Below are positions 1 to 64,000 of a stretch of DNA of 64,000 bases, piece after piece (within the stretch, counting starts at the first letter, position 1; each line of letters opens with the position of its first letter). This DNA comes from a virus. A program made the position numbers and the translations under genes. The notes below the pieces were generated by a model, which did not search any database, had not been told where the DNA came from, and worked only from the letters and a program-made list of their open reading frames with translations. The stretch lies in the IMG/VR virus record IMGVR_UViG_3300010885_049703, positions 50,260-114,259 of that record. The stretch is one strand, 5' to 3'.

Positions 1-891
1 GTAACTTTCGTCCCAGAAATCACCAAAGGTTTGGAATCCATAACTTCGCAAATATGCCAAGCTACCACACGTTCCTACTAATACAAACGGCATTTGTAGA
101 CAAATAGGTTTGAATACTTTTTCAGTTAGGTGTTGTCTAGCTCCTGTGGCAATAGTTTCGGTTACAAGATATAACAAACATTGACTTGACTCATTAAACA
201 AATCTAGTTTTGAACTTTGACTTGCGGAAACTTCGCCTTCGTTTTCAAACTGTAGTGGTAATGTCTGTTGTGAAAATACAGATTGTATATCAGGGTACCA
301 CTGTAGCAGTGGTTCAACCGCATCAACAACAGATATGTTTTCGGCTGGGCAGATATCTGGACAACTAATCAGATTGTTAGTTAATTGATTTTTAAAAATA
401 TGATACAACATCAACAACCGATGATGTCGTTGCCCGGCTACAATACGATTTGGAGCAATAAATGTGTGAGTAATTTTTCTTTGACTGGGATCAGTTACTA
501 GATAGGTATAATTGTAACCCCGAAACCAATCCAATGCAGCCCATCCGTTATAAAAATAATAGAATTGGAGCCAATCATAGGTTTGACAAATTCTATCTAC
601 TGTGCTACTATTGTATTCGCTAGTGATAATAACACCATGTCCGGGGCATTTCAACACATTGTCTTGACTGGCAAAAATATGCTGTAACACCGGGCGCAAC
701 CGAGAGAAGTCTAACGGCTCTTGGTCAAATACGAATATATAATTGAACTCGTTGCCCGGCGGTGCATAGTTTTTGAGATCAGCCAGCCGCGTGTGACCAG
801 GTGGATCACAGAACCACATACGTGTTCTGGGAATGTTTCTTTTTATGAATGGCCAAAATGTATGATTGTAAATCTCGTCAATTCTAATCAT
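1..891 (-). CDS. Partial ORF (runs off window start); phage 'TEK' family, glycosyltransferase-like (weak GT10 C-terminal resemblance)
   Basis: Not in ORF track. Translated by hand from ATG at 891: MIRIDEIYNHTFWPF...LYLVTETIATGARQHLTEKVFKPICLQMPFVLVGTCGSLAYLRSYGFQTFGDFWDESY. Same motif as the C-terminal half of 57932..59737. Confidence 0.7.
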   Translation of the reverse strand, partial: MIRIDEIYNHTFWPFIKRNIPRTRMWFCDPPGHTRLADLKNYAPPGNEFNYIFVFDQEPLDFSRLRPVLQHIFASQDNVLKCPGHGVIITSEYNSSTVDRICQTYDWLQFYYFYNGWAALDWFRGYNYTYLVTDPSQRKITHTFIAPNRIVAGQRHHRLLMLYHIFKNQLTNNLISCPDICPAENISVVDAVEPLLQWYPDIQSVFSQQTLPLQFENEGEVSASQSSKLDLFNESSQCLLYLVTETIATGARQHLTEKVFKPICLQMPFVLVGTCGSLAYLRSYGFQTFGDFWDESY

Positions 892-2560
892 GTTTGATGT
901 ATTTTATTTTGATCGCAAGCCCAACTTATTCCCACATGAACGTTGGGCAAAGAATTTAGAAGATGCAAAAACTCAAAGTCGTACTAGATTTTTCTGGGTA
1001 GTCAACTACTTATCGGACTATACAGACTTTGATTTTCTTTGGGAACCAACTCCCTGGGAAGCGCACCAACGACATGTTTGGCCCAGTCAATGGCAACGAG
1101 ATGGTGGCACACAGTTAGTGCCCAAACAAGGATTTACGGATACCAATTACGATCACACTACAGTGCCAAGAAAAGCCGGCGTTGATATTGTGTATGTTGA
1201 CCATGGCAACCCAGAATCTCCCACAGTTAAACTCACACAACGTGTGAGATACGTCGACAATTACCTTGACACATTAAAACGCATTGCCGCAGCAGAAACC
1301 AATGAATGGATATGGATCACCAGCAGCATCTGCGACTACACTGACTTTGATTTTTCATGGCATCCTGAACCTTGGCAAGCGGACATGCTGCATGTATTTG
1401 CCAGCGGTCAACAACGCTTTGGTGATACGTTTTACATGCATGTACCCAGTGCCCGGCAACGTCTTGGTGATGTGGAATTATTAGATTGGTATGCATTGAA
1501 CTTTGTTACAGATATTGTAGTACCGCGGCATCATATTCCAGTTAACTGGCATCGCAAGGACACACACATTGATGCAATAAAGCAGCACGAGTTTCGGGCA
1601 CCTTTGGAAATATTCACTTGCACTAATGTTGATGTTCCGTTGCCTGAAGTTAACCTATGGCGTAGCAAGACTAAAACTATCGTATCATTAAGTGCAGGTG
1701 CATCGGCTGTGATAGTTCCGCAAGTGGCAGCACCCACAATTAAAACACAACTCTATGATTATCCTTACATAGATAAGACCTATAACAATTGTGTGGAAGA
1801 TCGTTTACAAGATGTAATCTTTATCAGCAACGGCGAGCCCATGGCCGAAGCGAATTGGAACAATCTACAAGAACTGTGTCCCAGAGCACGTCGTAGCGAT
1901 GGAGTTACCGGCCGTGAAGCAGCATACAAAGCAGCAGCCGCTATGAGTGACACACCTTGGTTCTTTGCTGTGTTTGCCAAAACAGAAGTGTTACCTGAAT
2001 TCAAATTTGATTTCCAACCTGATCGTATGCAACAGCCCAAGCACTATATTTTTCACAGTCGCAATCCAGTTAATGGATTAGAGTATGGTGCCATGAATAT
2101 TAACTTGTACAATCGCCAACTCACCTTAGATACACGACCCGGCTTAGACTTCACATTGAGTTCGGCACATGAAGTAGTACCCATCGTAGCCAGTATCTCA
2201 AGATTCAACACTGATCCTTGGATCAGTTGGCGCAGTGCATTTAGAGAAGTGTTGAAACTAAAGCGTGAAGTTGACTTTGGTGCTGACGTAGAAATACAAT
2301 ATCGTCTAGACACATGGTGTACTCGTGCTGAAGGAGAAAATGCTGAATGGGTGTTGCAAGGTGCACAGGATGCCTTGGCATATTATGCGGAAGTCAACGG
2401 GCGACTATCACAGTTACAGTTGAGCTTTGACTGGGCTTGGTTAAAACAATGGTTTGAAAGCCGGCATGGATACCAGCTATGGGCTAAAACTGATCAACAA
2501 ACTCCTGAGTCACAAACCAATTTAGATATTGCTCAACTCCTAATTCAAGGGATATTGTAG
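890..2560 (+). CDS. Multi-domain glycosyltransferase-like protein with internally repeated modules
   Basis: 556 aa; repeated DYTDFDF.W.P.PW motif and repeated DV/DI-[FV] starts; GT-A-like C-terminal module. Confidence 0.55.
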   Translation: MFDVFYFDRKPNLFPHERWAKNLEDAKTQSRTRFFWVVNYLSDYTDFDFLWEPTPWEAHQRHVWPSQWQRDGGTQLVPKQGFTDTNYDHTTVPRKAGVDIVYVDHGNPESPTVKLTQRVRYVDNYLDTLKRIAAAETNEWIWITSSICDYTDFDFSWHPEPWQADMLHVFASGQQRFGDTFYMHVPSARQRLGDVELLDWYALNFVTDIVVPRHHIPVNWHRKDTHIDAIKQHEFRAPLEIFTCTNVDVPLPEVNLWRSKTKTIVSLSAGASAVIVPQVAAPTIKTQLYDYPYIDKTYNNCVEDRLQDVIFISNGEPMAEANWNNLQELCPRARRSDGVTGREAAYKAAAAMSDTPWFFAVFAKTEVLPEFKFDFQPDRMQQPKHYIFHSRNPVNGLEYGAMNINLYNRQLTLDTRPGLDFTLSSAHEVVPIVASISRFNTDPWISWRSAFREVLKLKREVDFGADVEIQYRLDTWCTRAEGENAEWVLQGAQDALAYYAEVNGRLSQLQLSFDWAWLKQWFESRHGYQLWAKTDQQTPESQTNLDIAQLLIQGIL

Positions 2561-3446
2561 GATTCCAGTCAGTTACAGTTTTTAGTTTGTCACTGTCAAG
2601 AGTATCTCTATTGGGATAAAATGCATCGTGTGGTTGAGTGATAATCTCAGCCGGAAGCCTTGCTGCAATTAGTTCTGCCGCTTCGATAATCTTTCTTCCC
2701 TGTCCTCTTGTGCAATTAAAAATTTCATTGGCTGCAGCAGGGTGTACAGCCGCAGTGACAAAAGCAGCAGCAACATCAGTGACATAACTAAAGTCTAATC
2801 GATTGTCAGGACCGTTCACATGTATCCGGCCAGTCTTGATGGCACCCACAGTCATCTTACTGATCACACGTACTACCATATCACGCACACCATACAATGC
2901 ACTGGGGCGTAGAATACTGTATTCTAAGCCATGCTCGTGCTGCCAAATCTTACACATACGTTCGCATTGTAGTTTATAACTTCCGTACAATGTCAATGGA
3001 TTACATTCAGCAGTTTCATTGGGAATATTACCACCAAAGTCTCCATATACCATTGACGAACTGGCCAATACAAAACGTTGAACTTTAAACTCCACACATA
3101 GATCCAATGCAATGGCAGTGGCTGCAATCATGTTAGTTGTGGCATCAACTACATTCTTCTTCACCATCTTGGCATTGGGGTATGTGGCAAGATCAATCAC
3201 AACATCAGGGCCAACCTCAGAAAATACTTGTCGCAATTTTTCAGAGTTGCAGACATCAACATTCCATGCTGAATGGAATCCTATAAAGGCAGTGCGTTGG
3301 TCAAGCACAGGATTATATTCCCAATCCTTATACTCGCCGTATTGATGATGTATGTCAACAACGTTGACTTGATGACCAAGATCAATGAGCTGGCGTGCAA
3401 CATTGTGTCCGATAAATCCATGTCCACCTAGTATTAATATTTTCAT
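2484..3446 (-). CDS. NAD-dependent nucleotide-sugar epimerase/dehydratase (extended SDR)
   Basis: GGHGFIG Rossmann motif, SSSMVYG, YGSYK catalytic YxxxK. Confidence 0.93.
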   Translation of the reverse strand: MKILILGGHGFIGHNVARQLIDLGHQVNVVDIHHQYGEYKDWEYNPVLDQRTAFIGFHSAWNVDVCNSEKLRQVFSEVGPDVVIDLATYPNAKMVKKNVVDATTNMIAATAIALDLCVEFKVQRFVLASSSMVYGDFGGNIPNETAECNPLTLYGSYKLQCERMCKIWQHEHGLEYSILRPSALYGVRDMVVRVISKMTVGAIKTGRIHVNGPDNRLDFSYVTDVAAAFVTAAVHPAAANEIFNCTRGQGRKIIEAAELIAARLPAEIITQPHDAFYPNRDTLDSDKLKTVTDWNPTISLELGVEQYLNWFVTQEFVDQF

Positions 3447-4480
3447 TGCAATACCTTGGCTATTTGTTCTACTTCACTGTCAGTTAGTGTGTGTTGGTTA
3501 GGCACAGTGAAACTTTGTCGTGCCAATTCATCGGCTCGTGGACAATTGGCAGTATACAGCGTTTCCCGATGAACTGGCCTTGAATAGTGTACGGCTATGT
3601 CAATCGCTTGTTGTTGAAACTGTTTGATAACGATGTCTCGTTGCAACGATTTAAAAACTAGTTTACTGTAATCGTGTGCCCTTAGATTGGTATCTAACAC
3701 ACACTGGTGTTGACTTTGTGCAATAAGAAATTGCGCTATCTCATGCCTTCTGCGCTGCCATTGTGTAGCCAGTTCCAACCCAACGCTAATACACGCTGCT
3801 TCAAAACTACTGATCATACTGTTCATTCCTGGTGCAATACTTGCATCGGTATTTTTCTTCTTGCCGTGTAATCGCAGCAGTTGAGCCATGGCAGCAATGT
3901 CATCATCATCAGTGAGTACGGCTCCGCCACTGCCCCAGCTACTGATAGGTTTACTGGGTGAAAAACTAACACAGGCAACCGTGCCTTGGTTGGCACTCCA
4001 AGTTGTACCGTTGTGACTCATTAAACTTTGAGCAGCATCACAAATCACAGGTATGCCTAGTTGATCTAATGCGGCCCAGTTGCTCATGTTGCCAAATATA
4101 TCCACTGCCACCACAGCAGCGCAGTCTTTGATTTGACTTACATCAATACAATAATTGTCAACAACATCAACCGCAATTGGTATATGACCGGCTCTGACAA
4201 TAGCATGTGCCGTGGCAGTGAATGTGTAGGTGCTTACGGCAATTCTACTTTGTGGGGGAAGATTCAAACACCATATGGCAATGATCAGTGCATCAGTGCA
4301 ACTGGCAGTTGTGACACAATGTTTTCTATGAAACGTTGTGGCTAGCCTTGTTTCTAATCGTTGTACCAGTGCTGAGTTTTGAGCTAGGCCCTGTTGATGA
4401 TCTTCGTTGAGCATTGTCCAGACTTGATCACGTATCTGAGTCCAGTTGCGAGCATTTTGGAATAGTGCGATGTTACTCAT
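3443..4480 (-). CDS. DegT/DnrJ/EryC1/StrS PLP-dependent sugar aminotransferase
   Basis: SCTDAL, TFTATA, DAAQS, SFSPSK (PLP lysine), GGAV motifs. Confidence 0.92.
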   Translation of the reverse strand: MSNIALFQNARNWTQIRDQVWTMLNEDHQQGLAQNSALVQRLETRLATTFHRKHCVTTASCTDALIIAIWCLNLPPQSRIAVSTYTFTATAHAIVRAGHIPIAVDVVDNYCIDVSQIKDCAAVVAVDIFGNMSNWAALDQLGIPVICDAAQSLMSHNGTTWSANQGTVACVSFSPSKPISSWGSGGAVLTDDDDIAAMAQLLRLHGKKKNTDASIAPGMNSMISSFEAACISVGLELATQWQRRRHEIAQFLIAQSQHQCVLDTNLRAHDYSKLVFKSLQRDIVIKQFQQQAIDIAVHYSRPVHRETLYTANCPRADELARQSFTVPNQHTLTDSEVEQIAKVLQ

Positions 4481-5093
4481 AAGAATTCACTATTGTAAAA
4501 CATTCAGCAAGCGTTTGCCTATTCTTCTGCGCCCAATATTGATTGGCAGTGTAGATATACGCAATATCTGACTGGGATAGATAACTGCCGTAACATTCCA
4601 GCAATTGACGTTTGAATGTCCAATGATCAGCAATACCAACGTAATAGTTGGCAGTGCGTTGATAGTCATGGCAATAAGGCCAACTATGCATTAACCAAGT
4701 CTGACGGGCATGCTTCTTTACATAAGGCCAAGCCAGTTCATAGGTGGCTCTGTGGTCTTGATGACTGTCTTCAGGATTGGGGATAATTGCAATGTCACAT
4801 GACTCCAACAGATCGTGTAGTTGAGTCATGATTACATTATTGACTACAAGATTTGGCCTGCCGCCGGTGTGCAAGGGAGTGGGCAATACTCTAAGATCCC
4901 AGCCACTCAATTTATAACTGGCCGCAAGTTCATTGGTTACAATGGCTGTGGTTCGGGTGGGATTGACTTCAGTGCTGGGTTGTACAGCAACCACACTGAT
5001 GATTTCTGCACCCTGCTCTTGATAACGTCTGAGAGTACCGGCACAGGCAATCTCTACATCATCGGGGTGAGCACTGACAACGAGTATTTTCAT
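4473..5093 (-). CDS. PIG-L/LmbE family N-acetyl-sugar deacetylase
   Basis: AHPDD and HQDH motifs; start at ATG 5093 overlapping the upstream stop (ATGA). Confidence 0.88.
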   Translation of the reverse strand: MKILVVSAHPDDVEIACAGTLRRYQEQGAEIISVVAVQPSTEVNPTRTTAIVTNELAASYKLSGWDLRVLPTPLHTGGRPNLVVNNVIMTQLHDLLESCDIAIIPNPEDSHQDHRATYELAWPYVKKHARQTWLMHSWPYCHDYQRTANYYVGIADHWTFKRQLLECYGSYLSQSDIAYIYTANQYWAQKNRQTLAECFTIVNSYE

Positions 5094-5245
5094 GACCACC
5101 TCAACAAATATAACATGTAGTCCGCCTCATTGCGAAAGTATAGATAGCCTCGATCACGACACCAACGAATATCTTGATCACCAAATGTTTGTTCACACCA
5201 TTGCATTCTTGCCCATGCTTCTGGTATCTTTGCTCGATAGGTCAT
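5090..5245 (-). CDS. Small hypothetical protein, 'F.L.W' paralog family (51 aa)
   Basis: Not in ORF track: MTYRAKIPEAWARMQWCEQTFGDQDIRWCRDRGYLYFRNEADYMLYLLRWS; ATGA-coupled on both sides. Confidence 0.75.
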   Translation of the reverse strand: MTYRAKIPEAWARMQWCEQTFGDQDIRWCRDRGYLYFRNEADYMLYLLRWS

Positions 5246-5475
5246 GACCATTTTAATTTAAACCACACTGCTGGTTTTTCGTCTTTAAAGTAGTAACACC
5301 AGGAACTCATTATATAATCTACCTTGGATCTATAACCTCGTTCACGTAGCCATGAATTTAAATCATCTAACGTATAAGGCTCAATGCTAGGACGCAACTC
5401 TACCTTGTATATGAATCCTTGTTCAGCTAATCTGACACTGTAAGGTCTGCTCAACGGGTTACTGTGATCTTTCAT
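5242..5475 (-). CDS. Small hypothetical protein, 'F.L.W' paralog family
   Basis: Ends YFKDEKPAVWFKLKWS; translationally coupled. Confidence 0.7.
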   Translation of the reverse strand: MKDHSNPLSRPYSVRLAEQGFIYKVELRPSIEPYTLDDLNSWLRERGYRSKVDYIMSSWCYYFKDEKPAVWFKLKWS

Positions 5476-6431
5476 TGCCAGTGTGTGCTAGTAGTCAGCC
5501 AATTGTAATAAGATAAGAATCCTTCAGCAACATCAACTTTGGGATCATACCCAAAGTCTTGACGAGCAGCATCAATGTTCAGTGATCCACGACTGGGGAA
5601 GTCTAGATCACGATCCCCGACTTGAATAGATCCTTGCCCCACTATGCTGACAATCATTTCAGCTGCCTGCAACAATGTCACGGAATGACTTTTTGTTATA
5701 TTATACGTGCGATTCTTTGTTTGGTCAATCAAACTGGCATTAGCGATACCTTCGGCGGCATCATCAACATAGGTAAAGTCCAAAGTTTCCGCGGCACCAT
5801 TTACGTTTAACCAGCCGCCACGCAATGCCTGCATCATGAATCGTGATATAACACGGTCTTCAACATCCAACGGTCCATATACCGCACTGGGACGAATGAT
5901 GGTGTAATCAAAACAGCCGCGTCGCTGGTAATCTTTTACTAGAGCCTCGCCGGCAAGTTTCATTATACCATATTGTCCTTGTGGGCGACATATAGCATCT
6001 TCACGCACATCATCTCGGAAATCACCGTAGACCATTGAGCTTGATATGTACACAAAACGTTTGACACTGTGTGCATTCGCGCTTTCCAGCATGTTGATCA
6101 GTCCTTCAATCATCACCTTTGCTCCCAATCCAGGATTGGCATTTACTACTTTTTGTCGGGGAAAGCTGGCCATGTGTATTACAACATCAGGCTGTTCGCC
6201 CGCAATGATGCTGTTGACTGCAGCCGCATCTGCAATGTCGTTGGTATAGCAACGTACTGATAGTGGAAATTTTACTCGACGCTGTTGTATCAAGTAGTCA
6301 AGTTCTTGTTGTGGGATGACACCATAGTTGGTGAGATTGTCAATAACTGCTACATCGTGCCCAAGGCGTGTTAGATGAAGCACGGTATTGTGCCCAATTA
6401 ATCCAAGCCCACCTGTGATCAATACTTTCAT
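5472..6431 (-). CDS. NAD-dependent epimerase/dehydratase (paralog of 2484..3446)
   Basis: GGLGLIG, SSSMVYGDF, YGIMK; start MKVLITGG at 6431. Confidence 0.93.
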   Translation of the reverse strand: MKVLITGGLGLIGHNTVLHLTRLGHDVAVIDNLTNYGVIPQQELDYLIQQRRVKFPLSVRCYTNDIADAAAVNSIIAGEQPDVVIHMASFPRQKVVNANPGLGAKVMIEGLINMLESANAHSVKRFVYISSSMVYGDFRDDVREDAICRPQGQYGIMKLAGEALVKDYQRRGCFDYTIIRPSAVYGPLDVEDRVISRFMMQALRGGWLNVNGAAETLDFTYVDDAAEGIANASLIDQTKNRTYNITKSHSVTLLQAAEMIVSIVGQGSIQVGDRDLDFPSRGSLNIDAARQDFGYDPKVDVAEGFLSYYNWLTTSTHWQ

Positions 6432-6754
6432 TGCGACCACTTTAATTTAAAGAATGTATAGTTTTGTTCACTCATCTCGCCTTCCAAGGCAATTTTGTAT
6501 CCAAGTGATATTGGATCAGCCAAAGTATGAAAGTAGATGTCGCCTTCGCAGTGTTCCGTACACCACTGACCTTTTTCCGTCTGTTGCCATTCTTGAATTG
6601 TGAATGATGCATAAAGCATGGGATCTTCAACATCACCGACTGTAAAATTATGCAACATAACTTTTTGTGTCTGCATGTATGACCTGGGATTGTTATGAAA
6701 TTTAAATCGTTCCGGAAGCTGGCCAGGCCAAGTTTTACTAAAAGTGATTGCCAT
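6428..6754 (-). CDS. Hypothetical protein, 'F.L.W' family C-terminus
   Basis: GDVEDP motif; ends EQNYTFFKLKWSQ. Confidence 0.7.
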   Translation of the reverse strand: MAITFSKTWPGQLPERFKFHNNPRSYMQTQKVMLHNFTVGDVEDPMLYASFTIQEWQQTEKGQWCTEHCEGDIYFHTLADPISLGYKIALEGEMSEQNYTFFKLKWSQ

Positions 6755-7415
6755 TAACTAACTCCGCAGCCATTGGAAATATTTTTGCAATTACATTGGC
6801 GCAGGCCACAGCAACTTCTTGATGTTCTTTTTGTGTGCCGTTGCCACTGCGCAGTTCAATAAAATGTATCCAACTACGCAAAGTGCCATTCATGTACAGT
6901 CGACTTTCCATGATACCTTCGGGCAACACTGCACGAGCTTGTTCTTTGGCAATGCCATTGTCAACTGCCCACTTATACGCTTCGCGACTGGCAGCTATCA
7001 CATTCATTTGACGAATCTTCCATTCGTGTTCAAGTTCTTGGTCATCAGTTTCAATGCTGTTTTGACGATTCTTGGTATCTTGCAGTCGTGCATCACGCAA
7101 CACAAAGTTTAGATCCTTTGTGGGATCGGCGTAACGTTGCGAGAACTCTTGGAAACTAAAACTACGATGACGTAAGATCTGTCGAGCAATGTCTCTTGTA
7201 GTGGTAATTTCTATACAAGCACTGACCATCTCAAGTGGACTCCAGTGTTGGTGCTTGATCAAATAGCGTATGAGTTTTTCGCTTGACTCAGTGTTGAGTT
7301 GATTACTGGGGTTACTGACACGAGCGCAATAGGCAATAAGTTCTTGAGCATCACCTATACCTAGCCCAGTTAGTTCAGCCGTGGGCTCGCTAGAAGAAAT
7401 CAGTCTGACGTTCAT
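6738..7415 (-). CDS. thyX: FAD-dependent thymidylate synthase
   Basis: HWSPLE and RQILRHRSFSFQEFSQRY ThyX signature; EQARAVLP. Confidence 0.97.
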   Translation of the reverse strand: MNVRLISSSEPTAELTGLGIGDAQELIAYCARVSNPSNQLNTESSEKLIRYLIKHQHWSPLEMVSACIEITTTRDIARQILRHRSFSFQEFSQRYADPTKDLNFVLRDARLQDTKNRQNSIETDDQELEHEWKIRQMNVIAASREAYKWAVDNGIAKEQARAVLPEGIMESRLYMNGTLRSWIHFIELRSGNGTQKEHQEVAVACANVIAKIFPMAAELVNGNHF

Positions 7416-7721
7416 TTATAGGCCGCTTAAAATTTTGTTGGTTTCGGGTTGCACCAGCTCGGCCACAGCATTGACGTCAAGCACAAATTCAATATCTTGT
7501 ACTTCGTCGCCAAGCTCGGCTAGTTGGCGGGTTATGAGAATTTCAATTTCTTCTAACTCAAGGCCTTGTTTCTTCAGCGTGTGAAAGTTAATAGTTTTCT
7601 GACGCCGGCCTTCTATTTTGATTATAACTTTTTTGATACATTCAAGGGGAACAGCAGTTTTTTCATCAATACCTGAAATTATGTGTTCCCACTTCTCGAG
7701 AAAATCATCACTGAGCTTCAT
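7416..7721 (-). CDS. Hypothetical phage protein
   Basis: Likely start MKLSDDFLEKW at 7721; in operon. Confidence 0.65.
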   Translation of the reverse strand: MKLSDDFLEKWEHIISGIDEKTAVPLECIKKVIIKIEGRRQKTINFHTLKKQGLELEEIEILITRQLAELGDEVQDIEFVLDVNAVAELVQPETNKILSGL

Positions 7722-8439
7722 GTGCGGCGGTTGCTTTCTTTGGACGACCACGTGTCTTGGCTGCCGCAGTTGACACGGGTGCGGTTGATTCACGAACAAC
7801 AGCCTTGGGATTTGCTTTTGGGTTCATACGTGCAGCTTCTTTTTTCATGCGAGCTGCTTCAGCAATCAATCCTTTGGCTTCAATTTCCATGCGCTTGGCC
7901 TGTACCAACATATTGTCGGCAATGTCATTGTCATTAAGATATGAACTGGTACTGGCTTGAGAACTAGGCGGAGGTGGTGCTCCTAACTCTCGACCAGCTT
8001 TGTATTCTGCTTCGGCTGCACGTTTAGTCGGAGCATCTACCATTCCGCGATTGGCATCTACCTCGGCTAGTTTTCTACTAGCACCTTCGCCAAGCTTCAT
8101 TTCGGCTAAAATCTTGTTGAGTTCGTCAAGTCTGATTGTATTGCCAGTGCTGGGAGTCATAATCACTTGCCCAGTATTGACTTTTTTCATCATGCTTTCA
8201 CGATGCAACGTCTCAAGAATGTTTCTACCATCGGGCAAAAGATTACGATGTAATGCATCAGCAAATTCTTCGGCTTGTTGACCTACATCACTTTCCAATA
8301 CTTTCATGATAGAATCATGCCAGTGTGCTGGCAATGTGTCGGGATAAATGACCAAACACATATGATCCATTCCCGGAATGGTTCTAAATATCACAGCGAC
8401 CTTGCGATCGTTGTGTTTTCCAATATGCTTTAAAAACAT
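7708..8439 (-). CDS. Hypothetical phage protein with C-terminal AT-hook-like RGRPKK
   Basis: 243-aa ORF with SD AGGAG; coiled-coil and basic tail. Confidence 0.7.
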   Translation of the reverse strand: MFLKHIGKHNDRKVAVIFRTIPGMDHMCLVIYPDTLPAHWHDSIMKVLESDVGQQAEEFADALHRNLLPDGRNILETLHRESMMKKVNTGQVIMTPSTGNTIRLDELNKILAEMKLGEGASRKLAEVDANRGMVDAPTKRAAEAEYKAGRELGAPPPPSSQASTSSYLNDNDIADNMLVQAKRMEIEAKGLIAEAARMKKEAARMNPKANPKAVVRESTAPVSTAAAKTRGRPKKATAAHEAQ

Positions 8440-8440
8440 A

Positions 8441-8683
8441 TTATTCTCCTTGAAGGGCCGTTTCGGGCTCTGGCGGTAGTTCTGTTTGAGTGCTTTCTTG
8501 AACTTGTTGCGCTTGTTCTTCGATTGCTTTCAAAAATACAGAGAGACGATCAAAAACTTCGCCCACTGATTTCATTTCTTCTGCTCGATAAGCGCCACGG
8601 CTGCAAGCAACTTCAATGCAGGTCTTCAAACCTACAAGGTCCGTTACGGTTAAATTGTTGTTGGGGGTAGTAGTAGTATCCAT
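8441..8683 (-). CDS. Small hypothetical phage protein
   Basis: IEVACSRGAYRAEEM motif; TAAATA-N5-ATG upstream. Confidence 0.7.
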   Translation of the reverse strand: MDTTTTPNNNLTVTDLVGLKTCIEVACSRGAYRAEEMKSVGEVFDRLSVFLKAIEEQAQQVQESTQTELPPEPETALQGE

Positions 8684-8700
8684 GCAAATATTTAATCAAT

Positions 8701-8734
8701 AAAACACCGCAGATTTTATTTTCTGCGGTGTTTT
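8701..8734. terminator. Intrinsic terminator (inverted repeat)
   Basis: AAAACACCGCAGA-N8-TCTGCGGTGTTTT downstream of the vWA gene. Confidence 0.75.
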
Positions 8735-8745
8735 GGCAAAATTGA

Positions 8746-10026
8746 TCAATGTACTTCGTTTTCTTCGTAATAAGCAAATTGACCCCAGGGTGGGACAATA
8801 GTCTTGGTACCGTGTAAAATCCACAGTGTGTCGGCGTAGTTCTCATCACCCCACGAACCGAATGGATAGCCATCTGTAAACACAATCAAACGTTTGGGTT
8901 CAATGTTATTCTCTTTGAGATAACTGAAGATACAGTCAAAGTCTGTACCACCACCGCCGGATACTTCATAATCTAGCATGGTTTCCATGTTTTCGCTATC
9001 ATATGTTCTTGAATTGTATACTTCTGTGTCAAACGTAGCAATATGAATACGAAACTGTCCAAACTGATTCATGATACCCTGTACCTCGCTGAGAAAATCT
9101 TTGAGCATGGATTCGTCAATTGAACCTGAAGCATCTAACATCACACAGATATCAATCATCTCATCATTCTTTAATCCGGGCATTACAGCGTCCATGTGCC
9201 AGCCCTTGCGACTTGCCCGCATCCAAGTGTAGTCAGATTTAATAGTTGATTCCATCTGCATACGCAACAACTCACGCCAGTCCATTTTAGGTTCAGTGAG
9301 ATTTTGGATAATGCGTTTGACCCCTGCTGGAATGTTGCCGGCGTCTGATGCCTGTGCTGCGCTCAATACAGCTTCCTTGATTTCGTCGCGAATCTGTTGA
9401 CGCTCTTCGTCAGTGAGTTTGGGGCGACCCTTGCCATCTTTGTCGCCTTCGCCTTCGCCTTCGCCTTCGCCTTCACCGTCTAAGTGATCATCAAGCAGTC
9501 GATCAATCAGTTGATTGATGTTGATTTTTTCGGCGTTTTCGTAGAGATGATTGTAGATCTCTTCTGAGCTCATACCATCGTATTTGGTGTCAAACAAACA
9601 TGGCACTGAAGTAATCTTTTCACCAACACGATGTCGCACAAGATCGCCATTGACAGCATAGTCATTGGCTACATTCCACAATTGTGCATCTCGGCTCATG
9701 CGACGACCAAAGTGATCATACACCACATGCAATACTTCATGTCCAAACAAGAATTCAAGTTCTTTGGGCTGCAGCATTTTAACAAAACGACTATTGTAAT
9801 AAAAGTTTCTGCCGTCTGTGGCTGCAGTTGAACACCACTCGTCGGCATTGACAAGTTTCAATCGTGTTGCAAGATTGCCAAAGAAACTAGACTTCAACAA
9901 TAGTCCAACACGAGCAGTGATCAATTGCTCTCTCACCTCTCGATCAATCTTAGGATCCGTGGGACCAATTAAGTCAGCGAATTTCTTTGCTAACTCTTTT
10001 GTGTTTTCTGTTGTGCCTTTACTCAT
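8746..10026 (-). CDS. DUF2201-type metallopeptidase plus vWA domain protein (MoxR partner)
   Basis: TAATDG, HEVLH zincin motif, DASGS MIDAS, GGGTDF, FTDG. Confidence 0.88.
   Translation of the reverse strand: MSKGTTENTKELAKKFADLIGPTDPKIDREVREQLITARVGLLLKSSFFGNLATRLKLVNADEWCSTAATDGRNFYYNSRFVKMLQPKELEFLFGHEVLHVVYDHFGRRMSRDAQLWNVANDYAVNGDLVRHRVGEKITSVPCLFDTKYDGMSSEEIYNHLYENAEKININQLIDRLLDDHLDGEGEGEGEGEGDKDGKGRPKLTDEERQQIRDEIKEAVLSAAQASDAGNIPAGVKRIIQNLTEPKMDWRELLRMQMESTIKSDYTWMRASRKGWHMDAVMPGLKNDEMIDICVMLDASGSIDESMLKDFLSEVQGIMNQFGQFRIHIATFDTEVYNSRTYDSENMETMLDYEVSGGGGTDFDCIFSYLKENNIEPKRLIVFTDGYPFGSWGDENYADTLWILHGTKTIVPPWGQFAYYEENEVH
9443..9472 (-). repeat. Hexamer tandem repeat encoding a Gly-Glu linker
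   Basis: (TCGCCT)x5 on the + strand, giving GEGEGEGEG. Confidence 0.85.
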
Positions 10027-10049
10027 AGTTTCTCCTTCATTGTTTTATT

Positions 10050-10078
10050 ATTATAACGCAAGTGAGATTATTGGTCAA
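10050..10078 (-). promoter_or_regulatory. sigma70-type promoter
   Basis: TTGACC-N17-TATAAT, followed by SD AAGGAG. Confidence 0.8.
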
Positions 10079-10314
10079 ACGGATTCCAAGTGTTTGAGAG
10101 CAAAAATCAACGCATCATTGGGGTCTTTGAACCAATATTCTAGTGTCCAAGCATCAACGTCGGCATTGTCAGGATTGGCATGCGCAAACCCCCAACGAAC
10201 ACCATATCTACCAAATTCCTGATTACACAGAGCATTGATCCGCATTACTTCAGTTGAAGTATATGGATTGAATTTCCGTTTGACTTTGGTAGTTTTCACA
10301 GTAAATAACTCCAT
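10075..10314 (-). CDS. Small hypothetical protein, 'F.L.W' paralog family
   Basis: Ends YWFKDPNDALIFALKH. Confidence 0.65.
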   Translation of the reverse strand: MELFTVKTTKVKRKFNPYTSTEVMRINALCNQEFGRYGVRWGFAHANPDNADVDAWTLEYWFKDPNDALIFALKHLESV

Positions 10315-11200
10315 GTATTCAATAACAGATCCCTGGGCAAGATTGCAACAAGTAATGGTTGGAACTTGTCATACACATCTTAATTTACCTTGGATCATAG
10401 ATTCTTCCGCTCGTACTGCATTGGAAAAAATTTTACTTGAAACTCAAGAAGATCTTGACAGTCTTGCCAATTGGTTAACTCAACAAGGTTGTACGGTTTC
10501 AAGACCAAAGGTAGATTCTACTAAGTTAACCAAGCGACCCACAATCTCTCCCAGGGATGACATTTTAGTTGTCGACAATCGATTGTTTGTTGATGTTGAC
10601 ACTATCAATGGCAGCAATATTCATTATTTTGGTGACCGTTTGTGCGTAAGTCGCGATGTTGATCCGGCTGTGGCTGCACGATTGTTTCCTGATTATAAAA
10701 TTATTAGATTTTATCAAACCGGGCATGTTGATGGTTGGTTCACTATTCCAACACCTGGATTGATTGTCAGCGGGATTGATCATCAACGTCCGGACCTTAT
10801 GAAAATGTTTTATAAAACATACTTTGCCGATCACGAAGTTGTCTATGTAAGTGAAACATTGGCCAAAGCAGATTGGGGATTGAATCGCACACATCAAACC
10901 TGGACCAGTCACGCAGACTCAGCACTGTCAAATTTCTTAGATCAATATCTTTCAAGTTGGACCGGAACTCCCGAAGAAACTATATTTGAAATCAATATGT
11001 TGATACTAGATCGCCACAATGTGGCGGTGAACTGTATTGATGACACAGTGCTCACAGCCTTGCAACGATACAGCGTCACGGCTCACATAGTTCCTTTTAG
11101 ACATGCTGCGTTTTGGGACTGCGGGATTCACTGTGCCACAGCAGATCTACAAAGAAAAAGCGAGAGTCCGGAGACCCTCGCATCAACGCACCGCAATTAA
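10313..11200 (+). CDS. Amidinotransferase (glycine/inosamine-phosphate amidinotransferase family)
   Basis: DPWARLQQVMVG start, PRDD, GHVDG, FEINML, GIHCAT catalytic Cys; start reassigned to ATG 10313. Confidence 0.82.
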   Translation: MYSITDPWARLQQVMVGTCHTHLNLPWIIDSSARTALEKILLETQEDLDSLANWLTQQGCTVSRPKVDSTKLTKRPTISPRDDILVVDNRLFVDVDTINGSNIHYFGDRLCVSRDVDPAVAARLFPDYKIIRFYQTGHVDGWFTIPTPGLIVSGIDHQRPDLMKMFYKTYFADHEVVYVSETLAKADWGLNRTHQTWTSHADSALSNFLDQYLSSWTGTPEETIFEINMLILDRHNVAVNCIDDTVLTALQRYSVTAHIVPFRHAAFWDCGIHCATADLQRKSESPETLASTHRN

Positions 11201-12285
11201 CTGGCACTGGCTTGTAGAATGTACTTGCCGTAACGATTGTGGAACTCGTCAAAGTGAGTAAGTTTAGTGGGTTGGAACGGTAGATTGTACGTAGTCAATG
11301 CAATACGTGCGCCCATGACAACCAACTCAGTTTCAAAATTATCCATCATGTAGCGGAAGAAGCAATCAGCCATGGCATGGAATTTCTTATCTTCGGCTTT
11401 GTTTTCAACTGCATCCTTGAGCTCGTAACACATTGAAATCACCAAGGAATACATTGCCGACACTTCTTTGACATCAAGTGTAGTGACCTTGCCACTAAGG
11501 ATATCTTCGGGCTTGGGCATGCGACCTGCAATTTTGCGGTGTGCTGCAAATTTAACAGCAAGGCCTTCGCCAATGGTGCCAGAAATCAAATTGGTCAAAG
11601 TTTCAACGTCAGTGTCGTCGTCGTGTAACAGTTCGCTAACAAAGGTCCAAGTACGTGGTGTAGCAAAGGCACGTGAGCTAGACTTGGCATCAAAGTCATA
11701 CAAGTCTTGTTTGGCAAAACTCAAATAACCCACAACATCTTTGTGAATCTTGTTGTTGGTGGCCCACTCTTGCCAATTAGAAAAGTCAACTTTGATCTCT
11801 TGGTGAATAAAACGATTGGCAAGCGGAGTAGGCATACGGAATGTAACACCTTTGTCCGACTCACGGTTACCTGCAGCAACCATAACAACATTGTCTGGCA
11901 ATACATACTTGCCCACACGACGATTGAGAATCAACTGATAGGCTGCGGCTTGTACTGCTGGCGCTGCGGAGTTGAGTTCGTCCAGGAACAAAACCACCAC
12001 AGGATATTGATCTGCTAGTTCTTGACTGGGTAAGTCAATGGGCGGTGCCCAATCCATCACACCTTTTTCTTTGTTGTAAAACGGAATGCCTCGTATGTCT
12101 GTGGGCTCCATCTGCCCCAAACGAAGATCAATCATGAAACCGTTGAGGTCTTGAGAGATTTCTGCAACTACATCACTCTTGCCAACACCCGGAGGCCCCC
12201 AGAGAAAGATGGGACGTTTAACATTGAAGGCTTTGGTGATACACTTGCGAACTTGCTTGATTGTTACTGTGCGGGATTCTGACAC
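11197..12285 (-). CDS. MoxR-like AAA+ ATPase
   Basis: GPPGVGKS Walker A, LFLDE Walker B, AAGN, LANRF, TPRTW. Confidence 0.92.
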   Translation of the reverse strand: MSESRTVTIKQVRKCITKAFNVKRPIFLWGPPGVGKSDVVAEISQDLNGFMIDLRLGQMEPTDIRGIPFYNKEKGVMDWAPPIDLPSQELADQYPVVVLFLDELNSAAPAVQAAAYQLILNRRVGKYVLPDNVVMVAAGNRESDKGVTFRMPTPLANRFIHQEIKVDFSNWQEWATNNKIHKDVVGYLSFAKQDLYDFDAKSSSRAFATPRTWTFVSELLHDDDTDVETLTNLISGTIGEGLAVKFAAHRKIAGRMPKPEDILSGKVTTLDVKEVSAMYSLVISMCYELKDAVENKAEDKKFHAMADCFFRYMMDNFETELVVMGARIALTTYNLPFQPTKLTHFDEFHNRYGKYILQASAS

Positions 12286-12316
12286 GAATGTTCTCCTTTT
12301 TAACTATTGAACACAT

Positions 12317-12345
12317 ATTATACTAGTTGACGAATTTTGTGTCAA
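12317..12345 (-). promoter_or_regulatory. Consensus sigma70 promoter
   Basis: TTGACA-N17-TATAAT. Confidence 0.85.
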
Positions 12346-12351
12346 ACAAAA

Positions 12352-12693
12352 TCACATGCCTTCGGGATAATGCAACTCCCATGCCGCGTCGCCTACAACT
12401 GAAATCCAATGTTTCTTAGGCAACTTATCAATTATGTCAAACGCAACATTCTCTGCGTAAAAATCGTATTCATGAATCACTTTTTTAGCCAGCAATCTAG
12501 CGATGGCTGCATCAAACTTTTCGCGAACTACAGAATCCGCAACAGTACGAGCAATTGCATCTTTTTTAACAATACCCACTGCTCTCCATTCTGCAGTAGT
12601 AAAGTCGCCTTCGCGTCCACTCCACATTTCGCGGCATACTGATTCAAATTTTGGGATACGCACATTTACGGTTACAGTTTTAGCAATACGCAT
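12352..12693 (-). CDS. Hypothetical protein (probably early)
   Basis: SD TAAGGAG and its own promoter. Confidence 0.7.
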   Translation of the reverse strand: MRIAKTVTVNVRIPKFESVCREMWSGREGDFTTAEWRAVGIVKKDAIARTVADSVVREKFDAAIARLLAKKVIHEYDFYAENVAFDIIDKLPKKHWISVVGDAAWELHYPEGM

Positions 12694-12725
12694 TTGATTC
12701 GCTCCTTATTAACTACTATACATCT

Positions 12726-12754
12726 ATTATAGCAAATGGAGTATTATTGGTCAA
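12726..12754 (-). promoter_or_regulatory. sigma70-type promoter
   Basis: TTGACC-N17-TATAAT. Confidence 0.8.
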
Positions 12755-12758
12755 ATAG

Positions 12759-12788
12759 AAAAAAGCCCTTGATTTACAAGGGCTTTTT
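12759..12788. terminator. Bidirectional intrinsic terminator
   Basis: AAAAAGCCCTTG-ATTTA-CAAGGGCTTTTT. Confidence 0.85.
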
Positions 12789-12813
12789 GGTTGCTGCTTT
12801 GCTAACAATGTTG

Positions 12814-13053
12814 CTAATCTGTTAGTGCCAGGGATTTACTGCGCTTTCGTAAGAACTCTTGCCCCACATAATAATCCACTAGTTTACGCTGAATCATTGT
12901 GACTAAGTCGCCTGAATCATCGTCAACAAAGAATCGCACAGGACACCTGCCCCAAGTACTATAACGCACGAAGTCTGCGTAATACTTGCGATGATTCTTG
13001 TCCGTGGGATCAAACACTACCCAGGGTCTATGCAAAAGTTGGAGTCTGCTCAT
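12814..13053 (-). CDS. Hypothetical phage protein
   Basis: Likely start MSRLQLLHRPW at 13053; WGRCPVRF motif. Confidence 0.7.
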   Translation of the reverse strand: MSRLQLLHRPWVVFDPTDKNHRKYYADFVRYSTWGRCPVRFFVDDDSGDLVTMIQRKLVDYYVGQEFLRKRSKSLALTD

Positions 13054-13054
13054 A

Positions 13055-14347
13055 TTAATAACGATATGTCTCTGGTTTGAAAGGTCCATTAAGGTCTACA
13101 CCAATGTAGTCGGCTTGTCGTTGTGTTAGTGTAGTTAGTGTAGCACCAACGTGAGCTAAATGCAACCTAGCAACCTCCTCATCTATGTGTTTTGGCAACA
13201 GATAAATGTCTACTTTGCTGTATTTTGATGAATTGGTCCACAGCTCAAGTTGAGCCAACACCTGATTGGTGAAACTAGTTGACATCACGTAACTTGGGTG
13301 CCCCGTGGCGCAGCCCAGGTTTACCAGTCGACCTCGGGCCAACACAATAATTTTACGACCATCGGGCCATACCACATGGTCTACCAGAGGCTTGATTTCT
13401 TCCCAGACCAAGTCTTGTAAGCCGGCAATGTCAATTTCACTATCAAAGTGACCAATGTTACACACAATGGCATTACGTTTCATGCGATCCATGTGATGAC
13501 GAGTGATCACATCAACATTGCCTGTGGCAGTGACAAAGATGTCGGCTATCTCAGCCGCGTAGTCCATGGTCACAACTTCATACCCGTCCATGGCTGCCTG
13601 CAATGCACAGATAGGATCAATCTCAGTAATCCATACCCTGGCGTTTAATGCACGTAAGGCTTGAGCTGACCCTTTGCCTACATCGCCATAACCAGCAACC
13701 ACAGCAGTTTTACCTGCGATCATAACATCTGTAGCACGTTTGATCGCATCCACTAGACTTTCACGACAACCATACAAGTTATCAAATTTTGTTTTGGTGA
13801 CTGAATCATTGACATTGATCGCGGGAATCTTTAATGTACCTGCAGCAATACGTTCTACAAGTTTATGAATACCTGTGGTAGTCTCTTCACTGACACCAAT
13901 GATGCCGGGCAACAGATCAGGATGGCGATCATGCACCCATGCAGTGAGATCATGCCCATCATCTAACAATAGATTAGGTACCCATCCATTGGGACCGCGT
14001 ACGGTTTGTTCAATACACCACCAATATTCTTCTTCAGATTCACCTTTCCAAGCAAACACTGGAATACCCTGTGCAGCCAATGCGGCTGCTGCATGATCCT
14101 GCGTTGAAAAAATATTACAACTTGACCAACGTACTTCGGCACCAAGATCAACAAGTGTTTGAACCAATACTGCAGTCTGGATAGTCATATGTAGACTACC
14201 TGTGATACGTGCGCCCTGGAGAGGTTTTGTACTACGATACTTTTCACGCACAGACATCAAGCCCGGCATCTCTTGTTCAGCAATGGCGATTTCTCGTTGC
14301 CCCCAGGCCGCTAGGTCAATGTCAGCTACTTTAAAGTCATAGTGCAT
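13055..14347 (-). CDS. ahcY: S-adenosylhomocysteine hydrolase
   Basis: [58 protein letters not shown]; start MHYDFKV at 14347. Confidence 0.98.
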
Positions 14348-14510
14348 TGTCTGTGGCCCCCTGTGGACGTTTTTCGCGGCGAGGTTGAATTGCTGCTGCA
14401 AGTTCGGCTTGTATCATTGCTGATTTGTATGCATGCATGCGATCACCAAGTAATGTTGCCATTACTCGTTTGGTGGTTTTTGATAGGTTAAAGTGTTTAC
14501 CTGGTTTCAT
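14337..14510 (-). CDS. Small basic hypothetical protein (57 aa)
   Basis: Not in track: [57 protein letters not shown]; ATGA-coupled to rpoZ. Confidence 0.7.
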
Positions 14511-14767
14511 CTAGTTCCTTTATATGATTTCTGTGTGACAGCAGGATCCTGGTTGAGATATAGATAATCTTTGGTGACATACCCTTCTTCTATTTCTCTA
14601 ATAGCAGTGACACTGTGTCCATGACGTCCGGGTGATATATGTGCTGTATACCCAGATTTTAATTCTCTAACTCTGCGACTAGCAACGAGCACTAAATTGA
14701 ATAGCCCTCCCACACGCTGGGCTGCTACTTGACTGGTCAATCCATGTTGATCAATTTGATTTGACAT
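14507..14767 (-). CDS. rpoZ: RNA polymerase omega subunit homolog
   Basis: FNLVLVASRRVREL ... TAIREIEEG matches omega conserved regions (FDLVLVAARRARQ / IALREIEEG). Confidence 0.85.
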   Translation of the reverse strand: MSNQIDQHGLTSQVAAQRVGGLFNLVLVASRRVRELKSGYTAHISPGRHGHSVTAIREIEEGYVTKDYLYLNQDPAVTQKSYKGTR

Positions 14768-14823
14768 TGTTGTTCCTTATAGAGAAGTATTTAACTATAA
14801 CATAATATCAATATAAAATCAAG

Positions 14824-14849
14824 ACAATGCCCACCAAAGTGGGCATTGT
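14824..14849. terminator. Hairpin / probable terminator after rubrerythrin
   Basis: ACAATGCCCAC-CAAA-GTGGGCATTGT. Confidence 0.6.
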
Positions 14850-14864
14850 GGCCAAATTCTTCAA

Positions 14865-15302
14865 TTAGGTGTTGTCAGCGGTGTACTTTTCCAATGCCTT
14901 GGCATAACGATTGGCATGACTACGTTCTGCTTTGGCCAATGTTTCAAACCAATCAGCAACTTCATCAAACCCTTCATCACGAGCAATTTTAGCCATACCA
15001 GGGTACATGTCTGTGTACTCGTGTGTTTCACCATGAATTGCTGCTTCCAACATTTCACGTGGTGTTTTACCTGGAAGTCCTGTACCAGGTTCACCTGCAC
15101 CACCTTCAATCAAGTATTCCATGTGACCATGTGCATGTCCTGTTTCACCTTCAGCGGTGCTACGGAACAATGCTGACAGATCATTTTCTCCGGCAATGTC
15201 GCAACCGTTTGCAAAATACAAATAACGACGATTTGCCATTGACTCTCCGGCAAATGCTTCTTTCAAACACTCTGCTGTTTTGGTACCTTTAAGATTACTC
15301 AT
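14865..15302 (-). CDS. Short-chain rubrerythrin (di-iron ferritin-like, no rubredoxin domain)
   Basis: AFAGES.A.RRY, ETGHA, GETHE..MYP, AERSH. Confidence 0.93.
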
Positions 15303-15382
15303 TTACTTCTCCTTAAAAATAAAATATTATACTACTTAGATAAATGAAAAGCAACTGATTTGAACAATAAATATCTTCGCCT

Positions 15383-16390
15383 ATGATATCATTTGAAGAA
15401 ATCAGAGATGTGCATTTGGAAATCTCTAGCCTATGCAATGCTGCCTGCCCGTTATGCCCTAGAAATTTTCGAGGGTATCCGCACAATGATGGATATCCAG
15501 AAGCCAACATGACATTGGCACAGGCACAACAAATCTTTGATCCCAATTTTGTTTCACAGTTGTCACGCATCTACCTCAATGGCAATTTTGGAGACATTGT
15601 GATGAATCCAGAAACCCCAGACATTGTTGAGTACTTTCGAGCAAATAATCCCAATTTAATCATTGCGATCAGCACAAATGGATCAGGTAGAGATCGAAAA
15701 TTTTGGCAAAGATTGGCCAATGCAGGAGCCAAAGTTTTTTTCTGTCTCGATGGACTAGAGGACACACATCACTTGTATAGGCAAAACACAGTGTGGCGCC
15801 AAATACTTCGCAATGCTGAAACTTTTATTGCCGCTGGTGGTTATGCTACTTGGAAGTTTATATTGTTTGACCATAACCAACATCAGATACAACAATGTCG
15901 TGAGCTGTCAGAACAATTAAAATTCGCACATTTTGAAATCATCAACGATGGCAGAAACATAGGGCCAGCGTTTGACAAACACGGAGAACTCACACATGTC
16001 ATCGGCGACTATCAAGGCTCAACAGATTTTAAAACAATGTTCTTTAAGAAAAAAACAGACACAGTTGTATTAGAAGATATCATTGTTGATAAAAAAGTAA
16101 AATCAACAGTCATCTGTGAAGCCAAAATTACCAAGTCAATCTATGTTACATCCATTGGTGAAGTGTATCCCTGCTGCTTCATGGGCTACTATCCAAGAAC
16201 CTACGGGCGAGGGGAATACCATCAAGCAGTTAATTCACAGATAGCACTGTTGATGCAAAATAACAATGCGTTGGACTCATCTATTAAACAATGCATTGAG
16301 TGGTTTGCTGATGTAGAAACATCCTGGAAGAAGGCTACGTATGAATCTGGCAGATTAGTAGTGTGTGATGATAACTGCGGGTCTTGTTGA
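15383..16390 (+). CDS. Radical SAM protein with SPASM/twitch domain
   Basis: CNAACPLC; GEVYPCC; C-terminal CDDNC; TAAATA upstream. Confidence 0.9.
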   Translation: MISFEEIRDVHLEISSLCNAACPLCPRNFRGYPHNDGYPEANMTLAQAQQIFDPNFVSQLSRIYLNGNFGDIVMNPETPDIVEYFRANNPNLIIAISTNGSGRDRKFWQRLANAGAKVFFCLDGLEDTHHLYRQNTVWRQILRNAETFIAAGGYATWKFILFDHNQHQIQQCRELSEQLKFAHFEIINDGRNIGPAFDKHGELTHVIGDYQGSTDFKTMFFKKKTDTVVLEDIIVDKKVKSTVICEAKITKSIYVTSIGEVYPCCFMGYYPRTYGRGEYHQAVNSQIALLMQNNNALDSSIKQCIEWFADVETSWKKATYESGRLVVCDDNCGSC

Positions 16391-16391
16391 T

Positions 16392-17027
16392 TTATTTTTG
16401 CATGAGTTGATTGACAAAATCAAGTAAGAGATGATGTTGACCGCCGTTCCAGCGACTGCGCATCCAGCTGTAGCAATTGTACCAATGCTGATCGGCTTCG
16501 GGATGACATCCTATCAGTCCCACACGATCTTGCATGATGGCCATGGCGTCACCATTGGCATATCGAGCAACGGTCTCGAAGTTGTTGCCTACAAATGCAC
16601 AGCCGTCATAAAAGTACATGTTTGTGGGCATGTCTTGCCAAGTCACTGAGATGTGTTTGGCGTGCGGACGTCGTGTGTCTGTGTTGGGCTGACGAATATA
16701 CTGCACTGCTCTGACACCATTTAGCAGCCCAAAATAATCTGTATCAGCCCAGTATGCACCCATGCAAATGCCCAGATATCTACCACCCCCGGCCACAAAG
16801 TTGCGTATGCGTTGAGCATGTTGACGCATCAGGAAATCGTAACTGTCGCTATCCCCTATACCGCCCGGGAAACAAACCATGTCAACATCGTCAAAAAAGT
16901 CATCTTCTAGTTCGTGACGAGTAAACAGTTTGAAGTTATAGTGTGGCTCAAGAGCTCGTATGACCCCGTTGCCGCTTTGCACTGAACATCGGGGCTGGTG
17001 TACAAACAAGGCTATGCGCCTGTGCAT
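16392..17027 (-). CDS. BPL_N / class I glutamine amidotransferase-like protein
   Basis: FPGG, GGRYLGICMGAY, GCHPE. Confidence 0.82.
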   Translation of the reverse strand: MHRRIALFVHQPRCSVQSGNGVIRALEPHYNFKLFTRHELEDDFFDDVDMVCFPGGIGDSDSYDFLMRQHAQRIRNFVAGGGRYLGICMGAYWADTDYFGLLNGVRAVQYIRQPNTDTRRPHAKHISVTWQDMPTNMYFYDGCAFVGNNFETVARYANGDAMAIMQDRVGLIGCHPEADQHWYNCYSWMRSRWNGGQHHLLLDFVNQLMQK

Positions 17028-17030
17028 ACG

Positions 17031-17141
17031 CTAGTATCCGTAGAATACTATTTTGATGATGAAAACTAGCCAAGCCAGTCTCAGCACGTTGTCAAAAATG
17101 CGTTCAGCAATGTCTAGTTTTGTGGGTGTTTTGTTGTCCAT
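17031..17141 (-). CDS. Small membrane protein (36 aa)
   Basis: Not in track: MDNKTPTKLDIAERIFDNVLRLAWLVFIIKIVFYGY; TAAATA upstream. Confidence 0.55.
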   Translation of the reverse strand: MDNKTPTKLDIAERIFDNVLRLAWLVFIIKIVFYGY

Positions 17142-17172
17142 GATTATCTGCTAGGTTAATGGTATTTAGTTC

Positions 17173-17198
17173 AAACAAAAAGGGCTCCGAAGAGCCCT
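17173..17198 (-). terminator. Intrinsic terminator with UUCG loop
   Basis: AGGGCTC-TTCG-GAGCCCT followed by a T-tract, after the porin. Confidence 0.9.
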
Positions 17199-17257
17199 GT
17201 GTTGCTACTGGTTACGGGTTCCAGTGATCGCCCAATCTTTGCGCCCGATTTCATGAA

Positions 17258-18673
17258 TTAGAAGCTAATTTGGCCTCTGAGCATAACTGCCTGTTCGCCA
17301 TCTACACGAGCACCAGATGTACCAACTGGTTTGTTAAACTTAGTGTCAACGTAGTTTGCCATCAAACGTACATTGTCGTTTAAGAACCAAGTAACACCGT
17401 AAGTAATGGAGGTTGCTAGGTTTGCTTTACCTGTTGCAACAGTGATATCTTCAGCATTGAACTCACTGGCACGTACACCAACTTGCCATGCACCCTTGCC
17501 ACCACTTGTGTAAGCAGAGTTAGGTTTGATCCAACCAAATATACCATCTTTGTAGTTGTGGCTCTCACCCGTGATATTATAGATTGCCTGAACATAGTGA
17601 CCAGTAATCTCTTTATCTGTACCAGTAGCGGGGTCATAGTTGAAGTTGAAATGCTCACCTTGCAATTTCAAACCCTTCCAAGCAAATGCTGCTTCAATGC
17701 CTTGGCGTGTTCGTGCGGTATCACCACTCAATGCTGATGATCCTGTGAACCATGCACTTTGCTGGCGGCCTTCAGTACGACCACTGGCAGGAGCAACTCC
17801 AGTTTTGACATTGCCTGTGCTGTATGCTGCACCCAAGTGTGCCACAAAGTCTTTGTTCTGAATTACTTCTGCAATGTTTGTAGTCACACGTCCAACAACA
17901 TCTACACCATCAACTGCGGTGCTCTTGTTAGCACGACCACGGCTTAGTGCCACAGCGTAGGTAAATCCTGTTCTAGGAATACCATGTAACATCACACCAG
18001 TTTCTTTGGCAGGAATAAATTCACCTTCAGTCTGACCAATCAAACTACGTTCCATGAAGTCAATGTTGTTGGAACTGGTCAACTGTTCTAAACTGAAAGG
18101 CATCTTAAATGTACCAACTTGTAGTTGTGCCTCTGTGATAGCAGCATAGTTAAACCAGAATTCATCAATGGTTGATGTGGTTGAACTTGCGCCAGCGTCG
18201 TTACCAAAGTTTGCCAAGAGAAGATATTTGAAGTCTTTGGCAATCTGTCCACGTACACCAAAACGTCCACGACGAACTTCCAATGTGTCTTGATATGGAT
18301 CGGTTGATTGACCAGAACTAAATGTTTGAGTATAACTTCTGTAGTCCATGTGAATACGACCAGTAAACTGTGCTGTGGTATTGCCATCTTTGGATTTGAT
18401 ACCAAGACCATTTTCCATCACAGCGCCATCATTCGCTCTGCTCAAACGATAGTTGTTGCTGTCCTTGACATCTTTGTCAATTCTAGATGATTGGAATTCT
18501 TTGTTTTCCAAACGATCCCGGTGTGCTTCAATTTTAGAAGAGTGTTCTTGCTTAGATAGAATTCCTTTTTGTAAAAGAATATCTAATGTATCAGTGTATT
18601 CATCTGCTTGCACAGATCCAGCAAACGACAAGGCAATTGCCAGCGCCGCTGTTAGCATTTTAAAGTGTTTCAT
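17258..18673 (-). CDS. Phosphate-selective porin, OprO/OprP family
   Basis: Signal peptide, RRGRFGVRG, FKMPFSLE..TSSN..DFMERS, C-terminal Phe; adjacent to pstS. Confidence 0.9.
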   Translation of the reverse strand: MKHFKMLTAALAIALSFAGSVQADEYTDTLDILLQKGILSKQEHSSKIEAHRDRLENKEFQSSRIDKDVKDSNNYRLSRANDGAVMENGLGIKSKDGNTTAQFTGRIHMDYRSYTQTFSSGQSTDPYQDTLEVRRGRFGVRGQIAKDFKYLLLANFGNDAGASSTTSTIDEFWFNYAAITEAQLQVGTFKMPFSLEQLTSSNNIDFMERSLIGQTEGEFIPAKETGVMLHGIPRTGFTYAVALSRGRANKSTAVDGVDVVGRVTTNIAEVIQNKDFVAHLGAAYSTGNVKTGVAPASGRTEGRQQSAWFTGSSALSGDTARTRQGIEAAFAWKGLKLQGEHFNFNYDPATGTDKEITGHYVQAIYNITGESHNYKDGIFGWIKPNSAYTSGGKGAWQVGVRASEFNAEDITVATGKANLATSITYGVTWFLNDNVRLMANYVDTKFNKPVGTSGARVDGEQAVMLRGQISF

Positions 18674-18702
18674 TGAGGTTTCCTTTCGAATAATCCACCA
18701 AC

Positions 18703-18732
18703 ACTATACTACATTATGTTGGTGGATGTCAA
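18703..18732 (-). promoter_or_regulatory. sigma70-type promoter overlapped by an 11-bp inverted repeat
   Basis: TTGACA-N18-TATAGT; arms ATCCACCAACA (18693-18703) and TGTTGGTGGAT (18717-18727). Confidence 0.55.
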
Positions 18733-18737
18733 GTGTA

Positions 18738-19763
18738 TTACTTCCAAATTGATTGACCACTGGGGTCTTTCAGATCTTTTTTCCAGTTATCTTGTACTAA
18801 TTTGATAACAGACTGAGGCATGTGTACATATTCCAATTCTTCACTCATCTTAGCGCCGTTTTTATAGGACCAGTCAAAGAATTTAAGAATAGCACGACCA
18901 GTCAAGCCATCTGCTTGTTGACGGTGCATTATGATAAAACTAGCACCAGTTGCTGGCCAAGAATCTTTGCCAGTTTGGTTTGTCAGTAACAAATACATTC
19001 CTGGAGCGTTGTTCCAATCTGCACCTGCTGCGGCTGCTTTAAATGTGCTGTCATCTGGTTGTACAAAGTTGCCATCACGATTTTTCAATTGTGCATGAGC
19101 AATTTTATTTTTCTTGGCAAATGCATATTCCACATACCCAAAAGAACCTTTGACACGTTGAATGTTGGCTGCAACACCTTCATTGCCTTTGCCGCCTACA
19201 CCAACTGGCCACTTTACGGCTGTACCTTCACCAATTGTTTTAGCAAAATCAGCATTTACTTTGCTTAGATAGTTTGTCCAAATAAATGTTGTACCTGAAC
19301 CATCTGCACGGTGTACTTCGGTAATATTCATTGCTGGTAGTGTAACGCCAGGATTCAAATCAGTGATTGCTTTGTCATTCCACTTGGTAATTTTGCCTAG
19401 ATGAATATTGGCAATTACATCACTGGTCAGTTTTAATTGTCCCGGTTCTACACCATCAAGATTAACCACTGGAACAACACCACCAATGATTGCAGGGAAT
19501 TGCATCAAACCTTCTTTTTCCAGTTCTTCTGGTTTCAATGGCATATCACTGGCGCCAAAGTCTACTGTCTTGGCTTTGATTTGACGTATGCCGCCGCCTG
19601 AGCCAATGCTTTGATAATTGAGTCCAATGCCTGTTGCTGCTTTGTAAGCTTCTGCCCATTTAGAATAAATTGGGTAGGGAAATGTAGCACCGGCACCGGT
19701 TAAATCTGCTGCAAACGCCACTCCGGTTAGCGTTAATAATACGGCTGCAATGAGTCGTTTCAT
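18738..19763 (-). CDS. pstS: Phosphate ABC transporter periplasmic binding protein
   Basis: GAGATFPYP, YQSIGSGGG, DFGASD, HRADGSGTT, GKGNEGV. Confidence 0.98.
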   Translation of the reverse strand: MKRLIAAVLLTLTGVAFAADLTGAGATFPYPIYSKWAEAYKAATGIGLNYQSIGSGGGIRQIKAKTVDFGASDMPLKPEELEKEGLMQFPAIIGGVVPVVNLDGVEPGQLKLTSDVIANIHLGKITKWNDKAITDLNPGVTLPAMNITEVHRADGSGTTFIWTNYLSKVNADFAKTIGEGTAVKWPVGVGGKGNEGVAANIQRVKGSFGYVEYAFAKKNKIAHAQLKNRDGNFVQPDDSTFKAAAAGADWNNAPGMYLLLTNQTGKDSWPATGASFIIMHRQQADGLTGRAILKFFDWSYKNGAKMSEELEYVHMPQSVIKLVQDNWKKDLKDPSGQSIWK

Positions 19764-19808
19764 ATGTTGTCCTTAAAAGTTAAGCAGATGATGTTGCTCT
19801 GCAGTCAG

Positions 19809-19843
19809 TATTTAAACACATTAATATTACAACAGCATTACAA
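19809..19843 (-). promoter_or_regulatory. Pho box plus TAAATA element upstream of pstS
   Basis: TTGTAAT-GCTG-TTGTAAT (11-nt period; consensus CTGTCAT-N4-CTGTCAY), then 11 nt, then TAAATA. Confidence 0.75.
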
Positions 19844-19846
19844 AAT

Positions 19847-20851
19847 CTAAATCAATTCCACCAAATTATTACGGAAGATTTCCCAGGCCGATTGCCATGA
19901 CCAACGATGACTTCCGGCTTCAACTGTGCTGCGATCCAATTTCAAACACTCGTCTACAGCATGTTTTAAGTCTAGACTGAGATATCCAGTGACTCCAGGA
20001 TCAACTACGTCCATGGGACCTGCACAGGGATAGGCAGCAACAGGAGTACCACAGGCCATGGCTTCAATCATTACAATACCAAATGTTTCCCACTGACTGG
20101 GAAACACAAACACATCGGCGTTGGCGTAATAAGTTGCCAGCCGTTCTCCGGTTTTGAATCCCACAAAATGCACATCAGGGTAACGACGTTCTAGTTCTTC
20201 TCGGTATGGACCATCTCCCACCATAATTTTTGTTGCACCCGGATAATCTAGGCCGCAGAAGTCATCTAAGTTTTTCTCTTGACTGATACGACTCACACAC
20301 AACAACACCGGACTGGTGCGCGAGCGTGTTCGCGATGATGGATTGAATAGTGCTCGATCAACTCCACGGGTCCAAGGAACCAGTTCTCCATCAAACCCAC
20401 GGCTGCGCAAATCTTTTACCATGGTATCAGTTGTTGTTAGAACCTTGCCTGAGTGTTTGTGGAACCAACGCACTAAGGGCCAAGTAAGGGCTTCAGGAAT
20501 TCCAAATAGTTTTTTGAGTCCTTCAGGGAATTTAGTATGATAAGCAGTATTGTAGCGATAACCACGTTTTGAAAGATATTTTCTAGCAGACAGACCAATA
20601 GGACCCTCGGTGGCGATATGGATATGATCCGGATTGATCTCCTCAATCTTCTTGCCCATCGCCCGGGGATAGGCAATCTTGAGTTCGTTGTAGCGAGGAC
20701 AACTAATGTAGCTGAAGTCCCCGGGAGTAATGTAAACAACGCGATAACCATCCATAACCGCACACGCTTCAATATTTTTGTATGTTGTAACAACGCCATT
20801 GATTTGATCCGGTAAATTATCTGTGATGATCAAGATTGTTTTTGCTGACAT
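19847..20851 (-). CDS. agt: GT4 glycosyltransferase, Agt-type glycolipid synthase
   Basis: QINGVVTT, HIATEGPIG, YHTKFPE, RGVD, EKN, ETFG.V..EAMACG; paired with plcP. Confidence 0.8.
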   Translation of the reverse strand: MSAKTILIITDNLPDQINGVVTTYKNIEACAVMDGYRVVYITPGDFSYISCPRYNELKIAYPRAMGKKIEEINPDHIHIATEGPIGLSARKYLSKRGYRYNTAYHTKFPEGLKKLFGIPEALTWPLVRWFHKHSGKVLTTTDTMVKDLRSRGFDGELVPWTRGVDRALFNPSSRTRSRTSPVLLCVSRISQEKNLDDFCGLDYPGATKIMVGDGPYREELERRYPDVHFVGFKTGERLATYYANADVFVFPSQWETFGIVMIEAMACGTPVAAYPCAGPMDVVDPGVTGYLSLDLKHAVDECLKLDRSTVEAGSHRWSWQSAWEIFRNNLVELI

Positions 20852-21006
20852 GAACCCTCCACTCTAAAACTTTTGAATTTAAAATCGTAACGCATGGTTC
20901 GTAGAACTCGTTCGCAGGCAGTGCGATCAGTGAACTCCAACTCTATCCTTCCGGGTTGATCCGTTGGATCGTTTACGTGTACTGCTATCAATATCATCAA
21001 CCACAT
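20830..21006 (-). CDS. Small secreted or membrane-anchored protein (58 aa)
   Basis: Not in track: MWLMILIAVHVNDPTDQPGRIELEFTDRTACERVLRTMRYDFKFKSFRVEGSCQQKQS; fills the plcP-agt gap. Confidence 0.6.
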   Translation of the reverse strand: MWLMILIAVHVNDPTDQPGRIELEFTDRTACERVLRTMRYDFKFKSFRVEGSCQQKQS

Positions 21007-21760
21007 CATCTCGCTCCTGTGTCCAAGTTATTATCTCCCAGCGACCGTTGTGATGTTCAACCAATGCTGTGCATGATTCAACCCAGTCACCGTCGTTCAT
21101 GTAGACAACACCATCTATTTCTTTGATTTCTGCTTTGTGTATGTGTCCACAGATTACACCATCGTAGCCACGCTTCTTGCAGTATGTTGCTAGGTTCTTT
21201 TCAAATTGAAAGACAAAATCAATCGCTTTCTTGACTCGACCTTTAAGATATAAGCTGAGACTCCAATAACCAAAGCCGAGCCGGTGACGAATCCAATTAA
21301 AGCGGGAATTAAGTGTGAGTATAAAATCATATGCTTTGTCTCCTAGTATAGATAGCCATGGTGCCAGTCTAGTGATACCATCAAACAAGTCACCGTGTGT
21401 GACTAGATAATGACGACCGTCGGCACCAATGTGTTCGCATTGATTGACTATTTCAAAGTTGCCAAACCCTATACCATACTGCATGAATGGTCTTAGGAAC
21501 TCATCATGATTGCCAGCCACGTAAACGACTCGTGTTCCACGTTTGCTATAACCCAGCACACGGCGCACTACATTGGTATGACTTTGTTTCCACCGCCATT
21601 TGTTTTGTTTTATTTTCCAAGCATCAATAATGTCGCCTACAAGATACAATGTATCGCAGGTGGTGTGTTTGAGAAAATTGTTGAGCTGATCGGCCTTGCA
21701 ATCTTTGGTGCCAAGGTGAACATCAGAAATGAATACACTGCGATATGTTTTTGTTGTCAT
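20927..21760 (-). CDS. plcP: PlcP-type phospholipase C (LpxH-like metallophosphoesterase)
   Basis: SDVHLG, LVGDIID, GNHDE, HGDLFD, CGHIH, NDGDWVES; upstream of agt, behind a Pho box. Confidence 0.82.
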   Translation of the reverse strand: MTTKTYRSVFISDVHLGTKDCKADQLNNFLKHTTCDTLYLVGDIIDAWKIKQNKWRWKQSHTNVVRRVLGYSKRGTRVVYVAGNHDEFLRPFMQYGIGFGNFEIVNQCEHIGADGRHYLVTHGDLFDGITRLAPWLSILGDKAYDFILTLNSRFNWIRHRLGFGYWSLSLYLKGRVKKAIDFVFQFEKNLATYCKKRGYDGVICGHIHKAEIKEIDGVVYMNDGDWVESCTALVEHHNGRWEIITWTQERDDVVDDIDSSTRKRSNGSTRKDRVGVH

Positions 21761-21781
21761 GGGCTGTTGTGCTTGAACAGA

Positions 21782-21816
21782 TATTTAAGGTCATGTACAT
21801 TACAGATACGTTACAT
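21782..21816 (-). promoter_or_regulatory. Pho box plus TAAATA element upstream of plcP
   Basis: ATGTAAC-GTAT-CTGTAAT, then 11 nt, then TAAATA; same geometry as at pstS. Confidence 0.72.
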
Positions 21817-21820
21817 CATG

Positions 21821-21843
21821 AAAAAGCCCGCCGAAGCGGGCTT
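21821..21843 (-). terminator. Intrinsic terminator after tmRNA
   Basis: AAGCCCGC-TTCG-GCGGGCTTTTT. Confidence 0.9.
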
Positions 21844-21844
21844 A

Positions 21845-22140
21845 CTATTTTGGGTTACAAGGCATAGTTGCCCCGGGGATTACGCTGCGAGAGCGAAAAC
21901 CTCGTCGTTAGCTGCGTTTGCAGTTACTAGTTTGCTTGGATTACGTCCATCGCCTGGCGTGTTGCCTTCTTTGCTATCTCACCCTGTCGAAGCCAGGTCT
22001 GGCCCATCAGAAACATACTTCGTCCTGCAGTACGGTCCTTTTCACAAAGAGTCGCACGGTCTGCAAATATGTTTCTGGTGGACCAGGTGGGAGTCGAACC
22101 CACGTCCAGAATGCCTTTACTCCAAAGGAATTACAACAAT
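21845..22140 (-). ncRNA. ssrA: Circularly permuted two-piece tmRNA; tag ANAANDEVFALAA*
   Basis: Acceptor piece (T-arm GTGGG-TTCGACT-CCCAC, then CTGGTCC-ACCA ending at 22076) precedes the coding piece starting GGGCCAG at 22005 (G3-U70 Ala identity pair). Tag ORF 21921..21880. Outer ends approximate. Confidence 0.92.
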
Positions 22141-22153
22141 TCTTAATAGTCGC

Positions 22154-22576
22154 TTATTTATTTTGTGGTTGATAATCCACGTTGGGCATACTATACAATA
22201 GAAAATTGTGACTGACTGCATCAAATCTAATCTTGAACATGCAGACTCCCGGCTCGTCAAGGTAACCATAGCTGCGCTTTATGCCTCCACGTTTTAATCT
22301 ATAAACGCAAAAATGATCAAGGTCTATCAACGGTTCACCGCCTAACTCAATCAGTTCCACAATCACTGCGCTGTCTGTGTCTGTTCTTTCTATTACTTCT
22401 ACACCTACACTTGCAATAGTTGTGACATCATGAACAAAGTCAAATCGTACCAGGGCAGGCTCAACTTGTTGACTAGATACCGGGTCTCCCAATATCTGCC
22501 AACGTATGGCATTGCCTTTAGATCTGATGTATAACGAAAGATTTCTTTGATTTCTTGGCTTCAATGTATTGTTCAT
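22154..22576 (-). CDS. Hypothetical protein
   Basis: Protein-like ORF downstream of the radical SAM gene; start uncertain. Confidence 0.55.
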   Translation of the reverse strand: MNNTLKPRNQRNLSLYIRSKGNAIRWQILGDPVSSQQVEPALVRFDFVHDVTTIASVGVEVIERTDTDSAVIVELIELGGEPLIDLDHFCVYRLKRGGIKRSYGYLDEPGVCMFKIRFDAVSHNFLLYSMPNVDYQPQNK

Positions 22577-24065
22577 AAACTTCTTGTTGTTCGCGCAGCA
22601 TTCTATCAGCTTCTTGACCATCGCGGTCACCAAATCCTAGTTCGTGTTGTAATTCTAAAAAGCGCCGATATCGATCAAATCGTCTTTCATAGGTATTGTC
22701 TGGATTAGTTGGTGTACTCCAAAAAATATGACTCCATCCCTTGACCACATTCTCTCTTTCAAAATGATAATGATCACGCAATCTACTATCATTGGTTAGT
22801 GGTACTTGATCACCAAGAGTAAATGGCGACGAGATGGCTACACTCAATAATCCATCGTTTGCCCAGTGCCGATAACGACGCAACAAATTCAATGTTTCTT
22901 CAAAGTCTTCTTCAGTTTCCATTGGATAGCCGGCCATGAACAACCATACTTGTTTTATACCATTGTCATGCAATTGATGCGCAGTATAATCAATGTCAGT
23001 ATTGCTGAATTTTTTACGCATGTCATACCGTATACGTTCACTGCCGCTTTCTACTCCAATTATCCATTCAGAACATCCTGCTCGCCCTGCCAGTTCAAAG
23101 TCTCGAGGAGGTTGATTTTCTTTACCTCTAAAAATTGCATAACCGCTGTAACGCAATGTACGTGGCAAGTGATCTGCAAGATATTGATTCATTTTACGGT
23201 AGTTTGGTATGCTGCCGTTGATCAAGTTACCACTGAATCTAAAAAAGTCTATGCCTGTCCGATGATAACTTTTGATCATTTCTTCGGCCAACAGTTCACC
23301 ATCTTTGAAAATATATTTGGGCCAAAGATGTTCTACATCACAAAAGGTGCATTTTCTAACACAACCTTTGCTGTCTGTGATCAGCAGATATCGATCACTA
23401 GGATTAAATCTTTGATAGATATCAAAGTCGTAGTTGTCCCAATCAGGAATAGGCACTGCATTTAAGTCTTGACTGGTTTGTGGTGGCGAGTCAACTATAC
23501 CATACAGATCTTGTTGTATGACATCAATGATAAATGATTCAGCGTCACCTGTCACTACACAGTCTATCATGCCATGGTCTACTAGAAACCTAGCTCTTGA
23601 TCCTGTGGCATGAGTATCTCCAGTGTATTCACCTTGAGTTAAAATTTCTAGCCCGCGACCTCCGGCTAATATTTTTACTCCAGGAAGCCAGCGTCGAATG
23701 CTGTAACACATCAAGGTCAGATATGTTTCACTCATGACACTAAACACGCTCAATCCAACAATATCAGGATTGTATTTTTGTTTTATACCAATAAGTTTTT
23801 GTTTGTTCCATTTGAGAACATCAATCAGCACTCTTCTTGGTAGTTTACGATCAGGATTTGGGCCTTGACTGATATAAAAAAGCAATTCAGGCCAATAAGG
23901 TTTGTCCACAAATTCAGTTACAAATTCTGCAGCAAGATCCATGGGTACAGCACTTATGCCGGCTTTGTTTAAACAGGCACTGAGCAAAGCAGGAGCTGTG
24001 GCAGGCCAGCCTGGGGTCTGATAGGGTAGACTAACAATGACTATGGTGCGTTTATCAGTTGGCAT
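22518..24065 (-). CDS. B12-binding domain radical SAM protein
   Basis: DIVGLS, GDAE, GCVRKCTFC, GVESGS, GYPMETEEDF; start MPTDK at 24065. Confidence 0.9.
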   Translation of the reverse strand: MPTDKRTIVIVSLPYQTPGWPATAPALLSACLNKAGISAVPMDLAAEFVTEFVDKPYWPELLFYISQGPNPDRKLPRRVLIDVLKWNKQKLIGIKQKYNPDIVGLSVFSVMSETYLTLMCYSIRRWLPGVKILAGGRGLEILTQGEYTGDTHATGSRARFLVDHGMIDCVVTGDAESFIIDVIQQDLYGIVDSPPQTSQDLNAVPIPDWDNYDFDIYQRFNPSDRYLLITDSKGCVRKCTFCDVEHLWPKYIFKDGELLAEEMIKSYHRTGIDFFRFSGNLINGSIPNYRKMNQYLADHLPRTLRYSGYAIFRGKENQPPRDFELAGRAGCSEWIIGVESGSERIRYDMRKKFSNTDIDYTAHQLHDNGIKQVWLFMAGYPMETEEDFEETLNLLRRYRHWANDGLLSVAISSPFTLGDQVPLTNDSRLRDHYHFERENVVKGWSHIFWSTPTNPDNTYERRFDRYRRFLELQHELGFGDRDGQEADRMLREQQEVYEQYIEAKKSKKSFVIHQI

Positions 24066-24192
24066 TGTGATCTTCTTGTTGGGGTTTAAACAAGTATTCA
24101 TGCCATAATGCATAAGCAAATACCACCAGGCATCCAGTCAACATTGTGCCAAGTAAAAACCCAATAACAAAGTATAACTGTTCGGTGCCCAT
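24055..24192 (-). CDS. Small single-pass membrane protein
   Basis: MGTEQLYFVIGFLLGTMLTGCLVVFAYALW...; TAAGTA-N5-ATG. Confidence 0.6.
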   Translation of the reverse strand: MGTEQLYFVIGFLLGTMLTGCLVVFAYALWHEYLFKPQQEDHNAN

Positions 24193-24236
24193 TAAACTAC
24201 TTATGGAGCAGGGTACCGTGACCGTTAAACAATTCA

Positions 24237-24310
24237 TGGAGCGGGGTACGAGAATCGAACTCGTTTAACCAGCTTGGAAGGCTGGGACACAACCAATATG
24301 CCAACCCCGC
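24237..24310 (-). tRNA. tRNA-Gly(TCC)
   Basis: Cloverleaf; CCAGC-CTTCCAA-GCTGG; encoded CCA. Confidence 0.95.
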
Positions 24311-24318
24311 ATCATCCT

Positions 24319-25161
24319 TTATACGTTTGATGCTGCGACAATATGATTATGCATGATTTCTTTTACTTTGTCAAATCTTTGATAACGATTTTGAGCACCC
24401 ATAACGACCACAGCATACGTGCGACCGTTTTGTTCAACAACTACTCCCACACAATATCCAGCTGGATTGGTAAACCCAGTTTTGCTTACCACCACTTCGG
24501 GAAAAGCCAACAGCACCATGGTATTGGTATTCGGTACATGGCTAACGTTGGTGTACGTTTTGTGTTTACGATGCACCACAGTGGTAGTTGCCAAATCTTG
24601 ATAGGTTGAAATTCTACGTATGATTTGATATCCATATGCTGCCTCCAACATTCTCCCAACATCTTCGGCAGTACTGACATTGGTTTGAATGCGACCTGAC
24701 GGATCATCAAAGTGGGTGTTCAACATAGCCAACCGTGATGCCTTGTGGTTCATGGCATCAAGAAATGCAGTACGACCACCAGGATAATCGTGACTTAAAA
24801 ATTCTGCCACATTATTGTCACTGCGTATCAACAACCGTTGAAATAATTGTTCTCTAGTCACTAACCGACCTTGATACTGCACGGTCTGTTGAAGATTGGT
24901 GTTGCCGTCAAGGCTTACCATTGCAGTCATTAACTTAGTCAAACTGGCCATTGGCCTTACCAGTTGAGTTCCATGTCCTACGATAGGTGATTGTGTTTTG
25001 ATGTCATAGGCCCATACACTGATGGGATTCACTGTGCGAGCAGAATGATATTTTGCTTTTTTAACTGTTGCGTGATGCGAATGATGATGGTGACGTTTTT
25101 TAGCTTCAGCAGTGTTGACTAAACATGATAATGCAATGGCTATTAATAATATTTTTTTCAA
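24319..25161 (-). CDS. Peptidase S11 D-Ala-D-Ala endo/carboxypeptidase (PBP7/PbpG-like)
   Basis: Signal peptide; SLTK, SDN, KTG motifs. Confidence 0.9.
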   Translation of the reverse strand: MKKILLIAIALSCLVNTAEAKKRHHHHSHHATVKKAKYHSARTVNPISVWAYDIKTQSPIVGHGTQLVRPMASLTKLMTAMVSLDGNTNLQQTVQYQGRLVTREQLFQRLLIRSDNNVAEFLSHDYPGGRTAFLDAMNHKASRLAMLNTHFDDPSGRIQTNVSTAEDVGRMLEAAYGYQIIRRISTYQDLATTTVVHRKHKTYTNVSHVPNTNTMVLLAFPEVVVSKTGFTNPAGYCVGVVVEQNGRTYAVVVMGAQNRYQRFDKVKEIMHNHIVAASNV

Positions 25162-25222
25162 TGGGCACCTCGTCTAAATAGTTCAGGCAAAAAGCCTGTT
25201 TAATATTTAGCTGGTTTTTTTT

Positions 25223-25297
25223 TGGTCCGGCGTGCAGGAATCGAACCCACATTCTAGAGGTAGAAGCTCTATGTCCTATCCGTTGAACGAACGCCAG
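25223..25297 (-). tRNA. tRNA-Arg(TCT)
   Basis: TAGAG-CTTCTAC-CTCTA anticodon arm; T-loop TTCGATT; CCA. Confidence 0.93.
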
Positions 25298-25307
25298 TTG
25301 TTTTAAG

Positions 25308-25332
25308 AAAAAGCCCAGTGACACTGGGCTTT
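25308..25332. terminator. Terminator after dnaK
   Basis: AAAGCCCAGT-GAC-ACTGGGCTTT. Confidence 0.8.
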
Positions 25333-25336
25333 AATT

Positions 25337-27214
25337 TTATTTGCTTTCTTTGAAGTCGGCATCAACTACTGTTTCATCTGCTGATTGTGCGGACTCAGAT
25401 GCTTTGGCTTTGGCCTCAAAGATTGGAGCAGCAGCCTTGAACAATTCATCCAGACCGGATTTAATTGCTTCCAGGTCATTGCCTTGAACAGCAGTTTCAA
25501 CCGCAGTGATTGCAGTGTTGACAGAAGTTTTTTGTTCCTCAGTTAACTGTGATTCAACTTCTTTCATTTCAGCGCGAATCATATGTAACTGTGATTCGGC
25601 CTGGTTGCGTGTTTCAATAGATTCACGTTGTTTCTTATCGGCCTCGGCATTGAGTTCAGCATCCTTGATCATCTGTTCAACTTCGGCATCACTGAGGCCA
25701 GAGTTGGATTTGATAGTGATTTTGTTTTCTTTGCCGGTATTTTTGTCTTTAGCTGATACATGCATGATACCATTGGCATCAATGTCCAATGTTACTTCAA
25801 TTTGTGGCTGACCACGACGTGCTGGTGCAATGCCTTCAAGGTTGAATTCGCCCAATGATTTGTTGTACTGAAACAGTTCACGCTCGCCCTGTGCAACTTT
25901 GATAGTCACGGCAGGTTGATTGTCGTCGGCAGTGGAGAACACTTGGCTATGCTTGGTGGGAATAGTGGTGTTCTTGTTGATCAACTTAGTGAACACTCCA
26001 CCTTGTGTTTCAATACCAAGGCTCAAGGGAGTTACGTCAAGCAACAATACGTCTTTGCGCTCGCCGCCCAACACAGCACCTTGCAAGGCAGCACCTGCAG
26101 CCACTGCTTCGTCAGGATTGACATCATGTCGTGGCGCTTTGCCAAACAGTTTCTCAACTGCTTCTTGTACCTTGGGCATACGTGTTTGACCGCCAACAAG
26201 TATAACTTCATCTATGTCTGCAGCAGTGACTTTGGCATCGGTCAGGGCCTGACGGCATGGCGCCAAACTGCGTTGAATCAATTCTTCCACAAGGCTTTCT
26301 AACTTGGCACGAGTCATCTTGACATTTAAATGCTTGGGACCTGTGGCATCAGCAGTGATATAAGGCAAGTTTACATCAGTTTGTGCGCTGTTTGACAATT
26401 CAATCTTTGTGCGTTCAGCAGCTTCTTTGAGACGCTGCAGGGCCATCACATCGGCCTTGAGATCAACCCCGGACTCTTTCTTGAACTCGTCAACAAGATG
26501 ATCCATGATACGTTGGTCAAAGTCCTCACCACCTAGGAATGTGTCACCATTGGTTGACAACACTTCAATTTGTTTGTCGCCGTCAACGTGGGCAATCTCA
26601 ATAATTGAGACGTCAAATGTACCACCACCTAGGTCATACACAGCAATCTTGCGATCGCGTTTGTCTTGTTTGTCCACGCCATATGCCAAGGCCGCAGCAG
26701 TTGGCTCGTTGATAATGCGCAACACTTCCAGGCCTGCAATCTTACCTGCATCCTTGGTGGCTTGACGTTGACTATCGTTGAAGTAAGCCGGCACAGTGAT
26801 AACTGCCTGTGTGACTTCATGGCCAAGATAATCTTCTGCAGTCTTTTTCATCTTACGCAATACTTCGGCTGAAATTTGCGGAGGTGCTAGTTCTCGATCG
26901 TTAGCGCGAACCCAAGCATCGCCATTGCTGGCTTCCATGATTTGATATGGCATGAGGTCAATGTCTTTTTGCACAGCTTGTTCTTTGAACTTACGTCCAA
27001 TCAAACGCTTGGCTGCATAGATTGTATTCTTGGGGTTTGTCACTGCCTGACGTTTTGCCGGTGCGCCAACTAACACTTCGGCGTCGGTGTAGGCAACAAT
27101 TGATGGCGTAGTACGTGCGCCTTCTGAATTTTCAATTACTTTTGGGGTTCCATTTTCTACAACAGCCACGCATGAGTTGGTGGTTCCGAGGTCAATACCT
27201 ATAATTGTGCTCAT
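25337..27214 (-). CDS. dnaK: Hsp70 chaperone DnaK
   Basis: [25 protein letters not shown]; start MSTIIG at 27214 behind SD AAAGGAG. Confidence 0.98.
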
Positions 27215-27219
27215 TGTTT

Positions 27220-27271
27220 TCTCCTTTGAAGTAAGCAAGATTTTGCAAATGCCCTGTCGGCACATTTACAA
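27220..27271 (-). promoter_or_regulatory. Candidate ROSE-like RNA thermometer in the dnaK 5' UTR
   Basis: 5' hairpin, then UCUUGCUU pairing with AAGGAGA (SD) with a bulged G. Confidence 0.55.
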
Positions 27272-27304
27272 GTAATTATTTATTTCACATTATAACACAC
27301 TTAG

Positions 27305-27379
27305 TGCCCCTGCTCCGAGTCGAACGGAGATAATTTTCCCTTTTGAGGAGAACGACTTTACCAATTTGTCCACAGGGGC
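27305..27379 (-). tRNA. tRNA-Leu(CAA), short variable region, CCA not encoded
   Basis: GCCCCTG/CAGGGGC acceptor stem; TTCTC-CTCAAAA-GGGAA; 6-nt variable loop. Confidence 0.85.
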
Positions 27380-27383
27380 ATGT

Positions 27384-27620
27384 TTAGTTTGACCAGGTCA
27401 GCATGAATAGAGTACGATGTTCATTCCAGCGGAATGCCACACCTATGTTATACAATATTTCACAGTCATCATACGCCCAAACACTGTATCTTGGGCCTAT
27501 GCATTGTTTGAGCCACTCTTCAATAGAATACACTCCCTGGATCCAATCTACTTGGGCATTGCCAAGTACGGGCCAAGGAACAGTTGCATGAAATTGGAAT
27601 CTATGCCAGTCCACTAACAT
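27384..27620 (-). CDS. Small hypothetical protein, 'F.L.W' family
   Basis: Ends FRWNEHRTLFMLTWSN; TAAATA-N5-ATG. Confidence 0.7.
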   Translation of the reverse strand: MLVDWHRFQFHATVPWPVLGNAQVDWIQGVYSIEEWLKQCIGPRYSVWAYDDCEILYNIGVAFRWNEHRTLFMLTWSN

Positions 27621-27643
27621 GCAAATATTTATTTTATATCCCC

Positions 27644-27892
27644 TTATTTTTTGTTCATTCTTTCACGTTCAAGTTGTTCTTGATAGAGTTTTTCCTCTGC
27701 GTCATCCTCGGCTAAAATTCCAGCACGGCGCTCTTCGTCGGTTTCTATCTGATCTACATTGGCATTTAATTTTTTGATATCTTCTTCAATTGCATGCTGG
27801 TCACTGTGATCCCCGCGTAGTTTGGACATTTCTCGTTCATACCGTGTTACAAGGCTAGGTTTAACATGTTGCCTTATCCAATCAGTTGGCAT
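27644..27892 (-). CDS. Hypothetical coiled-coil protein
   Basis: Start MPTDW at 27892 behind CAGGA. Confidence 0.6.
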   Translation of the reverse strand: MPTDWIRQHVKPSLVTRYEREMSKLRGDHSDQHAIEEDIKKLNANVDQIETDEERRAGILAEDDAEEKLYQEQLERERMNKK

Positions 27893-27910
27893 GACAATTT
27901 CCTGGTTATT

Positions 27911-27984
27911 TGGCTCCGATGGACAGAATCGAACTGCCACTCACGGTTTTGGAGACCGTTGCACTGCCATTATACTACACCGGA
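27911..27984 (-). tRNA. tRNA-Trp(CCA)
   Basis: ACGGT-CTCCAAA-ACCGT; CCA end. Confidence 0.95.
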
Positions 27985-28673
27985 ATTACTATAGTTCTTA
28001 CAACGTAATCAGCAAACTCTTGATGCGCGGACTCGTCAAAATGCATACGGCCGGTGGGAGTAAATTTTTGTTCAATGCACCAATCTAAAAATACCGGGGC
28101 AATCCAATCATACCTTTTTAAAACTGCTGCGTCATCAATGGGCCAGAAACTGTCTATGTTGATAACTTTGATGCCGGCATAAATTGCAAGTTGATTTAAT
28201 GTGACAATATTTTTTATTTTGTTTAATCTTCCCACTACAGGATCAGTGGCAAACACTATCCAGTGATTTAGATATTTCTGATATAACTTGCGTTGATCAA
28301 TCCATTGGTAGCGTTTTTTAACGACTTTCTTGCGTCCTTCTCTCACAACATCATCTGGTTCAGTGCGCAACCATCCTTCTAGTCCTGCTGCCAACGGCAA
28401 CCATTGTTGGTTTTCTTGCGAATAGATTTCTGAACGATCACATCCAGTCAAGCAGGCAATTACAATGTCATTGCTGGATAGGGATGACAGTTCTCTTTCA
28501 AAAATCCTAAACATAGCATCATTGCTACCTCCGGCAATGGCGTGATTTAGGGGCCGATATCCTAGACTCTGTGCAATTTTCACAGCATAGCTGTGAGAGT
28601 AGTTGTATTGATCGTCGCTGCTGATTTCCGAACCAGCAGCATGACTACAACCCAATATCAATGCCTGTTTCAT
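27975..28673 (-). CDS. SGNH-hydrolase-like phage protein
   Basis: GCSH..G, N.A..GGSN, C-terminal HF...H. Confidence 0.65.
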   Translation of the reverse strand: MKQALILGCSHAAGSEISSDDQYNYSHSYAVKIAQSLGYRPLNHAIAGGSNDAMFRIFERELSSLSSNDIVIACLTGCDRSEIYSQENQQWLPLAAGLEGWLRTEPDDVVREGRKKVVKKRYQWIDQRKLYQKYLNHWIVFATDPVVGRLNKIKNIVTLNQLAIYAGIKVINIDSFWPIDDAAVLKRYDWIAPVFLDWCIEQKFTPTGRMHFDESAHQEFADYVVRTIVIPV

Positions 28674-28699
28674 ATGCCTACTTAGCTGTGAACCAGATA

Positions 28700-28867
28700 T
28701 TAATGCACTGCTTCTTTTGTATTCACTTCACACTCAACTACCCAATTATTGAATTGTGTGAATGTACTTACTTCTACCCCGAGTCCCACAGCTTCGTTGA
28801 CAAAATGTTGCAACAACGAATTATACAACTCATCGGGCATTGTATCTTTGGCAAATTTAATTTTCAT
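28700..28867 (-). CDS. Small hypothetical protein (55 aa)
   Basis: Not in track: MKIKFAKDTMPDELYNSLLQHFVNEAVGLGVEVSTFTQFNNWVVECEVNTKEAVH. Confidence 0.6.
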   Translation of the reverse strand: MKIKFAKDTMPDELYNSLLQHFVNEAVGLGVEVSTFTQFNNWVVECEVNTKEAVH

Positions 28868-28892
28868 TGTCAATCCCTAGATCTAAAGTAAA

Positions 28893-29097
28893 ATGCTCTG
28901 CGTCCCGCGGCGGTAATTATACTGTGTCAGTAAACATGTCCTCTTTCAAGGGGAATACCTCTACAGCCTCCACCCGCTCCACGACCGGGACCGTTCTCGC
29001 ATTGCCAGCGCCGTTTCGGTTGGAACGGTACCACCCGTGCTTGTCATAGCACTTCTCATCCTCCGGGTCAGAGTATCCAGTGACGCTGGAACGGCGC
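28893..29097 (-). ncRNA. Unassigned GC-rich structured RNA fused to the 3' end of tRNA-Ser
   Basis: High GC relative to flanks; many complementary segments; no credible ORF. Confidence 0.6.
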
Positions 29098-29185
29098 TGG
29101 CGGAGAGTATAGGATTCGAACCTATGCGCCACTTTCGCAACGACAGTTTAGCAAACTGCTGCCTTGACCACTCGGCCAACTCTCC
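29098..29185 (-). tRNA. tRNA-Ser(GCT)
   Basis: GCAGT-TTGCTAA-ACTGT; long variable arm; GCCA end. Confidence 0.95.
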
Positions 29186-29202
29186 ATAAATCTAGTTGCT
29201 CT

Positions 29203-29306
29203 ACCATATTGAAACACACTATACAACAGGTTTAGGTCTGCTTCTATATCCTGTCACGGCGTAGTATGAAGTTATCTCTAGACCTTGGCCGTAATGTGCT
29301 TTAATA
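29203..29306 (-). ncRNA. Fold-back trailer of tRNA-Glu with an internal pseudoknot-capable core
   Basis: 19-position imperfect closing stem (one mismatch) and four internal helices. Confidence 0.5.
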
Positions 29307-29381
29307 TGGTACACGGTAGGGGAATCGAACCCCTCTTCCATCCGTGAAAGGGATGTGTCCTAACCGATAGACGAACCGTGC
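29307..29381 (-). tRNA. tRNA-Glu(TTC)
   Basis: CATCC-CTTTCAC-GGATG; CCA. Confidence 0.95.
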
Positions 29382-29389
29382 ATAAAAAA

Positions 29390-29568
29390 GTGAAGGTTCC
29401 TATAAAGCCCATCGTCACCTACAACCATTGGGTAGTCGCCTACCATCTGATTTAATGCTAACAAGGAACTGACTATTACATGATGCCGAAGTCACGTTAC
29501 TGCATCAAACCCTTGCTGAACCCTTGCGGGACGATTCGCACTCAATCGTTTTAATCTAGAACTGATAC
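29390..29568 (-). ncRNA. Unassigned structured RNA leading the tRNA-Glu/Ser transcript
   Basis: GNRA hairpins CCC-GCAA-GGG and GGTAG-GCGA-CTACC plus other stems; directly after a promoter. Confidence 0.5.
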
Positions 29569-29576
29569 AAAAATAC

Positions 29577-29605
29577 AGTTTAACTGATAATGCATTAATG
29601 GTCAA
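29577..29605 (-). promoter_or_regulatory. sigma70-type promoter of the ncRNA/tRNA cluster
   Basis: TTGACC-N17-TAAACT. Confidence 0.65.
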
Positions 29606-29741
29606 CCAATTGCTGTACTTGTCTAAAACTTTGTTGCATCAATCTGGCACGTTCAAGTTTGGCTTCAAGCAACTCTGCCAATTGCTTGGCAGTGAGTTCG
29701 TGCTCAGATTTCCGCGGTTGTTTCTGATCTTGTTCCTTCAT
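29595..29741 (-). CDS. Small hypothetical protein (48 aa)
   Basis: Not in track: MKEQDQKQPRKSEHELTAKQLAELLEAKLERARLMQQSFRQVQQLVDH. Confidence 0.5.
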   Translation of the reverse strand: MKEQDQKQPRKSEHELTAKQLAELLEAKLERARLMQQSFRQVQQLVDH

Positions 29742-29755
29742 AGTATCTTATAAAA

Positions 29756-29965
29756 TTATTTGTCATTGTGCTTTGAGTTCATTTTCTCAATGCTCTCATC
29801 AAATCTTAATCCAGCCAGTGCTGTGACATATACAAAATAACAAACAACTGCCACTGCAATTGCCAACACTGCCCAGTTAGGCAAATAACTCATCAAGAAT
29901 CCCGCTAACAATCCACTGCTGATCACGCCCAGGGCGATTGCTGCTGCTCTAAGTTTCAAATACAT
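29756..29965 (-). CDS. Small two-TM membrane protein
   Basis: Two hydrophobic segments; SD AAAGGA. Confidence 0.65.
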   Translation of the reverse strand: MYLKLRAAAIALGVISSGLLAGFLMSYLPNWAVLAIAVAVVCYFVYVTALAGLRFDESIEKMNSKHNDK

Positions 29966-30001
29966 TTTGTTTCCTTTCAATAAATTAACTACTGAACCTA
30001 T

Positions 30002-30038
30002 ATTTTACTTGAGGTTGATTATTAAGTCAACCTCAAGT
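30002..30038 (-). promoter_or_regulatory. sigma70 promoter embedded in a 12-bp inverted repeat
   Basis: TTGACT-N17-TAAAAT; ACTTGAGGTTGA-N8-TCAACCTCAAGT. Confidence 0.6.
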
Positions 30039-30619
30039 TATGTGGCACCCACAGGTCCGTTACCGTTTTGAAAGCCAATTTTGCCACCTTCTGCTTCAAT
30101 ACGTTTGATCACGTCTTCAAACAGTATAGGCGCAAAGTCGGTTTGTTCTACGCAGACGCAATGGTAGCGAACATCAATTTTGTATTCGCCCCATACTTCG
30201 GTCATCACACGGTTTGAATGTAGATGTCCGTGTATGTTGGTACCAAAGCGACCCAGACTCTCTGAGTGTATGGGAATATGGCTTAGTATCATTCCGTTCA
30301 TCACATGGTATGCACGTAGTTCACGGAAGTATTTACGATATTCGTCATCACGGAAGATGTCATGGTTACCACGTATCAACACCTTGTCACCGTTTAGACG
30401 AGCCATTGTAGCCAGTGCTCGGCGATTGATAACAACATCTCCAAGGTGGTAGACTTTGTCGTTGGGCCGGACACGTTCGTTCCAGGCCTTGACCATCGCC
30501 TCATCCATGTCCTCAGGTGTGTCCCAAGGACGTAGCTTGGTCACCCCGTCGTTGCGCATAAAACGGCAAACGCCTGCGTGTCCAAAATGCGTATCACTGA
30601 CTAAAAATACTGCTGGCAT
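30038..30619 (-). CDS. Calcineurin-like metallophosphoesterase
   Basis: SDTHFGH, HLGD, GNHD, SHIP, HGHLH. Confidence 0.92.
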   Translation of the reverse strand: MPAVFLVSDTHFGHAGVCRFMRNDGVTKLRPWDTPEDMDEAMVKAWNERVRPNDKVYHLGDVVINRRALATMARLNGDKVLIRGNHDIFRDDEYRKYFRELRAYHVMNGMILSHIPIHSESLGRFGTNIHGHLHSNRVMTEVWGEYKIDVRYHCVCVEQTDFAPILFEDVIKRIEAEGGKIGFQNGNGPVGAT

Positions 30620-30665
30620 AATGTGCTCCTGTTGCAATTTTAACAACTAATTTAACTATACTGCT

Positions 30666-30694
30666 ATTATAGCAGACCACTGATTATTGGTCAA
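30666..30694 (-). promoter_or_regulatory. sigma70-type promoter
   Basis: TTGACC-N17-TATAAT. Confidence 0.8.
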
Positions 30695-31050
30695 GTGCCG
30701 AGATTTTGTATATATTTTGCTAAGTCCCCGTACAATGCTGCCATCATTGCTTCGCGACTACCAAAAAACACAATGGTACGTTTTGGCCCAATGTAGTAAG
30801 GCATGGTGATACTGCGATCCAACTTCAACAGCATCAACTTGGTGAGAGGTTGTTTGGTTGGCAACTCATGAGTATAACATTCTAACTCAGCATGATCACG
30901 AAATGCAATCACTCCAGCGTCAGTAAGACGTAGACCACCTTCGGCACGTAGATTTTGCCACCAATGCAGCATGGCATGGTCAACCGATATCTGATGTTCA
31001 GCAGGAATTACTTCTAAAACTCGTTGAGTGATTTCAGCCCGTCGTGCCAT
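30691..31050 (-). CDS. Hypothetical phage protein
   Basis: Start MARRAE; WW.N.R..GGLRLT..G motif. Confidence 0.7.
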   Translation of the reverse strand: MARRAEITQRVLEVIPAEHQISVDHAMLHWWQNLRAEGGLRLTDAGVIAFRDHAELECYTHELPTKQPLTKLMLLKLDRSITMPYYIGPKRTIVFFGSREAMMAALYGDLAKYIQNLGT

Positions 31051-31336
31051 TGGGAAAAATCCTTTCCCCAGCCGTGAGTAACACCACTGAGAATTTGTCA
31101 GTTTTGAATTGCGTGTTGAGCTTTCGAGCCAAGTTAATGGCATGTCCTGGATTTGAGAAACTTACTTTTTTATACTTGGGGCCAGGAAATTGCTGCAACA
31201 TGTTTGAAGTTTTGAGATTAATTGGAGCACTATCAAAGAACACAGCCCAAATACCATCAGACGCCAACACCTGCTCAGTTTTGTAAGTGGTCTTGTTGGT
31301 GAGTTCAACTAATACTTGAGGTTTAGGTCTAGACAA
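31034..31336 (-). CDS. Hypothetical phage protein
   Basis: TTG start behind GGAG; PGPKYKKVSFSNPGHA. Confidence 0.7.
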   Translation of the reverse strand: MSRPKPQVLVELTNKTTYKTEQVLASDGIWAVFFDSAPINLKTSNMLQQFPGPKYKKVSFSNPGHAINLARKLNTQFKTDKFSVVLLTAGERIFPNGTTG

Positions 31337-31387
31337 CGGAATCTCCAATAATATAACGCTATTATTTAGTCCGTAATCTAAGCAGTT

Positions 31388-31591
31388 TTAGAACGAGCCG
31401 CCTGTGAACTCTACCTGTATGGCTTCTTGCTTTTTGTCTGCTTGTTCACGTAGTTCCTGAACTTGCAACAGTAACTTGGTTATGTCAGCATGTAGATCTT
31501 TGGCATCCTGCATGGGCATTGAGAATTCCCGAGCAGTCCGTGATTCGTGTGCTTTGATGCGATCTACAAAACGATTGATGTGTAAACTCAT
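31388..31591 (-). CDS. Hypothetical protein
   Basis: Coupled ORF ending GGSF. Confidence 0.65.
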   Translation of the reverse strand: MSLHINRFVDRIKAHESRTAREFSMPMQDAKDLHADITKLLLQVQELREQADKKQEAIQVEFTGGSF

Positions 31592-32022
31592 TGTGCTTGT
31601 TCCTTGGTTTTAAATGGACCTCGATAAGTGTATCGTTGCAGTGTGATAAGTTTGGGATTTTGTACTACTTCCCAGCTGCGATTTTGCTGTATTAGATACC
31701 AACCGGCCGCATACCATGATTTTGATTTGCGTGTTTTGGTAAACAGTGGTAATTGCTTTCGAACTTCAAAAATACCATTGTAGGCTCGGCAGTCAGTACG
31801 AAACCCATAGATTTCATCTTGTGCAGGTCTAGCTGTTTTAACTGCAGGTTCGAAGTCAATGCCCACACGCTGACGAATCATTCGCATGGATTTAAAACTA
31901 TGTGTTTGATTATTGATCTTTACCTGAAAGCCATTGTCAGTGGCTTGAATGTTACCTATTTTTTCATCATTGTGTCGCAGTATCCAGTACTGATTGGGTA
32001 TCACGGGTTTGGCTATTATCAT
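31588..32022 (-). CDS. Hypothetical phage protein
   Basis: LPLFTK..KSKSWYAAGWY...PKLITL.RY...GPFKT. Confidence 0.7.
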   Translation of the reverse strand: MIIAKPVIPNQYWILRHNDEKIGNIQATDNGFQVKINNQTHSFKSMRMIRQRVGIDFEPAVKTARPAQDEIYGFRTDCRAYNGIFEVRKQLPLFTKTRKSKSWYAAGWYLIQQNRSWEVVQNPKLITLQRYTYRGPFKTKEQAQ

Positions 32023-33016
32023 CAAGAACTCCTTTGTATGTAGCATTGAGCCATTGAGCGTACTGCTCAGCTGACTCAGATATCTTTAGTAAGTCGTAGC
32101 GTCCACAAAATTTCATAAAACGCACACCTACTTGCCCGATGTCTCGGTGTGAAATCTGCTGGGCAATGGCCTGATCCACTTTGGTTTTAATCTCTATGGG
32201 TTGGGCAGTTAAATCAACCAATGCAACGTTGCGATTATAGTCATCCAACACACGATGCTCTGCACCGTGATGATCTGCCCACTTCTGCAACATTAAATTG
32301 TTCCACGCATAGCCTTTGGTATTACGATCCGCATAGGCCTCTTGGAGCCCAACTTTGTTCTTAGTGCCTTTGGTCCTAACCCCTGGATACGCTGAAAATA
32401 CATTATCCGACGCATCGCCTCGCATACATTTTTCAAAGAGAAGCCACGAAGGATCTGGAACTATTTTTGGTGCTTTGGTTTTTTTGTCAATAATCTGTTT
32501 GCCCTTGGCATCAAAAATTCCTTCTAATGTGATGAGCTCGTCAGTAATGCCGTTAAACTGCTGAACGTTGGGTGCTAGAAGTTGTACAAAGTCTGTATCT
32601 GAGCTTACAATAAAATGTTGGTCTTGGGGATGTAAAGCGATCCAGCGAGCAATAACGTCGTCAGCTTCGGCTTCGGGATGCCGTATTACCGAGCAGTTGG
32701 TCTGCTCAGCCAAGTATTTAGTGAACATATCAAATGTTTCCCAGAACAGTTGATCTTCTTCTTGTTCTTTTTCTGTCTGAGCAGCACGGGCCACAGCACG
32801 GTTCTTTTTGTAGGGCTCGTAGAAATCCTTGCGCCAACTGCGCCCCTCCAGTGCGAATATCACGTGATCAGCAGAGAATTTTCTATGGACTTTGTTGATT
32901 GCTGCCAGTGTGATGTGCAAAGCATAGCCTACTTTTTCTTCGGCACTGGTGGCACGAAAAGCCACGTGTCGGGCACGAAAGAACATGTTGGCAGTATCAA
33001 TGAGTAAGTATCGCAT
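31967..33016 (-). CDS. rnh: T4-type RNase H / 5'-3' exonuclease (FEN-like)
   Basis: LIDTAN, SWRKDFY..YK.NR, EADD, SSDTDF, GDASDN. Confidence 0.92.
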   Translation of the reverse strand: MRYLLIDTANMFFRARHVAFRATSAEEKVGYALHITLAAINKVHRKFSADHVIFALEGRSWRKDFYEPYKKNRAVARAAQTEKEQEEDQLFWETFDMFTKYLAEQTNCSVIRHPEAEADDVIARWIALHPQDQHFIVSSDTDFVQLLAPNVQQFNGITDELITLEGIFDAKGKQIIDKKTKAPKIVPDPSWLLFEKCMRGDASDNVFSAYPGVRTKGTKNKVGLQEAYADRNTKGYAWNNLMLQKWADHHGAEHRVLDDYNRNVALVDLTAQPIEIKTKVDQAIAQQISHRDIGQVGVRFMKFCGRYDLLKISESAEQYAQWLNATYKGVLDDNSQTRDTQSVLDTATQ

Positions 33017-33018
33017 GA

Positions 33019-33726
33019 TTAGATTATGTTGTGAGTACGTACATATTGTAGCACATGATTGGCCCAAAAGCAATGAGCATCAGCACCAAAATGCCAACTA
33101 TCAGGATTTACTGTGGCAAATCCGTTGTTTTTCAGCACATTATTGTAGGTCTGCATAGGATCATAAGGTGCAAGGTAATGATTGCCCCAATCCTGTTGAG
33201 TTGTTATTTTGCTAAAATCCGAATTGCCATTGAACATCACATGACGTATATTGAGCTGTTGTAGCTCTTGATGAAATTCCCAAATTTCACTATGAGCTTG
33301 TTTGGCGCATTGTTGCCAATCCACATCAGCAATGAATTGTTGGTAACGTGATTGTAGATGTTCAGGAACATGATCTATGCCTGACGCATTGACTTGGTAG
33401 TACACACCCTCGTCCAACCATTCCTCGCGTTCCCATGTTGACCACTGTATGATCATAAAGGTGTCTTTGAGTGCTTGCGGAGTTTGCTCGGCAATCCAAC
33501 TGCGTGTGGTACGCATGATGCGTTGATTTGAGCTGGCTGCTTCGGCATCGCACCAAAGTACTGCGTACAGGGCATTGGCTATTTCGCACCCATAACTCAC
33601 ACGTTCGTTTTCAGGATGTGGGCGTCGTCCCAAGCCCCAGAAGAATGGATCATCTTCGGCAAAGCAATGTGGATTCACTGCTTCGGCAGCAGCACTGTGA
33701 CTGTCGCCATTTACGTAAATTATCAT
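33019..33726 (-). CDS. SGNH-hydrolase-like phage protein
   Basis: NGDSH, SSNQRI.R, QWSTWER, WHF...H. Confidence 0.65.
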   Translation of the reverse strand: MIIYVNGDSHSAAAEAVNPHCFAEDDPFFWGLGRRPHPENERVSYGCEIANALYAVLWCDAEAASSNQRIMRTTRSWIAEQTPQALKDTFMIIQWSTWEREEWLDEGVYYQVNASGIDHVPEHLQSRYQQFIADVDWQQCAKQAHSEIWEFHQELQQLNIRHVMFNGNSDFSKITTQQDWGNHYLAPYDPMQTYNNVLKNNGFATVNPDSWHFGADAHCFWANHVLQYVRTHNII

Positions 33727-34014
33727 TTATTTGTCATTGATTAAATGTGTGTACTTTAACAAAAACATTGTACGCATGGGTTCACTGTAAAAGTCAAGCA
33801 TGATGTTTCGCTCAACAGAATAAGGTCTTTCACCTCGTGCCTCATTGAGAAATTCTGGGTGGTCAGTATACTCTGTGTGTTCTCTTGGAGTGAATCCCAA
33901 GACTTCGCGCATCTTATCGCGAAGCATTAGCACACTGGGGGTGTTTTTATATTCTTCAGTCATGTGCTGGCGTATGATACGCCACTGCCGGGGAGTAAGT
34001 TTAATTGGCTTCAT
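33727..34014 (-). CDS. Small hypothetical protein, 'F.L.W'-like C-terminus
   Basis: LDFYSEPMRTMFLLKY. Confidence 0.65.
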   Translation of the reverse strand: MKPIKLTPRQWRIIRQHMTEEYKNTPSVLMLRDKMREVLGFTPREHTEYTDHPEFLNEARGERPYSVERNIMLDFYSEPMRTMFLLKYTHLINDK

Positions 34015-34213
34015 TGATCACTCGCTCACTGAATCTCAACGCAAATAATAGAGCATCGTCTTTATCTTCGAACTCAAACTCCATGGCGCGACTTGTGGGA
34101 TGAAACATAAATCTATTTCCAGGAAGACCAAACATTTCCACAGTCCAACTATAAATGTCGGCATGAGTGATATGAGTATCACCTTCTCGCCAACTCAAAT
34201 GTACAGCGGTCAT
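34001..34213 (-). CDS. Small hypothetical protein, 'F.L.W' family
   Basis: W..EMFGLPG ... FEFEDKDDALLFALRFS. Confidence 0.7.
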   Translation of the reverse strand: MTAVHLSWREGDTHITHADIYSWTVEMFGLPGNRFMFHPTSRAMEFEFEDKDDALLFALRFSERVINEAN

Positions 34214-34611
34214 CAGCTTACTTCACTGCGTCCGTCACCAAGGTCCTTGCTGCGAACATAGCGTTGTGGATTCATTGCTTGTTCTTGTTCATAGGTCTCT
34301 AACACTACATTGCGACATACATTTTGAAACCAACGATCAACGATGGCAGCATCTGAGTCGTCCTTTTTCATCATGTATCCTGCACGTACCAAATTAGATA
34401 TAAACTTTTCGTTCCAATCTAATTCAAAACTTCCTTGATGTAGATTTTCTGGATCAATGTCCAGGCTAAGGATAGCAATGTATGGTTCGTCTCGTTCGTT
34501 GGCAAGTTCTTTGGCTGTTTTTGGTGGCGGTGATGGTGGTGCTTTCGTGCGAGGCTCGGAAACTGGCTTTGGTGGTTTTTTTGGTTTAAAAAATTTATCT
34601 AATAATCCCAT
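34213..34611 (-). CDS. Hypothetical phage protein
   Basis: FELDWN..F...L...GY ... IVDRWF..VCRN. Confidence 0.7.
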   Translation of the reverse strand: MGLLDKFFKPKKPPKPVSEPRTKAPPSPPPKTAKELANERDEPYIAILSLDIDPENLHQGSFELDWNEKFISNLVRAGYMMKKDDSDAAIVDRWFQNVCRNVVLETYEQEQAMNPQRYVRSKDLGDGRSEVS

Positions 34612-34629
34612 GGCAATGCCCTTTTAAAT

Positions 34630-34845
34630 TTAGTTATTAGACTCGTCGATTCGACCCCAACGTATCTTGAGCCATATTCTTTCATGAATATAATAGTCGA
34701 TGCTTAATAAAATGTGCAGTGCTGTGGCAAATCCGGTGGCACTGCTGATATCACCGGTAAACAGATATGTCCAGAAGATTGTAAATGCCCATGCTGTGAT
34801 TCTATATGATACCATACGTGCTATTGTTCGTTGTTTTGTTTCCAT
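34630..34845 (-). CDS. DUF2061-like small membrane protein
   Basis: ET..RT.A+.VSYR ... YY.HERIW..I.WG. Confidence 0.8.
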   Translation of the reverse strand: METKQRTIARMVSYRITAWAFTIFWTYLFTGDISSATGFATALHILLSIDYYIHERIWLKIRWGRIDESNN

Positions 34846-35015
34846 TCTTTACCCCAATTGATTTTCAACCATACACGCTCGTGTATATAATGTGCCAGGG
34901 TCATAAAAATATTGATTATAATTGCACCACTTAATCCGGTCCATGCTGCAGTAATCAATGTTGCCACCACACGCCAAGTGATTGCTCTTACTATTGTTCT
35001 TTTGTGTAATTCCAT
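34821..35015 (-). CDS. DUF2061-like small membrane protein (tandem paralog)
   Basis: RTIVRAITWR ... HYIHERVWLKINWG. Confidence 0.8.
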   Translation of the reverse strand: MELHKRTIVRAITWRVVATLITAAWTGLSGAIIINIFMTLAHYIHERVWLKINWGKEWKQNNEQ

Positions 35016-35884
35016 CAAGTTCCCCAGGCGTTGCGCCAGATATCTACTTGTAATCTAGGACTGTATCTATAGCCACGCTTCATTGCCAACTCAGCTACCT
35101 GCGGCACATTGAAGTTGTATAAGTCAGCAACGCCGCCCGTGGGCATCAAATACACAGGACCACCAAAGCCAGCTTTGCGGAATTGATACACCGCTTCGTC
35201 AACATCTTTCAAATCATCATCAGTGGACACAACAAACTTGAGATAGGTCATGCCCACCATCTCATAACTTTTTACAACTTCGGGACGTATAGCATCTTCC
35301 CAACGCTCTCCCGAGCATGGTAGTTTTGCACTGACACTGAAAGTCAAACGATCGTAATCTCTGCCGTGTCTAGTGAATTCTTCAAACAGGTATTCTCTAA
35401 CATCTTCATGCAAAAACTGAGTACCATTGGTTTCAAATGTTATGTTACGCAAGCCTTGTTGGCGACATTTTTCGATCAGCTTGGGATATTCAACTTGATA
35501 GCCCAGCAATGGTTCACCGCCTGTGATCACCAGGTGAACATCGTCACTGATGTTGTCTGGACTCCATTTGTTCTTGGGAATCATGCCATGCATACGATCA
35601 GCGATTTCATCCAAGGTCATAAACGGTGACAGATGTTTGAATGCCGGATGCCATGACGCATAACTGTCACAGCCTGTTCGTGCCAGCGGCAAGTCGTTGT
35701 AGGTTTTGTAAAGATGTACGTCGGCAGCAATTTCGTCGGGTTCAGTGGTCTTCTCACCACGCGGTAAGCCAAATCCACGACACTGAAAGTTACACCCAAA
35801 TGTACGCATGAAAACGCTGGGCACACCAGCCCAACGTCCTTCACCTTGTAGACTATAAAATATTTCAGCTATTTTAAGTTGCAT
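35015..35884 (-). CDS. queE: 7-carboxy-7-deazaguanine synthase (radical SAM)
   Basis: EIFYSLQGEG, F.RTFGCN, ITGGEPLL, ETNGT, YSPRLQ. Confidence 0.93.
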   Translation of the reverse strand: MQLKIAEIFYSLQGEGRWAGVPSVFMRTFGCNFQCRGFGLPRGEKTTEPDEIAADVHLYKTYNDLPLARTGCDSYASWHPAFKHLSPFMTLDEIADRMHGMIPKNKWSPDNISDDVHLVITGGEPLLGYQVEYPKLIEKCRQQGLRNITFETNGTQFLHEDVREYLFEEFTRHGRDYDRLTFSVSAKLPCSGERWEDAIRPEVVKSYEMVGMTYLKFVVSTDDDLKDVDEAVYQFRKAGFGGPVYLMPTGGVADLYNFNVPQVAELAMKRGYRYSPRLQVDIWRNAWGT

Positions 35885-35908
35885 GATATTCCTTGAAAGT
35901 TTTGTGCG

Positions 35909-35937
35909 AGTATAGCACAAGAAATAAAATTAGTCAA
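35909..35937 (-). promoter_or_regulatory. sigma70-type promoter of queE
   Basis: TTGACT-N17-TATACT. Confidence 0.7.
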
Positions 35938-36304
35938 TGTCTTTTAAGAAAGGTTTTAATTTGGGAGGTTTCCAACCTTCAGGTTTGAGAACTTTGCCAT
36001 CCTTGCGCTTGTTGACCTTACCAGTTTCTGAATCAATTTTGGCAAAGTTTGTTTGCATGACTTCGTTCCAGGCAGCTTCGGCATCTACTCCCATGCTGTG
36101 CAATGCTCCGGTGGTCACTACCAACAGATCAATCAATGCATCCAATTGTTCCACTCGGTCTGCTGCCTGAACAGCTTCTTTGAGTTCATGCCATTCTTCT
36201 TTGATGAGATTCACATACATACGATACTGCTTGGGTTTGAATTCATCTACTGTTTGATCACATGCCAGCATGAATCGTTTTTGATCTTCAAAAATATTTG
36301 TCAT
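35930..36304 (-). CDS. MazG-like all-alpha NTP pyrophosphohydrolase
   Basis: LIKEEWHEL, DALIDLL, EV..TN.AK, DGKVLKPEGW.PP. Confidence 0.88.
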   Translation of the reverse strand: MTNIFEDQKRFMLACDQTVDEFKPKQYRMYVNLIKEEWHELKEAVQAADRVEQLDALIDLLVVTTGALHSMGVDAEAAWNEVMQTNFAKIDSETGKVNKRKDGKVLKPEGWKPPKLKPFLKDID

Positions 36305-36849
36305 TTAGTCCACCATTGTTCCCAGGGAAATACAATCCATTGCGGATCTGCCGCTTTATTAATGTTACATGCGGTATAATTAACATCAAGTTTGCTTTCA
36401 CTTGATTCGTTGTCAACTAGTGTGGCCACACGTACATTTGTGCCCCATATGTGATTCCACCTATCATGATTGGGCAAGCAACCGCTGGGCCAATCTTGTT
36501 GAATCCAGTTCAGTGTGGCACCGGTGTCGTTGATATCATCAACTATGAGTATGTTTTTGGCGTTGATACTATAATCAAATTCTGCCAACAACTGTTCATC
36601 CTTGGGAACGTATCCAAACGCATCTTCGGCCATCCATAAATTGCTTTCCGATTCATTGCCATCGCGCAGACTCACTTTGAGTGTCTCCATGCGCACTCCC
36701 AGGTATTGACTGATGAGATTGGCCGGAACAAGTCCACCACGAGTAATACCCACTACATAGTCAGGTCGCCAGCTGTCGTTGTGAATCTGTCTGATAATCT
36801 CCTGTGTGAAGTTTTCTACATCACGCCAGGTGTAGTATACCCGTTTCAT
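36301..36849 (-). CDS. Type I phosphoribosyltransferase (purine PRT-like)
   Basis: GITRGGL.PA, LIVDDINDTGAT, WIVFPWE. Confidence 0.9.
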   Translation of the reverse strand: MKRVYYTWRDVENFTQEIIRQIHNDSWRPDYVVGITRGGLVPANLISQYLGVRMETLKVSLRDGNESESNLWMAEDAFGYVPKDEQLLAEFDYSINAKNILIVDDINDTGATLNWIQQDWPSGCLPNHDRWNHIWGTNVRVATLVDNESSESKLDVNYTACNINKAADPQWIVFPWEQWWTK

Positions 36850-37634
36850 AGTTTCCTTGCTTTGATTAATAAATGCCAACCCAGATATTCTTTCACTGCA
36901 TCACGCATGGTATCACTCATGGCAGCAAACCAAGGTTCCAATTCATAGCGACCTTCGCGGTATGCTGGTATGTTATACATAAAACAGTGATCCTGCCTAA
37001 TACGTTCTATTTCAAACTGACCATTGAGCATCTGATAAATTTCACCTCTAGTAAATGCTTCGGCGTATGGACATTCAGCCTGTGCTTCAAACTGATCCAG
37101 CCCCTTTTGAATCATTGCATACTTCCAGGAGTTTTTAGCATACACCATAAAACGGAACTCGCCCCCAGGTGCCACTAAACTGTGAATCTCTTGAATGTGT
37201 TGTGCAATATTGGGTGAATGATGTATGACACCATAACTGTACACAAGATCAAACTTGCCAAGATTTTCTATTGCTGTTGCATCATCTGGATCAAGTAAAT
37301 TGATATTGCGGAAATCGCCATGTAAATCTAGAGTTTGGAATCGGTCACGACAGATGTTTAAACTAGCATCACTGATATCAATGCCTGTGTATTCAGCACC
37401 GTGACGCACAAACTGTTCAGCGTCAGTTCCAATACCACACCCAATCTCCAACACCCGCTTGCCTTGCCAGCGATGAAACTGTGCAAAGTCAAGTATGTGT
37501 GGCTCTACACGATAACGACGTGCAGTGACTTCTTCAAAGTACTCTACCGAACCCAAGGGTCGTTGACTGTGACGAATGTTGCAGGGTTGGCGATCCCAAT
37601 AGGATTTTATTTTTTCTTCAAGTTGTTGAGACAT
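36846..37634 (-). CDS. Class I SAM-dependent methyltransferase
   Basis: VLEIGCGIGTD, GIDIS, FDLVYSYGVIHH, PGG. Confidence 0.92.
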   Translation of the reverse strand: MSQQLEEKIKSYWDRQPCNIRHSQRPLGSVEYFEEVTARRYRVEPHILDFAQFHRWQGKRVLEIGCGIGTDAEQFVRHGAEYTGIDISDASLNICRDRFQTLDLHGDFRNINLLDPDDATAIENLGKFDLVYSYGVIHHSPNIAQHIQEIHSLVAPGGEFRFMVYAKNSWKYAMIQKGLDQFEAQAECPYAEAFTRGEIYQMLNGQFEIERIRQDHCFMYNIPAYREGRYELEPWFAAMSDTMRDAVKEYLGWHLLIKARKL

Positions 37635-38484
37635 TAACTGATCCTGATGACATATTGACTTCTCTTTTAGTTGTAGTCATTTGCTTGTTGATGTCGTTAG
37701 CTTCAAGTTTTTCCCAGGGATTCTGTTGGTTGATCTTGACATTCTCCCAAAAAGTAGTATCTATGCCCTTTGATTTCAAATAGCCGGCAATTTTTTCAGT
37801 GTCTGACATTCTATGATTAAACCATTTGACACTATGAAAATCTTCGGGACTGTCAGGCTTACCCTCCAGCATTGGACGATTCTTAAATGTTTCATCATGG
37901 TTGTTGCCGGTGAGATCGTACCGATCATGCTCAACCCACACTGGAATACGCTCCAGGATGTCCACCATGTATGCGATTTGACTCATCCAAGCGTCACTGA
38001 TCTGATGTGGACTCATATATCCAAACATATCAAGCCAGTCTCTGGGAATAATTGGAAAAATACTGTAAGGATGTTCTCTATGAGTATGCACAGCCAATAA
38101 CTTGAATTGACCTTGATACTTCATAATTTCTACATTCCAGCCTTGACTTTGCATCACAGCATCATCATTCCAGAACATTAACCATGCGGCATCGCTGTTT
38201 TTAGCTAGTTCTGTAACGTACTCATTAAGTCTAATATACCCCATGGGTTCAAAGCTCATTGCAGTATAATGTACACCTCGATCATCTAACAATGGTTGTA
38301 AAGATTCTTCCCAGTGTTTGATACCAACTTCGTCATCGTCATCAAAGCCCAGGATAATTTGTATTGTTGATAGGTCTTGAACACGATTAATTAAACTCAT
38401 TATACTGCGTGTCAGCGTCATTGTGCGCCCGCGAGTGGGCAACAAAACTGCTATGTCATACTCATATGAATGTTGTTTTTCCAT
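37618..38484 (-). CDS. GT2-like (GT-A) glycosyltransferase
   Basis: VLLPTRGR, FDDDD, FWNDD, SDAW. Confidence 0.75.
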   Translation of the reverse strand: MEKQHSYEYDIAVLLPTRGRTMTLTRSIMSLINRVQDLSTIQIILGFDDDDEVGIKHWEESLQPLLDDRGVHYTAMSFEPMGYIRLNEYVTELAKNSDAAWLMFWNDDAVMQSQGWNVEIMKYQGQFKLLAVHTHREHPYSIFPIIPRDWLDMFGYMSPHQISDAWMSQIAYMVDILERIPVWVEHDRYDLTGNNHDETFKNRPMLEGKPDSPEDFHSVKWFNHRMSDTEKIAGYLKSKGIDTTFWENVKINQQNPWEKLEANDINKQMTTTKREVNMSSGSVNVSTT

Positions 38485-38498
38485 TTATTCCTCAAATA

Positions 38499-38996
38499 TT
38501 ATGCAAATAAGTCTTCGTTCCAATGTCTATGTCCCTCGCGGAAAGCCATGTTACTTTGTGTTTCACGTACTTCTACTCGATAACACCACAAACGTTCTGC
38601 TTCACCAGGTCCCCACATATCTGGAATATACACTCCATTGACATACTTGTAAAGCATATCGGCTAGCCCCTCGCAGCCTAATCGTGGAAGAATGGTGAGT
38701 TTGGCCATGTTACGCTGTTGTAACAGTTTAAATGTCTCCAATTCTGGATCATCTTGTGCAACTAACAAGGTGTGATCAAACTGATCTTCTAAAATCTTCT
38801 TTAGTTCTTTGAGTCCACCGTAGTCAGCAGCCCAATTGCGCACATCTAAGTTATCGGTACCAAAGTAAAACTTCATGCTGAATGCATAGCCATGTATTAG
38901 ATTGCAGTGGCTATCAGCACGCCATTGCCGGTAGGCACAGGGAAAGGCATTGTGGTATTCTTTGGTACTAGTATAATTGTATGTAACAGATTGCAT
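38499..38996 (-). CDS. queD: 6-carboxy-5,6,7,8-tetrahydropterin synthase
   Basis: SHCNLIHGY (CxxxHGx), DYGGLKELK, FDHTL, VEVRET. Confidence 0.9.
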   Translation of the reverse strand: MQSVTYNYTSTKEYHNAFPCAYRQWRADSHCNLIHGYAFSMKFYFGTDNLDVRNWAADYGGLKELKKILEDQFDHTLLVAQDDPELETFKLLQQRNMAKLTILPRLGCEGLADMLYKYVNGVYIPDMWGPGEAERLWCYRVEVRETQSNMAFREGHRHWNEDLFA

Positions 38997-39002
38997 TGTT
39001 TT

Positions 39003-39065
39003 CTCCTATAAGTTAATATAGGCTTGCAGAGTTTGTATAGCGGGATGAATGCTCTAAAGGCCGCT
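39003..39065 (-). promoter_or_regulatory. Candidate variant preQ1-I-like riboswitch with SD-sequestering hairpin
   Basis: P1 AGCGG/CCGCU; pseudoknot UAGAG/CUCUG; A-rich L3 AUACAAA; CCUAUA/UAUAGG hairpin over the SD; TATAAT at 39076-39081. Confidence 0.65.
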
Positions 39066-39076
39066 GTTGAAAACTA

Positions 39077-39766
39077 TTATATATGGTTTTCTCGGACTTT
39101 GTCTACATTATAGGTAAACACAGTTAGATATTTTTTATAATGATGTTCGCTGCTACTGCAATGGAGTTGAGTACGATCCCAAGAAATCACATCGCCAAGA
39201 TTCCAATCAACGATTTGTTCTATAGTCAGTCCGTGTAAATCTTCTATGGGCATATAGCTCAGATAGTCATGATATGTTTTTTCATCAAATTGATGATCGT
39301 TTATATTAACCACTTGACTATAATCAGCAACAGTACCCTGAGCTAATCCCAAAACATTTGATGCACGATCAATGGATTGTTTGAGATCAAGTCTTGAAAA
39401 CTTAGTACTGGCACCAAACCAATAGTTATCAAAAAACACGGTTGATGCTTTTGGGGAGAAATCCAACGGTATTAAAAAAGATGGTCCCAAACATTCAGCA
39501 GACCACTCACGATGTGAATCCACATGTACTTTTTGATTATACGAACGTTGATAGAAGAAAATTAATTCATCGACTGCCCAATTAAAATTTGCCAACTTGT
39601 TGATAATATCAGTAACTATTTGTTGTGGCCATTCGTCAACATCCCAGTGAGGATGCTTGCTTGACATAGTGGGACGATGATCCCAAGGACCATCTTCCTG
39701 ATCAAAATAATTTTTAAGACTAGCAATATCTTCCGGGGATACTATATCCTTGTACACTTTAGCCAT
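39077..39766 (-). CDS. Fe(II)/2OG oxygenase-like protein
   Basis: HVD ... WDRTQLHCSS ... K. Confidence 0.6.
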   Translation of the reverse strand: MAKVYKDIVSPEDIASLKNYFDQEDGPWDHRPTMSSKHPHWDVDEWPQQIVTDIINKLANFNWAVDELIFFYQRSYNQKVHVDSHREWSAECLGPSFLIPLDFSPKASTVFFDNYWFGASTKFSRLDLKQSIDRASNVLGLAQGTVADYSQVVNINDHQFDEKTYHDYLSYMPIEDLHGLTIEQIVDWNLGDVISWDRTQLHCSSSEHHYKKYLTVFTYNVDKVRENHI

Positions 39767-40160
39767 TGGGATTTTTATAACCTTCTCGTTTATAATTGGC
39801 CTGTCCAGCGATTACACCACGTACCCCGCCAACAGGATCTTCGCAGTCTCCATGACGTCGGGGTATCAGATGTACATGTGGATACATCACAGTTTGCCCG
39901 GCAGCCTCGCCAAAGTTAATACCAATGTTAAATCCATCACATTCACCTTGCTCAACCAATTTGTTGCCATGGGTTGTAGCCGAATACACTGCCTCATTGA
40001 TAGTACTCACGGTATTATATCTCGGAACAAATAGTAAATGTCCTGGAGTAACTGGATAGCGATCACGATATACTACTACATGAAAATCTTCCCATACAAC
40101 ATCATCCCATGGTGCAATACTTTGTTTTTGAGCTTGTTCTAAATTATTCACACCAGTCAT
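39759..40160 (-). CDS. HIT family nucleotide hydrolase
   Basis: DRYPVTPGHLL, GFNIGIN.GEAAGQTV, HVHLIPR. Confidence 0.93.
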   Translation of the reverse strand: MTGVNNLEQAQKQSIAPWDDVVWEDFHVVVYRDRYPVTPGHLLFVPRYNTVSTINEAVYSATTHGNKLVEQGECDGFNIGINFGEAAGQTVMYPHVHLIPRRHGDCEDPVGGVRGVIAGQANYKREGYKNPNG

Positions 40161-40371
40161 CGCTTTCCATGTAAACAGATGCTTGTTCACGAGCAGATTC
40201 TATGCTTTCTGCAACAACAGTGAGAGTAGCAACACCGTGTTTGATATGAATGTCAAACGGCACACGGCCCATGGGCAACCAACCATCGTCAACTCGCAAA
40301 CGAACTTTGTAGCTACGCATTTGTTGTGCTCGGCTTATGATTTCTTGAGTATAGTCGGCTGCTGTTTTCAT
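40144..40371 (-). CDS. Hypothetical protein
   Basis: Coupled ORF. Confidence 0.6.
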   Translation of the reverse strand: MKTAADYTQEIISRAQQMRSYKVRLRVDDGWLPMGRVPFDIHIKHGVATLTVVAESIESAREQASVYMESDDWCE

Positions 40372-40372
40372 A

Positions 40373-40567
40373 TCAGTCCCGCGGCATTGTTGCTGCTTCT
40401 TTGATCAGCTCTACAAGTTCTTCAACTGTTGATACTATGATTTTAGTATTCTTCCATTCGTCGTTGTCATCACGTCCGCCAACTTCAATCATAAATCCGT
40501 TGTCGTACATGTTGATAGTAAATGCTTCATTTACTTTAGTGAGTTTGTCACTGATTGTTGTTGCCAT
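40373..40567 (-). CDS. Hypothetical protein
   Basis: SD AAGGAG; YDNGFMIEVGGRD. Confidence 0.7.
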   Translation of the reverse strand: MATTISDKLTKVNEAFTINMYDNGFMIEVGGRDDNDEWKNTKIIVSTVEELVELIKEAATMPRD

Positions 40568-40590
40568 GTTCTCTCCTTGATTAGTTGAAT

Positions 40591-40923
40591 TTACTTTTTT
40601 TTACCAAATAGTGATTTTGACTTCTTTGCTAATTCTTGCTGCCGCTTTTTTTCTGCTGCTTCTTTAGCATCGGCTGCTTTTTTGGCTGATTCTCGTTCTC
40701 GTTCAATACGAATTGCATCTTCTTGACCTTGTGCAATCATTTTTTTAAACAGCAGAATTACTCGATCCTTTTCTCGCTCTGAAATTATCTTGACAGCTTC
40801 TACTTTTCCTTCGTAACTTTTGGCACTGTCTAAGAAACCTTCGGGTACTGCTAGTTTCTTTTTCTTGGGTTTTAATGCATCTAACTTCTTTTTAAACTCT
40901 TCTGGGGTGTCTTCTGTGGACAT
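40591..40923 (-). CDS. Hypothetical charged helical protein
   Basis: SD AGGA; K/E-rich. Confidence 0.65.
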   Translation of the reverse strand: MSTEDTPEEFKKKLDALKPKKKKLAVPEGFLDSAKSYEGKVEAVKIISEREKDRVILLFKKMIAQGQEDAIRIERERESAKKAADAKEAAEKKRQQELAKKSKSLFGKKK

Positions 40924-40996
40924 GGTTTTTATTTCCTATAATATAGTGAGTTCCCCCACTATACTATGTATCAATTAACCATGCTGGATTATCCCA

Positions 40997-41764
40997 TCAT
41001 CTAGGCGCAAACTCTTGTTGTAGTTTGATATTGTCCATGAACTCTTTCTTGACACTGGGGTCATCTTTGAATGCACCTGTTAGCACAGTGGTTTGTGTCA
41101 ATGAACTATGTGCCATGATGCCGCGATTCTCACAGCAACCATGTGTGGCTTGTATGTACACACCTACGTTTTTACTGCCAGTGGCCTTCATGATCTCTCT
41201 AGCGATATCATTGCACAACTCTTCTTGTAGTGTGCCACGGCGAGCACACCACTGAGCAATGCGAGTATACTTGCTCAAACCAATGAGCTTTTGAGCAGCA
41301 ATGATTCCAATGTATGCAACTCCGCTGACTGGTTGATGATGGTGACTGCACATACTACGAAGCTCGCTGCGAACAACCAGCATGCCTTCATAACGGTCTG
41401 TTGTGTCGTTTGGAAATGCTGTTGCATCTGGAGCAGGTTCGTATCTTCCTGCCATGATTTCGTTAAAGTACATCTTGGCTAATCTACGTGCTGTGCCTTG
41501 ACTGTTAGGATCTGTTTCGCGATCAATCAGCAATCGATCTAGCACAGTTTCAAATGCTTCTTCGGCTTCGTCAATTAGTCTAGATTTCTGATCGTCATTA
41601 ACATAACCACTGATGTTATCACCGGCCCAGAAACGTTTCTTATCATGTTTCATTTGGGTACGTATTGCATCAGCTAGATATGATTCTTGATAATCTTTAT
41701 CACCTGCTGTTGTATTTGACGTCGGTTCGTCATCGCCGTCTACATACATTTTTTCATATACCAT
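40997..41764 (-). CDS. folE: GTP cyclohydrolase I
   Basis: TARRLAKMY, SMCSHH, GLSKYTRI, RGTLQE, HGCCENRG. Confidence 0.97.
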   Translation of the reverse strand: MVYEKMYVDGDDEPTSNTTAGDKDYQESYLADAIRTQMKHDKKRFWAGDNISGYVNDDQKSRLIDEAEEAFETVLDRLLIDRETDPNSQGTARRLAKMYFNEIMAGRYEPAPDATAFPNDTTDRYEGMLVVRSELRSMCSHHHQPVSGVAYIGIIAAQKLIGLSKYTRIAQWCARRGTLQEELCNDIAREIMKATGSKNVGVYIQATHGCCENRGIMAHSSLTQTTVLTGAFKDDPSVKKEFMDNIKLQQEFAPR

Positions 41765-41769
41765 ATTAT

Positions 41770-41831
41770 CTCCGAGTTTTAGACGTGGATGTCTATAGGT
41801 TAATTATAAACATATTTAGATCACTTGTCAA
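41770..41831 (-). promoter_or_regulatory. Consensus promoter plus candidate SD-pairing pseudoknot leader of folE
   Basis: TTGACA-N17-TATAAT; UAGAC-AUCCAC-GUCUA-AAACUC-GGAG. Confidence 0.6.
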
Positions 41832-42972
41832 GCCCAAGTTCTTCTTCTAGTTGGCGAACTGGAGAACTCCAGTCATTGGTGAAGTTTCTTATGTACTGAA
41901 TGTTATCTAAATCTTTCTGGGTTTGTAAAACAATTTCTTCATTGGCAAAGTGTATGACCAATCCTCGACGTAAGGCAGTTTCCAAAAGTTCCTGGCGATA
42001 GTCATTGTCATCGGGTAAACTGAAAATACTAAACATGATGAGATGATTGACATTGCTGGTGTGAATCATGCTTTTCAAATGTGCATGATTTAGTCCTTCG
42101 TTCTCACCGTGTTGATAGGGAAACTTGTATCCTTTCTTGGTACAATAATGTCGAACTGCCAAGGTTTGGAAATGCAGATCAATGTTGCGTGTTTTGACAC
42201 CATCGTACTCCATGTAGCACACTACAATATCTTTGGATTCATCAATAGATACCACTGCTTCTGAACTTTGATCGTGCAGTGGTCTAAAATATGCACCAGG
42301 CCATTTGCGGTGTGGCTGACCATCTCTAACCAGCAATCTGATATCAATACTGACACGAGTCTTATCAGTGCGGTTGGGAATATTGCCATGAATGTGTTCT
42401 TGGAAGAACAAATGCGCCTGACCAGGTTGCAATGTAATTGGCCAACTGTTGTCAGCACAAGTAGAGTCTAGGTATTCATAGCTCCAGTTTTCGCGTTTGG
42501 CCTGGCGTGTTATTTCCCTACTCTTATCCAGATCCATGATCTGCATTGAGTTAGATTCAAAACATGGAGTGAACGGCATCCACACAGTTCTAAGTCCAAG
42601 TCCGTTGCCTACCCACCGGCCTTGATGGAAGATCAACACAGCACCAAACTTGTCTTGATTGGGTATCAAGATTCGTAAGTTACCAAATTTTTGAATTAAC
42701 ACATCGGTGCCCAGTTGTGGAACAACATGCTCAGATACAATTTCATCAAAGTGTTGATAAAAATCAGTTTTCAGCAAGGCATGACTCACAGTGTTTTGAA
42801 CACGTTGTATGTCATGCGGTGGAATAACTTCATGTAGTGTATCCAGTGATGTGGCATTGGGATACAATTTTTGAATCTCACCTAAAATGATAGCCGGCAT
42901 GGGATGCTGGCCTAGATCATAATCTAAGGTTTGATTATCAAATGCTGCTTGGTCTTGAGTCAATTGTGTCAT
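41821..42972 (-). CDS. Fe(II)/2OG enzyme with HxG site (candidate halogenase), fused to a LIC12192-like carbohydrate-cluster domain
   Basis: FHQG in place of HxD; TVWMPF; HGN..N.T..TRVS.D.R; C-terminal YC...FSIFSLP...HFANE domain. Confidence 0.65.
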   Translation of the reverse strand: MTQLTQDQAAFDNQTLDYDLGQHPMPAIILGEIQKLYPNATSLDTLHEVIPPHDIQRVQNTVSHALLKTDFYQHFDEIVSEHVVPQLGTDVLIQKFGNLRILIPNQDKFGAVLIFHQGRWVGNGLGLRTVWMPFTPCFESNSMQIMDLDKSREITRQAKRENWSYEYLDSTCADNSWPITLQPGQAHLFFQEHIHGNIPNRTDKTRVSIDIRLLVRDGQPHRKWPGAYFRPLHDQSSEAVVSIDESKDIVVCYMEYDGVKTRNIDLHFQTLAVRHYCTKKGYKFPYQHGENEGLNHAHLKSMIHTSNVNHLIMFSIFSLPDDNDYRQELLETALRRGLVIHFANEEIVLQTQKDLDNIQYIRNFTNDWSSPVRQLEEELGLDK

Positions 42973-44744
42973 AGTGTTTCCATCCTATTTTTAATAAGTC
43001 CTTTTCTTCTTGCAGTGTAAAAATCCCCAGTTGGACTTGAACTTCTGGCAGTGAATTTATACATAGTAGATTCATGAGCTCCTGTTATTATATTATAACT
43101 GGTTGTCAAAGTCAACGGATACTGTTGATCAAAGTCAACAATAAACCCGCGTTGTAATTCAATCAAATCTTGGTCAACTTCTGTCAACATTGACAGAGCC
43201 GACAACGCCAACTCGGCAGCGTCTTGTTGATGCTGGTACATGAATTCATAACTGATGCTATGAATTGCATGCCCTCCCACTCCATCAATCACTCCTTGTG
43301 TGAGATACCGATGTGTTTTGCTACGCACAGTATGATAATGTTCTTGAAATACTGTACTAGTGGATATCAATTTAAATAACTGATCATACAACGTTTGATA
43401 GGCAATATTTTTAACTTGTCGAGCATATCTTGCAATAATTTGTGTATATCCCATGGCATGCCAATGTATGATCATCCAGGCATAGACATATCCTTCAATG
43501 ATATCGTCTGTGGTCATAGTGCTGGTGCCTGCAACGATCTCAGTTTGCTCGGCCACCGCATCTTGATCACGACTATCAAGATTCATATAATCTTTGACCC
43601 ATATGGTTTTTAATCCATACTGTTGTCGACTCTGTGCAGTGGCCAATTCACTATTCTCTAACATCTGAGCGAACCATATGTCTATGGAATTATGTTGCCC
43701 CAACTCCAATAACTCACAAAGTCCTTGAATCCACGTATGCTTGGTTTCTAATGGTAATCCGATGATTACTTCGGTGTATGTCGGCACTTGATATTGTTCA
43801 CTGAGCTGCATGACTTCTCTGATATTGTTGACATCAAGATTTTTTCTTTTGATAGCCTCTAACGTAGATTCATTCATACTCTGTACGCTGACAGTAACAC
43901 CACGCCCATATGGTCCTAGGGTCTTGGCAATTTCAAATATTGCATTGGTACTATTTTTGGCATACTGTATGTTGATGACTTCTATTGCGGAGTTTTCAGC
44001 TCGTTGTCGCATAAGCCTGCTGATCTCTAAATCTCTGTCAACGAAAATTCCAAAATTAGCATCTGCACAAAAAATATATGCCACTTGATGTGAAGCAGCC
44101 CACTCCAACTCACTGTCAACTCTTTCAAGCCCAAAGCGTTTTATTTTACTGTATGTCACTCCGCCCCAGTCACAAAAGGTACAAGCATATGGACAACCAC
44201 GGTTAGTTTCCAAGGTCATTGCCCAAACTGCATCAGGGTTTGCTGATATTATATTGTCAAACACTCCTGTGAGATACGGACTTGGTATATCTAAGTCTTG
44301 TAATCGATCAGCAGGATATAACGCATCCACGGTGTTGTTGTGTAATATACTTCTCAGTATCTTTACAAAACTTTCTTCACCTTCGGCCAGTGCAATAGCA
44401 TCAATAAACTGATGTGCATACATTTGCGAGGAACTCTGAGGCCCACCAAATATTATCACACAATCAGGAAATTTAATTTTTACTTGTCGGGCCAACTCCA
44501 AACAATACTGTTCGTTCCACATGTAGCAGCTGAAGCCACACAGCACAGGATCATCAAGCTCACAAATGACTTGATCAATCGGGTCTCGGCGAAAGTACAA
44601 TCCAGCAAGTTGAAAATTATCAACTATGTCTGTGAACTGACCGGCATAACTCCAAAGACATCCGGCACTGTAAGGTAACCAATAATTAGGCTTGTTCTGA
44701 AACTCTACAACATATTGCGGTTGAAACAAGTATACATTCTTCAC
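42969..44744 (-). CDS. B12-binding domain radical SAM protein
   Basis: LPYSAG.LW.YA, GFSCYMWN, GGP, EGE, ETNRGCPYACTFCDWG, DANFG; GTG start coupled to the upstream stop. Confidence 0.9.
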   Translation of the reverse strand: MKNVYLFQPQYVVEFQNKPNYWLPYSAGCLWSYAGQFTDIVDNFQLAGLYFRRDPIDQVICELDDPVLCGFSCYMWNEQYCLELARQVKIKFPDCVIIFGGPQSSSQMYAHQFIDAIALAEGEESFVKILRSILHNNTVDALYPADRLQDLDIPSPYLTGVFDNIISANPDAVWAMTLETNRGCPYACTFCDWGGVTYSKIKRFGLERVDSELEWAASHQVAYIFCADANFGIFVDRDLEISRLMRQRAENSAIEVINIQYAKNSTNAIFEIAKTLGPYGRGVTVSVQSMNESTLEAIKRKNLDVNNIREVMQLSEQYQVPTYTEVIIGLPLETKHTWIQGLCELLELGQHNSIDIWFAQMLENSELATAQSRQQYGLKTIWVKDYMNLDSRDQDAVAEQTEIVAGTSTMTTDDIIEGYVYAWMIIHWHAMGYTQIIARYARQVKNIAYQTLYDQLFKLISTSTVFQEHYHTVRSKTHRYLTQGVIDGVGGHAIHSISYEFMYQHQQDAAELALSALSMLTEVDQDLIELQRGFIVDFDQQYPLTLTTSYNIITGAHESTMYKFTARSSSPTGDFYTARRKGLIKNRMETL

Positions 44745-45259
44745 TGCTGCAGCCCAGTGATTTGCATAGTATACCTGGAATGATTGCCAAAGTTTCCGGC
44801 TATGTGCGTGGCAGTTCCAGTCCAGGACACCCAATCACCGGCTCTCCAGTCATCAAAGCATTGACCATCACAGTGAAAGATTTGTCCCATTTGCCAGTTG
44901 GTCAAAAATATCAACACTCTTGTGATAGTTTCAATATCTGTAACATTGTGATTCTTGCTGTATCTTCTATACAAATCACCATGCAATGGTTGTATAAGTC
45001 CGGGCTGCATGTGATGAACAACTATAAATTTTTCTTTGAGTTCAGGCCACGGATCTTGGTGCCAAAAGTTATTGGTGTTGATGTCATCGGCAACTTCCAG
45101 TGAAATCATATCCCAATAGCGATCACGATCAGCTACATCACTCCAGACATAGATATCTTCGCCACGACTGGGACTGTCAGACATATCCTTGCGTTGATAA
45201 ACCAACTGATCTAATGTCTGTTGATTCCAAATTGGATCAATATGTCCGTGTCTGATCAT
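44741..45259 (-). CDS. Fe(II)/2OG oxygenase / cupin
   Basis: PG..QPLHGD ... H.AGN.G..SRYTMQITG. Confidence 0.75.
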   Translation of the reverse strand: MIRHGHIDPIWNQQTLDQLVYQRKDMSDSPSRGEDIYVWSDVADRDRYWDMISLEVADDINTNNFWHQDPWPELKEKFIVVHHMQPGLIQPLHGDLYRRYSKNHNVTDIETITRVLIFLTNWQMGQIFHCDGQCFDDWRAGDWVSWTGTATHIAGNFGNHSRYTMQITGLQQ

Positions 45260-46179
45260 TTTATCTCTAAGTTATTGCGCCAAATTTCTATGGTACGATC
45301 TAGACCCTGTGAAAGATCAACTGTTGGCTGCCAGCCCAGCAACTGGTGTATGAGATTGTTATTGCTATTCAACCAATAGATCTCACCAGGACGACGAGGT
45401 TTTGAATCCCAATGCATGGTTCCTGACCAGCCAATTTTATCGGCAATCATTGCAGCGTAGTTATCAATGCGTATGGGATCGTTTGGTCCCACAGTCATCA
45501 CAATACCAGTGCCAACAACATCAGGATTTTCAATCACACGCACCCAGGCTTCTAATAAGTCAGTAATAAAAATAAAATTACGATAAGGAGTTCGATAACC
45601 AAGGTAGACATGATCAGGATTTTTCAACATTTGTGTTATAATTTGTTCAGTGACAAAGAAATCATTGTCACGACGGCCATAGCTATTAGTTTGACGTATA
45701 GCAGTCCAAGGAAACTCATGAGATCGATGCATGTACTCAAGATACTTTTCCACTGCTAATTTAGCTACAGCATATGGGGCATTGGGGTGCGGAACAGTGT
45801 TTTCATCAAATGCAATTGGAGTTCCTGGTTTACCAGTCAATTGCACTTCATCACTGATAGGCTGCCACCCATACACTTCCATGGTTGATGCAAACACAAA
45901 GTTTTTTAGATTGGGCAACTTGGCTGCTGCTTCAATGAGATTCACTGATGCCACATAGTTGACCTCACTGAAACTGGTTTGTTCGTAAAAACTTTTTTCG
46001 ACTTCGGTTCGAGCAGCCAGATGCACTACTACATCTGGACTTTGCTCTAGCAGTTCTTGTTCAACAGCCGCAAAATCCAATAAGTCACTTTGCATTGCAT
46101 AGACTTCGTGCCGTGATTGTAGTATTGGCACAAGATGACTGCCAATGAATCCAGATGCTCCAGTTACAAATATTTTCAT
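45256..46179 (-). CDS. NDP-sugar 4,6-dehydratase/epimerase (extended SDR)
   Basis: TGASGFIG, HLAA, STMEVYG, YAVAK. Confidence 0.92.
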   Translation of the reverse strand: MKIFVTGASGFIGSHLVPILQSRHEVYAMQSDLLDFAAVEQELLEQSPDVVVHLAARTEVEKSFYEQTSFSEVNYVASVNLIEAAAKLPNLKNFVFASTMEVYGWQPISDEVQLTGKPGTPIAFDENTVPHPNAPYAVAKLAVEKYLEYMHRSHEFPWTAIRQTNSYGRRDNDFFVTEQIITQMLKNPDHVYLGYRTPYRNFIFITDLLEAWVRVIENPDVVGTGIVMTVGPNDPIRIDNYAAMIADKIGWSGTMHWDSKPRRPGEIYWLNSNNNLIHQLLGWQPTVDLSQGLDRTIEIWRNNLEIK

Positions 46180-47381
46180 ATTATTTTATTGACATGATAC
46201 TTGGCTTCGGCAACGTTCTCACGATATCGATTGCTTCCTCTGTACCATTCTCGATTTTTAGTAGGATGCGAAATAATATCAACAATGCGATCGACTGTGC
46301 CATTGTTCCAGTCGCTGATTAGTCCCATGTTATGATGCGGAGCCTGTAGCAAATTACCTAGCTTGTGGAAAGCATCATCAATTGACCAAGGAACATATAG
46401 GCGATTTGGATCGTTTGCAAAAGTTTCAGGAAAACTTCTATAAGCAGGATACAGTACGTTGGCACCAAGTGTGTCGGCTTCACTTACTGTATTAGATACC
46501 CAATCTTGCAATGCACAGTTAAACAATACTCTGGTATCGTTAAGAAGATTGTAGTAATCATTTTTATTTAGTCCTTCACATATAGTTAGCAGCCCAGACT
46601 CTTGCATCTGGCGTGCTCGTTGCAGATGCAAGGGATTGTTTGATCGCAATGGACCACCTGAGTACACACAGAACTCCACAGGGTAGCCACCTTGCTGATG
46701 CCACATCTCAATGAGATCCATGTAAAACTCTGGTTGTTTCTCTTGATCAAATCTCGCTGCAAAGCCCACACGCATTGGACGCTGATCAAATGGCTTGATA
46801 TTGGCAGCGCCGCCAATACGCTCCAGCACTTCCTCTTTGCCAAATGCTAGACCACTGATATTATACAAAGGAGCAGTCCACCCCGCAATGCGCATGTGCG
46901 CTACCATTTCTTCGTTTGTGGCCAGAACACCAGTGACAAACTCATTGACCATCTTTTCATATGCCGCCATCCACTTCTCCAGCCCCCAGACATGCACAAA
47001 GTCATCGGGATCAATGCTCTGAGCCAGGCAACGAACAAAAACACGGGGTCGCTGGGTGGGATCAACTTGATCAAAGATGTACGGGAGACTTTCAATGCCG
47101 GGCTGGAACATGTCTTCAAAGTAGATGACGTCTTCGTTAGTGATCTCGCCATTTTTGTGCATTTGTACGAGATTCATGATCTGACTCATACCAAAGAAGC
47201 TGCGGCCATGTGCGTCTAGCACTTGTCCCACTGAGATGGCCTGAGTGTTGTCAATGGTTGTGCCAGGAACATAAACAACATCAAGGCCACGACGTTCGAA
47301 CACACGTCGGTTCCATTCTGAAAGCTGTAGAGTATACCTTGCTTCGTACGACTCCAGCCCCATGTAAAATAGTTTACGCAT
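46176..47381 (-). CDS. GT-B fold glycosyltransferase (candidate DNA base glycosyltransferase)
   Basis: RFDQEKQP, ALQDWVSNTVSEA (E/D-x7-E-like) motifs; lies in the deazaguanine cluster. Confidence 0.7.
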   Translation of the reverse strand: MRKLFYMGLESYEARYTLQLSEWNRRVFERRGLDVVYVPGTTIDNTQAISVGQVLDAHGRSFFGMSQIMNLVQMHKNGEITNEDVIYFEDMFQPGIESLPYIFDQVDPTQRPRVFVRCLAQSIDPDDFVHVWGLEKWMAAYEKMVNEFVTGVLATNEEMVAHMRIAGWTAPLYNISGLAFGKEEVLERIGGAANIKPFDQRPMRVGFAARFDQEKQPEFYMDLIEMWHQQGGYPVEFCVYSGGPLRSNNPLHLQRARQMQESGLLTICEGLNKNDYYNLLNDTRVLFNCALQDWVSNTVSEADTLGANVLYPAYRSFPETFANDPNRLYVPWSIDDAFHKLGNLLQAPHHNMGLISDWNNGTVDRIVDIISHPTKNREWYRGSNRYRENVAEAKYHVNKII

Positions 47382-48093
47382 ATTTTTCCTTTATAAAATT
47401 ATCTAACTTTTCTGCCCACAGTTGATTGGCATCAATGCCCGGGTGAAATCCATTACGATCAAACCAGTTGTTTGTTGTGGCAATATCGTAGATGTTGCCG
47501 TCGACGAAACAATTGTTCCAATCCACTAGTTTACACAAATGTTGATCTAAATGCAACTCGGAGATGTAATTTTGATAAAACATAAAAACATAGGGAACAT
47601 CAATGTTCTTTAGTGTATTTTGTAAAGCAATAATTTTTTGCAATAGGCCATATCTAAACTGTGTTTTGGCTTGATATCTATAGATACCGTCAAATGCTCT
47701 ACTGTCATGCATTACTGCATCGCCATTGTAATAACCCACCCCAAAGATCCAATCAGATTCCACCAACTGTTGATCATCAAAAGGAGTGGTAATTTTTTCG
47801 GGCCAGTCATTTTGTCGACGCTGATAGTGACTGGTACAAGTACTTAGACCAAACACTTCTGGGCGAGAAATTTTTAAGTCTACCCGTTCAATACCTGACC
47901 ACATTACCAGTACAATATCATAGTTGCGTTGAGCCACTGCGTTAACAGTAGTTTCGTGTATGTAAGTGTTGCCGGCACCAGCACAGGCAAGATTTACAAT
48001 ATTGTTTTGATCAACAGTATCAAGAAAATAGGGCCAAGCAATTGGCCCCCGTGAAAAACTACAACCATTAATCAATGCACGTAACTTGGACAT
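47374..48093 (-). CDS. SGNH-hydrolase-like phage protein
   Basis: NGCSFS, NLA..GAGN, MWSG..R, FHP. Confidence 0.65.
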   Translation of the reverse strand: MSKLRALINGCSFSRGPIAWPYFLDTVDQNNIVNLACAGAGNTYIHETTVNAVAQRNYDIVLVMWSGIERVDLKISRPEVFGLSTCTSHYQRRQNDWPEKITTPFDDQQLVESDWIFGVGYYNGDAVMHDSRAFDGIYRYQAKTQFRYGLLQKIIALQNTLKNIDVPYVFMFYQNYISELHLDQHLCKLVDWNNCFVDGNIYDIATTNNWFDRNGFHPGIDANQLWAEKLDNFIKEKYA

Positions 48094-48095
48094 TT

Positions 48096-48302
48096 TTAAC
48101 GACGACTATCTTGCATCCACATGTTCTTCACTGACTTGCCTTGTTGCAGTTTGTTAAACTGTTGGTAGGCATAGCTCTTCCAGTTATAAAGATCAGCTTC
48201 GTTAAATTTGTATCCATAATTACGACAGAATTCTAAAAACTGTTCCAGGTCATCAAGTATTTGTGTGACTTTTGGGTTTGGTTTAATTGTTATCTTTGCC
48301 AT
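48096..48302 (-). CDS. Hypothetical protein
   Basis: SD AGGAG; FCRNYGYKFNEADLY. Confidence 0.7.
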   Translation of the reverse strand: MAKITIKPNPKVTQILDDLEQFLEFCRNYGYKFNEADLYNWKSYAYQQFNKLQQGKSVKNMWMQDSRR

Positions 48303-48324
48303 GTGTATCTCCTAGTTTACAATT

Positions 48325-49251
48325 TTATACAGCATCAGGGTTGTGGGCAATGCCACGCCACTGTTTAATTTTTGCTTCTTCTGTTTCGGGGGTATCATCT
48401 GCCCAGATACTGATCCATCGTGTGCCTGTCCAACGGGCTGTAGTTGGACTATAGTTTGGCCATTCGTTCTTTTTACCTGTGTCAATTTCATATACGCCCT
48501 CGCGCACTGGATCAACTTTCTTTGAGAACCAATCAGTCATTTCATAAGTGCAATCATCACTGTCACGATAGCGTTCCCACTTACCGTCTTTCAGCGATCC
48601 TGCAATATAAAATCCAAATTCTGAACTCTTGCCAGTGGTATCGCCGCCACAGTTATCAATGGACTCACCGTCGTATTCTACACCACAAACAACTGCACTG
48701 CCGTCTACATCTTCAATATTGAAAGTTAGTTTATTGATATCAAACGGAGCAGTGAGTTCAATGTCGCCTTCAAAGAACGTGCCTTTTTCGTTACTATTAC
48801 CAATGAATACTACAGTACCAGCAGGCTTATCATCAATAAAGATTTCGTCTGTGTAGTTGAACTCAGGGCAATCTTCGTCTTGAAAAGCGTCAAGCCCACA
48901 TTGCAGTACTTCGTCGCCGTTTTCATCATCAATGTGTACAGTGCCGCTATCTAATACAACACCATTGGTATGTGCCATGTCATCGCACTCATACCAAGAT
49001 CCTGGGGGGAACGGCCACATTGCCTCTGGTATATTATGCTCTTCGGCGTAATCACTGTCCCAGGCAAAGTCGCTAACAGATAGTCTACGACTTCTGAAGT
49101 AATCGTAGACTTCACGACCCACTGTGCCCATGACAGACTCGCCACCGTAGCCCCATAATGAGATTTTATAGGTACACGGTGTAAATTTCAACATCGCGAT
49201 GAGTCGTTCTTGCTCGGCTATGAGTTCAGCAGACTTTTTTGTTCGGGGCAT
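48325..49251 (-). CDS. Hypothetical acidic protein
   Basis: GYGGE, EKGTFF, P.REG.YE..WRG C-terminal module. Confidence 0.7.
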   Translation of the reverse strand: MPRTKKSAELIAEQERLIAMLKFTPCTYKISLWGYGGESVMGTVGREVYDYFRSRRLSVSDFAWDSDYAEEHNIPEAMWPFPPGSWYECDDMAHTNGVVLDSGTVHIDDENGDEVLQCGLDAFQDEDCPEFNYTDEIFIDDKPAGTVVFIGNSNEKGTFFEGDIELTAPFDINKLTFNIEDVDGSAVVCGVEYDGESIDNCGGDTTGKSSEFGFYIAGSLKDGKWERYRDSDDCTYEMTDWFSKKVDPVREGVYEIDTGKKNEWPNYSPTTARWTGTRWISIWADDTPETEEAKIKQWRGIAHNPDAV

Positions 49252-49260
49252 GATAGCTCC

Positions 49261-49710
49261 TTAGATTTTAATTGATAGGGAAGGTTTATGGGTAGGGTAT
49301 TCAATGACACAGCCGTTTTCTCCATCTTCACTGACTTCAATTGTCACTGATCGATCAGAATAACGACTGGCTATTCGAATATATAGCTCATCTGCCATCA
49401 TCTCGCAACTTTTGTAATCTAGCGACAATACACCTTCGTTGCTAGAATACAACGACTCCAGCCAGCGTTTGAACTGGATGAACTCAATGTCGCGGTCGTT
49501 ATGATAAACATCAATGCTGACACGAAAATGGAAAATATGCCTATGAGGATTAGCAAGGAACGAAACATCATATTGGTCTCCTGTAGCCAATGATAGATCT
49601 GTTGCTGCAGCCGGGTAGCGATGGATTCCTTCCCGACGGAACGTGACCCAAATTTGGCGTGTAGCCGTTGCCATAATACGATTGGCTTGATCACGTAGTT
49701 CTTGATTCAT
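49261..49710 (-). CDS. dpdL: QueD-like T-fold protein, DpdL-type (putative CDG decarboxylase)
   Basis: LANPHRHIF = LxxxHRHxF; SCE; EVSEDGENG; in the folE/queD/queE/dpdA neighbourhood. Confidence 0.72.
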   Translation of the reverse strand: MNQELRDQANRIMATATRQIWVTFRREGIHRYPAAATDLSLATGDQYDVSFLANPHRHIFHFRVSIDVYHNDRDIEFIQFKRWLESLYSSNEGVLSLDYKSCEMMADELYIRIASRYSDRSVTIEVSEDGENGCVIEYPTHKPSLSIKI

Positions 49711-50183
49711 GACTTCTCCTGTTTTGATGATTTCTTAGGTTCTCTAACATGACTACGAATAACATGATTATACATGGGTTTTGGAATAAGAGCAACCTGA
49801 AACGGAGCATTTATATAGAAAGCCGACTCTTTTATGTGCCAATCTGGGTCATTTGATTGCATCTTTTCCGCACCACCACGAGCATAGTCCTTTTGCACTC
49901 GGTGACGATCCTTGTCGGTCCAAGTGTCACCATCAAAGTTGTAACTCACAGCAATGCAATCATCCAATTCGCCACCCAAATCAAGATCGCATTTTATATA
50001 ACTATCATTGACATTGAGTTTCTCTGTGGCCGGCAAACGGCCGCGCCCCCAACGATACCATTCATCAATCCTGGCTGTGTGTTCTGTGCCATCTTTTATC
50101 TTGACCATGACATAGGCAACCTTGATACTGTTAGCGTTCCGTGGCGTTATCTGATAAACTTTATCTTCAACCTCTGCGGTCAT
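49707..50183 (-). CDS. Hypothetical protein
   Basis: Coupled ORF. Confidence 0.6.
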   Translation of the reverse strand: MTAEVEDKVYQITPRNANSIKVAYVMVKIKDGTEHTARIDEWYRWGRGRLPATEKLNVNDSYIKCDLDLGGELDDCIAVSYNFDGDTWTDKDRHRVQKDYARGGAEKMQSNDPDWHIKESAFYINAPFQVALIPKPMYNHVIRSHVREPKKSSKQEKS

Positions 50184-50497
50184 TGCCTCAGGCTTTCCAT
50201 TGTGATGATCTTGGCAAGTTCTACATTGAAATCTTGTTCAGATGTGATTATATAGGTCTTGTTTTCATTGCGATCTAATTTTCTATCATAGGTTCTAAAT
50301 GTCACAAGTGATCCACCAATGACTTTTTTTAGATTGATACGCAAGCCATCATTGAGCTCGTGTGGGTCTTCTTCTATGTCCCGTACCCGGTTGGATGATG
50401 CTAGTTCCTGTGGATAATCACCACCGGGGTCAATGAAATGCTTGTTTTGCCATGCCCATCTGCTTTTGCGTATGAACCACTGATCAAACCATTTCAT
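50180..50497 (-). CDS. Hypothetical protein
   Basis: Start MKWFDQW, ATGA-coupled. Confidence 0.65.
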   Translation of the reverse strand: MKWFDQWFIRKSRWAWQNKHFIDPGGDYPQELASSNRVRDIEEDPHELNDGLRINLKKVIGGSLVTFRTYDRKLDRNENKTYIITSEQDFNVELAKIITMESLRQ

Positions 50498-51003
50498 TGC
50501 CATACCTCGTCGTCTTTGTAGGCGTCCCAACCGGTGAAAGTTGACGCTGATTGTAAATCGTGTAGTCTGTGGCACCACACTCCTGGATTACTCTTATCAA
50601 AATCAATGTCATCTATTTTCAACACAGCATTGTACCCTAGTTGATTGATATAAGGTAACTTGGCTGAAATCATGGGAATAAATCTGCGATATTCAGGCAG
50701 TGCGGATTCCAATAGGCCTTCCGCTTCGGCAATGTCAATATCCAGGGTGACCCAATAATCCTTCTTGAGAAAGTATTTGGCCATGCCTTCAAAGTAACTC
50801 CAGTTTTCGGCACTGGCACTGCGTGGAAAACTATGATTGGCACCAAGGTAGATGTGACGAGCGCCAAAACTTTCGGCACGTCGTTCAATCTCATTGACGT
50901 TTTGTACTCCTACTACAAACACAGTTGGTTGTTGATATTGCGCGGTGTGTTCAACTTCTACACCAGTGAAAATATTAGCTGTTTTGTGACCCTGACGTTC
51001 CAT
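50494..51003 (-). CDS. Hypothetical protein (FTGVEVEHT / HIYLGANHSF / KIDD.DF...NPGVW motifs)
   Basis: Enzyme-like motifs; lies between dpdA-like and dpdL-like genes. Confidence 0.7.
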   Translation of the reverse strand: MERQGHKTANIFTGVEVEHTAQYQQPTVFVVGVQNVNEIERRAESFGARHIYLGANHSFPRSASAENWSYFEGMAKYFLKKDYWVTLDIDIAEAEGLLESALPEYRRFIPMISAKLPYINQLGYNAVLKIDDIDFDKSNPGVWCHRLHDLQSASTFTGWDAYKDDEVWQ

Positions 51004-51205
51004 CTTCGGCCTTCAATTTAGTGAGTTGATCTTTGAGTTGTAATTTAAGTTTTTTGATATCGCGTATTCGATCGTGATCAGCAATGGGATGTTTTTCTAA
51101 CTTACCTAATTGCTTTTCCAATCTATGATGCTCTCGTTCAAGTTCTTTAGTGCTAAGTTCTTCTATATTACTGCTGTTGCTCAAGTTGGTCAAGTCTTGA
51201 TTCAT
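50975..51205 (-). CDS. DUF465/YdcH-like coiled-coil protein
   Basis: LEREHHRLEKQL...KKLKLQLKDQL. Confidence 0.6.
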   Translation of the reverse strand: MNQDLTNLSNSSNIEELSTKELEREHHRLEKQLGKLEKHPIADHDRIRDIKKLKLQLKDQLTKLKAEDGTSGSQNS

Positions 51206-52700
51206 CCAAATCTCCTTCTGAATCCTTTTCTTCCACTGAGAAAAGTGTATTAAACATAGTGTGGGCATTGTTTGCCCGTTTTCCGGTGTGTCCTCGAGTA
51301 CCAATTATCTGTTCCCAGAGTTTCTTGTGATGGTCAACCAATGCCAAACTTTGTTGGCGGTCTTTTTTGGCAAAAACTTCATCAACAATGTTTCTAACTG
51401 TAATACGATCAAATGATTCTTGTAGTAGCATACTGGGCACAATACCTGAGTCATATGCACGATTGGCACGTTGTACTGATTCAAGATGCATCCAAACATT
51501 ATGCCCCATCAACAACGCATAGGAGAAACTATCCCAACTTGTCTTGCCTTCCTTGCCAATTTTATTTAAGTCGCCGGGTTTGTACACACAGATATCTGAT
51601 ATCTTCAGGCGTGCGCTGATGGGCGAGTCTTCAAACTGTTTGTGAATGCCATCCTGCATCACTGCATCACGAAAACTGCGCGAGTCTGCAGCATACTTTT
51701 TGTTGTCTGCTGTGGGTTCCATGAAGTAGTTGAAACGTCCACGATCTTCGATTCCAATACTGTGATACAACTGTCCATTGGCAGTGGCCAGGAATGGTGA
51801 CGCACAATCAAAAGAGATGGTAAAATTAGGATTGTGATAGCGACGTACTGCTCGCATGATGTCAGTGAGCAACAACGCCCACTCCAGTCTTGATGTGCCC
51901 AAGAAGTGCATCCAGTCATGAGTACCTTGCTCAAGTAACCCATCGTGTATCAGTGTAACAATTCTGCGCATCACTAAGTGAGCATCGCACATGTTCTGAC
52001 CGCCCATGCCCCAGCCATTGAAATGACGTCCAGGGTATTGTTTGGGGTCACAGTATTGTTTCATCAGGTCATACCAGCGATCGGCTTCACTGTGATTGGC
52101 ACCTTGCAACACATTCAAGAACTTTGTGCCACCTTCAGCAACTCCACGACGATGTTTGATAAAGTATTCATTGTTGTAGTGTGTGGCTCGCACAGCATCA
52201 TCATAGTCTCTGATGCCAGTTTTTTCAGTAGCACCTGGCACGTTGGAAGTCCATGTGGGAATGTCCAGTGTCATACCATAGTCGGCCATGCCATCTAACC
52301 ACTTCAGCGCAGCATCGCGTTTCTTCTGTGCCCGGGGACACTTGGGATCTTTCCAATCGCCTTCCCATACACCTTTGGCAATTTGGAATCCACCTGAATC
52401 GCACAGCAAGGTAGTATGTTGACCCCGATTGCGCATCATATCTTCACGAGGATCGTGTTTGGTCAAATCTAAATTGGCATGCCCTGCTGAGTACAATGCC
52501 CAACGGTAAGGAAACAATCCTGCTTGATCATTGAAAATGTTCAACATCTCCATGTCAGGAAGACCAGCCGGCATGCGTGTAGCATCAACATAGGGTTCAA
52601 ACCGTTGACGTCCAACATACGTACTGTAGAAACTTGATACCGCAGGAAGGAACACGGCATAGTCATGCTGTGCTGCTGTTAAGTCATGCTGGTCACTCAT
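51168..52700 (-). CDS. dpdA: TGT-fold transglycosylase, DpdA-like (DNA 7-deazaguanine insertion)
   Basis: DSGGFQ, MTLDIP, NVLQG, GWGMGG, HFLG, SFDCASP, HN; no CxCxxC Zn motif of tRNA TGT seen. Confidence 0.75.
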   Translation of the reverse strand: MSDQHDLTAAQHDYAVFLPAVSSFYSTYVGRQRFEPYVDATRMPAGLPDMEMLNIFNDQAGLFPYRWALYSAGHANLDLTKHDPREDMMRNRGQHTTLLCDSGGFQIAKGVWEGDWKDPKCPRAQKKRDAALKWLDGMADYGMTLDIPTWTSNVPGATEKTGIRDYDDAVRATHYNNEYFIKHRRGVAEGGTKFLNVLQGANHSEADRWYDLMKQYCDPKQYPGRHFNGWGMGGQNMCDAHLVMRRIVTLIHDGLLEQGTHDWMHFLGTSRLEWALLLTDIMRAVRRYHNPNFTISFDCASPFLATANGQLYHSIGIEDRGRFNYFMEPTADNKKYAADSRSFRDAVMQDGIHKQFEDSPISARLKISDICVYKPGDLNKIGKEGKTSWDSFSYALLMGHNVWMHLESVQRANRAYDSGIVPSMLLQESFDRITVRNIVDEVFAKKDRQQSLALVDHHKKLWEQIIGTRGHTGKRANNAHTMFNTLFSVEEKDSEGDLDESRLDQLEQQQ

Positions 52701-53503
52701 TGAATACCTAATTGTTTTCTTATGTTTGTTGCACTGATAGAAGATATTTGATCATCAAACGTTTCTTGTTCAATTTTATATCCAACATCTCTACCATAGG
52801 TGATGTTTACAATGTTTGGTACAACTTGAATTTCATACTGGCCCTGATATATAGGATCTAAGTCTCTCTGTATAAAACTTTTAACTTTGGCAATTTCAAA
52901 AGGATTTGATCCTTGCCATCCCTGGCAATCTCTAATCATTATACACACTTGACCTGTCTTGGCAATAGCTCTTTCGAACAAAGCTCTATGACCATCGTGC
53001 CAAGGCTGCCAGCGACCCAACATTTGCACAGTTTCTCGTTGCCAGTCAAATTGAGGGCGACGCCGATTGTCTAAAATGTGCTCGGCAATAAATTCTGCCC
53101 ACTTTTCAGCGTTCTGTTCAGTGATGCGAAAATCGTAGACATCTGGTTCGGCAAATATAGCATTGGTATCAGCGTAACGACCTTCACGAATAGTGTCTAT
53201 CCAAATGGTCCAATCAGCTTTGAAATTGTGCCGTTGCTCTGGTAAAGGCGCTACAAAGTCCACAATTACGTAGTCAGCATCACTGGCATCGGCTAATTCG
53301 CGCATCCTGTGACTCTGGCGGATACGCCCAGCTTCACTGAAATCCCAGTCATTGAATTTTTTTCTCACGTCGTCGGCATTGAACCATTCCACACGGATGC
53401 CATGCCCTTCGTGCTGAAAACTACTGAGAAGTTGTTGCAAAGCTCGTGCCATGAAAGTTTTACCTGACCCCGGCAATCCCATGATTAATATGCGTTGTGC
53501 CAT
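52697..53503 (-). CDS. APS-kinase-like P-loop domain fused to a HIGH-type nucleotidyltransferase
   Basis: GLPGSGKT, NADDVR, DFS..GR; GRWQPWHDGH; ISATNIR. Confidence 0.8.
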   Translation of the reverse strand: MAQRILIMGLPGSGKTFMARALQQLLSSFQHEGHGIRVEWFNADDVRKKFNDWDFSEAGRIRQSHRMRELADASDADYVIVDFVAPLPEQRHNFKADWTIWIDTIREGRYADTNAIFAEPDVYDFRITEQNAEKWAEFIAEHILDNRRRPQFDWQRETVQMLGRWQPWHDGHRALFERAIAKTGQVCIMIRDCQGWQGSNPFEIAKVKSFIQRDLDPIYQGQYEIQVVPNIVNITYGRDVGYKIEQETFDDQISSISATNIRKQLGIQ

Positions 53504-54229
53504 TTACTTGGTATGCGCTGGGAGAATGTAACGATACACAGCCAAGCCTGAATCAACTGTGATTTCTGCTGCGCCATCATCACTGATCTTGATTTTCTTG
53601 TCACCACTGAGATTCATAATTGAAATAAAAGTAGACACCGGCCAAGCCCAGGCACGTTTGAGCTGTCCAGTAATGTCCGGTTGAAACACAAAGTTTCCAG
53701 CGTGAGTTGAATGATCACCAAAGAAGAACTTCAAGTCTGTGCCTTCAGTTTTGGCCTGGAACAATGTTTCTTCAGCATTGGCCTGTGCCTGCATCTTCAA
53801 ACGTTGGATGCCGGCAATAGTGGGTTCAAACTCAATGTGCCACTTGGGTTCTTTAAACGTCACTGCTTTTAATTTGTCAGACACAATTTCACGGCTCATG
53901 AAACGATAACTATTTTTAAAATCTCCGGTGGCGTTTTCAAATGCAATACCGTCGGGCTCGCCAGTGCTCTTCTTTGTGATGGACAGTTTGGAATTCTCAC
54001 GATACTCTTGTAAGTTCAAAAGAATTTTTAGTTTATTGAGATTAGGCATGCCAAATGTTCCGATGAATTCTGCGGATGGGGTGGCAAATCGTCCTTCAAC
54101 TATTACTTTACGTTCTTTGTCATCAATGCCAGAAATCAAAGTTTCTTTGTCAGTGCCTGTGACTTTGATCAGGTCAATACAACCAAGATCAAATGTGTGT
54201 TCTACTAAATCCAAAAGATTGTCTTTCAT
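53504..54229 (-). CDS. DNA polymerase sliding clamp (gp45-like)
   Basis: FGM.NL.KL, YRFM, DSGLA.Y.YILPA; size and position near the polymerase. Confidence 0.7.
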   Translation of the reverse strand: MKDNLLDLVEHTFDLGCIDLIKVTGTDKETLISGIDDKERKVIVEGRFATPSAEFIGTFGMPNLNKLKILLNLQEYRENSKLSITKKSTGEPDGIAFENATGDFKNSYRFMSREIVSDKLKAVTFKEPKWHIEFEPTIAGIQRLKMQAQANAEETLFQAKTEGTDLKFFFGDHSTHAGNFVFQPDITGQLKRAWAWPVSTFISIMNLSGDKKIKISDDGAAEITVDSGLAVYRYILPAHTK

Positions 54230-54281
54230 AGGTTCTCCAATATGATACGTTTATTATAACAGGGGTATTTAGATTTTACAA

Positions 54282-55220
54282 CTATTTTGGTATAATTTTT
54301 GCAAGACTTTGTCCGCCGCGTAGTGTGGTGAGTTCGCCGGGCTTGCACAGTTCCACCCAGCACAGCGTATCGTTGCAATAGGTATAGGAATGTTCATATC
54401 CCAACATTTTGGCAAGATTTATCAGCATTTCACCGGGCGTATAACAGCAATAAATTGACTCACTTAACATTACACCATTGGCATAATCACAGTTATTGAA
54501 AGTAAAAATAAATGCACCACCGGGTCTAAGTTTGGTCAACAACTCAGACAAATAATGTTTGATAATCTCAAAAGGTCTAAAGTTAAAAAAGTTATAGGCA
54601 ACAACCAGTCCAAACTGGTTGTTAGGAAGAAAGTTCATCATTGGCTCAGATTCGCTTTCTTTAACAACATAGGACCTTAGATGTCGTTGATATCGCTTGT
54701 TAAATCTTTCTATACTTGGCACAAGTAAGTCGTAATCCTGATCAACAAGATACAAAGGGCTACTAGAAACAAGATCCAATACATGTTCTTCGGTGGCCGG
54801 CCTAAAACACACTGCCGGGTATTGCCAGTCGGACCAAGATTTGACACGTGCTCTAAAGATCTCATATTCTTCATCAGTAATAGCCAATTTCCGATTTAAA
54901 ATATAAGGTATAGTTTCGTGTTGCATTTCGTTGACATACCATTTGTAACTTTTTTCAAAGTACTGTGGCTGTATTTCTTCTACCAAAGCGTTGACGCTTT
55001 GCGAAATGTTTTTTAACTCTTGTTCTAAATCATGCAACGAATTAAGAACACCATCAACTTTTCTTTGAACATCAACTTCATACATGTTACGAACATTTAC
55101 TTCGGTTCGAACCATAGACATAAGTTCATCAAGATGGGAATCAATAGTCCATCGATAATCAACATTATTGAGTATCTGGTCAATTTGATTTTTATATCTA
55201 ATTATGTCGCTGAGCTTCAT
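54282..55220 (-). CDS. Methyltransferase-fold protein
   Basis: LP.NQFGLV.AYNFFN ... LRPGG.F.FTFN. Confidence 0.6.
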   Translation of the reverse strand: MKLSDIIRYKNQIDQILNNVDYRWTIDSHLDELMSMVRTEVNVRNMYEVDVQRKVDGVLNSLHDLEQELKNISQSVNALVEEIQPQYFEKSYKWYVNEMQHETIPYILNRKLAITDEEYEIFRARVKSWSDWQYPAVCFRPATEEHVLDLVSSSPLYLVDQDYDLLVPSIERFNKRYQRHLRSYVVKESESEPMMNFLPNNQFGLVVAYNFFNFRPFEIIKHYLSELLTKLRPGGAFIFTFNNCDYANGVMLSESIYCCYTPGEMLINLAKMLGYEHSYTYCNDTLCWVELCKPGELTTLRGGQSLAKIIPK

Positions 55221-57883
55221 GTAAATTCAAACAGGCTTTGAAATGTATTTTCTGTATTTGTTGCTATTCCCAATTCCCAATCAAGAACACCCAACAGGTT
55301 GTCAACTTTGGCGTCAATCACAGTTGACTCCATCTCACGATCATCAAACGGCAATTCTTTGAACCATGCAGGCAAGTGCAATTCGTCAGTGGGATAGCCA
55401 ATTGACGTCCATCCTAGTGCATTACTTCTGAGTTTACAAACAATTGTTTTCATGCCATCAACAACGGCAATGCTGTAATTATCACTGTGCATTCTGCGCA
55501 TAGTATTCCAGTTCATTGCTGCACGTACATGTCCGGGCATATTGGTCTTACCTTCTCTCTGCTCGGCCTTGACAAATTTAGTGAGATTGTTTACACGTTT
55601 GGGAGTACCTTTTTCCCAACCTGGACGTTCTTTGAACACATACTTAAACTCTTTGATCTTCTCTACAACTGCATCCTTTTCAGCACCAGTCAACACATCA
55701 TTTAGAATTTCCGACAAAAAGTCTTGAATTACTTTGGGAGTATCGCTACGTTTTAGATCCAATCCCATGGCTTTGACTTTACCAGGTTTGCCATTGATAT
55801 CTGTGCGTTTGTTTTCTTTGTCATAGTACAGCACTGCATAGCGTTTCTTTGTGATAAACAGCCCTTTACTACAAACCAGTTCACGACCACCACGTATCAC
55901 TGCACCCATGTCTCGGGGTATGTGAAATGCAGTTTCCATGAACCCCGGAAAGCTGTCATTGACTTGATCGGCAATACCATCGTATAGCTGTACACACACA
56001 TCTTTGTTCCACTCCGTGCGACCTTCTTCTACTTCTTTTTTCAGTACTGGCCAGGCTGAAAAGTAACATGAGTCAGTGTCACCATAGATAATTGTTTCGC
56101 CTGTGTGATCATACTTGCCTGTGAGACACTCGTTGACGTAAGCGTCCATATGCTTGGCCACGGCTCTTCCAGTAAGTGTGGTTGATTGACCAATTCGTTT
56201 ATCAAAAAACCTACAACCAGGGTTGAGAATAGCGCCATACAAACTATTAAGATTAATCTTTTTAACCAACTGCCTCTTGTCCCAGTATTCAAACTGTGCA
56301 TCATCTGTTCCTTCATAATCTCTTGCTTTTGTTTGCATATCCTTGCGTTCGGCATACCAACGTTTGAGCAAGCCTGGAACCACACCTTCTCGTTCGTAAG
56401 TAAAAATAGTGCCATTGGCCGACAATATCCAAGGTTGATTACTATCAAAAATTATTCTCCAAATTTCAGCAGCTGAGTACACAGTCTCTTCGCCATCTTC
56501 CCAATCAACTGTGATTTCAGTGCCACGTTGCTGTTCCATCACAGCAGTATATTCAAGACTACCAAATAACCCTTCCCACGCAGCAGCAAAACTTGCACCG
56601 CCTTGAATTTTATCTGCAATGTACCTGTCGGTCATTGTTGGTCGGAATTGACCAACAATTGTCTCAGTGGCCATGTTAAGAGCACGGATTGCTGAGGGGT
56701 AGAGCGAGTTAATGTCAATTGATCCGATCCAGTCGTGAAGACCTTTTTTTGGATAAGCAACATAGGCACCTGCGGCTTGTGTGTCTTCATCTGTGAGTCT
56801 TTCTCTACGGTTGGGCACTACCAATCCACGTTCGTGGGCTTCGTTGATAATTGCTTGTTCTGTCACTGCCACGGCACCCATTGTGGTCTGCAGCAACACA
56901 GTATTTTCATGTGCCAGAGTATTGGCAAGGTCCAAGAACTTTAGTTTCTTGTCTAGTTTGGCCAACAGCACAACGTCTTGTCTGTTGTAGTCAATGAATA
57001 GTTTAAAGTTTTGATTGTAGAGTTGATCAAGTGTTCCTTCAAATGCTGTCTTGCCCCCAACCTCTTCGTATTCACCAATGGCATCCAGGCTATAGCTGTG
57101 ACGTTCTTCATATGTGTACTTGCGATACAATTGCATATAGTCCATGTGTACGCGGCCTACGAGGTCGTATGTCTGTGCTTCGGCACCAAATCTTTCAAAC
57201 GTCCTTTGCTTAGGAAGTTGCCCCCACAAACAGAATTTGCGTGTATCATCTTTGCTGAGAACTCTAATCACACGATTTACAGTATAAGGAATATCATAGC
57301 CTTCTGAGTTCCATCCACTCAACACATCAGCGTCATCAATAAGATCCAAAAACATCTTCAGCATCTCTGATTCTGATTCAAACAAGAAAGTGTTGTCAAA
57401 GTCTGCAACAAGCTCTTCAGCAGTTTCCATGCTGATGTGACGCGGAGGTATGGCCAAGGTCACAAGTTGATCTAACCAGCTCAGATATACTGATATTGCT
57501 GTGATGGGATTGAATGGATCATCGGGTCTTGAATATCCTTTTTCCGGATCAAAGTCTACTTCGATGTCAAAGAATGCTGCATGTAAACGCGGTGCGTCAT
57601 GGCCTTTGTAGTTTTCTTCTAGACAACGGAACACAGGATTGATATCAGACTCATAGAATCTTTTGCCGTTTTGAATGCGCAGTTCCTTGCGAAACTCTTT
57701 GTTGCTGCGTGTGGAAAATCTAGACACCGGAGTGCCATAGATACTTTGGAACTTTCCACGAGGGTCATCGTAGTAAAAAATATAGTTGGCCGGATACTCC
57801 TGGTATTGTCGAATACCATCACGACGTTCTACTACGTGTATGCGATCGTGCTCACGATCAAATAAGGCATCAATATAACTCAT
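55217..57883 (-). CDS. Family B DNA polymerase (gp43-like)
   Basis: Exonuclease motifs DIE, GWNSEGYD, YNRQD; polymerase motifs DINSLYPS, KINLNSLYG, YGDTDS, KKRY. Confidence 0.97.
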   Translation of the reverse strand: MSYIDALFDREHDRIHVVERRDGIRQYQEYPANYIFYYDDPRGKFQSIYGTPVSRFSTRSNKEFRKELRIQNGKRFYESDINPVFRCLEENYKGHDAPRLHAAFFDIEVDFDPEKGYSRPDDPFNPITAISVYLSWLDQLVTLAIPPRHISMETAEELVADFDNTFLFESESEMLKMFLDLIDDADVLSGWNSEGYDIPYTVNRVIRVLSKDDTRKFCLWGQLPKQRTFERFGAEAQTYDLVGRVHMDYMQLYRKYTYEERHSYSLDAIGEYEEVGGKTAFEGTLDQLYNQNFKLFIDYNRQDVVLLAKLDKKLKFLDLANTLAHENTVLLQTTMGAVAVTEQAIINEAHERGLVVPNRRERLTDEDTQAAGAYVAYPKKGLHDWIGSIDINSLYPSAIRALNMATETIVGQFRPTMTDRYIADKIQGGASFAAAWEGLFGSLEYTAVMEQQRGTEITVDWEDGEETVYSAAEIWRIIFDSNQPWILSANGTIFTYEREGVVPGLLKRWYAERKDMQTKARDYEGTDDAQFEYWDKRQLVKKINLNSLYGAILNPGCRFFDKRIGQSTTLTGRAVAKHMDAYVNECLTGKYDHTGETIIYGDTDSCYFSAWPVLKKEVEEGRTEWNKDVCVQLYDGIADQVNDSFPGFMETAFHIPRDMGAVIRGGRELVCSKGLFITKKRYAVLYYDKENKRTDINGKPGKVKAMGLDLKRSDTPKVIQDFLSEILNDVLTGAEKDAVVEKIKEFKYVFKERPGWEKGTPKRVNNLTKFVKAEQREGKTNMPGHVRAAMNWNTMRRMHSDNYSIAVVDGMKTIVCKLRSNALGWTSIGYPTDELHLPAWFKELPFDDREMESTVIDAKVDNLLGVLDWELGIATNTENTFQSLFEFT

Positions 57884-57889
57884 GTTGTT

Positions 57890-57918
57890 ATTATATAAAA
57901 AAAGAATGTAATTGTCAA
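57890..57918 (-). promoter_or_regulatory. Consensus sigma70 promoter giving a probably leaderless polymerase mRNA
   Basis: TTGACA-N17-TATAAT-N6-ATG; no SD. Confidence 0.75.
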
Positions 57919-57931
57919 CGGTTTAATACTA

Positions 57932-59737
57932 TTATTGTTTCTGATTCAGTACATATTCGGCATTGTTTAACGATGATTCTATTTTGAGATCCCAGGTCAG
58001 ACTCCAATTGCGCATGATCTGTTGATTGTGATAAGCAATGTCTGTCCAACTCTGTGGTACATCATAGACTGTATTATTGGCAAAGTTCTTTAACTGATCC
58101 ACGATGAGAGTCTGACGCACAGCCCAATTTTCTTCACTGTCATAACTGTGATCTACTATGTCGTCAATTATTTTAAATCCAATACTTTTTAAATAGTGAA
58201 TAATGCCTTTGGGTCCATACAGCAAAAAGGGTCTTGGGAGTTGTAGTGCTCTAAAAGTTTTTTCACTTAATGCAATTGCTCGATTGTCATCAAAGTATGT
58301 TTCTATTACCAAAGATATCACAGATTTGGATACTATATTTTCAATATCACTGGTTTGTTCAAAGTTACAAAAAGGAACTATTGATCTAGTTCCCTCATAC
58401 TGGCGTTGAAATATTGTGTTGTAGTTAAAATGCAGTTGATCAAACAAATCTAGTTTGTCTTTGTAAGTTTGGCTTGGAGAGTTTTGATAATCAATATTAA
58501 AACTCACAAATCCTTTGTCTAGTCCAATATCGTATAACTTATAAAACCAGCTCTGGCGATTTGGGCAAATGCGATTAATAAAACAGTTATATGCACGCTC
58601 AGGCGGGGGCAAGGTTGGCAAATCAAAAGGCATGTAATGTATGCCATAGTACTCTGGGGCAATACTCAAAACGGTCTGATTAGATTTGGCAGGAACTGTA
58701 ATTTTATTGTCAGTTACCAAAACCATTTGATTGGTGCTTTCAAAGAATTCATCCAACTGCCAGGAGCAAACTTGATCTCCCACTGCACCTATATAATTAG
58801 GATGTTTGATTTTTCCAGCTATGTACGCTTTGGTCTTTTGCATTGTTCTGCTGTAATTATAACTTAGGCCAGCCCGAATAGTGTTATTTAAACTAGGCTC
58901 ATGCAAACTTTGATAGTGGTGAATAATCTTTAAAAGCAAAGAAGATGGCAACGGTATAATATCTAACTGTGTGCAAAGCCTGTGAAAATCTTCTACAAAT
59001 CTGTTCTTATTAAGATAAGATGAGAGATTAAAAAATAAATTCTCAACTCTGACATTACTTGGATGACTTGTAATTGCAGTCTTGTTGGTAAAAATTTTTC
59101 CAATGGGATCACCAACTAGATATTTTTTTGCAAATCCGTGCCAGGAACCGTGAAATACTGTTTCATTGTTAAACTTTGAAGCCAGCACTGCTCGCTTAGG
59201 GGAACAAAAATCTTTGTGTTCTTGTTTGATTATATAAGAGTTGTTGTTTTTGACAAATTGTTTTTTGTACCTTGCTTGATAGAACCATTTTTTACTTTCT
59301 TTGGTATCTATTAGAATGTTAACAACATTAGACATATCCCAAATCCAGGCTGGGACTTGAGGTTTGTTAAGTATCAAAGCAATCTGTCCACGGTTTTGAA
59401 AATCATGTTGATACTTTGAATCATTTGCCAGCAACTGTTGTGCCTGGTCAAATGTAATATCATCGCCTCGTGAAAATCGATTACTTACAAAATCAGTTTG
59501 ATATGGAACCTCAGGCTCAATCTTTAGCCAGTCGTTAAAGTTTGTTGTAAATTTTGAAATTATATAATTAAAAATTTTATCATAGTCTTTTTGCTGTTTG
59601 GCTGCTACAAGCTCGTCGTCCCAGGCATGAACTGAATCGCTACATTGAAACAATATAGAAAGAAACTTACCACCACTGCCGGGGGCAAATCTAATAACCA
59701 AAAACTTCTTGTTTTGATTTGTGTCTTGATTGATCAT
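57932..59737 (-). CDS. Two-domain protein: N-terminal PGSGGKFL domain plus C-terminal 'TEK' GT-like domain
   Basis: IETY...LSEKTFRAL...PFLLYG...YLKSIGF...DHSYD. Confidence 0.6.
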   Translation of the reverse strand: MINQDTNQNKKFLVIRFAPGSGGKFLSILFQCSDSVHAWDDELVAAKQQKDYDKIFNYIISKFTTNFNDWLKIEPEVPYQTDFVSNRFSRGDDITFDQAQQLLANDSKYQHDFQNRGQIALILNKPQVPAWIWDMSNVVNILIDTKESKKWFYQARYKKQFVKNNNSYIIKQEHKDFCSPKRAVLASKFNNETVFHGSWHGFAKKYLVGDPIGKIFTNKTAITSHPSNVRVENLFFNLSSYLNKNRFVEDFHRLCTQLDIIPLPSSLLLKIIHHYQSLHEPSLNNTIRAGLSYNYSRTMQKTKAYIAGKIKHPNYIGAVGDQVCSWQLDEFFESTNQMVLVTDNKITVPAKSNQTVLSIAPEYYGIHYMPFDLPTLPPPERAYNCFINRICPNRQSWFYKLYDIGLDKGFVSFNIDYQNSPSQTYKDKLDLFDQLHFNYNTIFQRQYEGTRSIVPFCNFEQTSDIENIVSKSVISLVIETYFDDNRAIALSEKTFRALQLPRPFLLYGPKGIIHYLKSIGFKIIDDIVDHSYDSEENWAVRQTLIVDQLKNFANNTVYDVPQSWTDIAYHNQQIMRNWSLTWDLKIESSLNNAEYVLNQKQ

Positions 59738-59750
59738 TATATTCCTCGCG

Positions 59751-60815
59751 TTACAATCCGCCAAACAACAATACATCTAACTGATTTTTGACTTGATTAA
59801 GTTGTGCTTGTGCCTCGGCGTTCTGTGGATGTTGATGATCAAACACATCTAATTTAGCAAAGTCATCATCACTAAATGTACCCCAGTTGTGTAATCTCGC
59901 GTATTCAACGCAGTTAGCGCCGAACTGATGAGCCATGTCATGAAATTCTACAATTTCTTTGTAATTATCAAACTGCGCAATCATTCGCAAATGTAATCTG
60001 ATATCTTGCTTGTCACATTGATCTTGCGTCCAAGCAAGGGTATGTTGCATGTCTCGCCATGTTCCTCCTCTGCGTAACTTTTCATAGGTATTGGCTCTAG
60101 CAGCATCAACGGTGATGGTAATTTTTTCCACATGATTAATCATGTCTCCCAATCGATGCCAGCGTTGTGGCATCAAAAGACCATTGGTTTGAATGCAAAT
60201 TTTCAAGTTTGGAAAATCGTTGCTGTTGATACTGTTGACAAATCTCAGCAACATGGGACTGGCAAACAATTCACCGCTGGTACTGAGATGCAGTCTGATT
60301 GTTTGATCTGTGGGAGAAGTAAATAGATTTTGTTTTAATCTCTCACCTAGTTCTTCTTGACGTTCACGCTCATCTTCTGTGGTAAGATGCACTTCGGTGC
60401 GACAACTTGGGCAACTGAGATTGCAAGTGACATCACCAGCAAAAAATATTTCATGTGGCATTGTCCAACGTTGAATGTCTTCTAATTGCCATTGCACTGA
60501 CGGTGGGAGATTATTGGCATCATTAAATCTATTGTTGCGAATAATACCGCAGGTGTCGGCGTTGCAGTAGATATAACTGCCATCGGCAATACTGCGTCTG
60601 ATATCTTGTGCTAGTGTAGAACTCAAAAGTTCACTGATAGAATTGTCAAACAAATTACCCACAGTGATTGGCATCCAAGCAGCGCACCCGCAGAGTCTGA
60701 CTTGTCCGGTATAACTTACTTCTATTGCTACAAAGGGACTAAGACAGATTTTTCCTGCCAACTGCTTGGGCGGAAATTTTTGTCTTTGCAAATGCAGTAT
60801 TACCGGTCGCGTCAA
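59751..60815 (-). CDS. Radical SAM protein with N-terminal SPASM-like domain
   Basis: C..PF ... G.V..C; CNLSCPSCR; GELFAS; TNG. Confidence 0.87.
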   Translation of the reverse strand: MTRPVILHLQRQKFPPKQLAGKICLSPFVAIEVSYTGQVRLCGCAAWMPITVGNLFDNSISELLSSTLAQDIRRSIADGSYIYCNADTCGIIRNNRFNDANNLPPSVQWQLEDIQRWTMPHEIFFAGDVTCNLSCPSCRTEVHLTTEDERERQEELGERLKQNLFTSPTDQTIRLHLSTSGELFASPMLLRFVNSINSNDFPNLKICIQTNGLLMPQRWHRLGDMINHVEKITITVDAARANTYEKLRRGGTWRDMQHTLAWTQDQCDKQDIRLHLRMIAQFDNYKEIVEFHDMAHQFGANCVEYARLHNWGTFSDDDFAKLDVFDHQHPQNAEAQAQLNQVKNQLDVLLFGGL

Positions 60816-61072
60816 AGAGTTTTACCTACTGTGGTCAAGATATCTTCCAGCAGGGCATGATCCTGCTGAGCTTTACCAAATTCAGCTTTGTGTGCTACTC
60901 TGATGGCTTTTTTGAGCACTGATGGTTTGATTTCCAGTTCTTCGGCAATGGCTTTGATGGTGTCACTGAGTCCACCACTGAGGGTTTCGACTTCGTGCAT
61001 GACCTGCATACCTTCGTTGATAAGTTGAGTTAGTTTGGCTTTTTGTTCTGAGTTGAAGTTTTTGATCGACAT
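60812..61072 (-). CDS. Double-stranded DNA binding protein (T4 DsbA-like)
   Basis: LTQLINEG...IAEELEIKP..LKKAI..AHK; SD AGGAG. Confidence 0.6.
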   Translation of the reverse strand: MSIKNFNSEQKAKLTQLINEGMQVMHEVETLSGGLSDTIKAIAEELEIKPSVLKKAIRVAHKAEFGKAQQDHALLEDILTTVGKTL

Positions 61073-61091
61073 GTTGTTCTCCTGTAATACG

Positions 61092-61868
61092 TTATTGTAA
61101 CACACTTTTTAGCAAAGTCAATATTCTGCTGACCCAGTGGTCAGCACACCATTCTGAATGATGCATGTTGTCTGCAGCAGCACTATCAAAATGCCAAGTT
61201 AATCCAGGTTGCTTATAATCTAAATGTAGATCTATGTCATGTGCTTTAAGAATGTCTAGGCCAAAATCAAGAGATTCTGGAGTTTCAAAACACAAATGAA
61301 GGATTGGAATATTTTTATATCGGCACATACGATCCAGATCCACAATGCTTTTGATCCAAGGTAAGAAAAAATATTCTTCTCCATGTCTGATTTTAAGTCG
61401 ATATAATTCGTCAGCACATTGATTCAAAACAAATAGGGCTTTGTTGTTTTCCCAATGTAGTTGTCTGAATGGGTTTGGCCATTGCACTACTATTGCATTG
61501 GGATGGTGAAAGTCGCTGTTAATCCAATTGATAATATTTTGTCCTACAAATTCAGCATTAGCCCCACCTTTTGCTAAGTTGATTACGGTAGTTTGAGATT
61601 GTTTTTCTAATTTGTTTGCCCAGGTTTGAGTTAAATGTAATCCGTGTCCTTCGGTTAGACTACACCCAGCAACTAATATATATGAACTTGGCATATTATC
61701 AAGTTCGTGTGTCCGATAACCATAGGCATTGTATTTGAATTCTATGGTTTCCGTTGAAAATTTAGTGCTAGTGGTAGTGTTTCTAAGTTGTAAAAACGGC
61801 ACTGCTGGGCGGGTAAAAAAATCATGAATAGTAAACAATTGTTCACCGGTGGATGGTTGACTATCCAT
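61092..61868 (-). CDS. SGNH-hydrolase-like phage protein
   Basis: YKYN.YGYR-like motif, GCSLTEG, NLA.GG, D..H. Confidence 0.65.
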   Translation of the reverse strand: MDSQPSTGEQLFTIHDFFTRPAVPFLQLRNTTTSTKFSTETIEFKYNAYGYRTHELDNMPSSYILVAGCSLTEGHGLHLTQTWANKLEKQSQTTVINLAKGGANAEFVGQNIINWINSDFHHPNAIVVQWPNPFRQLHWENNKALFVLNQCADELYRLKIRHGEEYFFLPWIKSIVDLDRMCRYKNIPILHLCFETPESLDFGLDILKAHDIDLHLDYKQPGLTWHFDSAAADNMHHSEWCADHWVSRILTLLKSVLQ

Positions 61869-61888
61869 TTAATATCTCCAAAAAAACA

Positions 61889-61917
61889 ATTATATATTAA
61901 ACTAACAACAGTGTCAA
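61889..61917 (-). promoter_or_regulatory. Consensus sigma70 promoter
   Basis: TTGACA-N17-TATAAT. Confidence 0.8.
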
Positions 61918-62138
61918 CGGCGATATCGTCGAACGTGATGAAAAATGCGTGGGGATTTGTTGTTACGAGTGCCTGGATCGCCCCCTACGTTAACGCGAAG
62001 ATTGGGACTAATATTCTTAGTAAAAGCGTTGATATAAAGTGCCATTCCACCATTGGTGGTGCGGATTAAACACAGTCCTTCGTTGTTGGTGACCATGTAT
62101 ATGGGCAGTCCATCTTCGTCATTAGTGACATACAGCAT
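61914..62138 (-). CDS. Hypothetical protein
   Basis: Likely start MLYVTNDEDG. Confidence 0.45.
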   Translation of the reverse strand: MLYVTNDEDGLPIYMVTNNEGLCLIRTTNGGMALYINAFTKNISPNLRVNVGGDPGTRNNKSPRIFHHVRRYRR

Positions 62139-62155
62139 TTTTATTATTATTATAA

Positions 62156-62236
62156 TGCTCACTTTGTACTACAGGGTAGCGATCTGTAGCGTCGGGCAGC
62201 AGCCGCCCAACCGTACCTCAGCGGTCCTAAGGTGGT
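62156..62236 (-). ncRNA. Candidate three-hairpin structured RNA starting at a stop codon
   Basis: ACCG/CGGU, GGGCGG/CUGCCC and GCUACAG/CUGUAGU stems; loop UCGCU can pair with AGUGA. Confidence 0.5.
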
Positions 62237-62382
62237 GTCTGGTTCTCTCGTGCGGCTGCTACCAATTCATCTAACTTGTGTCGCGCTTCGTTCCAGTTAC
62301 TGGCCTGAATATTAAACGTCTCAGATACTGGATTACCGTCGGGATCAACGCCAATCATGGCTTCTAATGTGTAGGTAATCAT
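62227..62382 (-). CDS. Small hypothetical protein
   Basis: MITYTLEAMIG...; ATGA-coupled. Confidence 0.55.
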   Translation of the reverse strand: MITYTLEAMIGVDPDGNPVSETFNIQASNWNEARHKLDELVAAARENQTPP

Positions 62383-64000
62383 TTGGGCACACAGTTGTTG
62401 ACTCTGACACCGCCCTTGACTTTGGTCTTGGGGTTGCCAATCTTCTTGCCTGTCCAGCATCGGGGATCCAAGCGAACTTTTTCTTCTTTGACCGCAGAGT
62501 CATCACCATATGCTGCGGGATTCTCTTTTTCAAACTTTTCACGTTCGGCTTTTTGTTTGGCGATCAGGTCAGTGAGACGTTTAGCCGCTGCATCAGGATC
62601 AAAGCCAGCACGTTTCAAGCCTTGGTTGAACTTTTCACGTGAGGTTCTTGTTGGCGTTTCAGCAATGTCTTTGACGGGCTGATACTTGGCCATGATAGAG
62701 TTGATGATAGCCTTTTTATGTTCAGGAGCAGCGTCGCTTTGCGCTACCTTCTTAAGCAATTCAATAACCTCTGGCGGCAATTGTCGTAAATTTTCATTCA
62801 TGTCCAGGCGTTGTTTGGCTTTGGCCAGCCCAGCTGCGCCAGTGGGGCTCTTGCTGCGTTCATGCTCAAGATCTCGGGTGGACACTTTCCAATCACCACC
62901 TTGGGCTTTGCGTTGCACTGCAGGAATTTTGCTCTTGTCAACTGTGTCTTTGTATTCGCCTTCGTCTACTTCTCTACGATAGTTTGCGTCATAGTCGTCA
63001 ATCCCCCTTGGTGCTGCTCTTGGTATGCTATGAGGTCTTCCAAAATCTCTATTACCCGGAGTGGTATGACCTGTGCCACCACCGCCTGGGCGTGCTCCTG
63101 GCATACCTTTTGCGATTTTCCGTCCTGGCATTCCATATGACCCGCGCTTAATACCAGCACCACCACTTGGTTTTGGTGCTTGTTTGGCTTTTATATAAGC
63201 ATCCAATTCGTCAAAGCCTTCTGCTACGCCTTTCTTTCTGATGCTGAGTTTATCAGCAGGATTACCACCACCAAACATACCACCAAAAGCATCACGTGCC
63301 TGTTGTTTGGTATCTGTTTTTTGTTGTTTGGCTACTTGTCTTTTACCGGTGATACCTTTAAGCATCTTGTCAAACTTTGGATCGCCGGTTGTTTCTGTCA
63401 CACCTTGCCCGGCCTCATCTGTTTTCTGTTTAGGATATCCGTGTTTAATATCTAGGGTATATCCTGATATACCTTGCTTGTCTAAAACAGCAGAAATAAA
63501 TTGTTCAGCTTCTTTGGCATTAGAAAATTTATCTCCTAGATTGTATTTCCTGACTTCACCGTCAATCTGTACATAGGCAATTGTTATAGGCTTAACTGGT
63601 TCTTGTGCTGCAGCAGGACTTCCTAAGAGATTAGCAGCAGCAAGAGCCGCACCTGCTATTTTACCTTTCAAGCCTTCATCTACATCTTGCTCGGGTAATT
63701 GACCTTCGGGGCCTGTCTTACGATATGGACTAGATGCTTTCATAGTATCCATGCGACTCTTATTCAAGGTACCTTTCCGGCCTGCACGATCAGTTTTATA
63801 TAGATCATCTGGACCTGCAACAGTTCTTCCACCAAGTTTATCAAAATCTCGTGCTTTGCCGGTGTTTGGTCTAACCTGTACTGTGATATTCTTCAACACA
63901 TTCATGGCACCACCAATGGAATTGAAAGCATCAGTTACATCACCGCCGTGATAACCATCTCGGTCTTCAAACTCTATTTGTATGCGACCAGTTTTCTCAA
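62379..64000 (-). CDS. Partial low-complexity modular protein, probably a head-internal virion protein
   Basis: Frame stays open to the window end; modules bounded by V.E motifs (GVAEG, DVDEG, VTET, VKEE); C-terminal CW.G...K.K.G..VNNCVP. Confidence 0.6.
   Translation of the reverse strand, partial: EKTGRIQIEFEDRDGYHGGDVTDAFNSIGGAMNVLKNITVQVRPNTGKARDFDKLGGRTVAGPDDLYKTDRAGRKGTLNKSRMDTMKASSPYRKTGPEGQLPEQDVDEGLKGKIAGAALAAANLLGSPAAAQEPVKPITIAYVQIDGEVRKYNLGDKFSNAKEAEQFISAVLDKQGISGYTLDIKHGYPKQKTDEAGQGVTETTGDPKFDKMLKGITGKRQVAKQQKTDTKQQARDAFGGMFGGGNPADKLSIRKKGVAEGFDELDAYIKAKQAPKPSGGAGIKRGSYGMPGRKIAKGMPGARPGGGGTGHTTPGNRDFGRPHSIPRAAPRGIDDYDANYRREVDEGEYKDTVDKSKIPAVQRKAQGGDWKVSTRDLEHERSKSPTGAAGLAKAKQRLDMNENLRQLPPEVIELLKKVAQSDAAPEHKKAIINSIMAKYQPVKDIAETPTRTSREKFNQGLKRAGFDPDAAAKRLTDLIAKQKAEREKFEKENPAAYGDDSAVKEEKVRLDPRCWTGKKIGNPKTKVKGGVRVNNCVPK

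What the first reader, a model, noticed from the sequence alone, without database searches (positions are those of the whole stretch)
17258..21816. Complete phage phosphate-scavenging and membrane-lipid-remodelling module (plcP-small ORF-agt-pstS-porin)
PlcP (phospholipase C) plus Agt (glycolipid synthase) is the established PhoB-regulated bacterial system that swaps phospholipids for P-free glycolipids. Here it is phage-borne, contiguous with PstS and an OprO/P porin, and has Pho boxes. Inference: the phage mines the host membrane for phosphate and boosts uptake across the outer membrane and periplasm to fuel replication. This goes well beyond the familiar pstS/phoH cargo.
Basis: partly seen in the sequence, partly recalled or inferred. 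Interest (0 to 1): 0.8.

Follow-up and report, generated by a model that had tools for sequence, protein, structure and literature searches.

The report
Phage-borne phosphate-starvation lipid-swap gene block
A giant uncultured lake phage carries its own copies of the bacterial genes that strip phosphate from membrane lipids and replace them with sugar lipids. They sit beside phosphate-uptake genes and behind phosphate-starvation control sites, so the phage probably draws phosphorus from its host's membrane.

Summary
On the minus strand lie plcP (20927-21760), a 59-aa ORF (20830-21009), a GT4 glycosyltransferase (19847-20851), pstS (18738-19763) and a Porin_O_P porin (17258-18673), inside a T4-like jumbo-phage contig.

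- **PlcP, not LpxH.** It scores 48 bits against a 134-bit LpxH cut-off. It is 56% identical to the P. aeruginosa PA3219-region protein and 49% to the S. meliloti SMc00171-region protein.
- **Glycosyltransferase.** It is Agt-related (39% to the PA3218-region protein), but the clade's catalytic Asp is Glu here.
- **Pho boxes.** TGTAAY-N5-TGTAAT occurs only twice in the 114-kb contig, before plcP and pstS. In 1.2 Mb of related phage DNA, 43 of 47 sites lie before those two genes.
- **Spread.** At least 595 IMG/VR contigs carry the gene.

New details:
- a phage-only 57-aa protein follows plcP in 73 of 73 loci;
- GT4 and GT2 partners alternate;
- an uncatalogued pseudoknotted RNA follows the porin;
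- the porin lacks OprP's Lys121.

I found no paper describing phage plcP/agt. This scan has noted the same module on at least 17 other genomes. No function has been tested biochemically.

The parts
21799..21815 (-). Pho box 1: TGTAAC-gtatc-TGTAAT. A TTAAAT(A) -10-like hexamer follows 10 nt downstream, at about 21782-21788.
   Evidence: The matching position upstream of plcP holds the motif in 28 distinct related sites.
20927..21760 (-). plcP: PlcP-type phospholipase C, 277 aa. It is a metallophosphoesterase with intact DxH, GD, GNHD, HGD and GHxH motifs.
20830..21009 (-). Phage-specific small protein, 57-59 aa. It overlaps the 3' end of plcP and the start of the GT4 gene, which suggests translational coupling.
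19847..20851 (-). Agt-related GT4 diacylglycerol glycosyltransferase, 334 aa. It belongs to the 'E-type' subclade, with motifs SRISQEKN and FPSQWETFG.
19826..19842 (-). Pho box 2: TGTAAT-gctgt-TGTAAT. A third degenerate repeat follows, and a TTAAAT(A) hexamer lies 10 nt downstream.
18738..19763 (-). pstS: periplasmic phosphate-binding protein, 341 aa, with a Sec-type signal peptide.
   Evidence: NF008171, 431 bits against a cut-off of 339. The signal peptide was read by eye.
18694..18732 (-). Sigma-70-like promoter TTGACA-18-TATAGT, overlapped by a 10-bp perfect inverted repeat, between pstS and the porin gene.
   Evidence: 11 of 12 consensus positions. The same layout occurs in L048.
17258..18673 (-). 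Outer-membrane porin of the Porin_O_P family, 471 aa, with a signal peptide and an N-terminal coiled-coil-like extension.
   Evidence: 140.6 bits; OprP 2o4v E 9e-15, OprO 4rjx E 1e-13; no homologue in GenBank phages.
17205..17258 (-). Uncatalogued structured RNA motif: two hairpins joined by a covarying loop-loop pair.
   Evidence: No Rfam match.
17181..17198 (-). Intrinsic terminator that closes the block.

Best explanation
This is a host-derived block of Pho-regulon genes that has long been resident in a lineage of jumbo T4-like lake phages.

Proposed mechanism:
1. In a phosphate-starved infected cell, the host's PhoB~P binds the two Pho boxes. These sit where a -35 element would be, 10 nt upstream of a weak -10, and switch on plcP-small ORF-GT4 and pstS (inferred).
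2. PlcP cleaves the phosphate-bearing head group from host phospholipids and leaves diacylglycerol (inferred from family membership).
3. The GT4 glycosylates the diacylglycerol to a phosphorus-free glycolipid, so the membrane stays intact (inferred).
4. PstS, and a porin exported to the outer membrane, raise phosphate capture (inferred).
5. Host phosphatases and PstCAB, which the phage does not encode here, complete the flow of phosphorus into a roughly 350-kb DNA genome.

The 57-aa protein wedged between plcP and the glycosyltransferase is a phage-specific accessory of unknown role.

Shown here: gene identities, family placement, synteny, motif specificity and spread among phages. Not shown: any enzyme activity, regulation or benefit to the phage.
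For: **PlcP identity**
- LpxH models reach 48 and 35 bits against cut-offs of 134 and 190.
- Five gammaproteobacterial genomes hold both a true LpxH (281-339 bits) and a separate PlcP-like paralogue (28-60 bits). Five alphaproteobacterial genomes hold only the latter.
- In trees, LpxH is split off by a branch of about 5 substitutions per site (100*). The phage clade is monophyletic (96-100*) inside the cellular PlcP radiation, and the P. aeruginosa and S. meliloti anchors fall in that radiation too.
- Identity is 55.6% (E 5e-95) to the P. aeruginosa protein beside a GT and cyaB, which is the PA3219 region. It is 48.6% (E 1e-87) to the single S. meliloti chromosomal homologue near sinI/sinR, which is the SMc00171 region.
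- The characterised PlcPs are themselves only 46-47% identical to one another (PMC8528852).
- All five metallophosphoesterase motifs are intact.

**Lipid-glycosyltransferase partner**
- A GT4 homologue lies directly downstream of plcP in most of the alphaproteobacterial loci fetched. This is the 'type 2' layout of PMC4796936.
- The window GT4 is 39% identical (E 3e-81) to the PA3218-region Agt1.
- Of 73 phage loci with enough flank, 33 have the GT4 and 35 have a GT2/GT21-like enzyme in the same slot.

**Pho boxes**
- There are two sites in the 114-kb contig and two in a complete 360-kb relative. All four lie before plcP or pstS.
- Of 47 distinct sites in 1.22 Mb of related phage DNA, 43 lie within 90 nt upstream of plcP or pstS.
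- Each box has 4 mismatches to CTGTCATNNNNCTGTCAT. The best 18-mers upstream of the P. aeruginosa PA3219-region gene, where PMC8528852 reports a Pho box, also have 4.

**Spread**
- At least 595 IMG/VR contigs carry a relative.
Against: - There are no biochemical or expression data.
- The GT4 has Glu where the Agt clade has its catalytic Asp. The D256E change costs the SAR11 enzyme over 90% of its activity, so the product could differ or the activity could be low.
- The porin lacks OprP Lys121, Lys126 and Arg218/220 in the HMMER alignment.
- The host is unknown, so its PhoB site preference is unknown.
- The block contains no phosphatase and no PstCAB.
- The -10-like TAAATA also resembles the core of a T4 late promoter, though only 5 of 63 ORFs in the window have it upstream.
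Confidence: 0.7

Rival explanations
1. The block mainly keeps a starving host working. It lowers the cell's own phosphorus quota and keeps the membrane intact, so that newly imported phosphate goes to phage DNA. Under this reading it does not 'mine' lipids as a net phosphorus source.
For: This is the function assigned to PlcP-Agt in bacteria (PMC4796936). The glycosyltransferase is kept next to plcP in 68 of 73 loci, which points to membrane maintenance. PstS and the porin serve uptake.
Against: It is not separable from the main reading on sequence alone, because both use the same chemistry. Head-group phosphorus is released in either case.
Confidence: 0.15
2. The lipid change serves as surface or envelope remodelling that blocks superinfection or alters adsorption of competing phages. 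Phosphorus economy would then be secondary.
For: Papers returned concern host membrane lipids and phage attachment (PMC9938194) or phage therapy (PMC9804370); I read only their titles and abstract openings. The phage also installs a new outer-membrane porin.
Against: The Pho boxes, and the tight linkage with pstS across relatives, tie expression to phosphate status rather than to infection in general.
Confidence: 0.08
3. The phosphoesterase is an LpxH-type lipid A enzyme and the GT4 is an LPS or polysaccharide glycosyltransferase. This is how the databases annotate them.
For: JGI, GenBank and PLSDB all name the homologues 'UDP-2,3-diacylglucosamine diphosphatase/LpxH'.
Against: The scores are far below the LpxH cut-offs. 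Genomes with this gene keep a separate true LpxH. The tree splits LpxH off at 100*. The P. aeruginosa and S. meliloti proteins with the same label sit in the regions of the characterised PlcP genes.
Confidence: 0.03
4. The block is bacterial DNA wrongly joined to, or binned with, a phage contig.
For: The two best genome-collection matches are short contigs in Bacteroidota MAGs (L004, L005).
Against: Those two contigs carry the phage-specific RNA motif (L004) or small ORF (L005). The block lies in viral genomes that are 94-100% complete. G+C matches the rest of the window. Both phage gene clades are monophyletic.
Confidence: 0.01

Closest known systems
Bacterial PlcP-Agt lipid-renovation operon (S. 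meliloti SMc00171; Phaeobacter MED193; SAR11 HTCC7211 PlcP with Agt/GTcp; P. aeruginosa PA3219-PA3218; B. cenocepacia BCAL2364-2365)
   Same: - The same two enzyme families in the same order (plcP then a lipid glycosyltransferase).
- A Pho box upstream.
- 49-56% identity for PlcP and 39% for Agt1.
- An alternative GT2/GT21-type partner in some relatives. Bacterial plcP neighbourhoods also include other glycosyltransferases (types 3 and 5 of PMC4796936).
   Different: - It is encoded by a virus.
- A phage-only 57-aa gene is inserted between plcP and the glycosyltransferase and overlaps both.
- The window's GT4 has Glu-Trp where the Agt clade has Asp-Thr.
- There is no dagK.
- It is fused into one block with pstS and a porin.
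Cyanophage phosphate genes (pstS, phoA, phoH). A Synechococcus virus PstS is thought to help replication under phosphate starvation (PMC10976474). Control by the host PhoBR system through Pho boxes is from my own knowledge.
   Same: A host-derived pstS carried by a T4-like phage, and the logic of letting the host's starvation regulator drive phage genes.
   Different: - The PstS here is only 35-37% identical to cyanophage PstS and about 60% to proteobacterial PstS, which suggests a separate acquisition.
- The lipid-remodelling enzymes and the outer-membrane porin are not among the known phage phosphate genes in the papers I searched.
'LpxH' genes of Pelagibacter phage Mosig EXVC030M and Synechococcus phage S-SRM01
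   Same: They are homologues of the window's PlcP, at 48.5% and 37.8% identity. In Mosig the gene sits next to pstS.
   Different: - They are annotated as LpxH, and the papers I searched do not discuss them.
- They have no Agt-type GT4 beside them, and neither locus matches the small-ORF profile.
- Mosig falls outside the jumbo-phage clade in the trees, so it may be a separate capture. S-SRM01 sits on a very long branch, and I left it out of the second tree.
OprP/OprO phosphate- and polyphosphate-selective porins of P. aeruginosa (PDB 2o4v, 4rjx)
   Same: Pfam Porin_O_P over the whole barrel. The equivalents of Arg34, Asp38, Arg59, Arg60, Lys74 and Asp94 are conserved.
   Different: - Only about 20% identical.
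- Lys121 is Gln, Lys126 is Asn, and Arg218/220/222 are not kept.
- There is a roughly 60-residue N-terminal extension.
- It is encoded by a phage, and no homologue exists in 50,697 GenBank phage records.

Membership tests
PlcP (lipid-remodelling phospholipase C, LpxH-like metallophosphoesterase) | Calcineurin-type metallophosphoesterase domain with intact metal-binding motifs | tested here: met
   Pfam PF00149, E 2.5e-12. D13xH15, G42D43, G83N84H85D86, H122 and G205H206xH208 are all present.
PlcP (lipid-remodelling phospholipase C, LpxH-like metallophosphoesterase) | Strong similarity to experimentally characterised PlcP (PMC4796936 used BLASTP E < 1e-40 against MED193 PlcP) | tested here: met
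   E 5e-95 (55.6%) to the P. aeruginosa PA3219-region protein and E 1e-87 (48.6%) to the S. meliloti SMc00171-region protein. The MED193 sequence itself could not be obtained.
PlcP (lipid-remodelling phospholipase C, LpxH-like metallophosphoesterase) | A lineage separate from true LpxH | tested here: met
   Below the LpxH cut-offs. It coexists as a paralogue with true LpxH. The split has 100* support.
PlcP (lipid-remodelling phospholipase C, LpxH-like metallophosphoesterase) | Neighbourhood with a non-phosphorus-lipid synthesis gene, and a Pho box upstream | tested here: met
   A GT4 or GT2 follows in 68 of 73 phage loci. The Pho-box motif is specific to plcP and pstS.
PlcP (lipid-remodelling phospholipase C, LpxH-like metallophosphoesterase) | Phospholipase C activity on PE, PC or PG that yields diacylglycerol | not testable with these tools
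   Needs an enzyme assay or a complementation test.
Agt clade of GT4 (Atu2297, GTcp, PA3218: diacylglycerol glucosyl/glucuronosyl transferases) | GT-B GT4 domains and close similarity to a characterised Agt | tested here: met
   PF00534, PF13439. 39% identity, E 3e-81 to the PA3218-region Agt1. The phage GT4 clade and the cellular plcP-linked GT4s are split by a 100*-supported branch on a midpoint-rooted tree.
Agt clade of GT4 (Atu2297, GTcp, PA3218: diacylglycerol glucosyl/glucuronosyl transferases) | Signature FPSxTDTFG with a catalytic Asp (Asp256 of GTcp) in place of the usual GT4 Glu | tested here: not met
   The window has FPSQWETFG, with Glu255. 18 of the 19 full-length cellular plcP-linked GT4s have xTDTFG (one reads FDTFG). 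Phage GT4s split into a D-type (12) and an E-type (23) clade, with one change on the tree. I therefore file it as an Agt-derived variant, not a plain member.
Agt clade of GT4 (Atu2297, GTcp, PA3218: diacylglycerol glucosyl/glucuronosyl transferases) | UDP-sugar motif GRVAxEKN, the His of the catalytic dyad, and the Thr-Arg and Trp residues for diacylglycerol binding | tested here: inconclusive
   SRISQEKN (Arg, Glu, Lys and Asn kept), AYHTKFPE, PWTRGVD and WSWQSAW are present by motif inspection. I had no GTcp sequence for a residue-by-residue alignment.
PstS (phosphate ABC transporter substrate-binding protein) | Score above the equivalog cut-off | tested here: met
   NF008171: 431 bits against 339. 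TIGR00975: 386 bits against 205.
OprO/OprP phosphate-selective porins | Porin_O_P barrel | tested here: met
   PF07396, 140.6 bits, covering 3-348 of 370 model positions. OprP and OprO align over residues 87-460.
OprO/OprP phosphate-selective porins | Central phosphate-binding Lys121 and the extracellular arginine ladder (the roles of these residues are recalled from the OprP literature, not checked here) | tested here: not met
   In the alignment Lys121 is Gln, Lys126 is Asn and Arg218/220/222 are Gly/Ala/Ala. Arg34, Arg59, Arg60, Lys74 and Asp94 are kept. The alignment is only about 20% identical, so this result is tentative. Phosphate selectivity is not established.
PhoB-dependent promoter (Pho box) | Two or more 7-bp direct repeats at 11-bp spacing, in place of the -35 element and about 10 bp upstream of the -10 | tested here: met
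   There is a 10-nt gap to TTAAAT at both sites. Each box has 4 mismatches to the consensus, as do the best 18-mers upstream of the P. aeruginosa PA3219-region gene. PhoB binding itself was not tested.

The most novel reading that the evidence does not exclude
The phage has rebuilt the bacterial pathway into a machine of its own. Three things would be true under this reading:
- The invariant 57-aa protein is an obligate partner that retargets or activates PlcP.
- The Glu/Trp-type glycosyltransferase makes a head group that differs from the MGDG and GADG of bacteria.
- The single-copy pseudoknotted RNA after the porin is a new regulatory RNA (a riboswitch or a 3'-end-derived small RNA) that links the block to the cell's phosphorus state.
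Probability: 0.15. Interest if true: 0.85.

Novelty: new variant of a known kind. Interest (0 to 1): 0.7.

Why it matters
Known phage phosphate cargo is about uptake and signalling (pstS, phoA, phoH). This block adds membrane lipid renovation.

- **Scale of the phosphorus source.** By my own rough figures, an E. coli-sized cell holds about 2e7 phospholipids and a 350-kb genome needs about 7e5 phosphorus atoms. Lipid phosphorus could therefore pay for several to tens of jumbo genomes. These numbers are not a tool result.
- **How common it is.** At least 595 IMG/VR contigs carry the gene. It stays hidden because databases call it LpxH.
- **Field consequences.** If the enzymes are active, viral infection would shift the phospholipid-to-glycolipid ratios that are used as field markers of phosphorus stress. 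It would also tie viral yield in phosphorus-poor lakes to the host's PhoB state.

All of this can be tested by heterologous expression and lipidomics.

Tried and rejected
**Readings rejected or weakened**
- The LpxH reading is rejected.
- Chimeric or cellular origin is rejected.
- TAAATA as a general late promoter is unlikely. Only 5 of 63 minus-strand ORFs in the window have it within 60 nt upstream. Other genes show TGTTATAAT-type extended -10 elements.
- The small ORF is not a membrane or signal peptide. AlphaFold (pLDDT 89.7) places the hydrophobic N-terminus as a core beta-strand.
- I first read the RNA motif as the end-marker of Pho-driven operons. An unbiased sample of 80 loci weakened that. 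It follows pstS (22), GT4 (10), GT2 (3), porins and other outer-membrane proteins, but also regA (Pfam match in L202; three more loci carry near-identical 134-135-aa ORFs) and other small genes.
- The RNA motif is not a classic terminator riboswitch, because a 12-nt spacer separates it from the terminator.

**Searches that found nothing**
- For the small ORF: no PDB fold match with E <= 0.001, no Pfam or PHROG family, and only 66 clusters among 1.84 billion representative proteins.
- For the RNA motif: no Rfam family even at E <= 5.

**Host**
- Unresolved. The tmRNA best fits the Rfam betaproteobacterial two-piece model.
- The best named PstS matches are Ralstonia and Azospirillum.
- Two look-alike contigs are binned with Bacteroidota MAGs.
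- Strong Shine-Dalgarno sites and sigma-70-type promoters argue for a proteobacterial host.

- The genome search gave no family or genus names for genomes reached through loci. I found the named anchors through PLSDB records: a 3.7-Mb S. meliloti record that is chromosome-sized, and a 96-kb P. aeruginosa record labelled a plasmid that carries the plcP-GT-cyaB region.
- The tally (145 of 401 alphaproteobacterial genomes with a homologue) includes one unpublished genome, G250. No specific claim rests on it.

Full report
**What is there**

The window is part of a 114-kb IMG/VR viral contig that CheckV rates 33% complete, which implies a genome of about 350 kb. It carries a T4-type DNA polymerase (phrog_262, E 3.6e-193), six tRNAs and a two-piece tmRNA. 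G+C is even at 0.41-0.45 across the block.

Five minus-strand ORFs sit at the finding's coordinates:
- a metallophosphoesterase at 20927-21760;
- a 59-aa ORF at 20830-21009, which overlaps both neighbours;
- a GT4 glycosyltransferase at 19847-20851;
- PstS at 18738-19763 (NF008171, 431 bits against a cut-off of 339);
- a Porin_O_P porin at 17258-18673 (140.6 bits).

PstS and the porin begin with typical Sec signal peptides (read by eye). All genes except plcP have a Shine-Dalgarno site.

**PlcP or LpxH**

It does not.
- LpxH equivalog models give 48 and 35 bits against cut-offs of 134 and 190. Solved LpxH structures match only at E about 1e-3.
- Five gammaproteobacterial genomes that hold a homologue of the phage gene each also hold a true LpxH (281-339 bits). 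Their phage-like paralogue scores 28-60 bits. Five alphaproteobacterial genomes hold only the phage-like gene.
- A homologue (E 1e-13 to 1e-96) was found in 145 of 401 sampled alphaproteobacterial genomes (the sample includes one unpublished genome, G250, on which nothing specific rests).
- Named anchors came from PLSDB records. The P. aeruginosa protein followed by a GT and cyaB (the PA3219-PA3218-PA3217 region) is 55.6% identical, E 5e-95. The single S. meliloti chromosomal homologue near sinI/sinR (the SMc00171 region) is 48.6% identical, E 1e-87.
- Characterised PlcPs are themselves only 46-47% identical to each other (PMC8528852).
- In trees, LpxH is split off by a branch of about 5 substitutions per site (100*). 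The phage genes form one clade (96-100*) inside the cellular PlcP radiation, and both anchors fall in that radiation as well.
- All metal-binding motifs are intact.

**The glycosyltransferase**

In most of the alphaproteobacterial loci fetched, a GT4 homologue (36-44% identical to the window's) follows plcP directly. This is the 'type 2' layout of PMC4796936. The window GT4 is 39% identical (E 3e-81) to the PA3218-region Agt1.

Wei et al. (bioRxiv 10.1101/2021.03.25.437072) define the Agt clade by three features: GRVAxEKN, FPSxTDTFG, and a His-Asp dyad in which Asp replaces the usual GT4 Glu. In their enzyme the D256E change costs over 90% of activity. Of the 19 full-length cellular plcP-linked GT4s, 18 read xTDTFG (one reads FDTFG). 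The window has SRISQEKN and FPSQWETFG.

Phage GT4s form one clade (100*). It divides into a D-type subclade (12 rows) and an E-type subclade (23 rows, 97*), with a single change on the tree. I therefore file the window enzyme as an Agt-derived variant. Glu is the canonical GT4 catalytic residue, so the enzyme is probably active, perhaps with a different donor preference. That last point is inference.

**Conservation among phages**

- In 80 fetched loci, plcP is 78-97% identical to the window's.
- In all 73 loci with enough flank, the small ORF follows plcP. After that comes either the GT4 (33 loci) or a GT2 with a GT21-like profile (35 loci); 5 have neither. Two unrelated glycosyltransferases in the same slot is strong comparative support for a lipid-glycosylation step.
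- pstS and the porin are facultative and move around. Relatives show pstS-porin-plcP order, and some have a small outer-membrane protein instead of the porin.

**The small protein**

- It is 56-59 aa in almost all relatives, with invariant W2, A8, P14, D16, P18, F25, C31, K43, F44 and F47.
- It folds confidently (pLDDT 89.7) as beta-beta-alpha-beta.
- It has no PDB fold match with E <= 0.001.
- It has only 66 clusters among 1.84 billion representative proteins, and the nearest ESM Atlas clusters with recorded taxa are viral.
- A profile of it finds nothing in the cellular plcP loci, in Mosig or in S-SRM01.
- Its function is unknown. Its fixed position and overlaps suggest co-translation with PlcP and the GT.

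**Pho boxes**

TGTAAC-N5-TGTAAT (21799-21815) and TGTAAT-N5-TGTAAT (19826-19842) lie upstream of plcP and pstS. Each is followed 10 nt later by TTAAAT(A).

I derived the pattern from these two sites, so its count in the window is not independent evidence. The comparative evidence is:
- The relaxed pattern TGTMAY-N5-TGTMAY has two matches in the whole 114-kb contig. It also has two in a complete 360-kb relative, 50 nt before pstS and 38 nt before plcP, 173 kb apart.
- In 1.22 Mb of related loci, 43 of 47 distinct sites are within 90 nt upstream of plcP (28) or pstS (15).
- Some relatives carry near-consensus boxes, such as TGTCATAAAACTGTAAC.
- Each window box has 4 mismatches to CTGTCATNNNNCTGTCAT. 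The best 18-mers upstream of the P. aeruginosa PA3219-region gene, where PMC8528852 reports a Pho box, also have 4.
- TAAATA is not a general upstream element here: only 5 of 63 ORFs have it.

PhoB binding remains untested.

**Porin**

It aligns with OprP and OprO over the whole barrel (E 9e-15 and 1e-13). The equivalents of Arg34, Asp38, Arg59, Arg60, Lys74 and Asp94 are kept. Lys121 is Gln, Lys126 is Asn, and Arg218/220/222 are not kept. The roles of these residues are recalled from the OprP literature. Phosphate selectivity therefore rests on context alone.

No homologue exists in 50,697 GenBank phage records. A sigma-70-like promoter (TTGACA-18-TATAGT) with a 10-bp inverted repeat precedes the gene.

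**RNA motif**

Directly after the porin stop codon lies a roughly 53-nt element (17205-17258), followed by a terminator (17181-17198).
- In 37 variants, 92% of cells pair. There are 58 double-sided changes against 17.8 in shuffles (0 of 500 shuffles reach the observed value). Slid controls pair at only 27-41%.
- A loop-loop pair covaries: GC in 20 sequences, AU in 15, GU in 2, and none unpaired.
- A second, independent set of 74 hits gives 95.6% pairing.
- No Rfam family matches.
- It occurs once in each of five large phage genomes and once in the window's own contig.
- In an unbiased sample it most often follows pstS (22), GT4 (10), GT2 (3) or outer-membrane protein genes. It also follows regA (Pfam match in L202; three more loci carry near-identical 134-135-aa ORFs) and other small genes.
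- Its role is unexplained.

**Literature and earlier notes**

Searches for plcP, lipid remodelling, phospholipase C and phosphate porin together with phage terms found no description of phage-borne PlcP/Agt or an OprO/P-type porin. The Mosig-related, pelagimyophage and S-SRM01 papers do not discuss their 'LpxH' genes.

This scan has noted the same module on at least 17 other genomes, and those follow-ups reached the same reading. None of the indexed notes matched the RNA motif by sequence.

**Verdict**

Enzyme activities, PhoB control and the phosphorus benefit to the phage remain inferences.

Noticed in passing
window 21819-22238 (-): A two-piece (permuted) tmRNA lies directly upstream of Pho box 1. 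It scores 154 bits against Rfam beta_tmRNA and 140 bits against tmRNA_permuted. The tag peptide is ANAANDEVFALAA. Its terminator ends 8 nt before the Pho box. Phage tmRNAs are already known (PMC9004378).
   Followed up: partly
window 17205-17258 (-); 48 matches in L041-L120 and L004; 74 matches in L135-L214: A single-copy, roughly 53-nt pseudoknotted RNA motif (AAUCG-P1-GAU-P1'-CUGGA-N-CGUAACCAG) with strong covariation and no Rfam family. It is usually followed by a terminator, or sits 8-10 nt before the plcP start codon.
   Followed up: partly
window 16392-17027 (-): A 211-aa BPL_N / class-I glutamine-amidotransferase-like protein lies just past the block's terminator. Homologues lie within 10 kb of plcP in 37 of 80 related loci. 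In a complete 360-kb genome (L132) one sits directly before pstS. It may belong to the module; its function is unknown.
   Followed up: partly
L098:10910-11632 and 36 other places: Relatives without the GT4 carry a 240-aa GT2 (PF00535, with a GT21 hit PF13506) in the same slot after the small ORF.
   Followed up: yes
L132:4444-5001, L043, L053: In some relatives a 185-aa outer-membrane-type protein follows pstS instead of the Porin_O_P porin. It has a signal peptide and a C-terminal ...SF. The RNA motif follows it.
   Followed up: partly
L098:11716-12360, L082: A 214-aa Ala/Val/Glu-rich protein of low complexity has its own Pho box plus TAAATA promoter in two relatives. It matches no known family.
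   Followed up: no
L004 and L005 (genome contigs): Two short contigs binned into Bacteroidota MAGs (Haliscomenobacter sp., and a Lake Mendota Bacteroidia bacterium) carry the phage-type plcP-GT4. L004 also has the RNA motif and L005 the small ORF. They are probably phage contigs that were mis-binned.
   Followed up: partly
window 22518-24119 (-) and 15383-16390 (+): Two radical SAM proteins flank the block. One is a B12-binding type whose best but weak NCBIfam hit is the PhpK P-methyltransferase family (67 bits against a cut-off of 600). The other is a SPASM/twitch type.
   Followed up: no
window 13055-14401 (-) and 24319-25161 (-): An S-adenosylhomocysteine hydrolase (430 bits) and a D-Ala-D-Ala carboxypeptidase (Peptidase_S11). 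Both look like further host-type metabolic cargo.
   Followed up: no
L202:13171-13575 and L160, L213, L214: L202 encodes a T4 RegA-type translational regulator (PF01818, 160 bits). L213, L214 and L160 hold near-identical 134-135-aa ORFs that I did not scan. In all four loci the RNA motif lies just downstream of this gene.
   Followed up: no

Follow-up and report, generated by a model that had tools for sequence, protein, structure and literature searches.

The RNA family described here is of a kind already known, namely, the extra stable RNA within a phage tRNA operon. The tRNA cluster of phage T4 (NC_000866) carries two such RNAs on the tRNA strand, rnaD (species 2, 119 nt), which lies 1 nt after tRNA-Arg, and rnaC (species 1, 139 nt), which lies 6 nt after rnaD; as read from their sequences, both end in a T-arm-like hairpin followed by (C)CA. 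They are stable and have been termed "RNAs of yet unknown functions" (PMC9697503). The phage RNAs GOLLD and ROOL, which lie "often near tRNA islands," assemble into RNA-only structures (cages), and ROOL occurs at high abundance (PMC12286853). A further set, the csRNAs of Fremin et al. (2023), was predicted from IMG/VR, the same data source as that used here, and comprises motifs of 29 to 151 nt, of which unnamed ones sometimes overlap ARAGORN tRNA calls (e.g., DNAVirus_1423 with tRNA-Tyr; PMC10690425).

The locus that we analyzed lies in a 64,000-nt stretch (the window; positions 50,260 to 114,259 of IMG/VR virus record IMGVR_UViG_3300010885_049703). The record is 114 kb long, is estimated to be 33% complete, and has phages of 328 to 345 kb as its relatives. 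An initial annotation had pointed to a GC-rich stretch of ~205 nt fused to the CCA of a tRNA-Ser; we delimit it as a 204-nt element directly 3' of tRNA-Ser(GCU) on the minus strand, which carries 7 of the 7 tRNA and tmRNA genes called by ARAGORN in the window. The tmRNA of the phage is permuted and of the beta type, the sole basis for a tentative guess that the hosts are freshwater Betaproteobacteria. Its placement, directly 3' of a tRNA on the same strand of a phage cluster, is that of T4 rnaC and rnaD, from which it differs in being larger and pseudoknotted and in ending in a single-stranded tail, GCAGAGCA. Searches for homology to rnaC and rnaD with nhmmer --max recovered nothing at an E value of ≤100, and the whole T4 genome recovered nothing at an E value of ≤1 with the covariance model of the family (R1; see below). 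Hence, GGAACGUUCGGAUA, which is common to T4 rnaC and the 5' end of the family, was taken to be a coincidence. GOLLD (RF02032) and ROOL (RF03087) resemble the new RNA in their genomic niche, their occurrence in phages and prophages, their elaborate pseudoknotted folds, and the lack of an assigned function, but they are larger (>800 nt and ~580 nt, respectively, versus ~204 nt). Neither model matched the window element, and neither had a match in five carrier genomes, where the control searches were likewise silent. Given the 151-nt maximum of its motifs, the csRNA catalog could list at most a fragment of the new RNA; by description, which is the level at which we compared the two, it may contain such fragments.

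With bacterial RNase P RNA, the new RNA shares a long-range helix beside a conserved GAGAAC-type junction and a tie to tRNA maturation, in its own case through genomic context. Unlike those of RNase P RNA, its 5' and 3' ends form no P1 together, and the order of its conserved blocks presumably differs from that in Escherichia coli RNase P RNA. Searches with the RNase P models (P4 and CR-I/CR-V; RF00010, RF00011, RF00373, and RF02357) gave no match at an E value of ≤10 in three members (the window copy and L183 and L155, both of the majority type). The same members had no Rfam match to self-cleaving ribozymes (hammerhead, HDV-like, twister, twister-sister, hatchet, and pistol), and a conserved junction of the element, GAUGAGAAG, as read from the sequence, is without the hammerhead CUGAUGA...GAAA arrangement. 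The group I intron model (RF00028) was also without a match; the tRNA that precedes the element is a complete one, and the element itself is intergenic. Across Rfam 15 as a whole (4227 models), nothing matched the element region of the three members at an E value of ≤10, the searches having been run on stretches of 400 to 600 nt in which only flanking tRNAs and chance hits outside the element scored, and nothing in the window element reached an Rfam gathering score. The initial annotation, which had recognized no RNase P, 6S, SRP, or group I signature, is borne out by these searches. Resemblances to RNase P, SRP, sarcin-ricin, and twister RNAs were rejected, as no model supports them.

Extent and distribution of the family

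The window element has a G+C content of 57 to 62% against a background of ~42% (~0.32 to 0.48 in its immediate surroundings) and is present once in the window and once in the 114-kb record. Its single-sequence folding is unremarkable (minimum free energy z-score of −1.0, with 29 of 200 shuffles folding equally well). Accordingly, the stems visible in the single sequence, on which the initial annotation had drawn, are not evidence in themselves, and since thermodynamics alone fails to set the element apart, the case rests on comparative evidence. The first relative recovered, a 73%-identical copy, came from phage contig L007 (331 kb), where it occupies a syntenic position, stands behind tRNA-Tyr rather than tRNA-Ser, and shows obvious compensatory changes relative to the window. 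A motif scan with a 32-nt core pattern then recovered 93 stretches in IMG/VR, and scans with a 3' motif and with a looser core pattern gave at least 120 IMG/VR matches each and added divergent members. Covariance model R1, built from 58 sequences and applied to the loci retrieved by these searches, scored 100 distinct full-length members at 107 to 255 bits. In total, IMG/VR phage contigs, many of them 320 to 524 kb in length, contain >150 loci of the family, among which there are >120 distinct sequences. The window copy matches R1 over its full length (193.8 bits; E = 2.7e-60; model positions 1 to 209) and has all of the elements by which we define the family, namely, hairpins H1 to H5, the long-range helix, the kissing loop, and the pseudoknot.

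R1 also found a divergent copy that BLAST had missed in a complete 344-kb phage genome (G001). G001 carries one copy, as does G000, and the complete genomes with the RNA also include G006 to G008. The family is not universal: in G002, a relative with a complete genome of 328 kb, R1 detected no copy at an E value of ≤1. Five partial relatives gave no match in the covariance model search, a result that is uninformative for genome fragments. Outside IMG/VR, no family member turned up when 185,579 species genomes of bacteria and archaea were searched in two motif scans, and BLAST searches of 50,697 GenBank phages with three family variants as queries found no match. Fourteen DNA sequencing runs, from 11 studies, held more than half of the sampled words of the window stretch; they are labeled lake-water or freshwater metagenome, with one labeled just "metagenome." The family is, in sum, widespread, carried by large freshwater phages, found only in phages, structurally well established, and contained in no Rfam model, and its fold is new.

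Consensus structure and covariation

The features of the window copy are listed below, in the 5'-to-3' order of the minus strand.

29098..29185, minus strand: tRNA-Ser(GCU) with encoded CCA (ARAGORN; Rfam tRNA, 62.2 bits), the upstream neighbor of the RNA
28894..29097, minus strand: structured RNA of 204 nt, beginning with the base next to the CCA and ending with the last base of the tail GCAGAGCA
29091..29093, minus strand: 5' strand of P1, CGU, with partner ACG at 28992-28994 (RNAalifold; tentative, weakly supported)
29076..29090, minus strand: hairpin H1, UCCAG-CGUCA-CUGGA, whose loop GUCA is predicted to kiss the H3 loop UGAC
29061..29073, minus strand: hairpin H2, CUCUG-ACC-CGGAG, whose loop ACC is predicted to pair with GGU of GGGUGGU (pseudoknot)
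29052..29060, minus strand: junction J2/3, GAUGAGAAG, unpaired and highly conserved (alignment A2)
29038..29051, minus strand: hairpin H3, UGCU-AUGACA-AGCA, predicted kissing partner of H1
29030..29036, minus strand: first GGGUGGU motif, predicted receptor for the H2 loop
29011..29028, minus strand: hairpin H4, CCGUU-CCAACCGA-AACGG, with a conserved AACC in the loop
28998..29010, minus strand: mini-hairpin H5, CGC-UGGCAAU-GCG
28986..28997, minus strand: conserved core AGA-ACG-GUCCCG (junction, P1 3' strand, and long-range helix 5' strand), which served as a search pattern
28986..28991 with 28902..28907, minus strand: long-range helix, GUCCCG with CGGGAC
28921..28967, minus strand: variable arm, with base GCUGU/ACAGU around a strain-type insert in which GAAA caps a hairpin
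28902..28913, minus strand: 3' strand CCGC-CG-CGGGAC, pairing with GCGG (28974-28977), CG (28982-28983), and GUCCCG (28986-28991)
28894..28901, minus strand: conserved single-stranded 3' tail GCAGAGCA, at which family conservation stops

By covariation, the RNA folds into a compact 5' domain, composed of H1, H2, and H3 with a contact between the H1 and H3 loops and a pseudoknot between the H2 loop and GGGU, then H4 and H5, and a 3' domain in which the long-range helix closes the variable arm. Covariation supports the five predicted hairpins, the long-range helix, the kissing loop, and the pseudoknot; the last two lay outside the model used for alignment, yet both covary. RNAalifold predicted 43 pairs from 58 sequences, 20 of them with compensatory double changes. 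In alignment A3 (100 model-aligned members), standard pairs fill 99.4% of the cells, versus 86.9% after shuffling, with none of 500 shuffles attaining the observed value, although the members are mutually related and such controls consequently overstate significance. In the same alignment, 27 of 49 pairs are changed on both sides, and double-changed cells number 553 versus at most 74 when the partners are slid by 1 to 3 columns. The divergent members (alignment A4) give the same picture of pairing.

Among the individual helices, compensatory changes occur at 5 of 5 pairs in H1, 3 of 4 in H3, 4 of 5 in H4, and 5 of 6 in the base of the variable arm, and H2 likewise covaries (GC:52, CG:45, and others), as does the closing pair of H5 (CG:88, UA:12). 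One pair of the long-range helix is UA:20, AU:7, or GC:2, and another is UG:74, UA:18, or GC:7. P1 is paired in 95 to 97% of the cells; it and two C-G pairs are invariant or nearly so and hence show no covariation. About 90 nearly invariant nucleotides sit in junctions and loops, including J2/3, which is invariant or almost so in A2 and shorter only in divergent copies. The 3' tail is near-invariant and has no partner in the model; it reads GAAGAGCA in the two most divergent copies (L251 and L257). In the variable arm of most members, we read a K-turn-like motif (stem, 3-nt bulge, GA/AG, and U.U) at the base of the arm, with the majority form GGUACG-UGU-GAUGG/CUUGA-UGUACU; a canonical K-turn is absent from the window copy (GCUGU-A-GA-GG/CUGA-C-ACAGU).

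The H1 and H3 loops switch together between UGUC/GACA, AUCA/UGAU, AACG/CGUU, GUUA/UGAC, and GUCA/UGAC (the window pair), and the divergent G001 copy has UGAUA/UAUCA; the exception is four members with GUAGCA in both loops. This covariation could equally arise from an intermolecular contact, by analogy with the homo-oligomers of GOLLD and ROOL. For the H2 loop and its receptor, ACC faces GGU of GGGUGGU in 98 members, as in the window, GUCC faces GGC of GGGCGGU in 3, and GUC faces GAC in L256. The very high conservation of unpaired nucleotides, together with the two supported tertiary contacts, suggests that the RNA adopts a precise three-dimensional shape in order to bind or catalyze something.

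Set against this structure, the pairings proposed in the initial annotation fared variously. Three agree with the family: GUGCU/AGCAC corresponds to H3, GCUGU/ACAGU to the base of the variable arm, and GCGG/CCGC to a pairing that one compensatory change retains as GAGG/CCUC in L272, a swap that speaks for pairing of ACCGCC with the second GGGUGG repeat. In its place, a helix of the first GGUGGUA with UACCGCC was tried and rejected; it has one compensatory case (G001) and a U.U mismatch in 14 members, and in L272, ACCGCC becomes ACCUCC along with the change in the second motif. Pairing of the first GGGUGG repeat with ACCGCC is possible as an alternative conformer. An 11-bp stem, CCAGCGCCGUU/AACGGCGCUGG, that was to include the CCA of the tRNA and the pairing ACCGUUC/GAACGGU are peculiar to this strain, since the closest relatives of its subtype (L091 and L144) have neither; their strands belong instead to the covarying H4 (CCGUU/AACGG), H5, and the core, with the 3' strand of H4 being the one that had been placed in the 11-bp stem. 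As the CCA-containing stem is confined to one strain, inclusion of the tRNA CCA in the fold is unsupported. Neither of two pairings proposed to close the ends was retained: CUCUG, which had been matched to a CAGAG, covaries with CGGAG as H2, leaving the tail GCAGAGCA unpaired, and the CGGG(AC) that had been matched to a terminal CCCG pairs across the family with GUCCCG in the long-range helix inside the RNA (we read the proposed CCCG as that of ACCCGG, i.e., the H2 loop and 3' strand). The suspicion of pseudoknots was well founded, but those supported are others than the ones envisaged, namely, the H1-loop/H3-loop kissing contact and the H2-loop/GGGU pseudoknot.

tRNA-operon context and presence in RNA libraries

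A same-strand tRNA lies within 300 nt of 96 of the 100 distinct members, and among the 1157 tRNAs counted within 3 kb of these members, none is on the opposite strand. In 58 of the 100, the element starts 2 to 7 nt past a tRNA CCA, behind tRNAs of ten identities (Tyr, 24; Ser, 10; Asp, 5; Glu, 4; Asn, 4; and others); the commonest of these, tRNA-Tyr, is also the tRNA overlapped by the csRNA motif mentioned above. A tRNA begins 2 to 10 nt after the tail in 34 of the 100 (nine identities), and 21 have an abutting tRNA on both sides; L086 and L040 are examples of the tRNA-RNA-tRNA arrangement. These positional counts identify the RNA as a slot-filler in phage tRNA operons. In the other 42, there is no abutting 5' tRNA, and some follow a hairpin or other sequence, which, together with the variable spacing from the CCA, places the tRNA end outside the conserved fold. 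The linkage to tRNAs is usual rather than obligatory, as there is no tRNA within 1.5 kb of the divergent G001 copy; that copy is followed by an HNH endonuclease gene.

The order of modules is reshuffled between close relatives, and at the tRNA-Ser edge in the window, identity falls off relative to strain L016. Downstream of the window element are a 57-amino-acid (aa) open reading frame (ORF) and a gene for a DUF6071-like protein. Many members, the window copy among them, have a U-rich stretch after the tail. Across the family, there is no consistent neighboring protein, with the downstream ORFs being unrelated to one another, and the five carrier genomes have no homologs of L7Ae or of RnpA, for the latter of which a host protein could serve instead; no partner protein was identified in this way.

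Three contigs from lake metatranscriptomes of three studies match the element with 1 or 2 differences from the window (X16, 158 nt, 28924-29080; X17, 174 nt, 28912-29085; X18, 184 nt, 28902-29085), and none of them reaches tRNA-Ser or the next ORF. Their ends at 29080 to 29085 fall inside H1 and probably reflect strain branching in the assembly rather than ends of the RNA. Word depths of the short contigs at the conserved core are ~140 to 740 each (300 to 830 in summed bins), against 0 to 13.5 for the tRNAs and the flanking gene in the same RNA runs; RNA ends, strand, and true level are not readable from such libraries, which can contain DNA. The metatranscriptomes thus give good but not final support for an abundant, discrete RNA. 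Taken with the absence of a known-family match and the presence of covariation, these contigs complete the three points on which the initial annotation had made its candidate new large ncRNA depend, and the candidate has proved to be one copy of a large, covarying, expressed family outside all Rfam models.

Function and alternative explanations

The explanation that we favor, and hold to be probable, is that the stretch is the gene for a stable, structured ncRNA of ~204 nt, belonging to a phage-only family of tRNA operons, released by enzymes and acting in trans. Judging from gene order, the RNA would be cotranscribed with the tRNAs and cut free by their maturation enzymes: its 5' end would arise when the upstream tRNA (here, tRNA-Ser) is processed at its 3' end, and, where there is a downstream tRNA, the RNase P cut at the 5' end of that tRNA would set its 3' end. 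It would then act in trans during infection. The genomic niche points to tRNA metabolism or translation as its field of action, with tRNA or the translation machinery as the most probable targets, and it may serve as an RNA scaffold, perhaps self-associating, or as a tRNA-like decoy. Of the modes considered, a scaffold or binding RNA, possibly self-associating, appears most likely, ahead of a decoy or a ribozyme. We give distinctly less credence, though still some, to a new functional class, be it a self-assembling RNA or a new ribozyme or tRNA-binding RNA. In its self-assembling form, the H1/H3 loop contact and a palindromic 5' AACGUU may join copies in trans in the style of the GOLLD and ROOL cages; in the other form, the RNA may be a candidate for acting on phage tRNA precursors or on host defenses directed at tRNA.

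Taken by itself, a ribozyme, whether one that severs itself from the tRNA at its 5' boundary or one that serves the phage as a trans-acting catalyst on long tRNA precursors, seems rather unlikely. It would suit the 58 of 100 members directly after a CCA, the phages that carry up to 42 tRNAs in 15 kb, and the combination of very highly conserved unpaired nucleotides with a pseudoknotted architecture like those of catalytic RNAs, but the three members searched match no Rfam ribozyme, RNase P, or group I model. Moreover, a ribozyme needing an exact cut at the CCA is disfavored by the 2- to 7-nt spacing between the CCA and the core and by the 42 members lacking an abutting 5' tRNA, and the G001 copy has no tRNA within 1.5 kb at all. 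We rate about equally low the idea of a tRNA-like decoy or sponge that titrates a host defense nuclease directed at tRNA or a tRNA-binding enzyme, with the cloverleaf-like 5' domain mimicking the tRNA elbow through the H1-H3 contact and a 5-bp "anticodon-like" arm. Such an RNA would be expected in a tRNA "slot" of the arrays and to be abundant in RNA libraries, as found here, and two hairpin loops that touch would flank a 5-bp arm; against this, neither ARAGORN nor the Rfam tRNA model (RF00005) calls the element, its 3' terminus bears neither an acceptor end nor a CCA, which sets it apart from T4 RNAs C and D, and the loop of the arm is 3 nt and buried in the pseudoknot.

The remaining alternatives fare worse. 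A cis-regulatory riboswitch or attenuator of the downstream gene or tRNAs is very improbable: the conserved complex fold and the U-rich stretch that follows the tail in many members could be so interpreted, but no consistent feature lies downstream (tRNAs of nine identities, small ORFs unrelated to one another, or promoter-like sequence), the U run has no adjoining terminator hairpin, and the RNA contigs end inside the element, not in the next gene. No more credible is a selfish or mobile DNA module, or its scar, that spreads from one tRNA 3' end to another and does nothing for the phage. The occurrence of the same RNA behind ten different tRNAs, the shuffled module order, the drop in identity relative to L016, and the HNH endonuclease gene after the G001 copy are what such a module would leave, but G000 and G001 have a single copy each, the element ends have no conserved terminal repeat in the family alignments, the heterogeneous downstream ORFs include no recombinase, and compensatory substitutions keep the RNA pairs, which indicates selection on the transcript. 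For a small protein-coding gene, we see practically no room. The window has ORFs over the element (28917-29132, minus strand; 28961-29179, minus strand; 28867-29049, plus strand), and some frame is open over at least 90% of the element in 39 of the 100 members, but the open frames differ between members and mainly occupy the strand that carries none of the tRNAs, the minus-strand ORFs of the window overlap tRNA-Ser, and the substitutions are pairwise compensatory. The spacing in the variable arm takes 21 lengths, with residues modulo 3 of 53/26/21; this lack of preference for multiples of three and the differing frames lead us to regard the element as noncoding.

To our knowledge, the extra stable RNAs seen in phage tRNA clusters since T4 have gone unexplained for about fifty years. 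The precedent of GOLLD and ROOL is that phage RNAs near tRNA islands can form unexpected RNA-only machines. The family described here, which we favor as a released, trans-acting ncRNA, adds a third, far smaller, and well-defined case: an RNA of ~200 nt with more than 100 distinct natural variants, compensatory change that establishes almost all of its helices, two tertiary contacts, and a strong presence in lake metatranscriptomes. Its small size suits chemical probing, crystallography or cryo-electron microscopy, and in vitro processing assays. Once found, its function could account for the investment of large phages in tRNA operons beyond codon supply, and the family could enrich the catalog of RNAs by a new fold and perhaps also by a new activity. 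Should it prove to be a self-assembling, ribozyme, or tRNA-binding class, it would represent a previously unknown RNA-based function for phage tRNA arrays.

Order of modules in the tRNA arrays

Three features concern the layout of the arrays that carry the approximately 204-nt structured RNA:

Window 29186-29306: spacer of 121 nt between tRNA-Glu and tRNA-Ser, absent from the near-identical strain L016
L091:5810-6023: RNA copy in a closest subtype relative, abutting the tRNA-Glu that precedes it
L144:5389-5602: RNA copy in the other closest subtype relative, 111 nt downstream of tRNA-Glu

In L016, tRNA-Glu and tRNA-Ser are separated by 6 nt. This strain matches the window at 100% identity over 29189-28600 but at only 82% across tRNA-Glu, which places a recombination breakpoint at the 5' edge of tRNA-Ser. 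In both subtype relatives, tRNA-Glu lies before the RNA and tRNA-Ser follows 263 nt downstream of it, so the modules of the array are shuffled in order among close phages. A conserved block, GAAGCACAUUAAAGAUAGGGUCGUAGCGGUUCAUUGAACCUUAGUA, is found just 3' of the RNA in many members (L112, L023, L093, L076, L020, L050, and L074), and this block may be a further RNA module of the tRNA array.

Loop exceptions, the G001 copy and T4 RNA C

The loops of hairpins H1 and H3 are complementary in most members of the family. In four loci (L220, L231, L263, and L264), the two loops carry an identical GUAGCA, which permits only a 2-bp GC/GC contact, so in these members either the kissing-loop rule does not hold or the contact is of another kind. 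Phage G001, whose complete genome is 344 kb, carries a divergent copy of the RNA; two further loci concern this copy and a T4 RNA:

L251:1794-2252 (+): HNH endonuclease ORF, directly 3' of the G001 copy
L247:1409-1547: T4 rnaC (RNA C), containing GGAACGUUCGGAUA

No tRNA lies within 1.5 kb of the G001 copy. The GGAACGUUCGGAUA of T4 RNA C is similar to GAACGUUCCGG...GGAUA at the 5' end of the RNA family; profile and covariance searches recovered no homology between the two.

Other genes of the window

Three additional genes of the window stand out:

27975-28673 (-): protein of 232 aa whose DUF6071 match is weak and falls short of the Pfam cut-off
25337-27265 (-): full-length phage-encoded Hsp70/DnaK (862 bits), located between tRNA genes
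21789-22238 (-): beta-proteobacterial-type permuted tmRNA in two pieces; its tag is ANAANDEVFALAA

The DUF6071-like protein is also encoded within or next to the tRNA arrays of related large phages (L002, L003, L007, and L008). The beta-type permuted tmRNA offers a hint, and the sole clue, as to the host of this phage.

Follow-up and report, generated by a model that had tools for sequence, protein, structure and literature searches.

What becomes of guanine in the DNA of a phage that encodes enzymes for 7-carboxy-7-deazaguanine (CDG) synthesis beside a DpdA-like transglycosylase and a set of carbohydrate genes? The question is raised by a window of 64,000 nucleotides (the whole stretch of DNA analysed), in which positions 35015–52700 form a module with all genes on the minus strand. 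The carrier is uncultured, a jumbo phage of some 340 kb with PA5oct, Phosso and Atu_ph07 among its distant relatives; other cellular-type metabolic genes in the window encode Hsp70, SAH hydrolase and a porin. The module was compared across 81 related loci, one of which (L002) belongs to the same phage. By its sequence it is highly likely to be a QueC-less, DpdL-type 7-deazaguanine system, with DNA as its likely target, and a DpdL/DpdA-type conversion of DNA guanine to 7-deazaguanine (DG) is held as the best reading with similarly strong confidence. The complete explanation, which adds a sugar step by a GT-B glycosyltransferase, is only somewhat favoured.

Core genes of the module

FolE, QueD, QueE, DpdL and a 510-residue protein of predicted TGT fold are encoded together, and a family-B DNA polymerase (PolB) adjoins them (Table 1). 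The CDG gene set named in a preliminary description of this DNA was recovered, FolE and QueD through Pfam and the QueE-like protein through HMM matches and motifs. The latter displays an FxSxQGEG N-terminus and three conserved cysteines (C43, C47 and C84), while its family HMM retrieves the annotated QueE of BUCT-ZZ01 (1.9e-89) and PA5oct gp162 (5e-43). The CxxxHGY motif of QueD is common to the QueDs of phiST, ACP17, BUCT-ZZ01, BCSR5 and RHph_I1_18. FolE is preceded by a sigma-70 promoter matching the consensus at 12/12 positions (41831–41803) and QueD by an 11/12 promoter (39105–39076). QueC, QueF and a canonical TGT are absent from the whole 114-kb record, which extends the lack of QueC and QueF reported for the window, and a search of five long relatives gave no QueC above the cut-off.

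The DpdL motif LANPHRHIF fits exactly the LxxxHRHxF signature of Cui et al. 2023, of which the HRH core occurs in all tabulated members of the DpdL family and the full signature in most. Matching to phiST DpdL (tblastn 2e-10, HMM 5.7e-17) and to the ACP17 and PA5oct proteins (tblastn identity 54% for each, both also matched by HMM) upholds the DpdL-like T-fold assignment. Its activity is a predicted decarboxylation, unproven in the literature as well, which counts against the best explanation; phiST DNA carries 100% dDG, and expression of DpdL with DpdA of phiST and of ACP17 in E. coli gave no dDG (PMC10516641).

The 510-residue protein has no match in Pfam, its TGT family included, NCBIfam or PHROG. 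With its AF2 model, in contrast, the best 50 Foldseek matches are all tRNA-guanine transglycosylases (E 1e-7), and a VIA structure comparison gives Z 18.5 over 307 residues. Asp-101 of a D-S-G-G sequence, His-265, Gly-268 and Asp-298 are invariant across 54 diverse homologues, and ACP17 gp123 has the same DSGG..H.LG..D set at the aligned positions. The family HMM reaches ACP17 gp123 (3.3e-11) and phiST DpdA3 (2.2e-4, weak and from a small database), and full-length identity to PA5oct gp168 is 32%. The modelled fold and the HMM relationship to phage DpdA thus agree with the DpdA-like transglycosylase first proposed, although the failure to match Pfam TGT and the weak phiST link count against the best explanation.

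The DpdA-like gene had been placed beside a clamp and a polymerase. PolB is secured by Pfam, is 50% identical to that of Phosso and occurs in 73/81 loci. The clamp is putative: the 241-residue protein, present in 81/81 loci, belongs to phrog_12062, of unknown function, and its family HMM matches PA5oct gp170 and, at 3.4e-55, the Phosso gene that bears the annotation of sliding clamp. A DNA-directed module is argued for by this location among replication genes, by the kinship to the phiST dDG system and to ACP17 DpdA, and by a gene order that is the same as in PA5oct, whose DNA is resistant at G-containing restriction sites.

Table 1 Features of the module and its upstream flank, in window coordinates.
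Feature	Position	Strand	Evidence
QueE-like radical SAM CDG synthase	35015..35920	-	NCBIfam QueE models to 1e-13, under their cut-offs
MazG-like nucleotide pyrophosphohydrolase	35930..36304	-	PF01503 2.1e-13, phrog_671 2.1e-36
6-oxopurine-type phosphoribosyltransferase (PRTase)	36301..36879	-	PF00156 4.5e-15
Class I SAM methyltransferase	36846..37634	-	PF08242 7e-19, PF08241 8.6e-16
GT-A-like glycosyltransferase candidate ('GT2')	37618..38484	-	phrog_14945 glycosyltransferase 3.5e-10
QueD/PTPS (CPH4 synthase family, CxxxHGY variant)	38499..38996	-	PF01242 3.8e-15
229-aa protein (possible cupin or 2OG-like, lead only)	39077..39766	-	Atlas feature search: DUF6445 0.94
HIT-family nucleotide hydrolase/transferase	39759..40190	-	PF01230 1.8e-11
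FolE (GTP cyclohydrolase I)	40997..41764	-	PF01227 2.9e-40
2OG-Fe(II) oxygenase/LIC12192-family 'sporadic carbohydrate cluster' fusion	41821..42972	-	TIGR04324 4.6e-28, TIGR04323 2.6e-17
B12-binding radical SAM (KedN5-like C-methyltransferase family)	42969..44834	-	NF033712 5.1e-51, PF04055, PF02310
172-aa protein (u172), sugar operon	44741..45259	-	Homologues in same place in 4-5 relatives
SDR NDP-sugar epimerase/dehydratase, 4-nt overlap with GT-B gene	45256..46179	-	PF01370 2.3e-42, PF16363 5e-40
GT4-type GT-B glycosyltransferase	46176..47381	-	AF2 pLDDT 77, Foldseek E 2e-10
DUF6071 protein, 8-nt overlap with GT-B gene	47374..48093	-	PF19547 1.4e-5, under cut-off
DpdL (QueD-like T-fold protein, predicted CDG decarboxylase)	49261..49710	-	Motif LANPHRHIF
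u169 family, 169-aa partner protein	50494..51003	-	76/81 loci, directly after DpdA-like gene
DpdA-like TGT-fold transglycosylase (510 aa, P0001)	51168..52700	-	AF2 pLDDT 91, TGT fold
P-loop kinase + cytidylyltransferase-like fusion	52697..53503	-	APS_kinase 4.6e-8, weak CTP_transf_like, phrog_10255 'kinase' 1.2e-52
Conserved 241-aa protein, probable sliding clamp	53504..54229	-	Phosso homologue's annotation
Family-B DNA polymerase, upstream anchor of conserved block	55217..57883	-	PF00136 3.1e-33, PF03104 1.2e-17

The GT-B glycosyltransferase and other partners

The modelled GT-B protein, of moderate confidence by its pLDDT (a point against the best explanation), is matched by Foldseek to TarM, BshA, SenB and glycogen synthase, the best named viral structural match being ACP17 gp124 (3.7e-15). 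This supports the GT-B assignment made earlier, as does homology to PA5oct gp167 (6e-13) and ACP17 gp124 (4e-9). The family HMM locates the gene downstream of DpdL in 63/81 loci, which is every locus reaching far enough. Homologues adjoin DpdA-like and DpdL genes in PA5oct, ACP17, BUCT-ZZ01 (65% identical, next to DpdL), BUDD/X1 and BCSR5, and adjoin DpdL in Phosso, the surrounding gene order being shuffled among at least six cultured phage lineages. In a tblastn survey, as distinct from a profile search of all phages, PA5oct gp167 retrieved 22 phage records, all in phage groups where a TGT-like gene was found. The suggested co-occurrence with dpdA and dpdL is therefore borne out. All relatives that could be tested, and six cultured lineages besides, show GT-B locked to these genes, which gives real support to the idea of a glycosyltransferase in the pathway. 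GT-B is probably a member of the deazaguanine pathway. It is not required for dDG, because the phiST genome, whose base is plain dDG, lacks it entirely; gene order in jumbo phages is also conserved for reasons besides shared function, which weighs against the proposal.

The 169-residue protein, the enzyme-like reading frame of the preliminary description, lies next to the DpdA-like gene, as does its ACP17 homologue. It has no Pfam, PDB or PHROG match, and a search of 50,697 phage records found homologues in PA5oct-like phages (43%) and ACP17 (gp122, 32%; HMM 3.4e-25) alone. The PRTase, MazG-like, HIT, kinase-nucleotidyltransferase and DUF6071 genes are additions to the earlier gene list. The PRTase, found in 25 loci, has purine, xanthine-guanine and hypoxanthine-guanine PRTases as best PDB matches (from 7.8e-9), is related to a BUCT-ZZ01 protein annotated XGPRT (2.3e-21) and to PA5oct gp163 (1.9e-9), and shares a single tight operon with the MazG-like and QueE genes. 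The HIT protein matches PDB HIT proteins (2.7e-10) and recurs in both subgroups, in 22 loci altogether. Together with GT-B and the 169-residue protein, the PRTase and HIT protein are new as conserved partners of the module.

Start/stop overlaps chain DUF6071, GT-B, epimerase, u172, the radical SAM enzyme and the 2OG fusion, and the cassette downstream of GT-B differs between relatives. The epimerase-family gene comes next after GT-B in 31 loci, the 2OG/LIC12192 fusion is shared only with two relatives (L013 and L069), and the strain-specific B12 radical SAM gene is found in none of 80 related loci; u172 has no family match. The kinase-nucleotidyltransferase, also a strain-specific insertion, overlaps the DpdA-like gene by 4 nt and occurs in L002 only. 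These last three enzymes (radical SAM, 2OG fusion and kinase-nucleotidyltransferase) look like sugar-tailoring genes coupled to GT-B, and the families of the first two would indicate sugar rather than base chemistry. The NDP-sugar dehydratase, methyltransferase and B12 radical SAM enzyme first listed for the module are all present, the methyltransferase in 6 loci. The proposed GT2 stands on a weaker basis than other genes: beside its PHROG match it has conserved LLPTRGR and NDDA motifs with a DxD-like DD at Asp-107 and Asp-108, no PDB sequence match, and a position adjoining QueD in subgroup B (9 loci and MAG contig L092). From three announced Fe/2OG enzymes one was verified, the fusion; the 229-residue protein, without Pfam, PHROG or PDB matches, has DUF6445 as a language-model lead only, and a third was not found.

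Proposed pathway and its alternatives

From the identities of the genes, the protein folds, the conserved motifs and the co-occurrence established above, a pathway is proposed in which every chemical step is inferred. FolE, QueD and QueE would convert GTP to CDG, DpdL would decarboxylate CDG to DG and the DpdA-like enzyme would exchange guanine in phage DNA for DG. GT-B would most likely add a sugar to deazaguanine, in DNA or as the free base, with a donor from the translationally coupled, strain-variable operon downstream, here the epimerase/dehydratase, the B12 radical SAM C-methyltransferase-like enzyme and the 2OG/LIC12192 fusion. A point against this step is that DG is without an obvious hydroxyl acceptor, so that N2, C7/C8 or a carboxylate would have to receive the sugar. 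The PRTase would most likely salvage released guanine to GMP, or alternatively activate the deazapurine base. Insertion of DG or CDG into DNA followed by tailoring, as originally suggested, is partly supported: well by homology and context for the deazaguanine part and by linkage for GT-B, while the rarest tailoring genes are not conserved. That the final base carries a sugar remains a tentative proposal; if it does, a deazaguanine base with a sugar is not described in the literature found.

The known base dDG (or dCDG) could instead be the end product, with GT-B and the carbohydrate genes serving glycans of the virion or host surface, or a different DNA base, and the locus being an insertion hot spot within a conserved block. 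Such an outcome agrees with the complete dDG substitution of phiST, with the variable cassette, with the radical SAM and 2OG/LIC12192 families being typical of O-antigen-like 'sporadic carbohydrate clusters' and with the cellular-type genes elsewhere in the window. It is nevertheless rather unlikely, as GT-B stays by DpdA-like and DpdL genes in unrelated, reordered phages without other sugar genes (ACP17, BUDD), is found by tblastn only where TGT-like genes occur, and overlaps or abuts both neighbours in ACP17 and PA5oct.

The PRTase brings a pre-replicative, tubercidin-like route into consideration, in which it would join CDG or DG to PRPP, DpdL, MazG-like, HIT and kinases would process the nucleotide, and the polymerase would insert 7-deaza-dGTP, leaving the TGT-like enzyme for clean-up of residual G or for action on the nucleotide pool. 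The 6-oxopurine type of the PRTase, its operon and its retention in both subgroups, BUCT-ZZ01 and, weakly, PA5oct are consistent with this route, and tubercidin is itself made without QueC, from CDG, by way of a PF00156 PRTase and a decarboxylase. However, the PRTase looks accessory, since a search to 9 kb from the module found none in ACP17, BUDD, BCSR5, Phosso or phiST; a dedicated reductase or kinase set was not identified, and all phages known with deazaguanine encode DpdA, the field viewing the modification as post-replicative (PMC10516641). The route is accordingly improbable. Least probable is an action of the TGT-fold enzyme on host or phage tRNA, or the production of a free huimycin-like deazapurine glycoside, despite the tRNA-guanine transglycosylase fold and a huimycin-like set of GT4, PF08241 methyltransferase and deazapurine core genes: the window holds no tRNA with a GUN anticodon, the DpdA-like gene lies between polymerase and DpdL, PA5oct DNA appears modified at G (PMC12191111) and no DpdA/TGT gene occurs in the deazapurine secondary-metabolite clusters known.

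Comparison with known systems

The GT-B fold is also that of the T4 glycosyltransferases, and base J is another DNA base that bears a sugar. According to PMC13216743, T4 alpha-GT and beta-GT add sugar to a modified DNA base after replication. The step proposed here for GT-B would resemble this formation of glucosylated 5-hydroxymethylcytosine in T-even phages, although there the sugar acceptor is the hydroxymethyl group of a pyrimidine. The papers searched yielded no example of DNA with a glycosylated purine or deazapurine. In actinomycetes, the huimycin and dapiramicin clusters similarly combine deazapurine core genes with a GT4-family glycosyltransferase and a PF08241 methyltransferase, and HuiG puts GlcNAc on the 2-amino group of a 7-deazapurine (PMC7439116). 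Tubercidin shares the lack of QueC, the PF00156 PRTase and a decarboxylation step. All are small-molecule pathways without a TGT/DpdA gene, and HuiG is a chemical precedent for the phage GT-B by family and proposed role.

The phiST system (FolE, QueD, QueE, DpdL, DpdA3 and MazG-like; Cui, Hutinet et al., NAR 2023, PMC10516641) is likewise QueC-less and displays the same FolE, CxxxHGY QueD and QueE core, a DpdL with LxxxHRHxF, an adjacent TGT-superfamily enzyme and MazG-like gene (there beside DpdL) and an adjoining DNA polymerase. In contrast, DpdA3 has 259 residues, with marginal similarity to the enzyme described here, and phiST has no GT-B or u169 homologue, no PRTase or HIT gene near its module and no sugar-nucleotide gene annotated in the stretch compared. 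The modules of the Pseudomonas jumbo phage PA5oct (gp170–gp159) and the Acidovorax phage ACP17 (gp119–gp126) are minimal and contain no epimerase, radical SAM, 2OG, GT2, methyltransferase or HIT gene. What is reported on the base in PA5oct DNA is resistance at restriction sites containing G (PMC12191111). Identities are low (32% for the DpdA-like protein to PA5oct, 21–23% for GT-B to PA5oct and ACP17), and the u169 homologue directly neighbours the module in ACP17 and lies some 27 kb from it in PA5oct. The latter phage also shares the PRT-like gp163 and the flanking PolB, clamp-like, QueE, u132 and exonuclease genes, and its order PolB, clamp-like, DpdA-like, GT-B, DpdL, PRT-like, QueE, exonuclease agrees with the window. 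The triad of DpdA-like, GT-B and DpdL genes is common to the window, PA5oct and ACP17.

Genomic setting and the deazaguanine core

The source record spans 114,259 bases, of which the window covers 50260-114259, and its CheckV completeness of ~33% implies a jumbo phage genome of roughly 340 kb, while homologues of the module proteins are found on contigs of up to about 350-361 kb. The DNA polymerase (PolB) is nearest to those of Phosso (50%), Atu_ph07 (45%) and 121Q/Rak2-type jumbo phages. All genes between 31 and 64 kb of the window lie on the minus strand. At the nucleotide level the island has no match among the 50,697 phage records searched. A close relative is encoded on at least 599 IMG/VR contigs, the best 80 of which were compared with the window (81 loci in total), and the module is very abundant in metagenomes, where clustering at 90% identity yields protein clusters in the thousands. 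The conserved gene order starts with PolB, (u312), the clamp-like u241, the DpdA-like gene, u169, DpdL and the GT-B glycosyltransferase, followed by a variable segment and then by FolE, HIT, QueD, a GT2-like gene, methyltransferase, PRTase, MazG-like, QueE, u132 and a 5'-3' exonuclease. In a more distant subgroup (PolB ~62%) a compact form consists of DpdL, GT-B, PRTase, HIT, FolE and QueE.

Outside the island the phage encodes an S-adenosylhomocysteine hydrolase, a phosphate-selective porin O/P, a full-length Hsp70/DnaK and two additional radical SAM proteins, of which one contains a SPASM domain. A tmRNA (tag ANAANDEVFALAA) is accompanied by six tRNAs (Gly, Arg, Leu, Trp, Ser and Glu), none of which carries the GUN anticodon targeted by queuine-type TGT. 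Upstream of the window, one open reading frame in the same record extends over 4,745 codons.

Coordinates of features in the window, elsewhere in the record and on comparison loci
Feature	Position	Strand	Remark
S-adenosylhomocysteine hydrolase	13055-14401		
Porin O/P	17258-18673		
tmRNA and six tRNAs	21789-29381		
Additional radical SAM proteins	22518-24119, 59751-60815		
Hsp70/DnaK	25337-27265		
QueE	35015-35920	minus	
GT2-like	37618-38484	minus	
QueD	38499-38996	minus	
Promoter of second operon	39105-39076	minus	just 5' of queD
u229	39077-39766	minus	
Promoter at end of sugar operon	41831-41803	minus	just 5' of folE
2OG/LIC12192 fusion	41821-42972	minus	
u172	44741-45259	minus	
GT-B glycosyltransferase	46176-47381	minus	
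DpdL	49261-49710	minus	
u169	50494-51003	minus	
DpdA-like protein	51168-52700	minus	510 aa
u241	53504-54229	minus	clamp-like
PolB	55217-57883	minus	
Long open reading frame	G000:C1:14172-28409	plus	upstream of window
HhH-GPD glycosylase	L017:12766-13410		relative
2OG homologue	L069:75-995		40% identical
Bakedbeans gp176	L088:8182-9363		Vibrio phage
GT-B and DpdA-like pair	L100:7950-10685	divergent	Azospirillum isscasi C340-1 scaffold122

The preliminary description had listed FolE, QueD, QueE and a DpdL-like protein in a region devoid of QueC and QueF, and all of these assignments hold. FolE and QueD/PTPS display clear family matches. QueE is divergent, with NCBIfam QueE models matching at 1e-13, under their cut-offs, but it retains the QGEG motif (N-terminus FYSLQGEG) and three conserved cysteines (C43, C47 and C84, kept in 15/15 sequences) and matches annotated phage QueEs. 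Residues 52-60 of DpdL, LANPHRHIF, reproduce exactly the LxxxHRHxF signature that replaces the CxxxHGH of QueD and defines the family (Cui, Hutinet et al., PMC10516641). By tblastn the protein matches phiST CGPG_00067 at 2e-10 and ACP17 DpdL at 3e-36, the corresponding HMM values being 5.7e-17 and 3.8e-55. DpdL co-occurs with FolE, QueD, QueE and the DpdA-like protein, and without QueC in the record. Neither QueC nor QueF is present in the whole 114,259-base record, which represents ~33% of a genome that may still encode QueC elsewhere; canonical TGT was not found in the whole record, and five relatives totalling ~860 kb contain no QueC above cut-off. An Rfam search of window 34-54 kb revealed no preQ1 riboswitch or other family at E<=1, a search in which a variant would be missed.

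The QueD of all DpdL-bearing phages examined carries CxxxHGY and not the canonical zinc motif CxxxHGH, in this clade and in phiST, ACP17, BUCT-ZZ01, BCSR5 and RHph_I1_18 (loci L082, L083, L086, L089, L091). In the 393-aa open frame of Bakedbeans gp176 (annotated 383 aa) DpdL occupies the C-terminal third and is thus fused to an uncharacterized N-terminal region.

The DpdA-like protein and the linked glycosyltransferase

The AF2 model of the 510-aa protein (pLDDT 91) displays the TGT (beta/alpha)8 fold, with the Foldseek top 50 consisting entirely of tRNA-guanine transglycosylases (E 1e-7) and a VIA comparison giving Z 18.5 over 307 aligned residues (rmsd 4.4). All of 54 diverse homologues (26-65% identity) retain D101-S-G-G, H265, G268 and D298, which together with the fold supports the proposed DpdA-like transglycosylase; from motif position, D101 and D298 probably correspond to TGT D102 and D280. 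The family is large (943 representatives at 50% clustering) and divergent in sequence. Pfam (including TGT PF01702), NCBIfam and PHROGs gave no match, phmmer against the PDB gave chance matches only and the family profile reached E ~1.5 against PDB TGT. The family HMM matches ACP17 gp123 at 3.3e-11, in an alignment where the DSGG, H.LG and D (SYDS) motifs coincide, but the match to phiST DpdA3 is marginal (2.2e-4, database of 188 ORFs), and the protein is therefore labelled DpdA-like with no named DpdA subfamily assigned. The enzyme is predicted to exchange guanine in DNA for a 7-deazaguanine, to which its gene neighbourhood and the resistance of PA5oct DNA to restriction point indirectly.

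The GT-B model is indeed a two-Rossmann-domain GT-B fold (Foldseek probability 1.0), whose nearest folds, at E 2e-10 to 1e-8, are the GT4-type enzymes TarM, BshA, SenB, MshA, PimB' and glycogen synthase. Its best named viral structural match is ACP17 gp124 ('Glycosyl transferase family 1 domain', 3.7e-15). In Pfam only PF13524 is retrieved, at a non-significant E of 0.19, and a few homologues of ~80% identity carry precomputed PF00534. Members sharing 22-83% identity all retain R204, K273 and E301, the last within E-A-x-x-x-G; by analogy, these are putative donor-binding residues of the C-terminal domain.

Co-occurrence of GT-B with dpdA/dpdL, a check proposed in the preliminary description, was surveyed with tblastn and local HMMs. 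The GT-B family follows DpdL in 63/81 loci, and the loci without a match all end too early to judge. In PA5oct (gp167) and ACP17 (gp124) the homologue lies between the DpdA-like gene and DpdL, and the family adjoins DpdL in BUCT-ZZ01 (65% identical), BUDD/X1, BCSR5 and Phosso; a DSGG-motif TGT-like gene is also adjacent to GT-B in BUCT-ZZ01, BUDD/X1 and BCSR5, and in Phosso the DpdA-like gene is located elsewhere. A tblastn search with PA5oct gp167 retrieved 22 phage records, all from phage groups with a TGT-like gene. The whole genomes of the DpdL carriers phiST, RHph_I1_18, Bakedbeans and Ahp1 lack the family and, since phiST makes the deoxynucleoside of 7-deazaguanine (DG), dDG, without GT-B, the enzyme is not required for dDG. 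Thus GT-B, where present, travels with the DpdA/DpdL pair though dispensable for dDG, as would be expected if it added a tailoring step, and this suggests that it acts in the deazaguanine pathway.

A search of bacterial genomes returned 11 GT-B matches, 10 of them in metagenome-assembled genomes. Seven of these 10 show phage gene order and are therefore phage contigs binned with bacteria, while the other three fragments are of insufficient length for a verdict; the matches do not confirm a true bacterial island. Contigs L092-L096 and L102, from bins of Haliscomenobacter, Chitinophagales, Phycisphaerae, Rickettsiales and Crocinitomicaceae, carry u241, DpdA-like, u169, DpdL and GT-B in order, FolE being missing only from L095, which is truncated, and are therefore phage contigs within bacterial bins; two such contigs in one Haliscomenobacter bin may be a weak host hint. 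The eleventh match is on a scaffold of the isolate Azospirillum isscasi C340-1, where a GT-B gene (3.8e-80) lies beside a 521-aa DpdA-like gene (4.2e-138), and DpdL, FolE and QueE are all absent within 8 kb of the pair.

Partner genes and the variable segment

The u169 gene behaves in the same way as GT-B, being present in 76/81 loci and, beyond these, only in PA5oct-like phages and ACP17. Searches of Pfam, PDB profiles and PHROG with u169 gave no match, and an Atlas lead for a glycosyl-hydrolase-like protein was dismissed as its score (0.82) is at chance level. The modules of 11 relatives contain an inserted gene for an EndoIII-like HhH-GPD DNA glycosylase that also has an Fe-S domain (PF00730, 4e-23), placed in L017 between the u169 gene and DpdL, and in Phosso a gene annotated 'glycosylase' lies directly upstream of DpdL.

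Four genes had been omitted from the text of the preliminary description, namely those for a MazG-like pyrophosphohydrolase, a HIT protein, a kinase-nucleotidyltransferase and a 6-oxopurine-type PRTase; in the PDB the last is closest to purine, xanthine-guanine and hypoxanthine-guanine PRTases. Clear family matches support the SAM methyltransferase, the SDR nucleotide-sugar epimerase/dehydratase and the B12-binding radical SAM enzyme listed there. The GT2-like profile has no match in the PDB, and of three claimed Fe/2OG enzymes only the domain within the 2OG/LIC12192 fusion was verified, u229 and u172 not being verified as 2OG. That domain displays H-Q-G in place of the expected HxD/E facial triad, a feature retained in its homologue on L069.

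Start/stop overlaps chain DUF6071, GT-B, epimerase/dehydratase, u172, B12 radical SAM and the 2OG/LIC12192 fusion into a sugar operon that ends at a perfect 12/12 sigma-70 consensus (TTGACA-17-TATAAT), while a second tight operon, with an 11/12 sigma-70 match in front, comprises QueD, GT2-like, methyltransferase, PRTase, MazG-like and QueE; overall, promoter-like sites are not above the shuffled expectation (61 vs 50.7). Among the 80 relatives the B12 radical SAM is found in none, the 2OG/LIC12192 fusion in two and the kinase-nucleotidyltransferase only in a duplicate of this phage. Other genes fill the same slot in relatives: an epimerase family in 31 loci, a DegT-like fragment in 24, and 2OG oxygenases, radical SAM enzymes and an FkbM methyltransferase. 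The NCBI names of the radical SAM and 2OG/LIC12192 families refer to sugar C-methylation and "sporadic carbohydrate clusters". We read the variable genes as a swappable nucleotide-sugar cassette that would feed the conserved GT-B, and not as base-acting enzymes. The interpretation offered at the outset is partly supported: GT-B is linked to DpdA/DpdL, and the radical SAM and the 2OG fusion are better read as part of the sugar cassette than as base-tailoring enzymes.

Proposed pathway and comparison with known systems

From family knowledge, FolE, QueD and QueE would convert GTP to 7-carboxy-7-deazaguanine (CDG), which DpdL is predicted to decarboxylate to DG before the DpdA-like enzyme exchanges it into DNA. 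We tentatively propose, at less than even confidence, that virion DNA carries a sugar-bearing 7-deazaguanine, with the GT4-type enzyme installing the sugar and the strain cassette diversifying it, also in cultured phages. The sugar, in this strain a presumed C-methylated or hydroxylated deoxysugar, might be placed at N2, as in huimycin, or possibly at the pyrrole carbon freed by DpdL, and the same chemistry would then operate in PA5oct, ACP17, BUCT-ZZ01, BUDD/X1, BCSR5 and Phosso. Precedent comes from huimycin/dapiramicin, where a glycosyltransferase sugars the 2-amino group of a 7-deazapurine beside a PF08241-type methyltransferase (PMC7439116); the huimycin-type enzyme is of a GT4-type family by Pfam PF13439 (bioRxiv 10.64898/2026.04.15.718813). 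Against this reading, DG is without an obvious hydroxyl acceptor, and jumbo phages may keep genes in a fixed order that have no function in common.

The PRTase would return the guanine released by base exchange to GMP, closing the loop into FolE. Alternatively its role might be the activation of CDG or DG, on the model of the tubercidin pathway, which also lacks QueC (bioRxiv 10.64898/2026.04.15.718813), but no PRTase lies near the module in ACP17, BUDD, BCSR5, Phosso and phiST and the enzyme therefore looks accessory. The prediction of a sugar-bearing base is directly testable in cultured phages, PA5oct among them. To our knowledge, eight 7-deazaguanine derivatives occur in phage DNA, none with a sugar, and all known glycosylated DNA bases are pyrimidines; if true, the sugar-bearing 7-deazaguanine would be without precedent in DNA as a glycosylated base of purine type. 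Such a bulky new modification of a purine would bear on restriction evasion, phage-therapy host range, sequencing artefacts and enzymatic DNA labelling.

The DpdL-type system itself is already published, and no literature was found that links a glycosyltransferase, PRTase or the u169 family to it. Expression of phiST and ACP17 DpdL with DpdA in E. coli gave no dDG, and the authors proposed that further enzymes might be missing (PMC10516641), for which, in the case of ACP17, GT-B gp124 and the u169-family gp122 are now named candidates. PA5oct displays the same frame as the window, with PolB, gp170, gp168 (DpdA-like), gp167, gp166 (DpdL), gp163 (PRT-like), gp162 (QueE), gp160 (u132 homologue) and gp159 (exonuclease). 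PA5oct is a target of END nucleases; its DNA withstands digestion by five restriction enzymes, with a pattern that points to modified G (2025 preprint, PMC12191111), and nucleases sensing modified G target this phage (PMC12191111). Features peculiar to the window are its two-operon layout, the radical SAM and kinase-nucleotidyltransferase genes confined to this strain, and the 2OG/LIC12192 fusion, which few relatives share.
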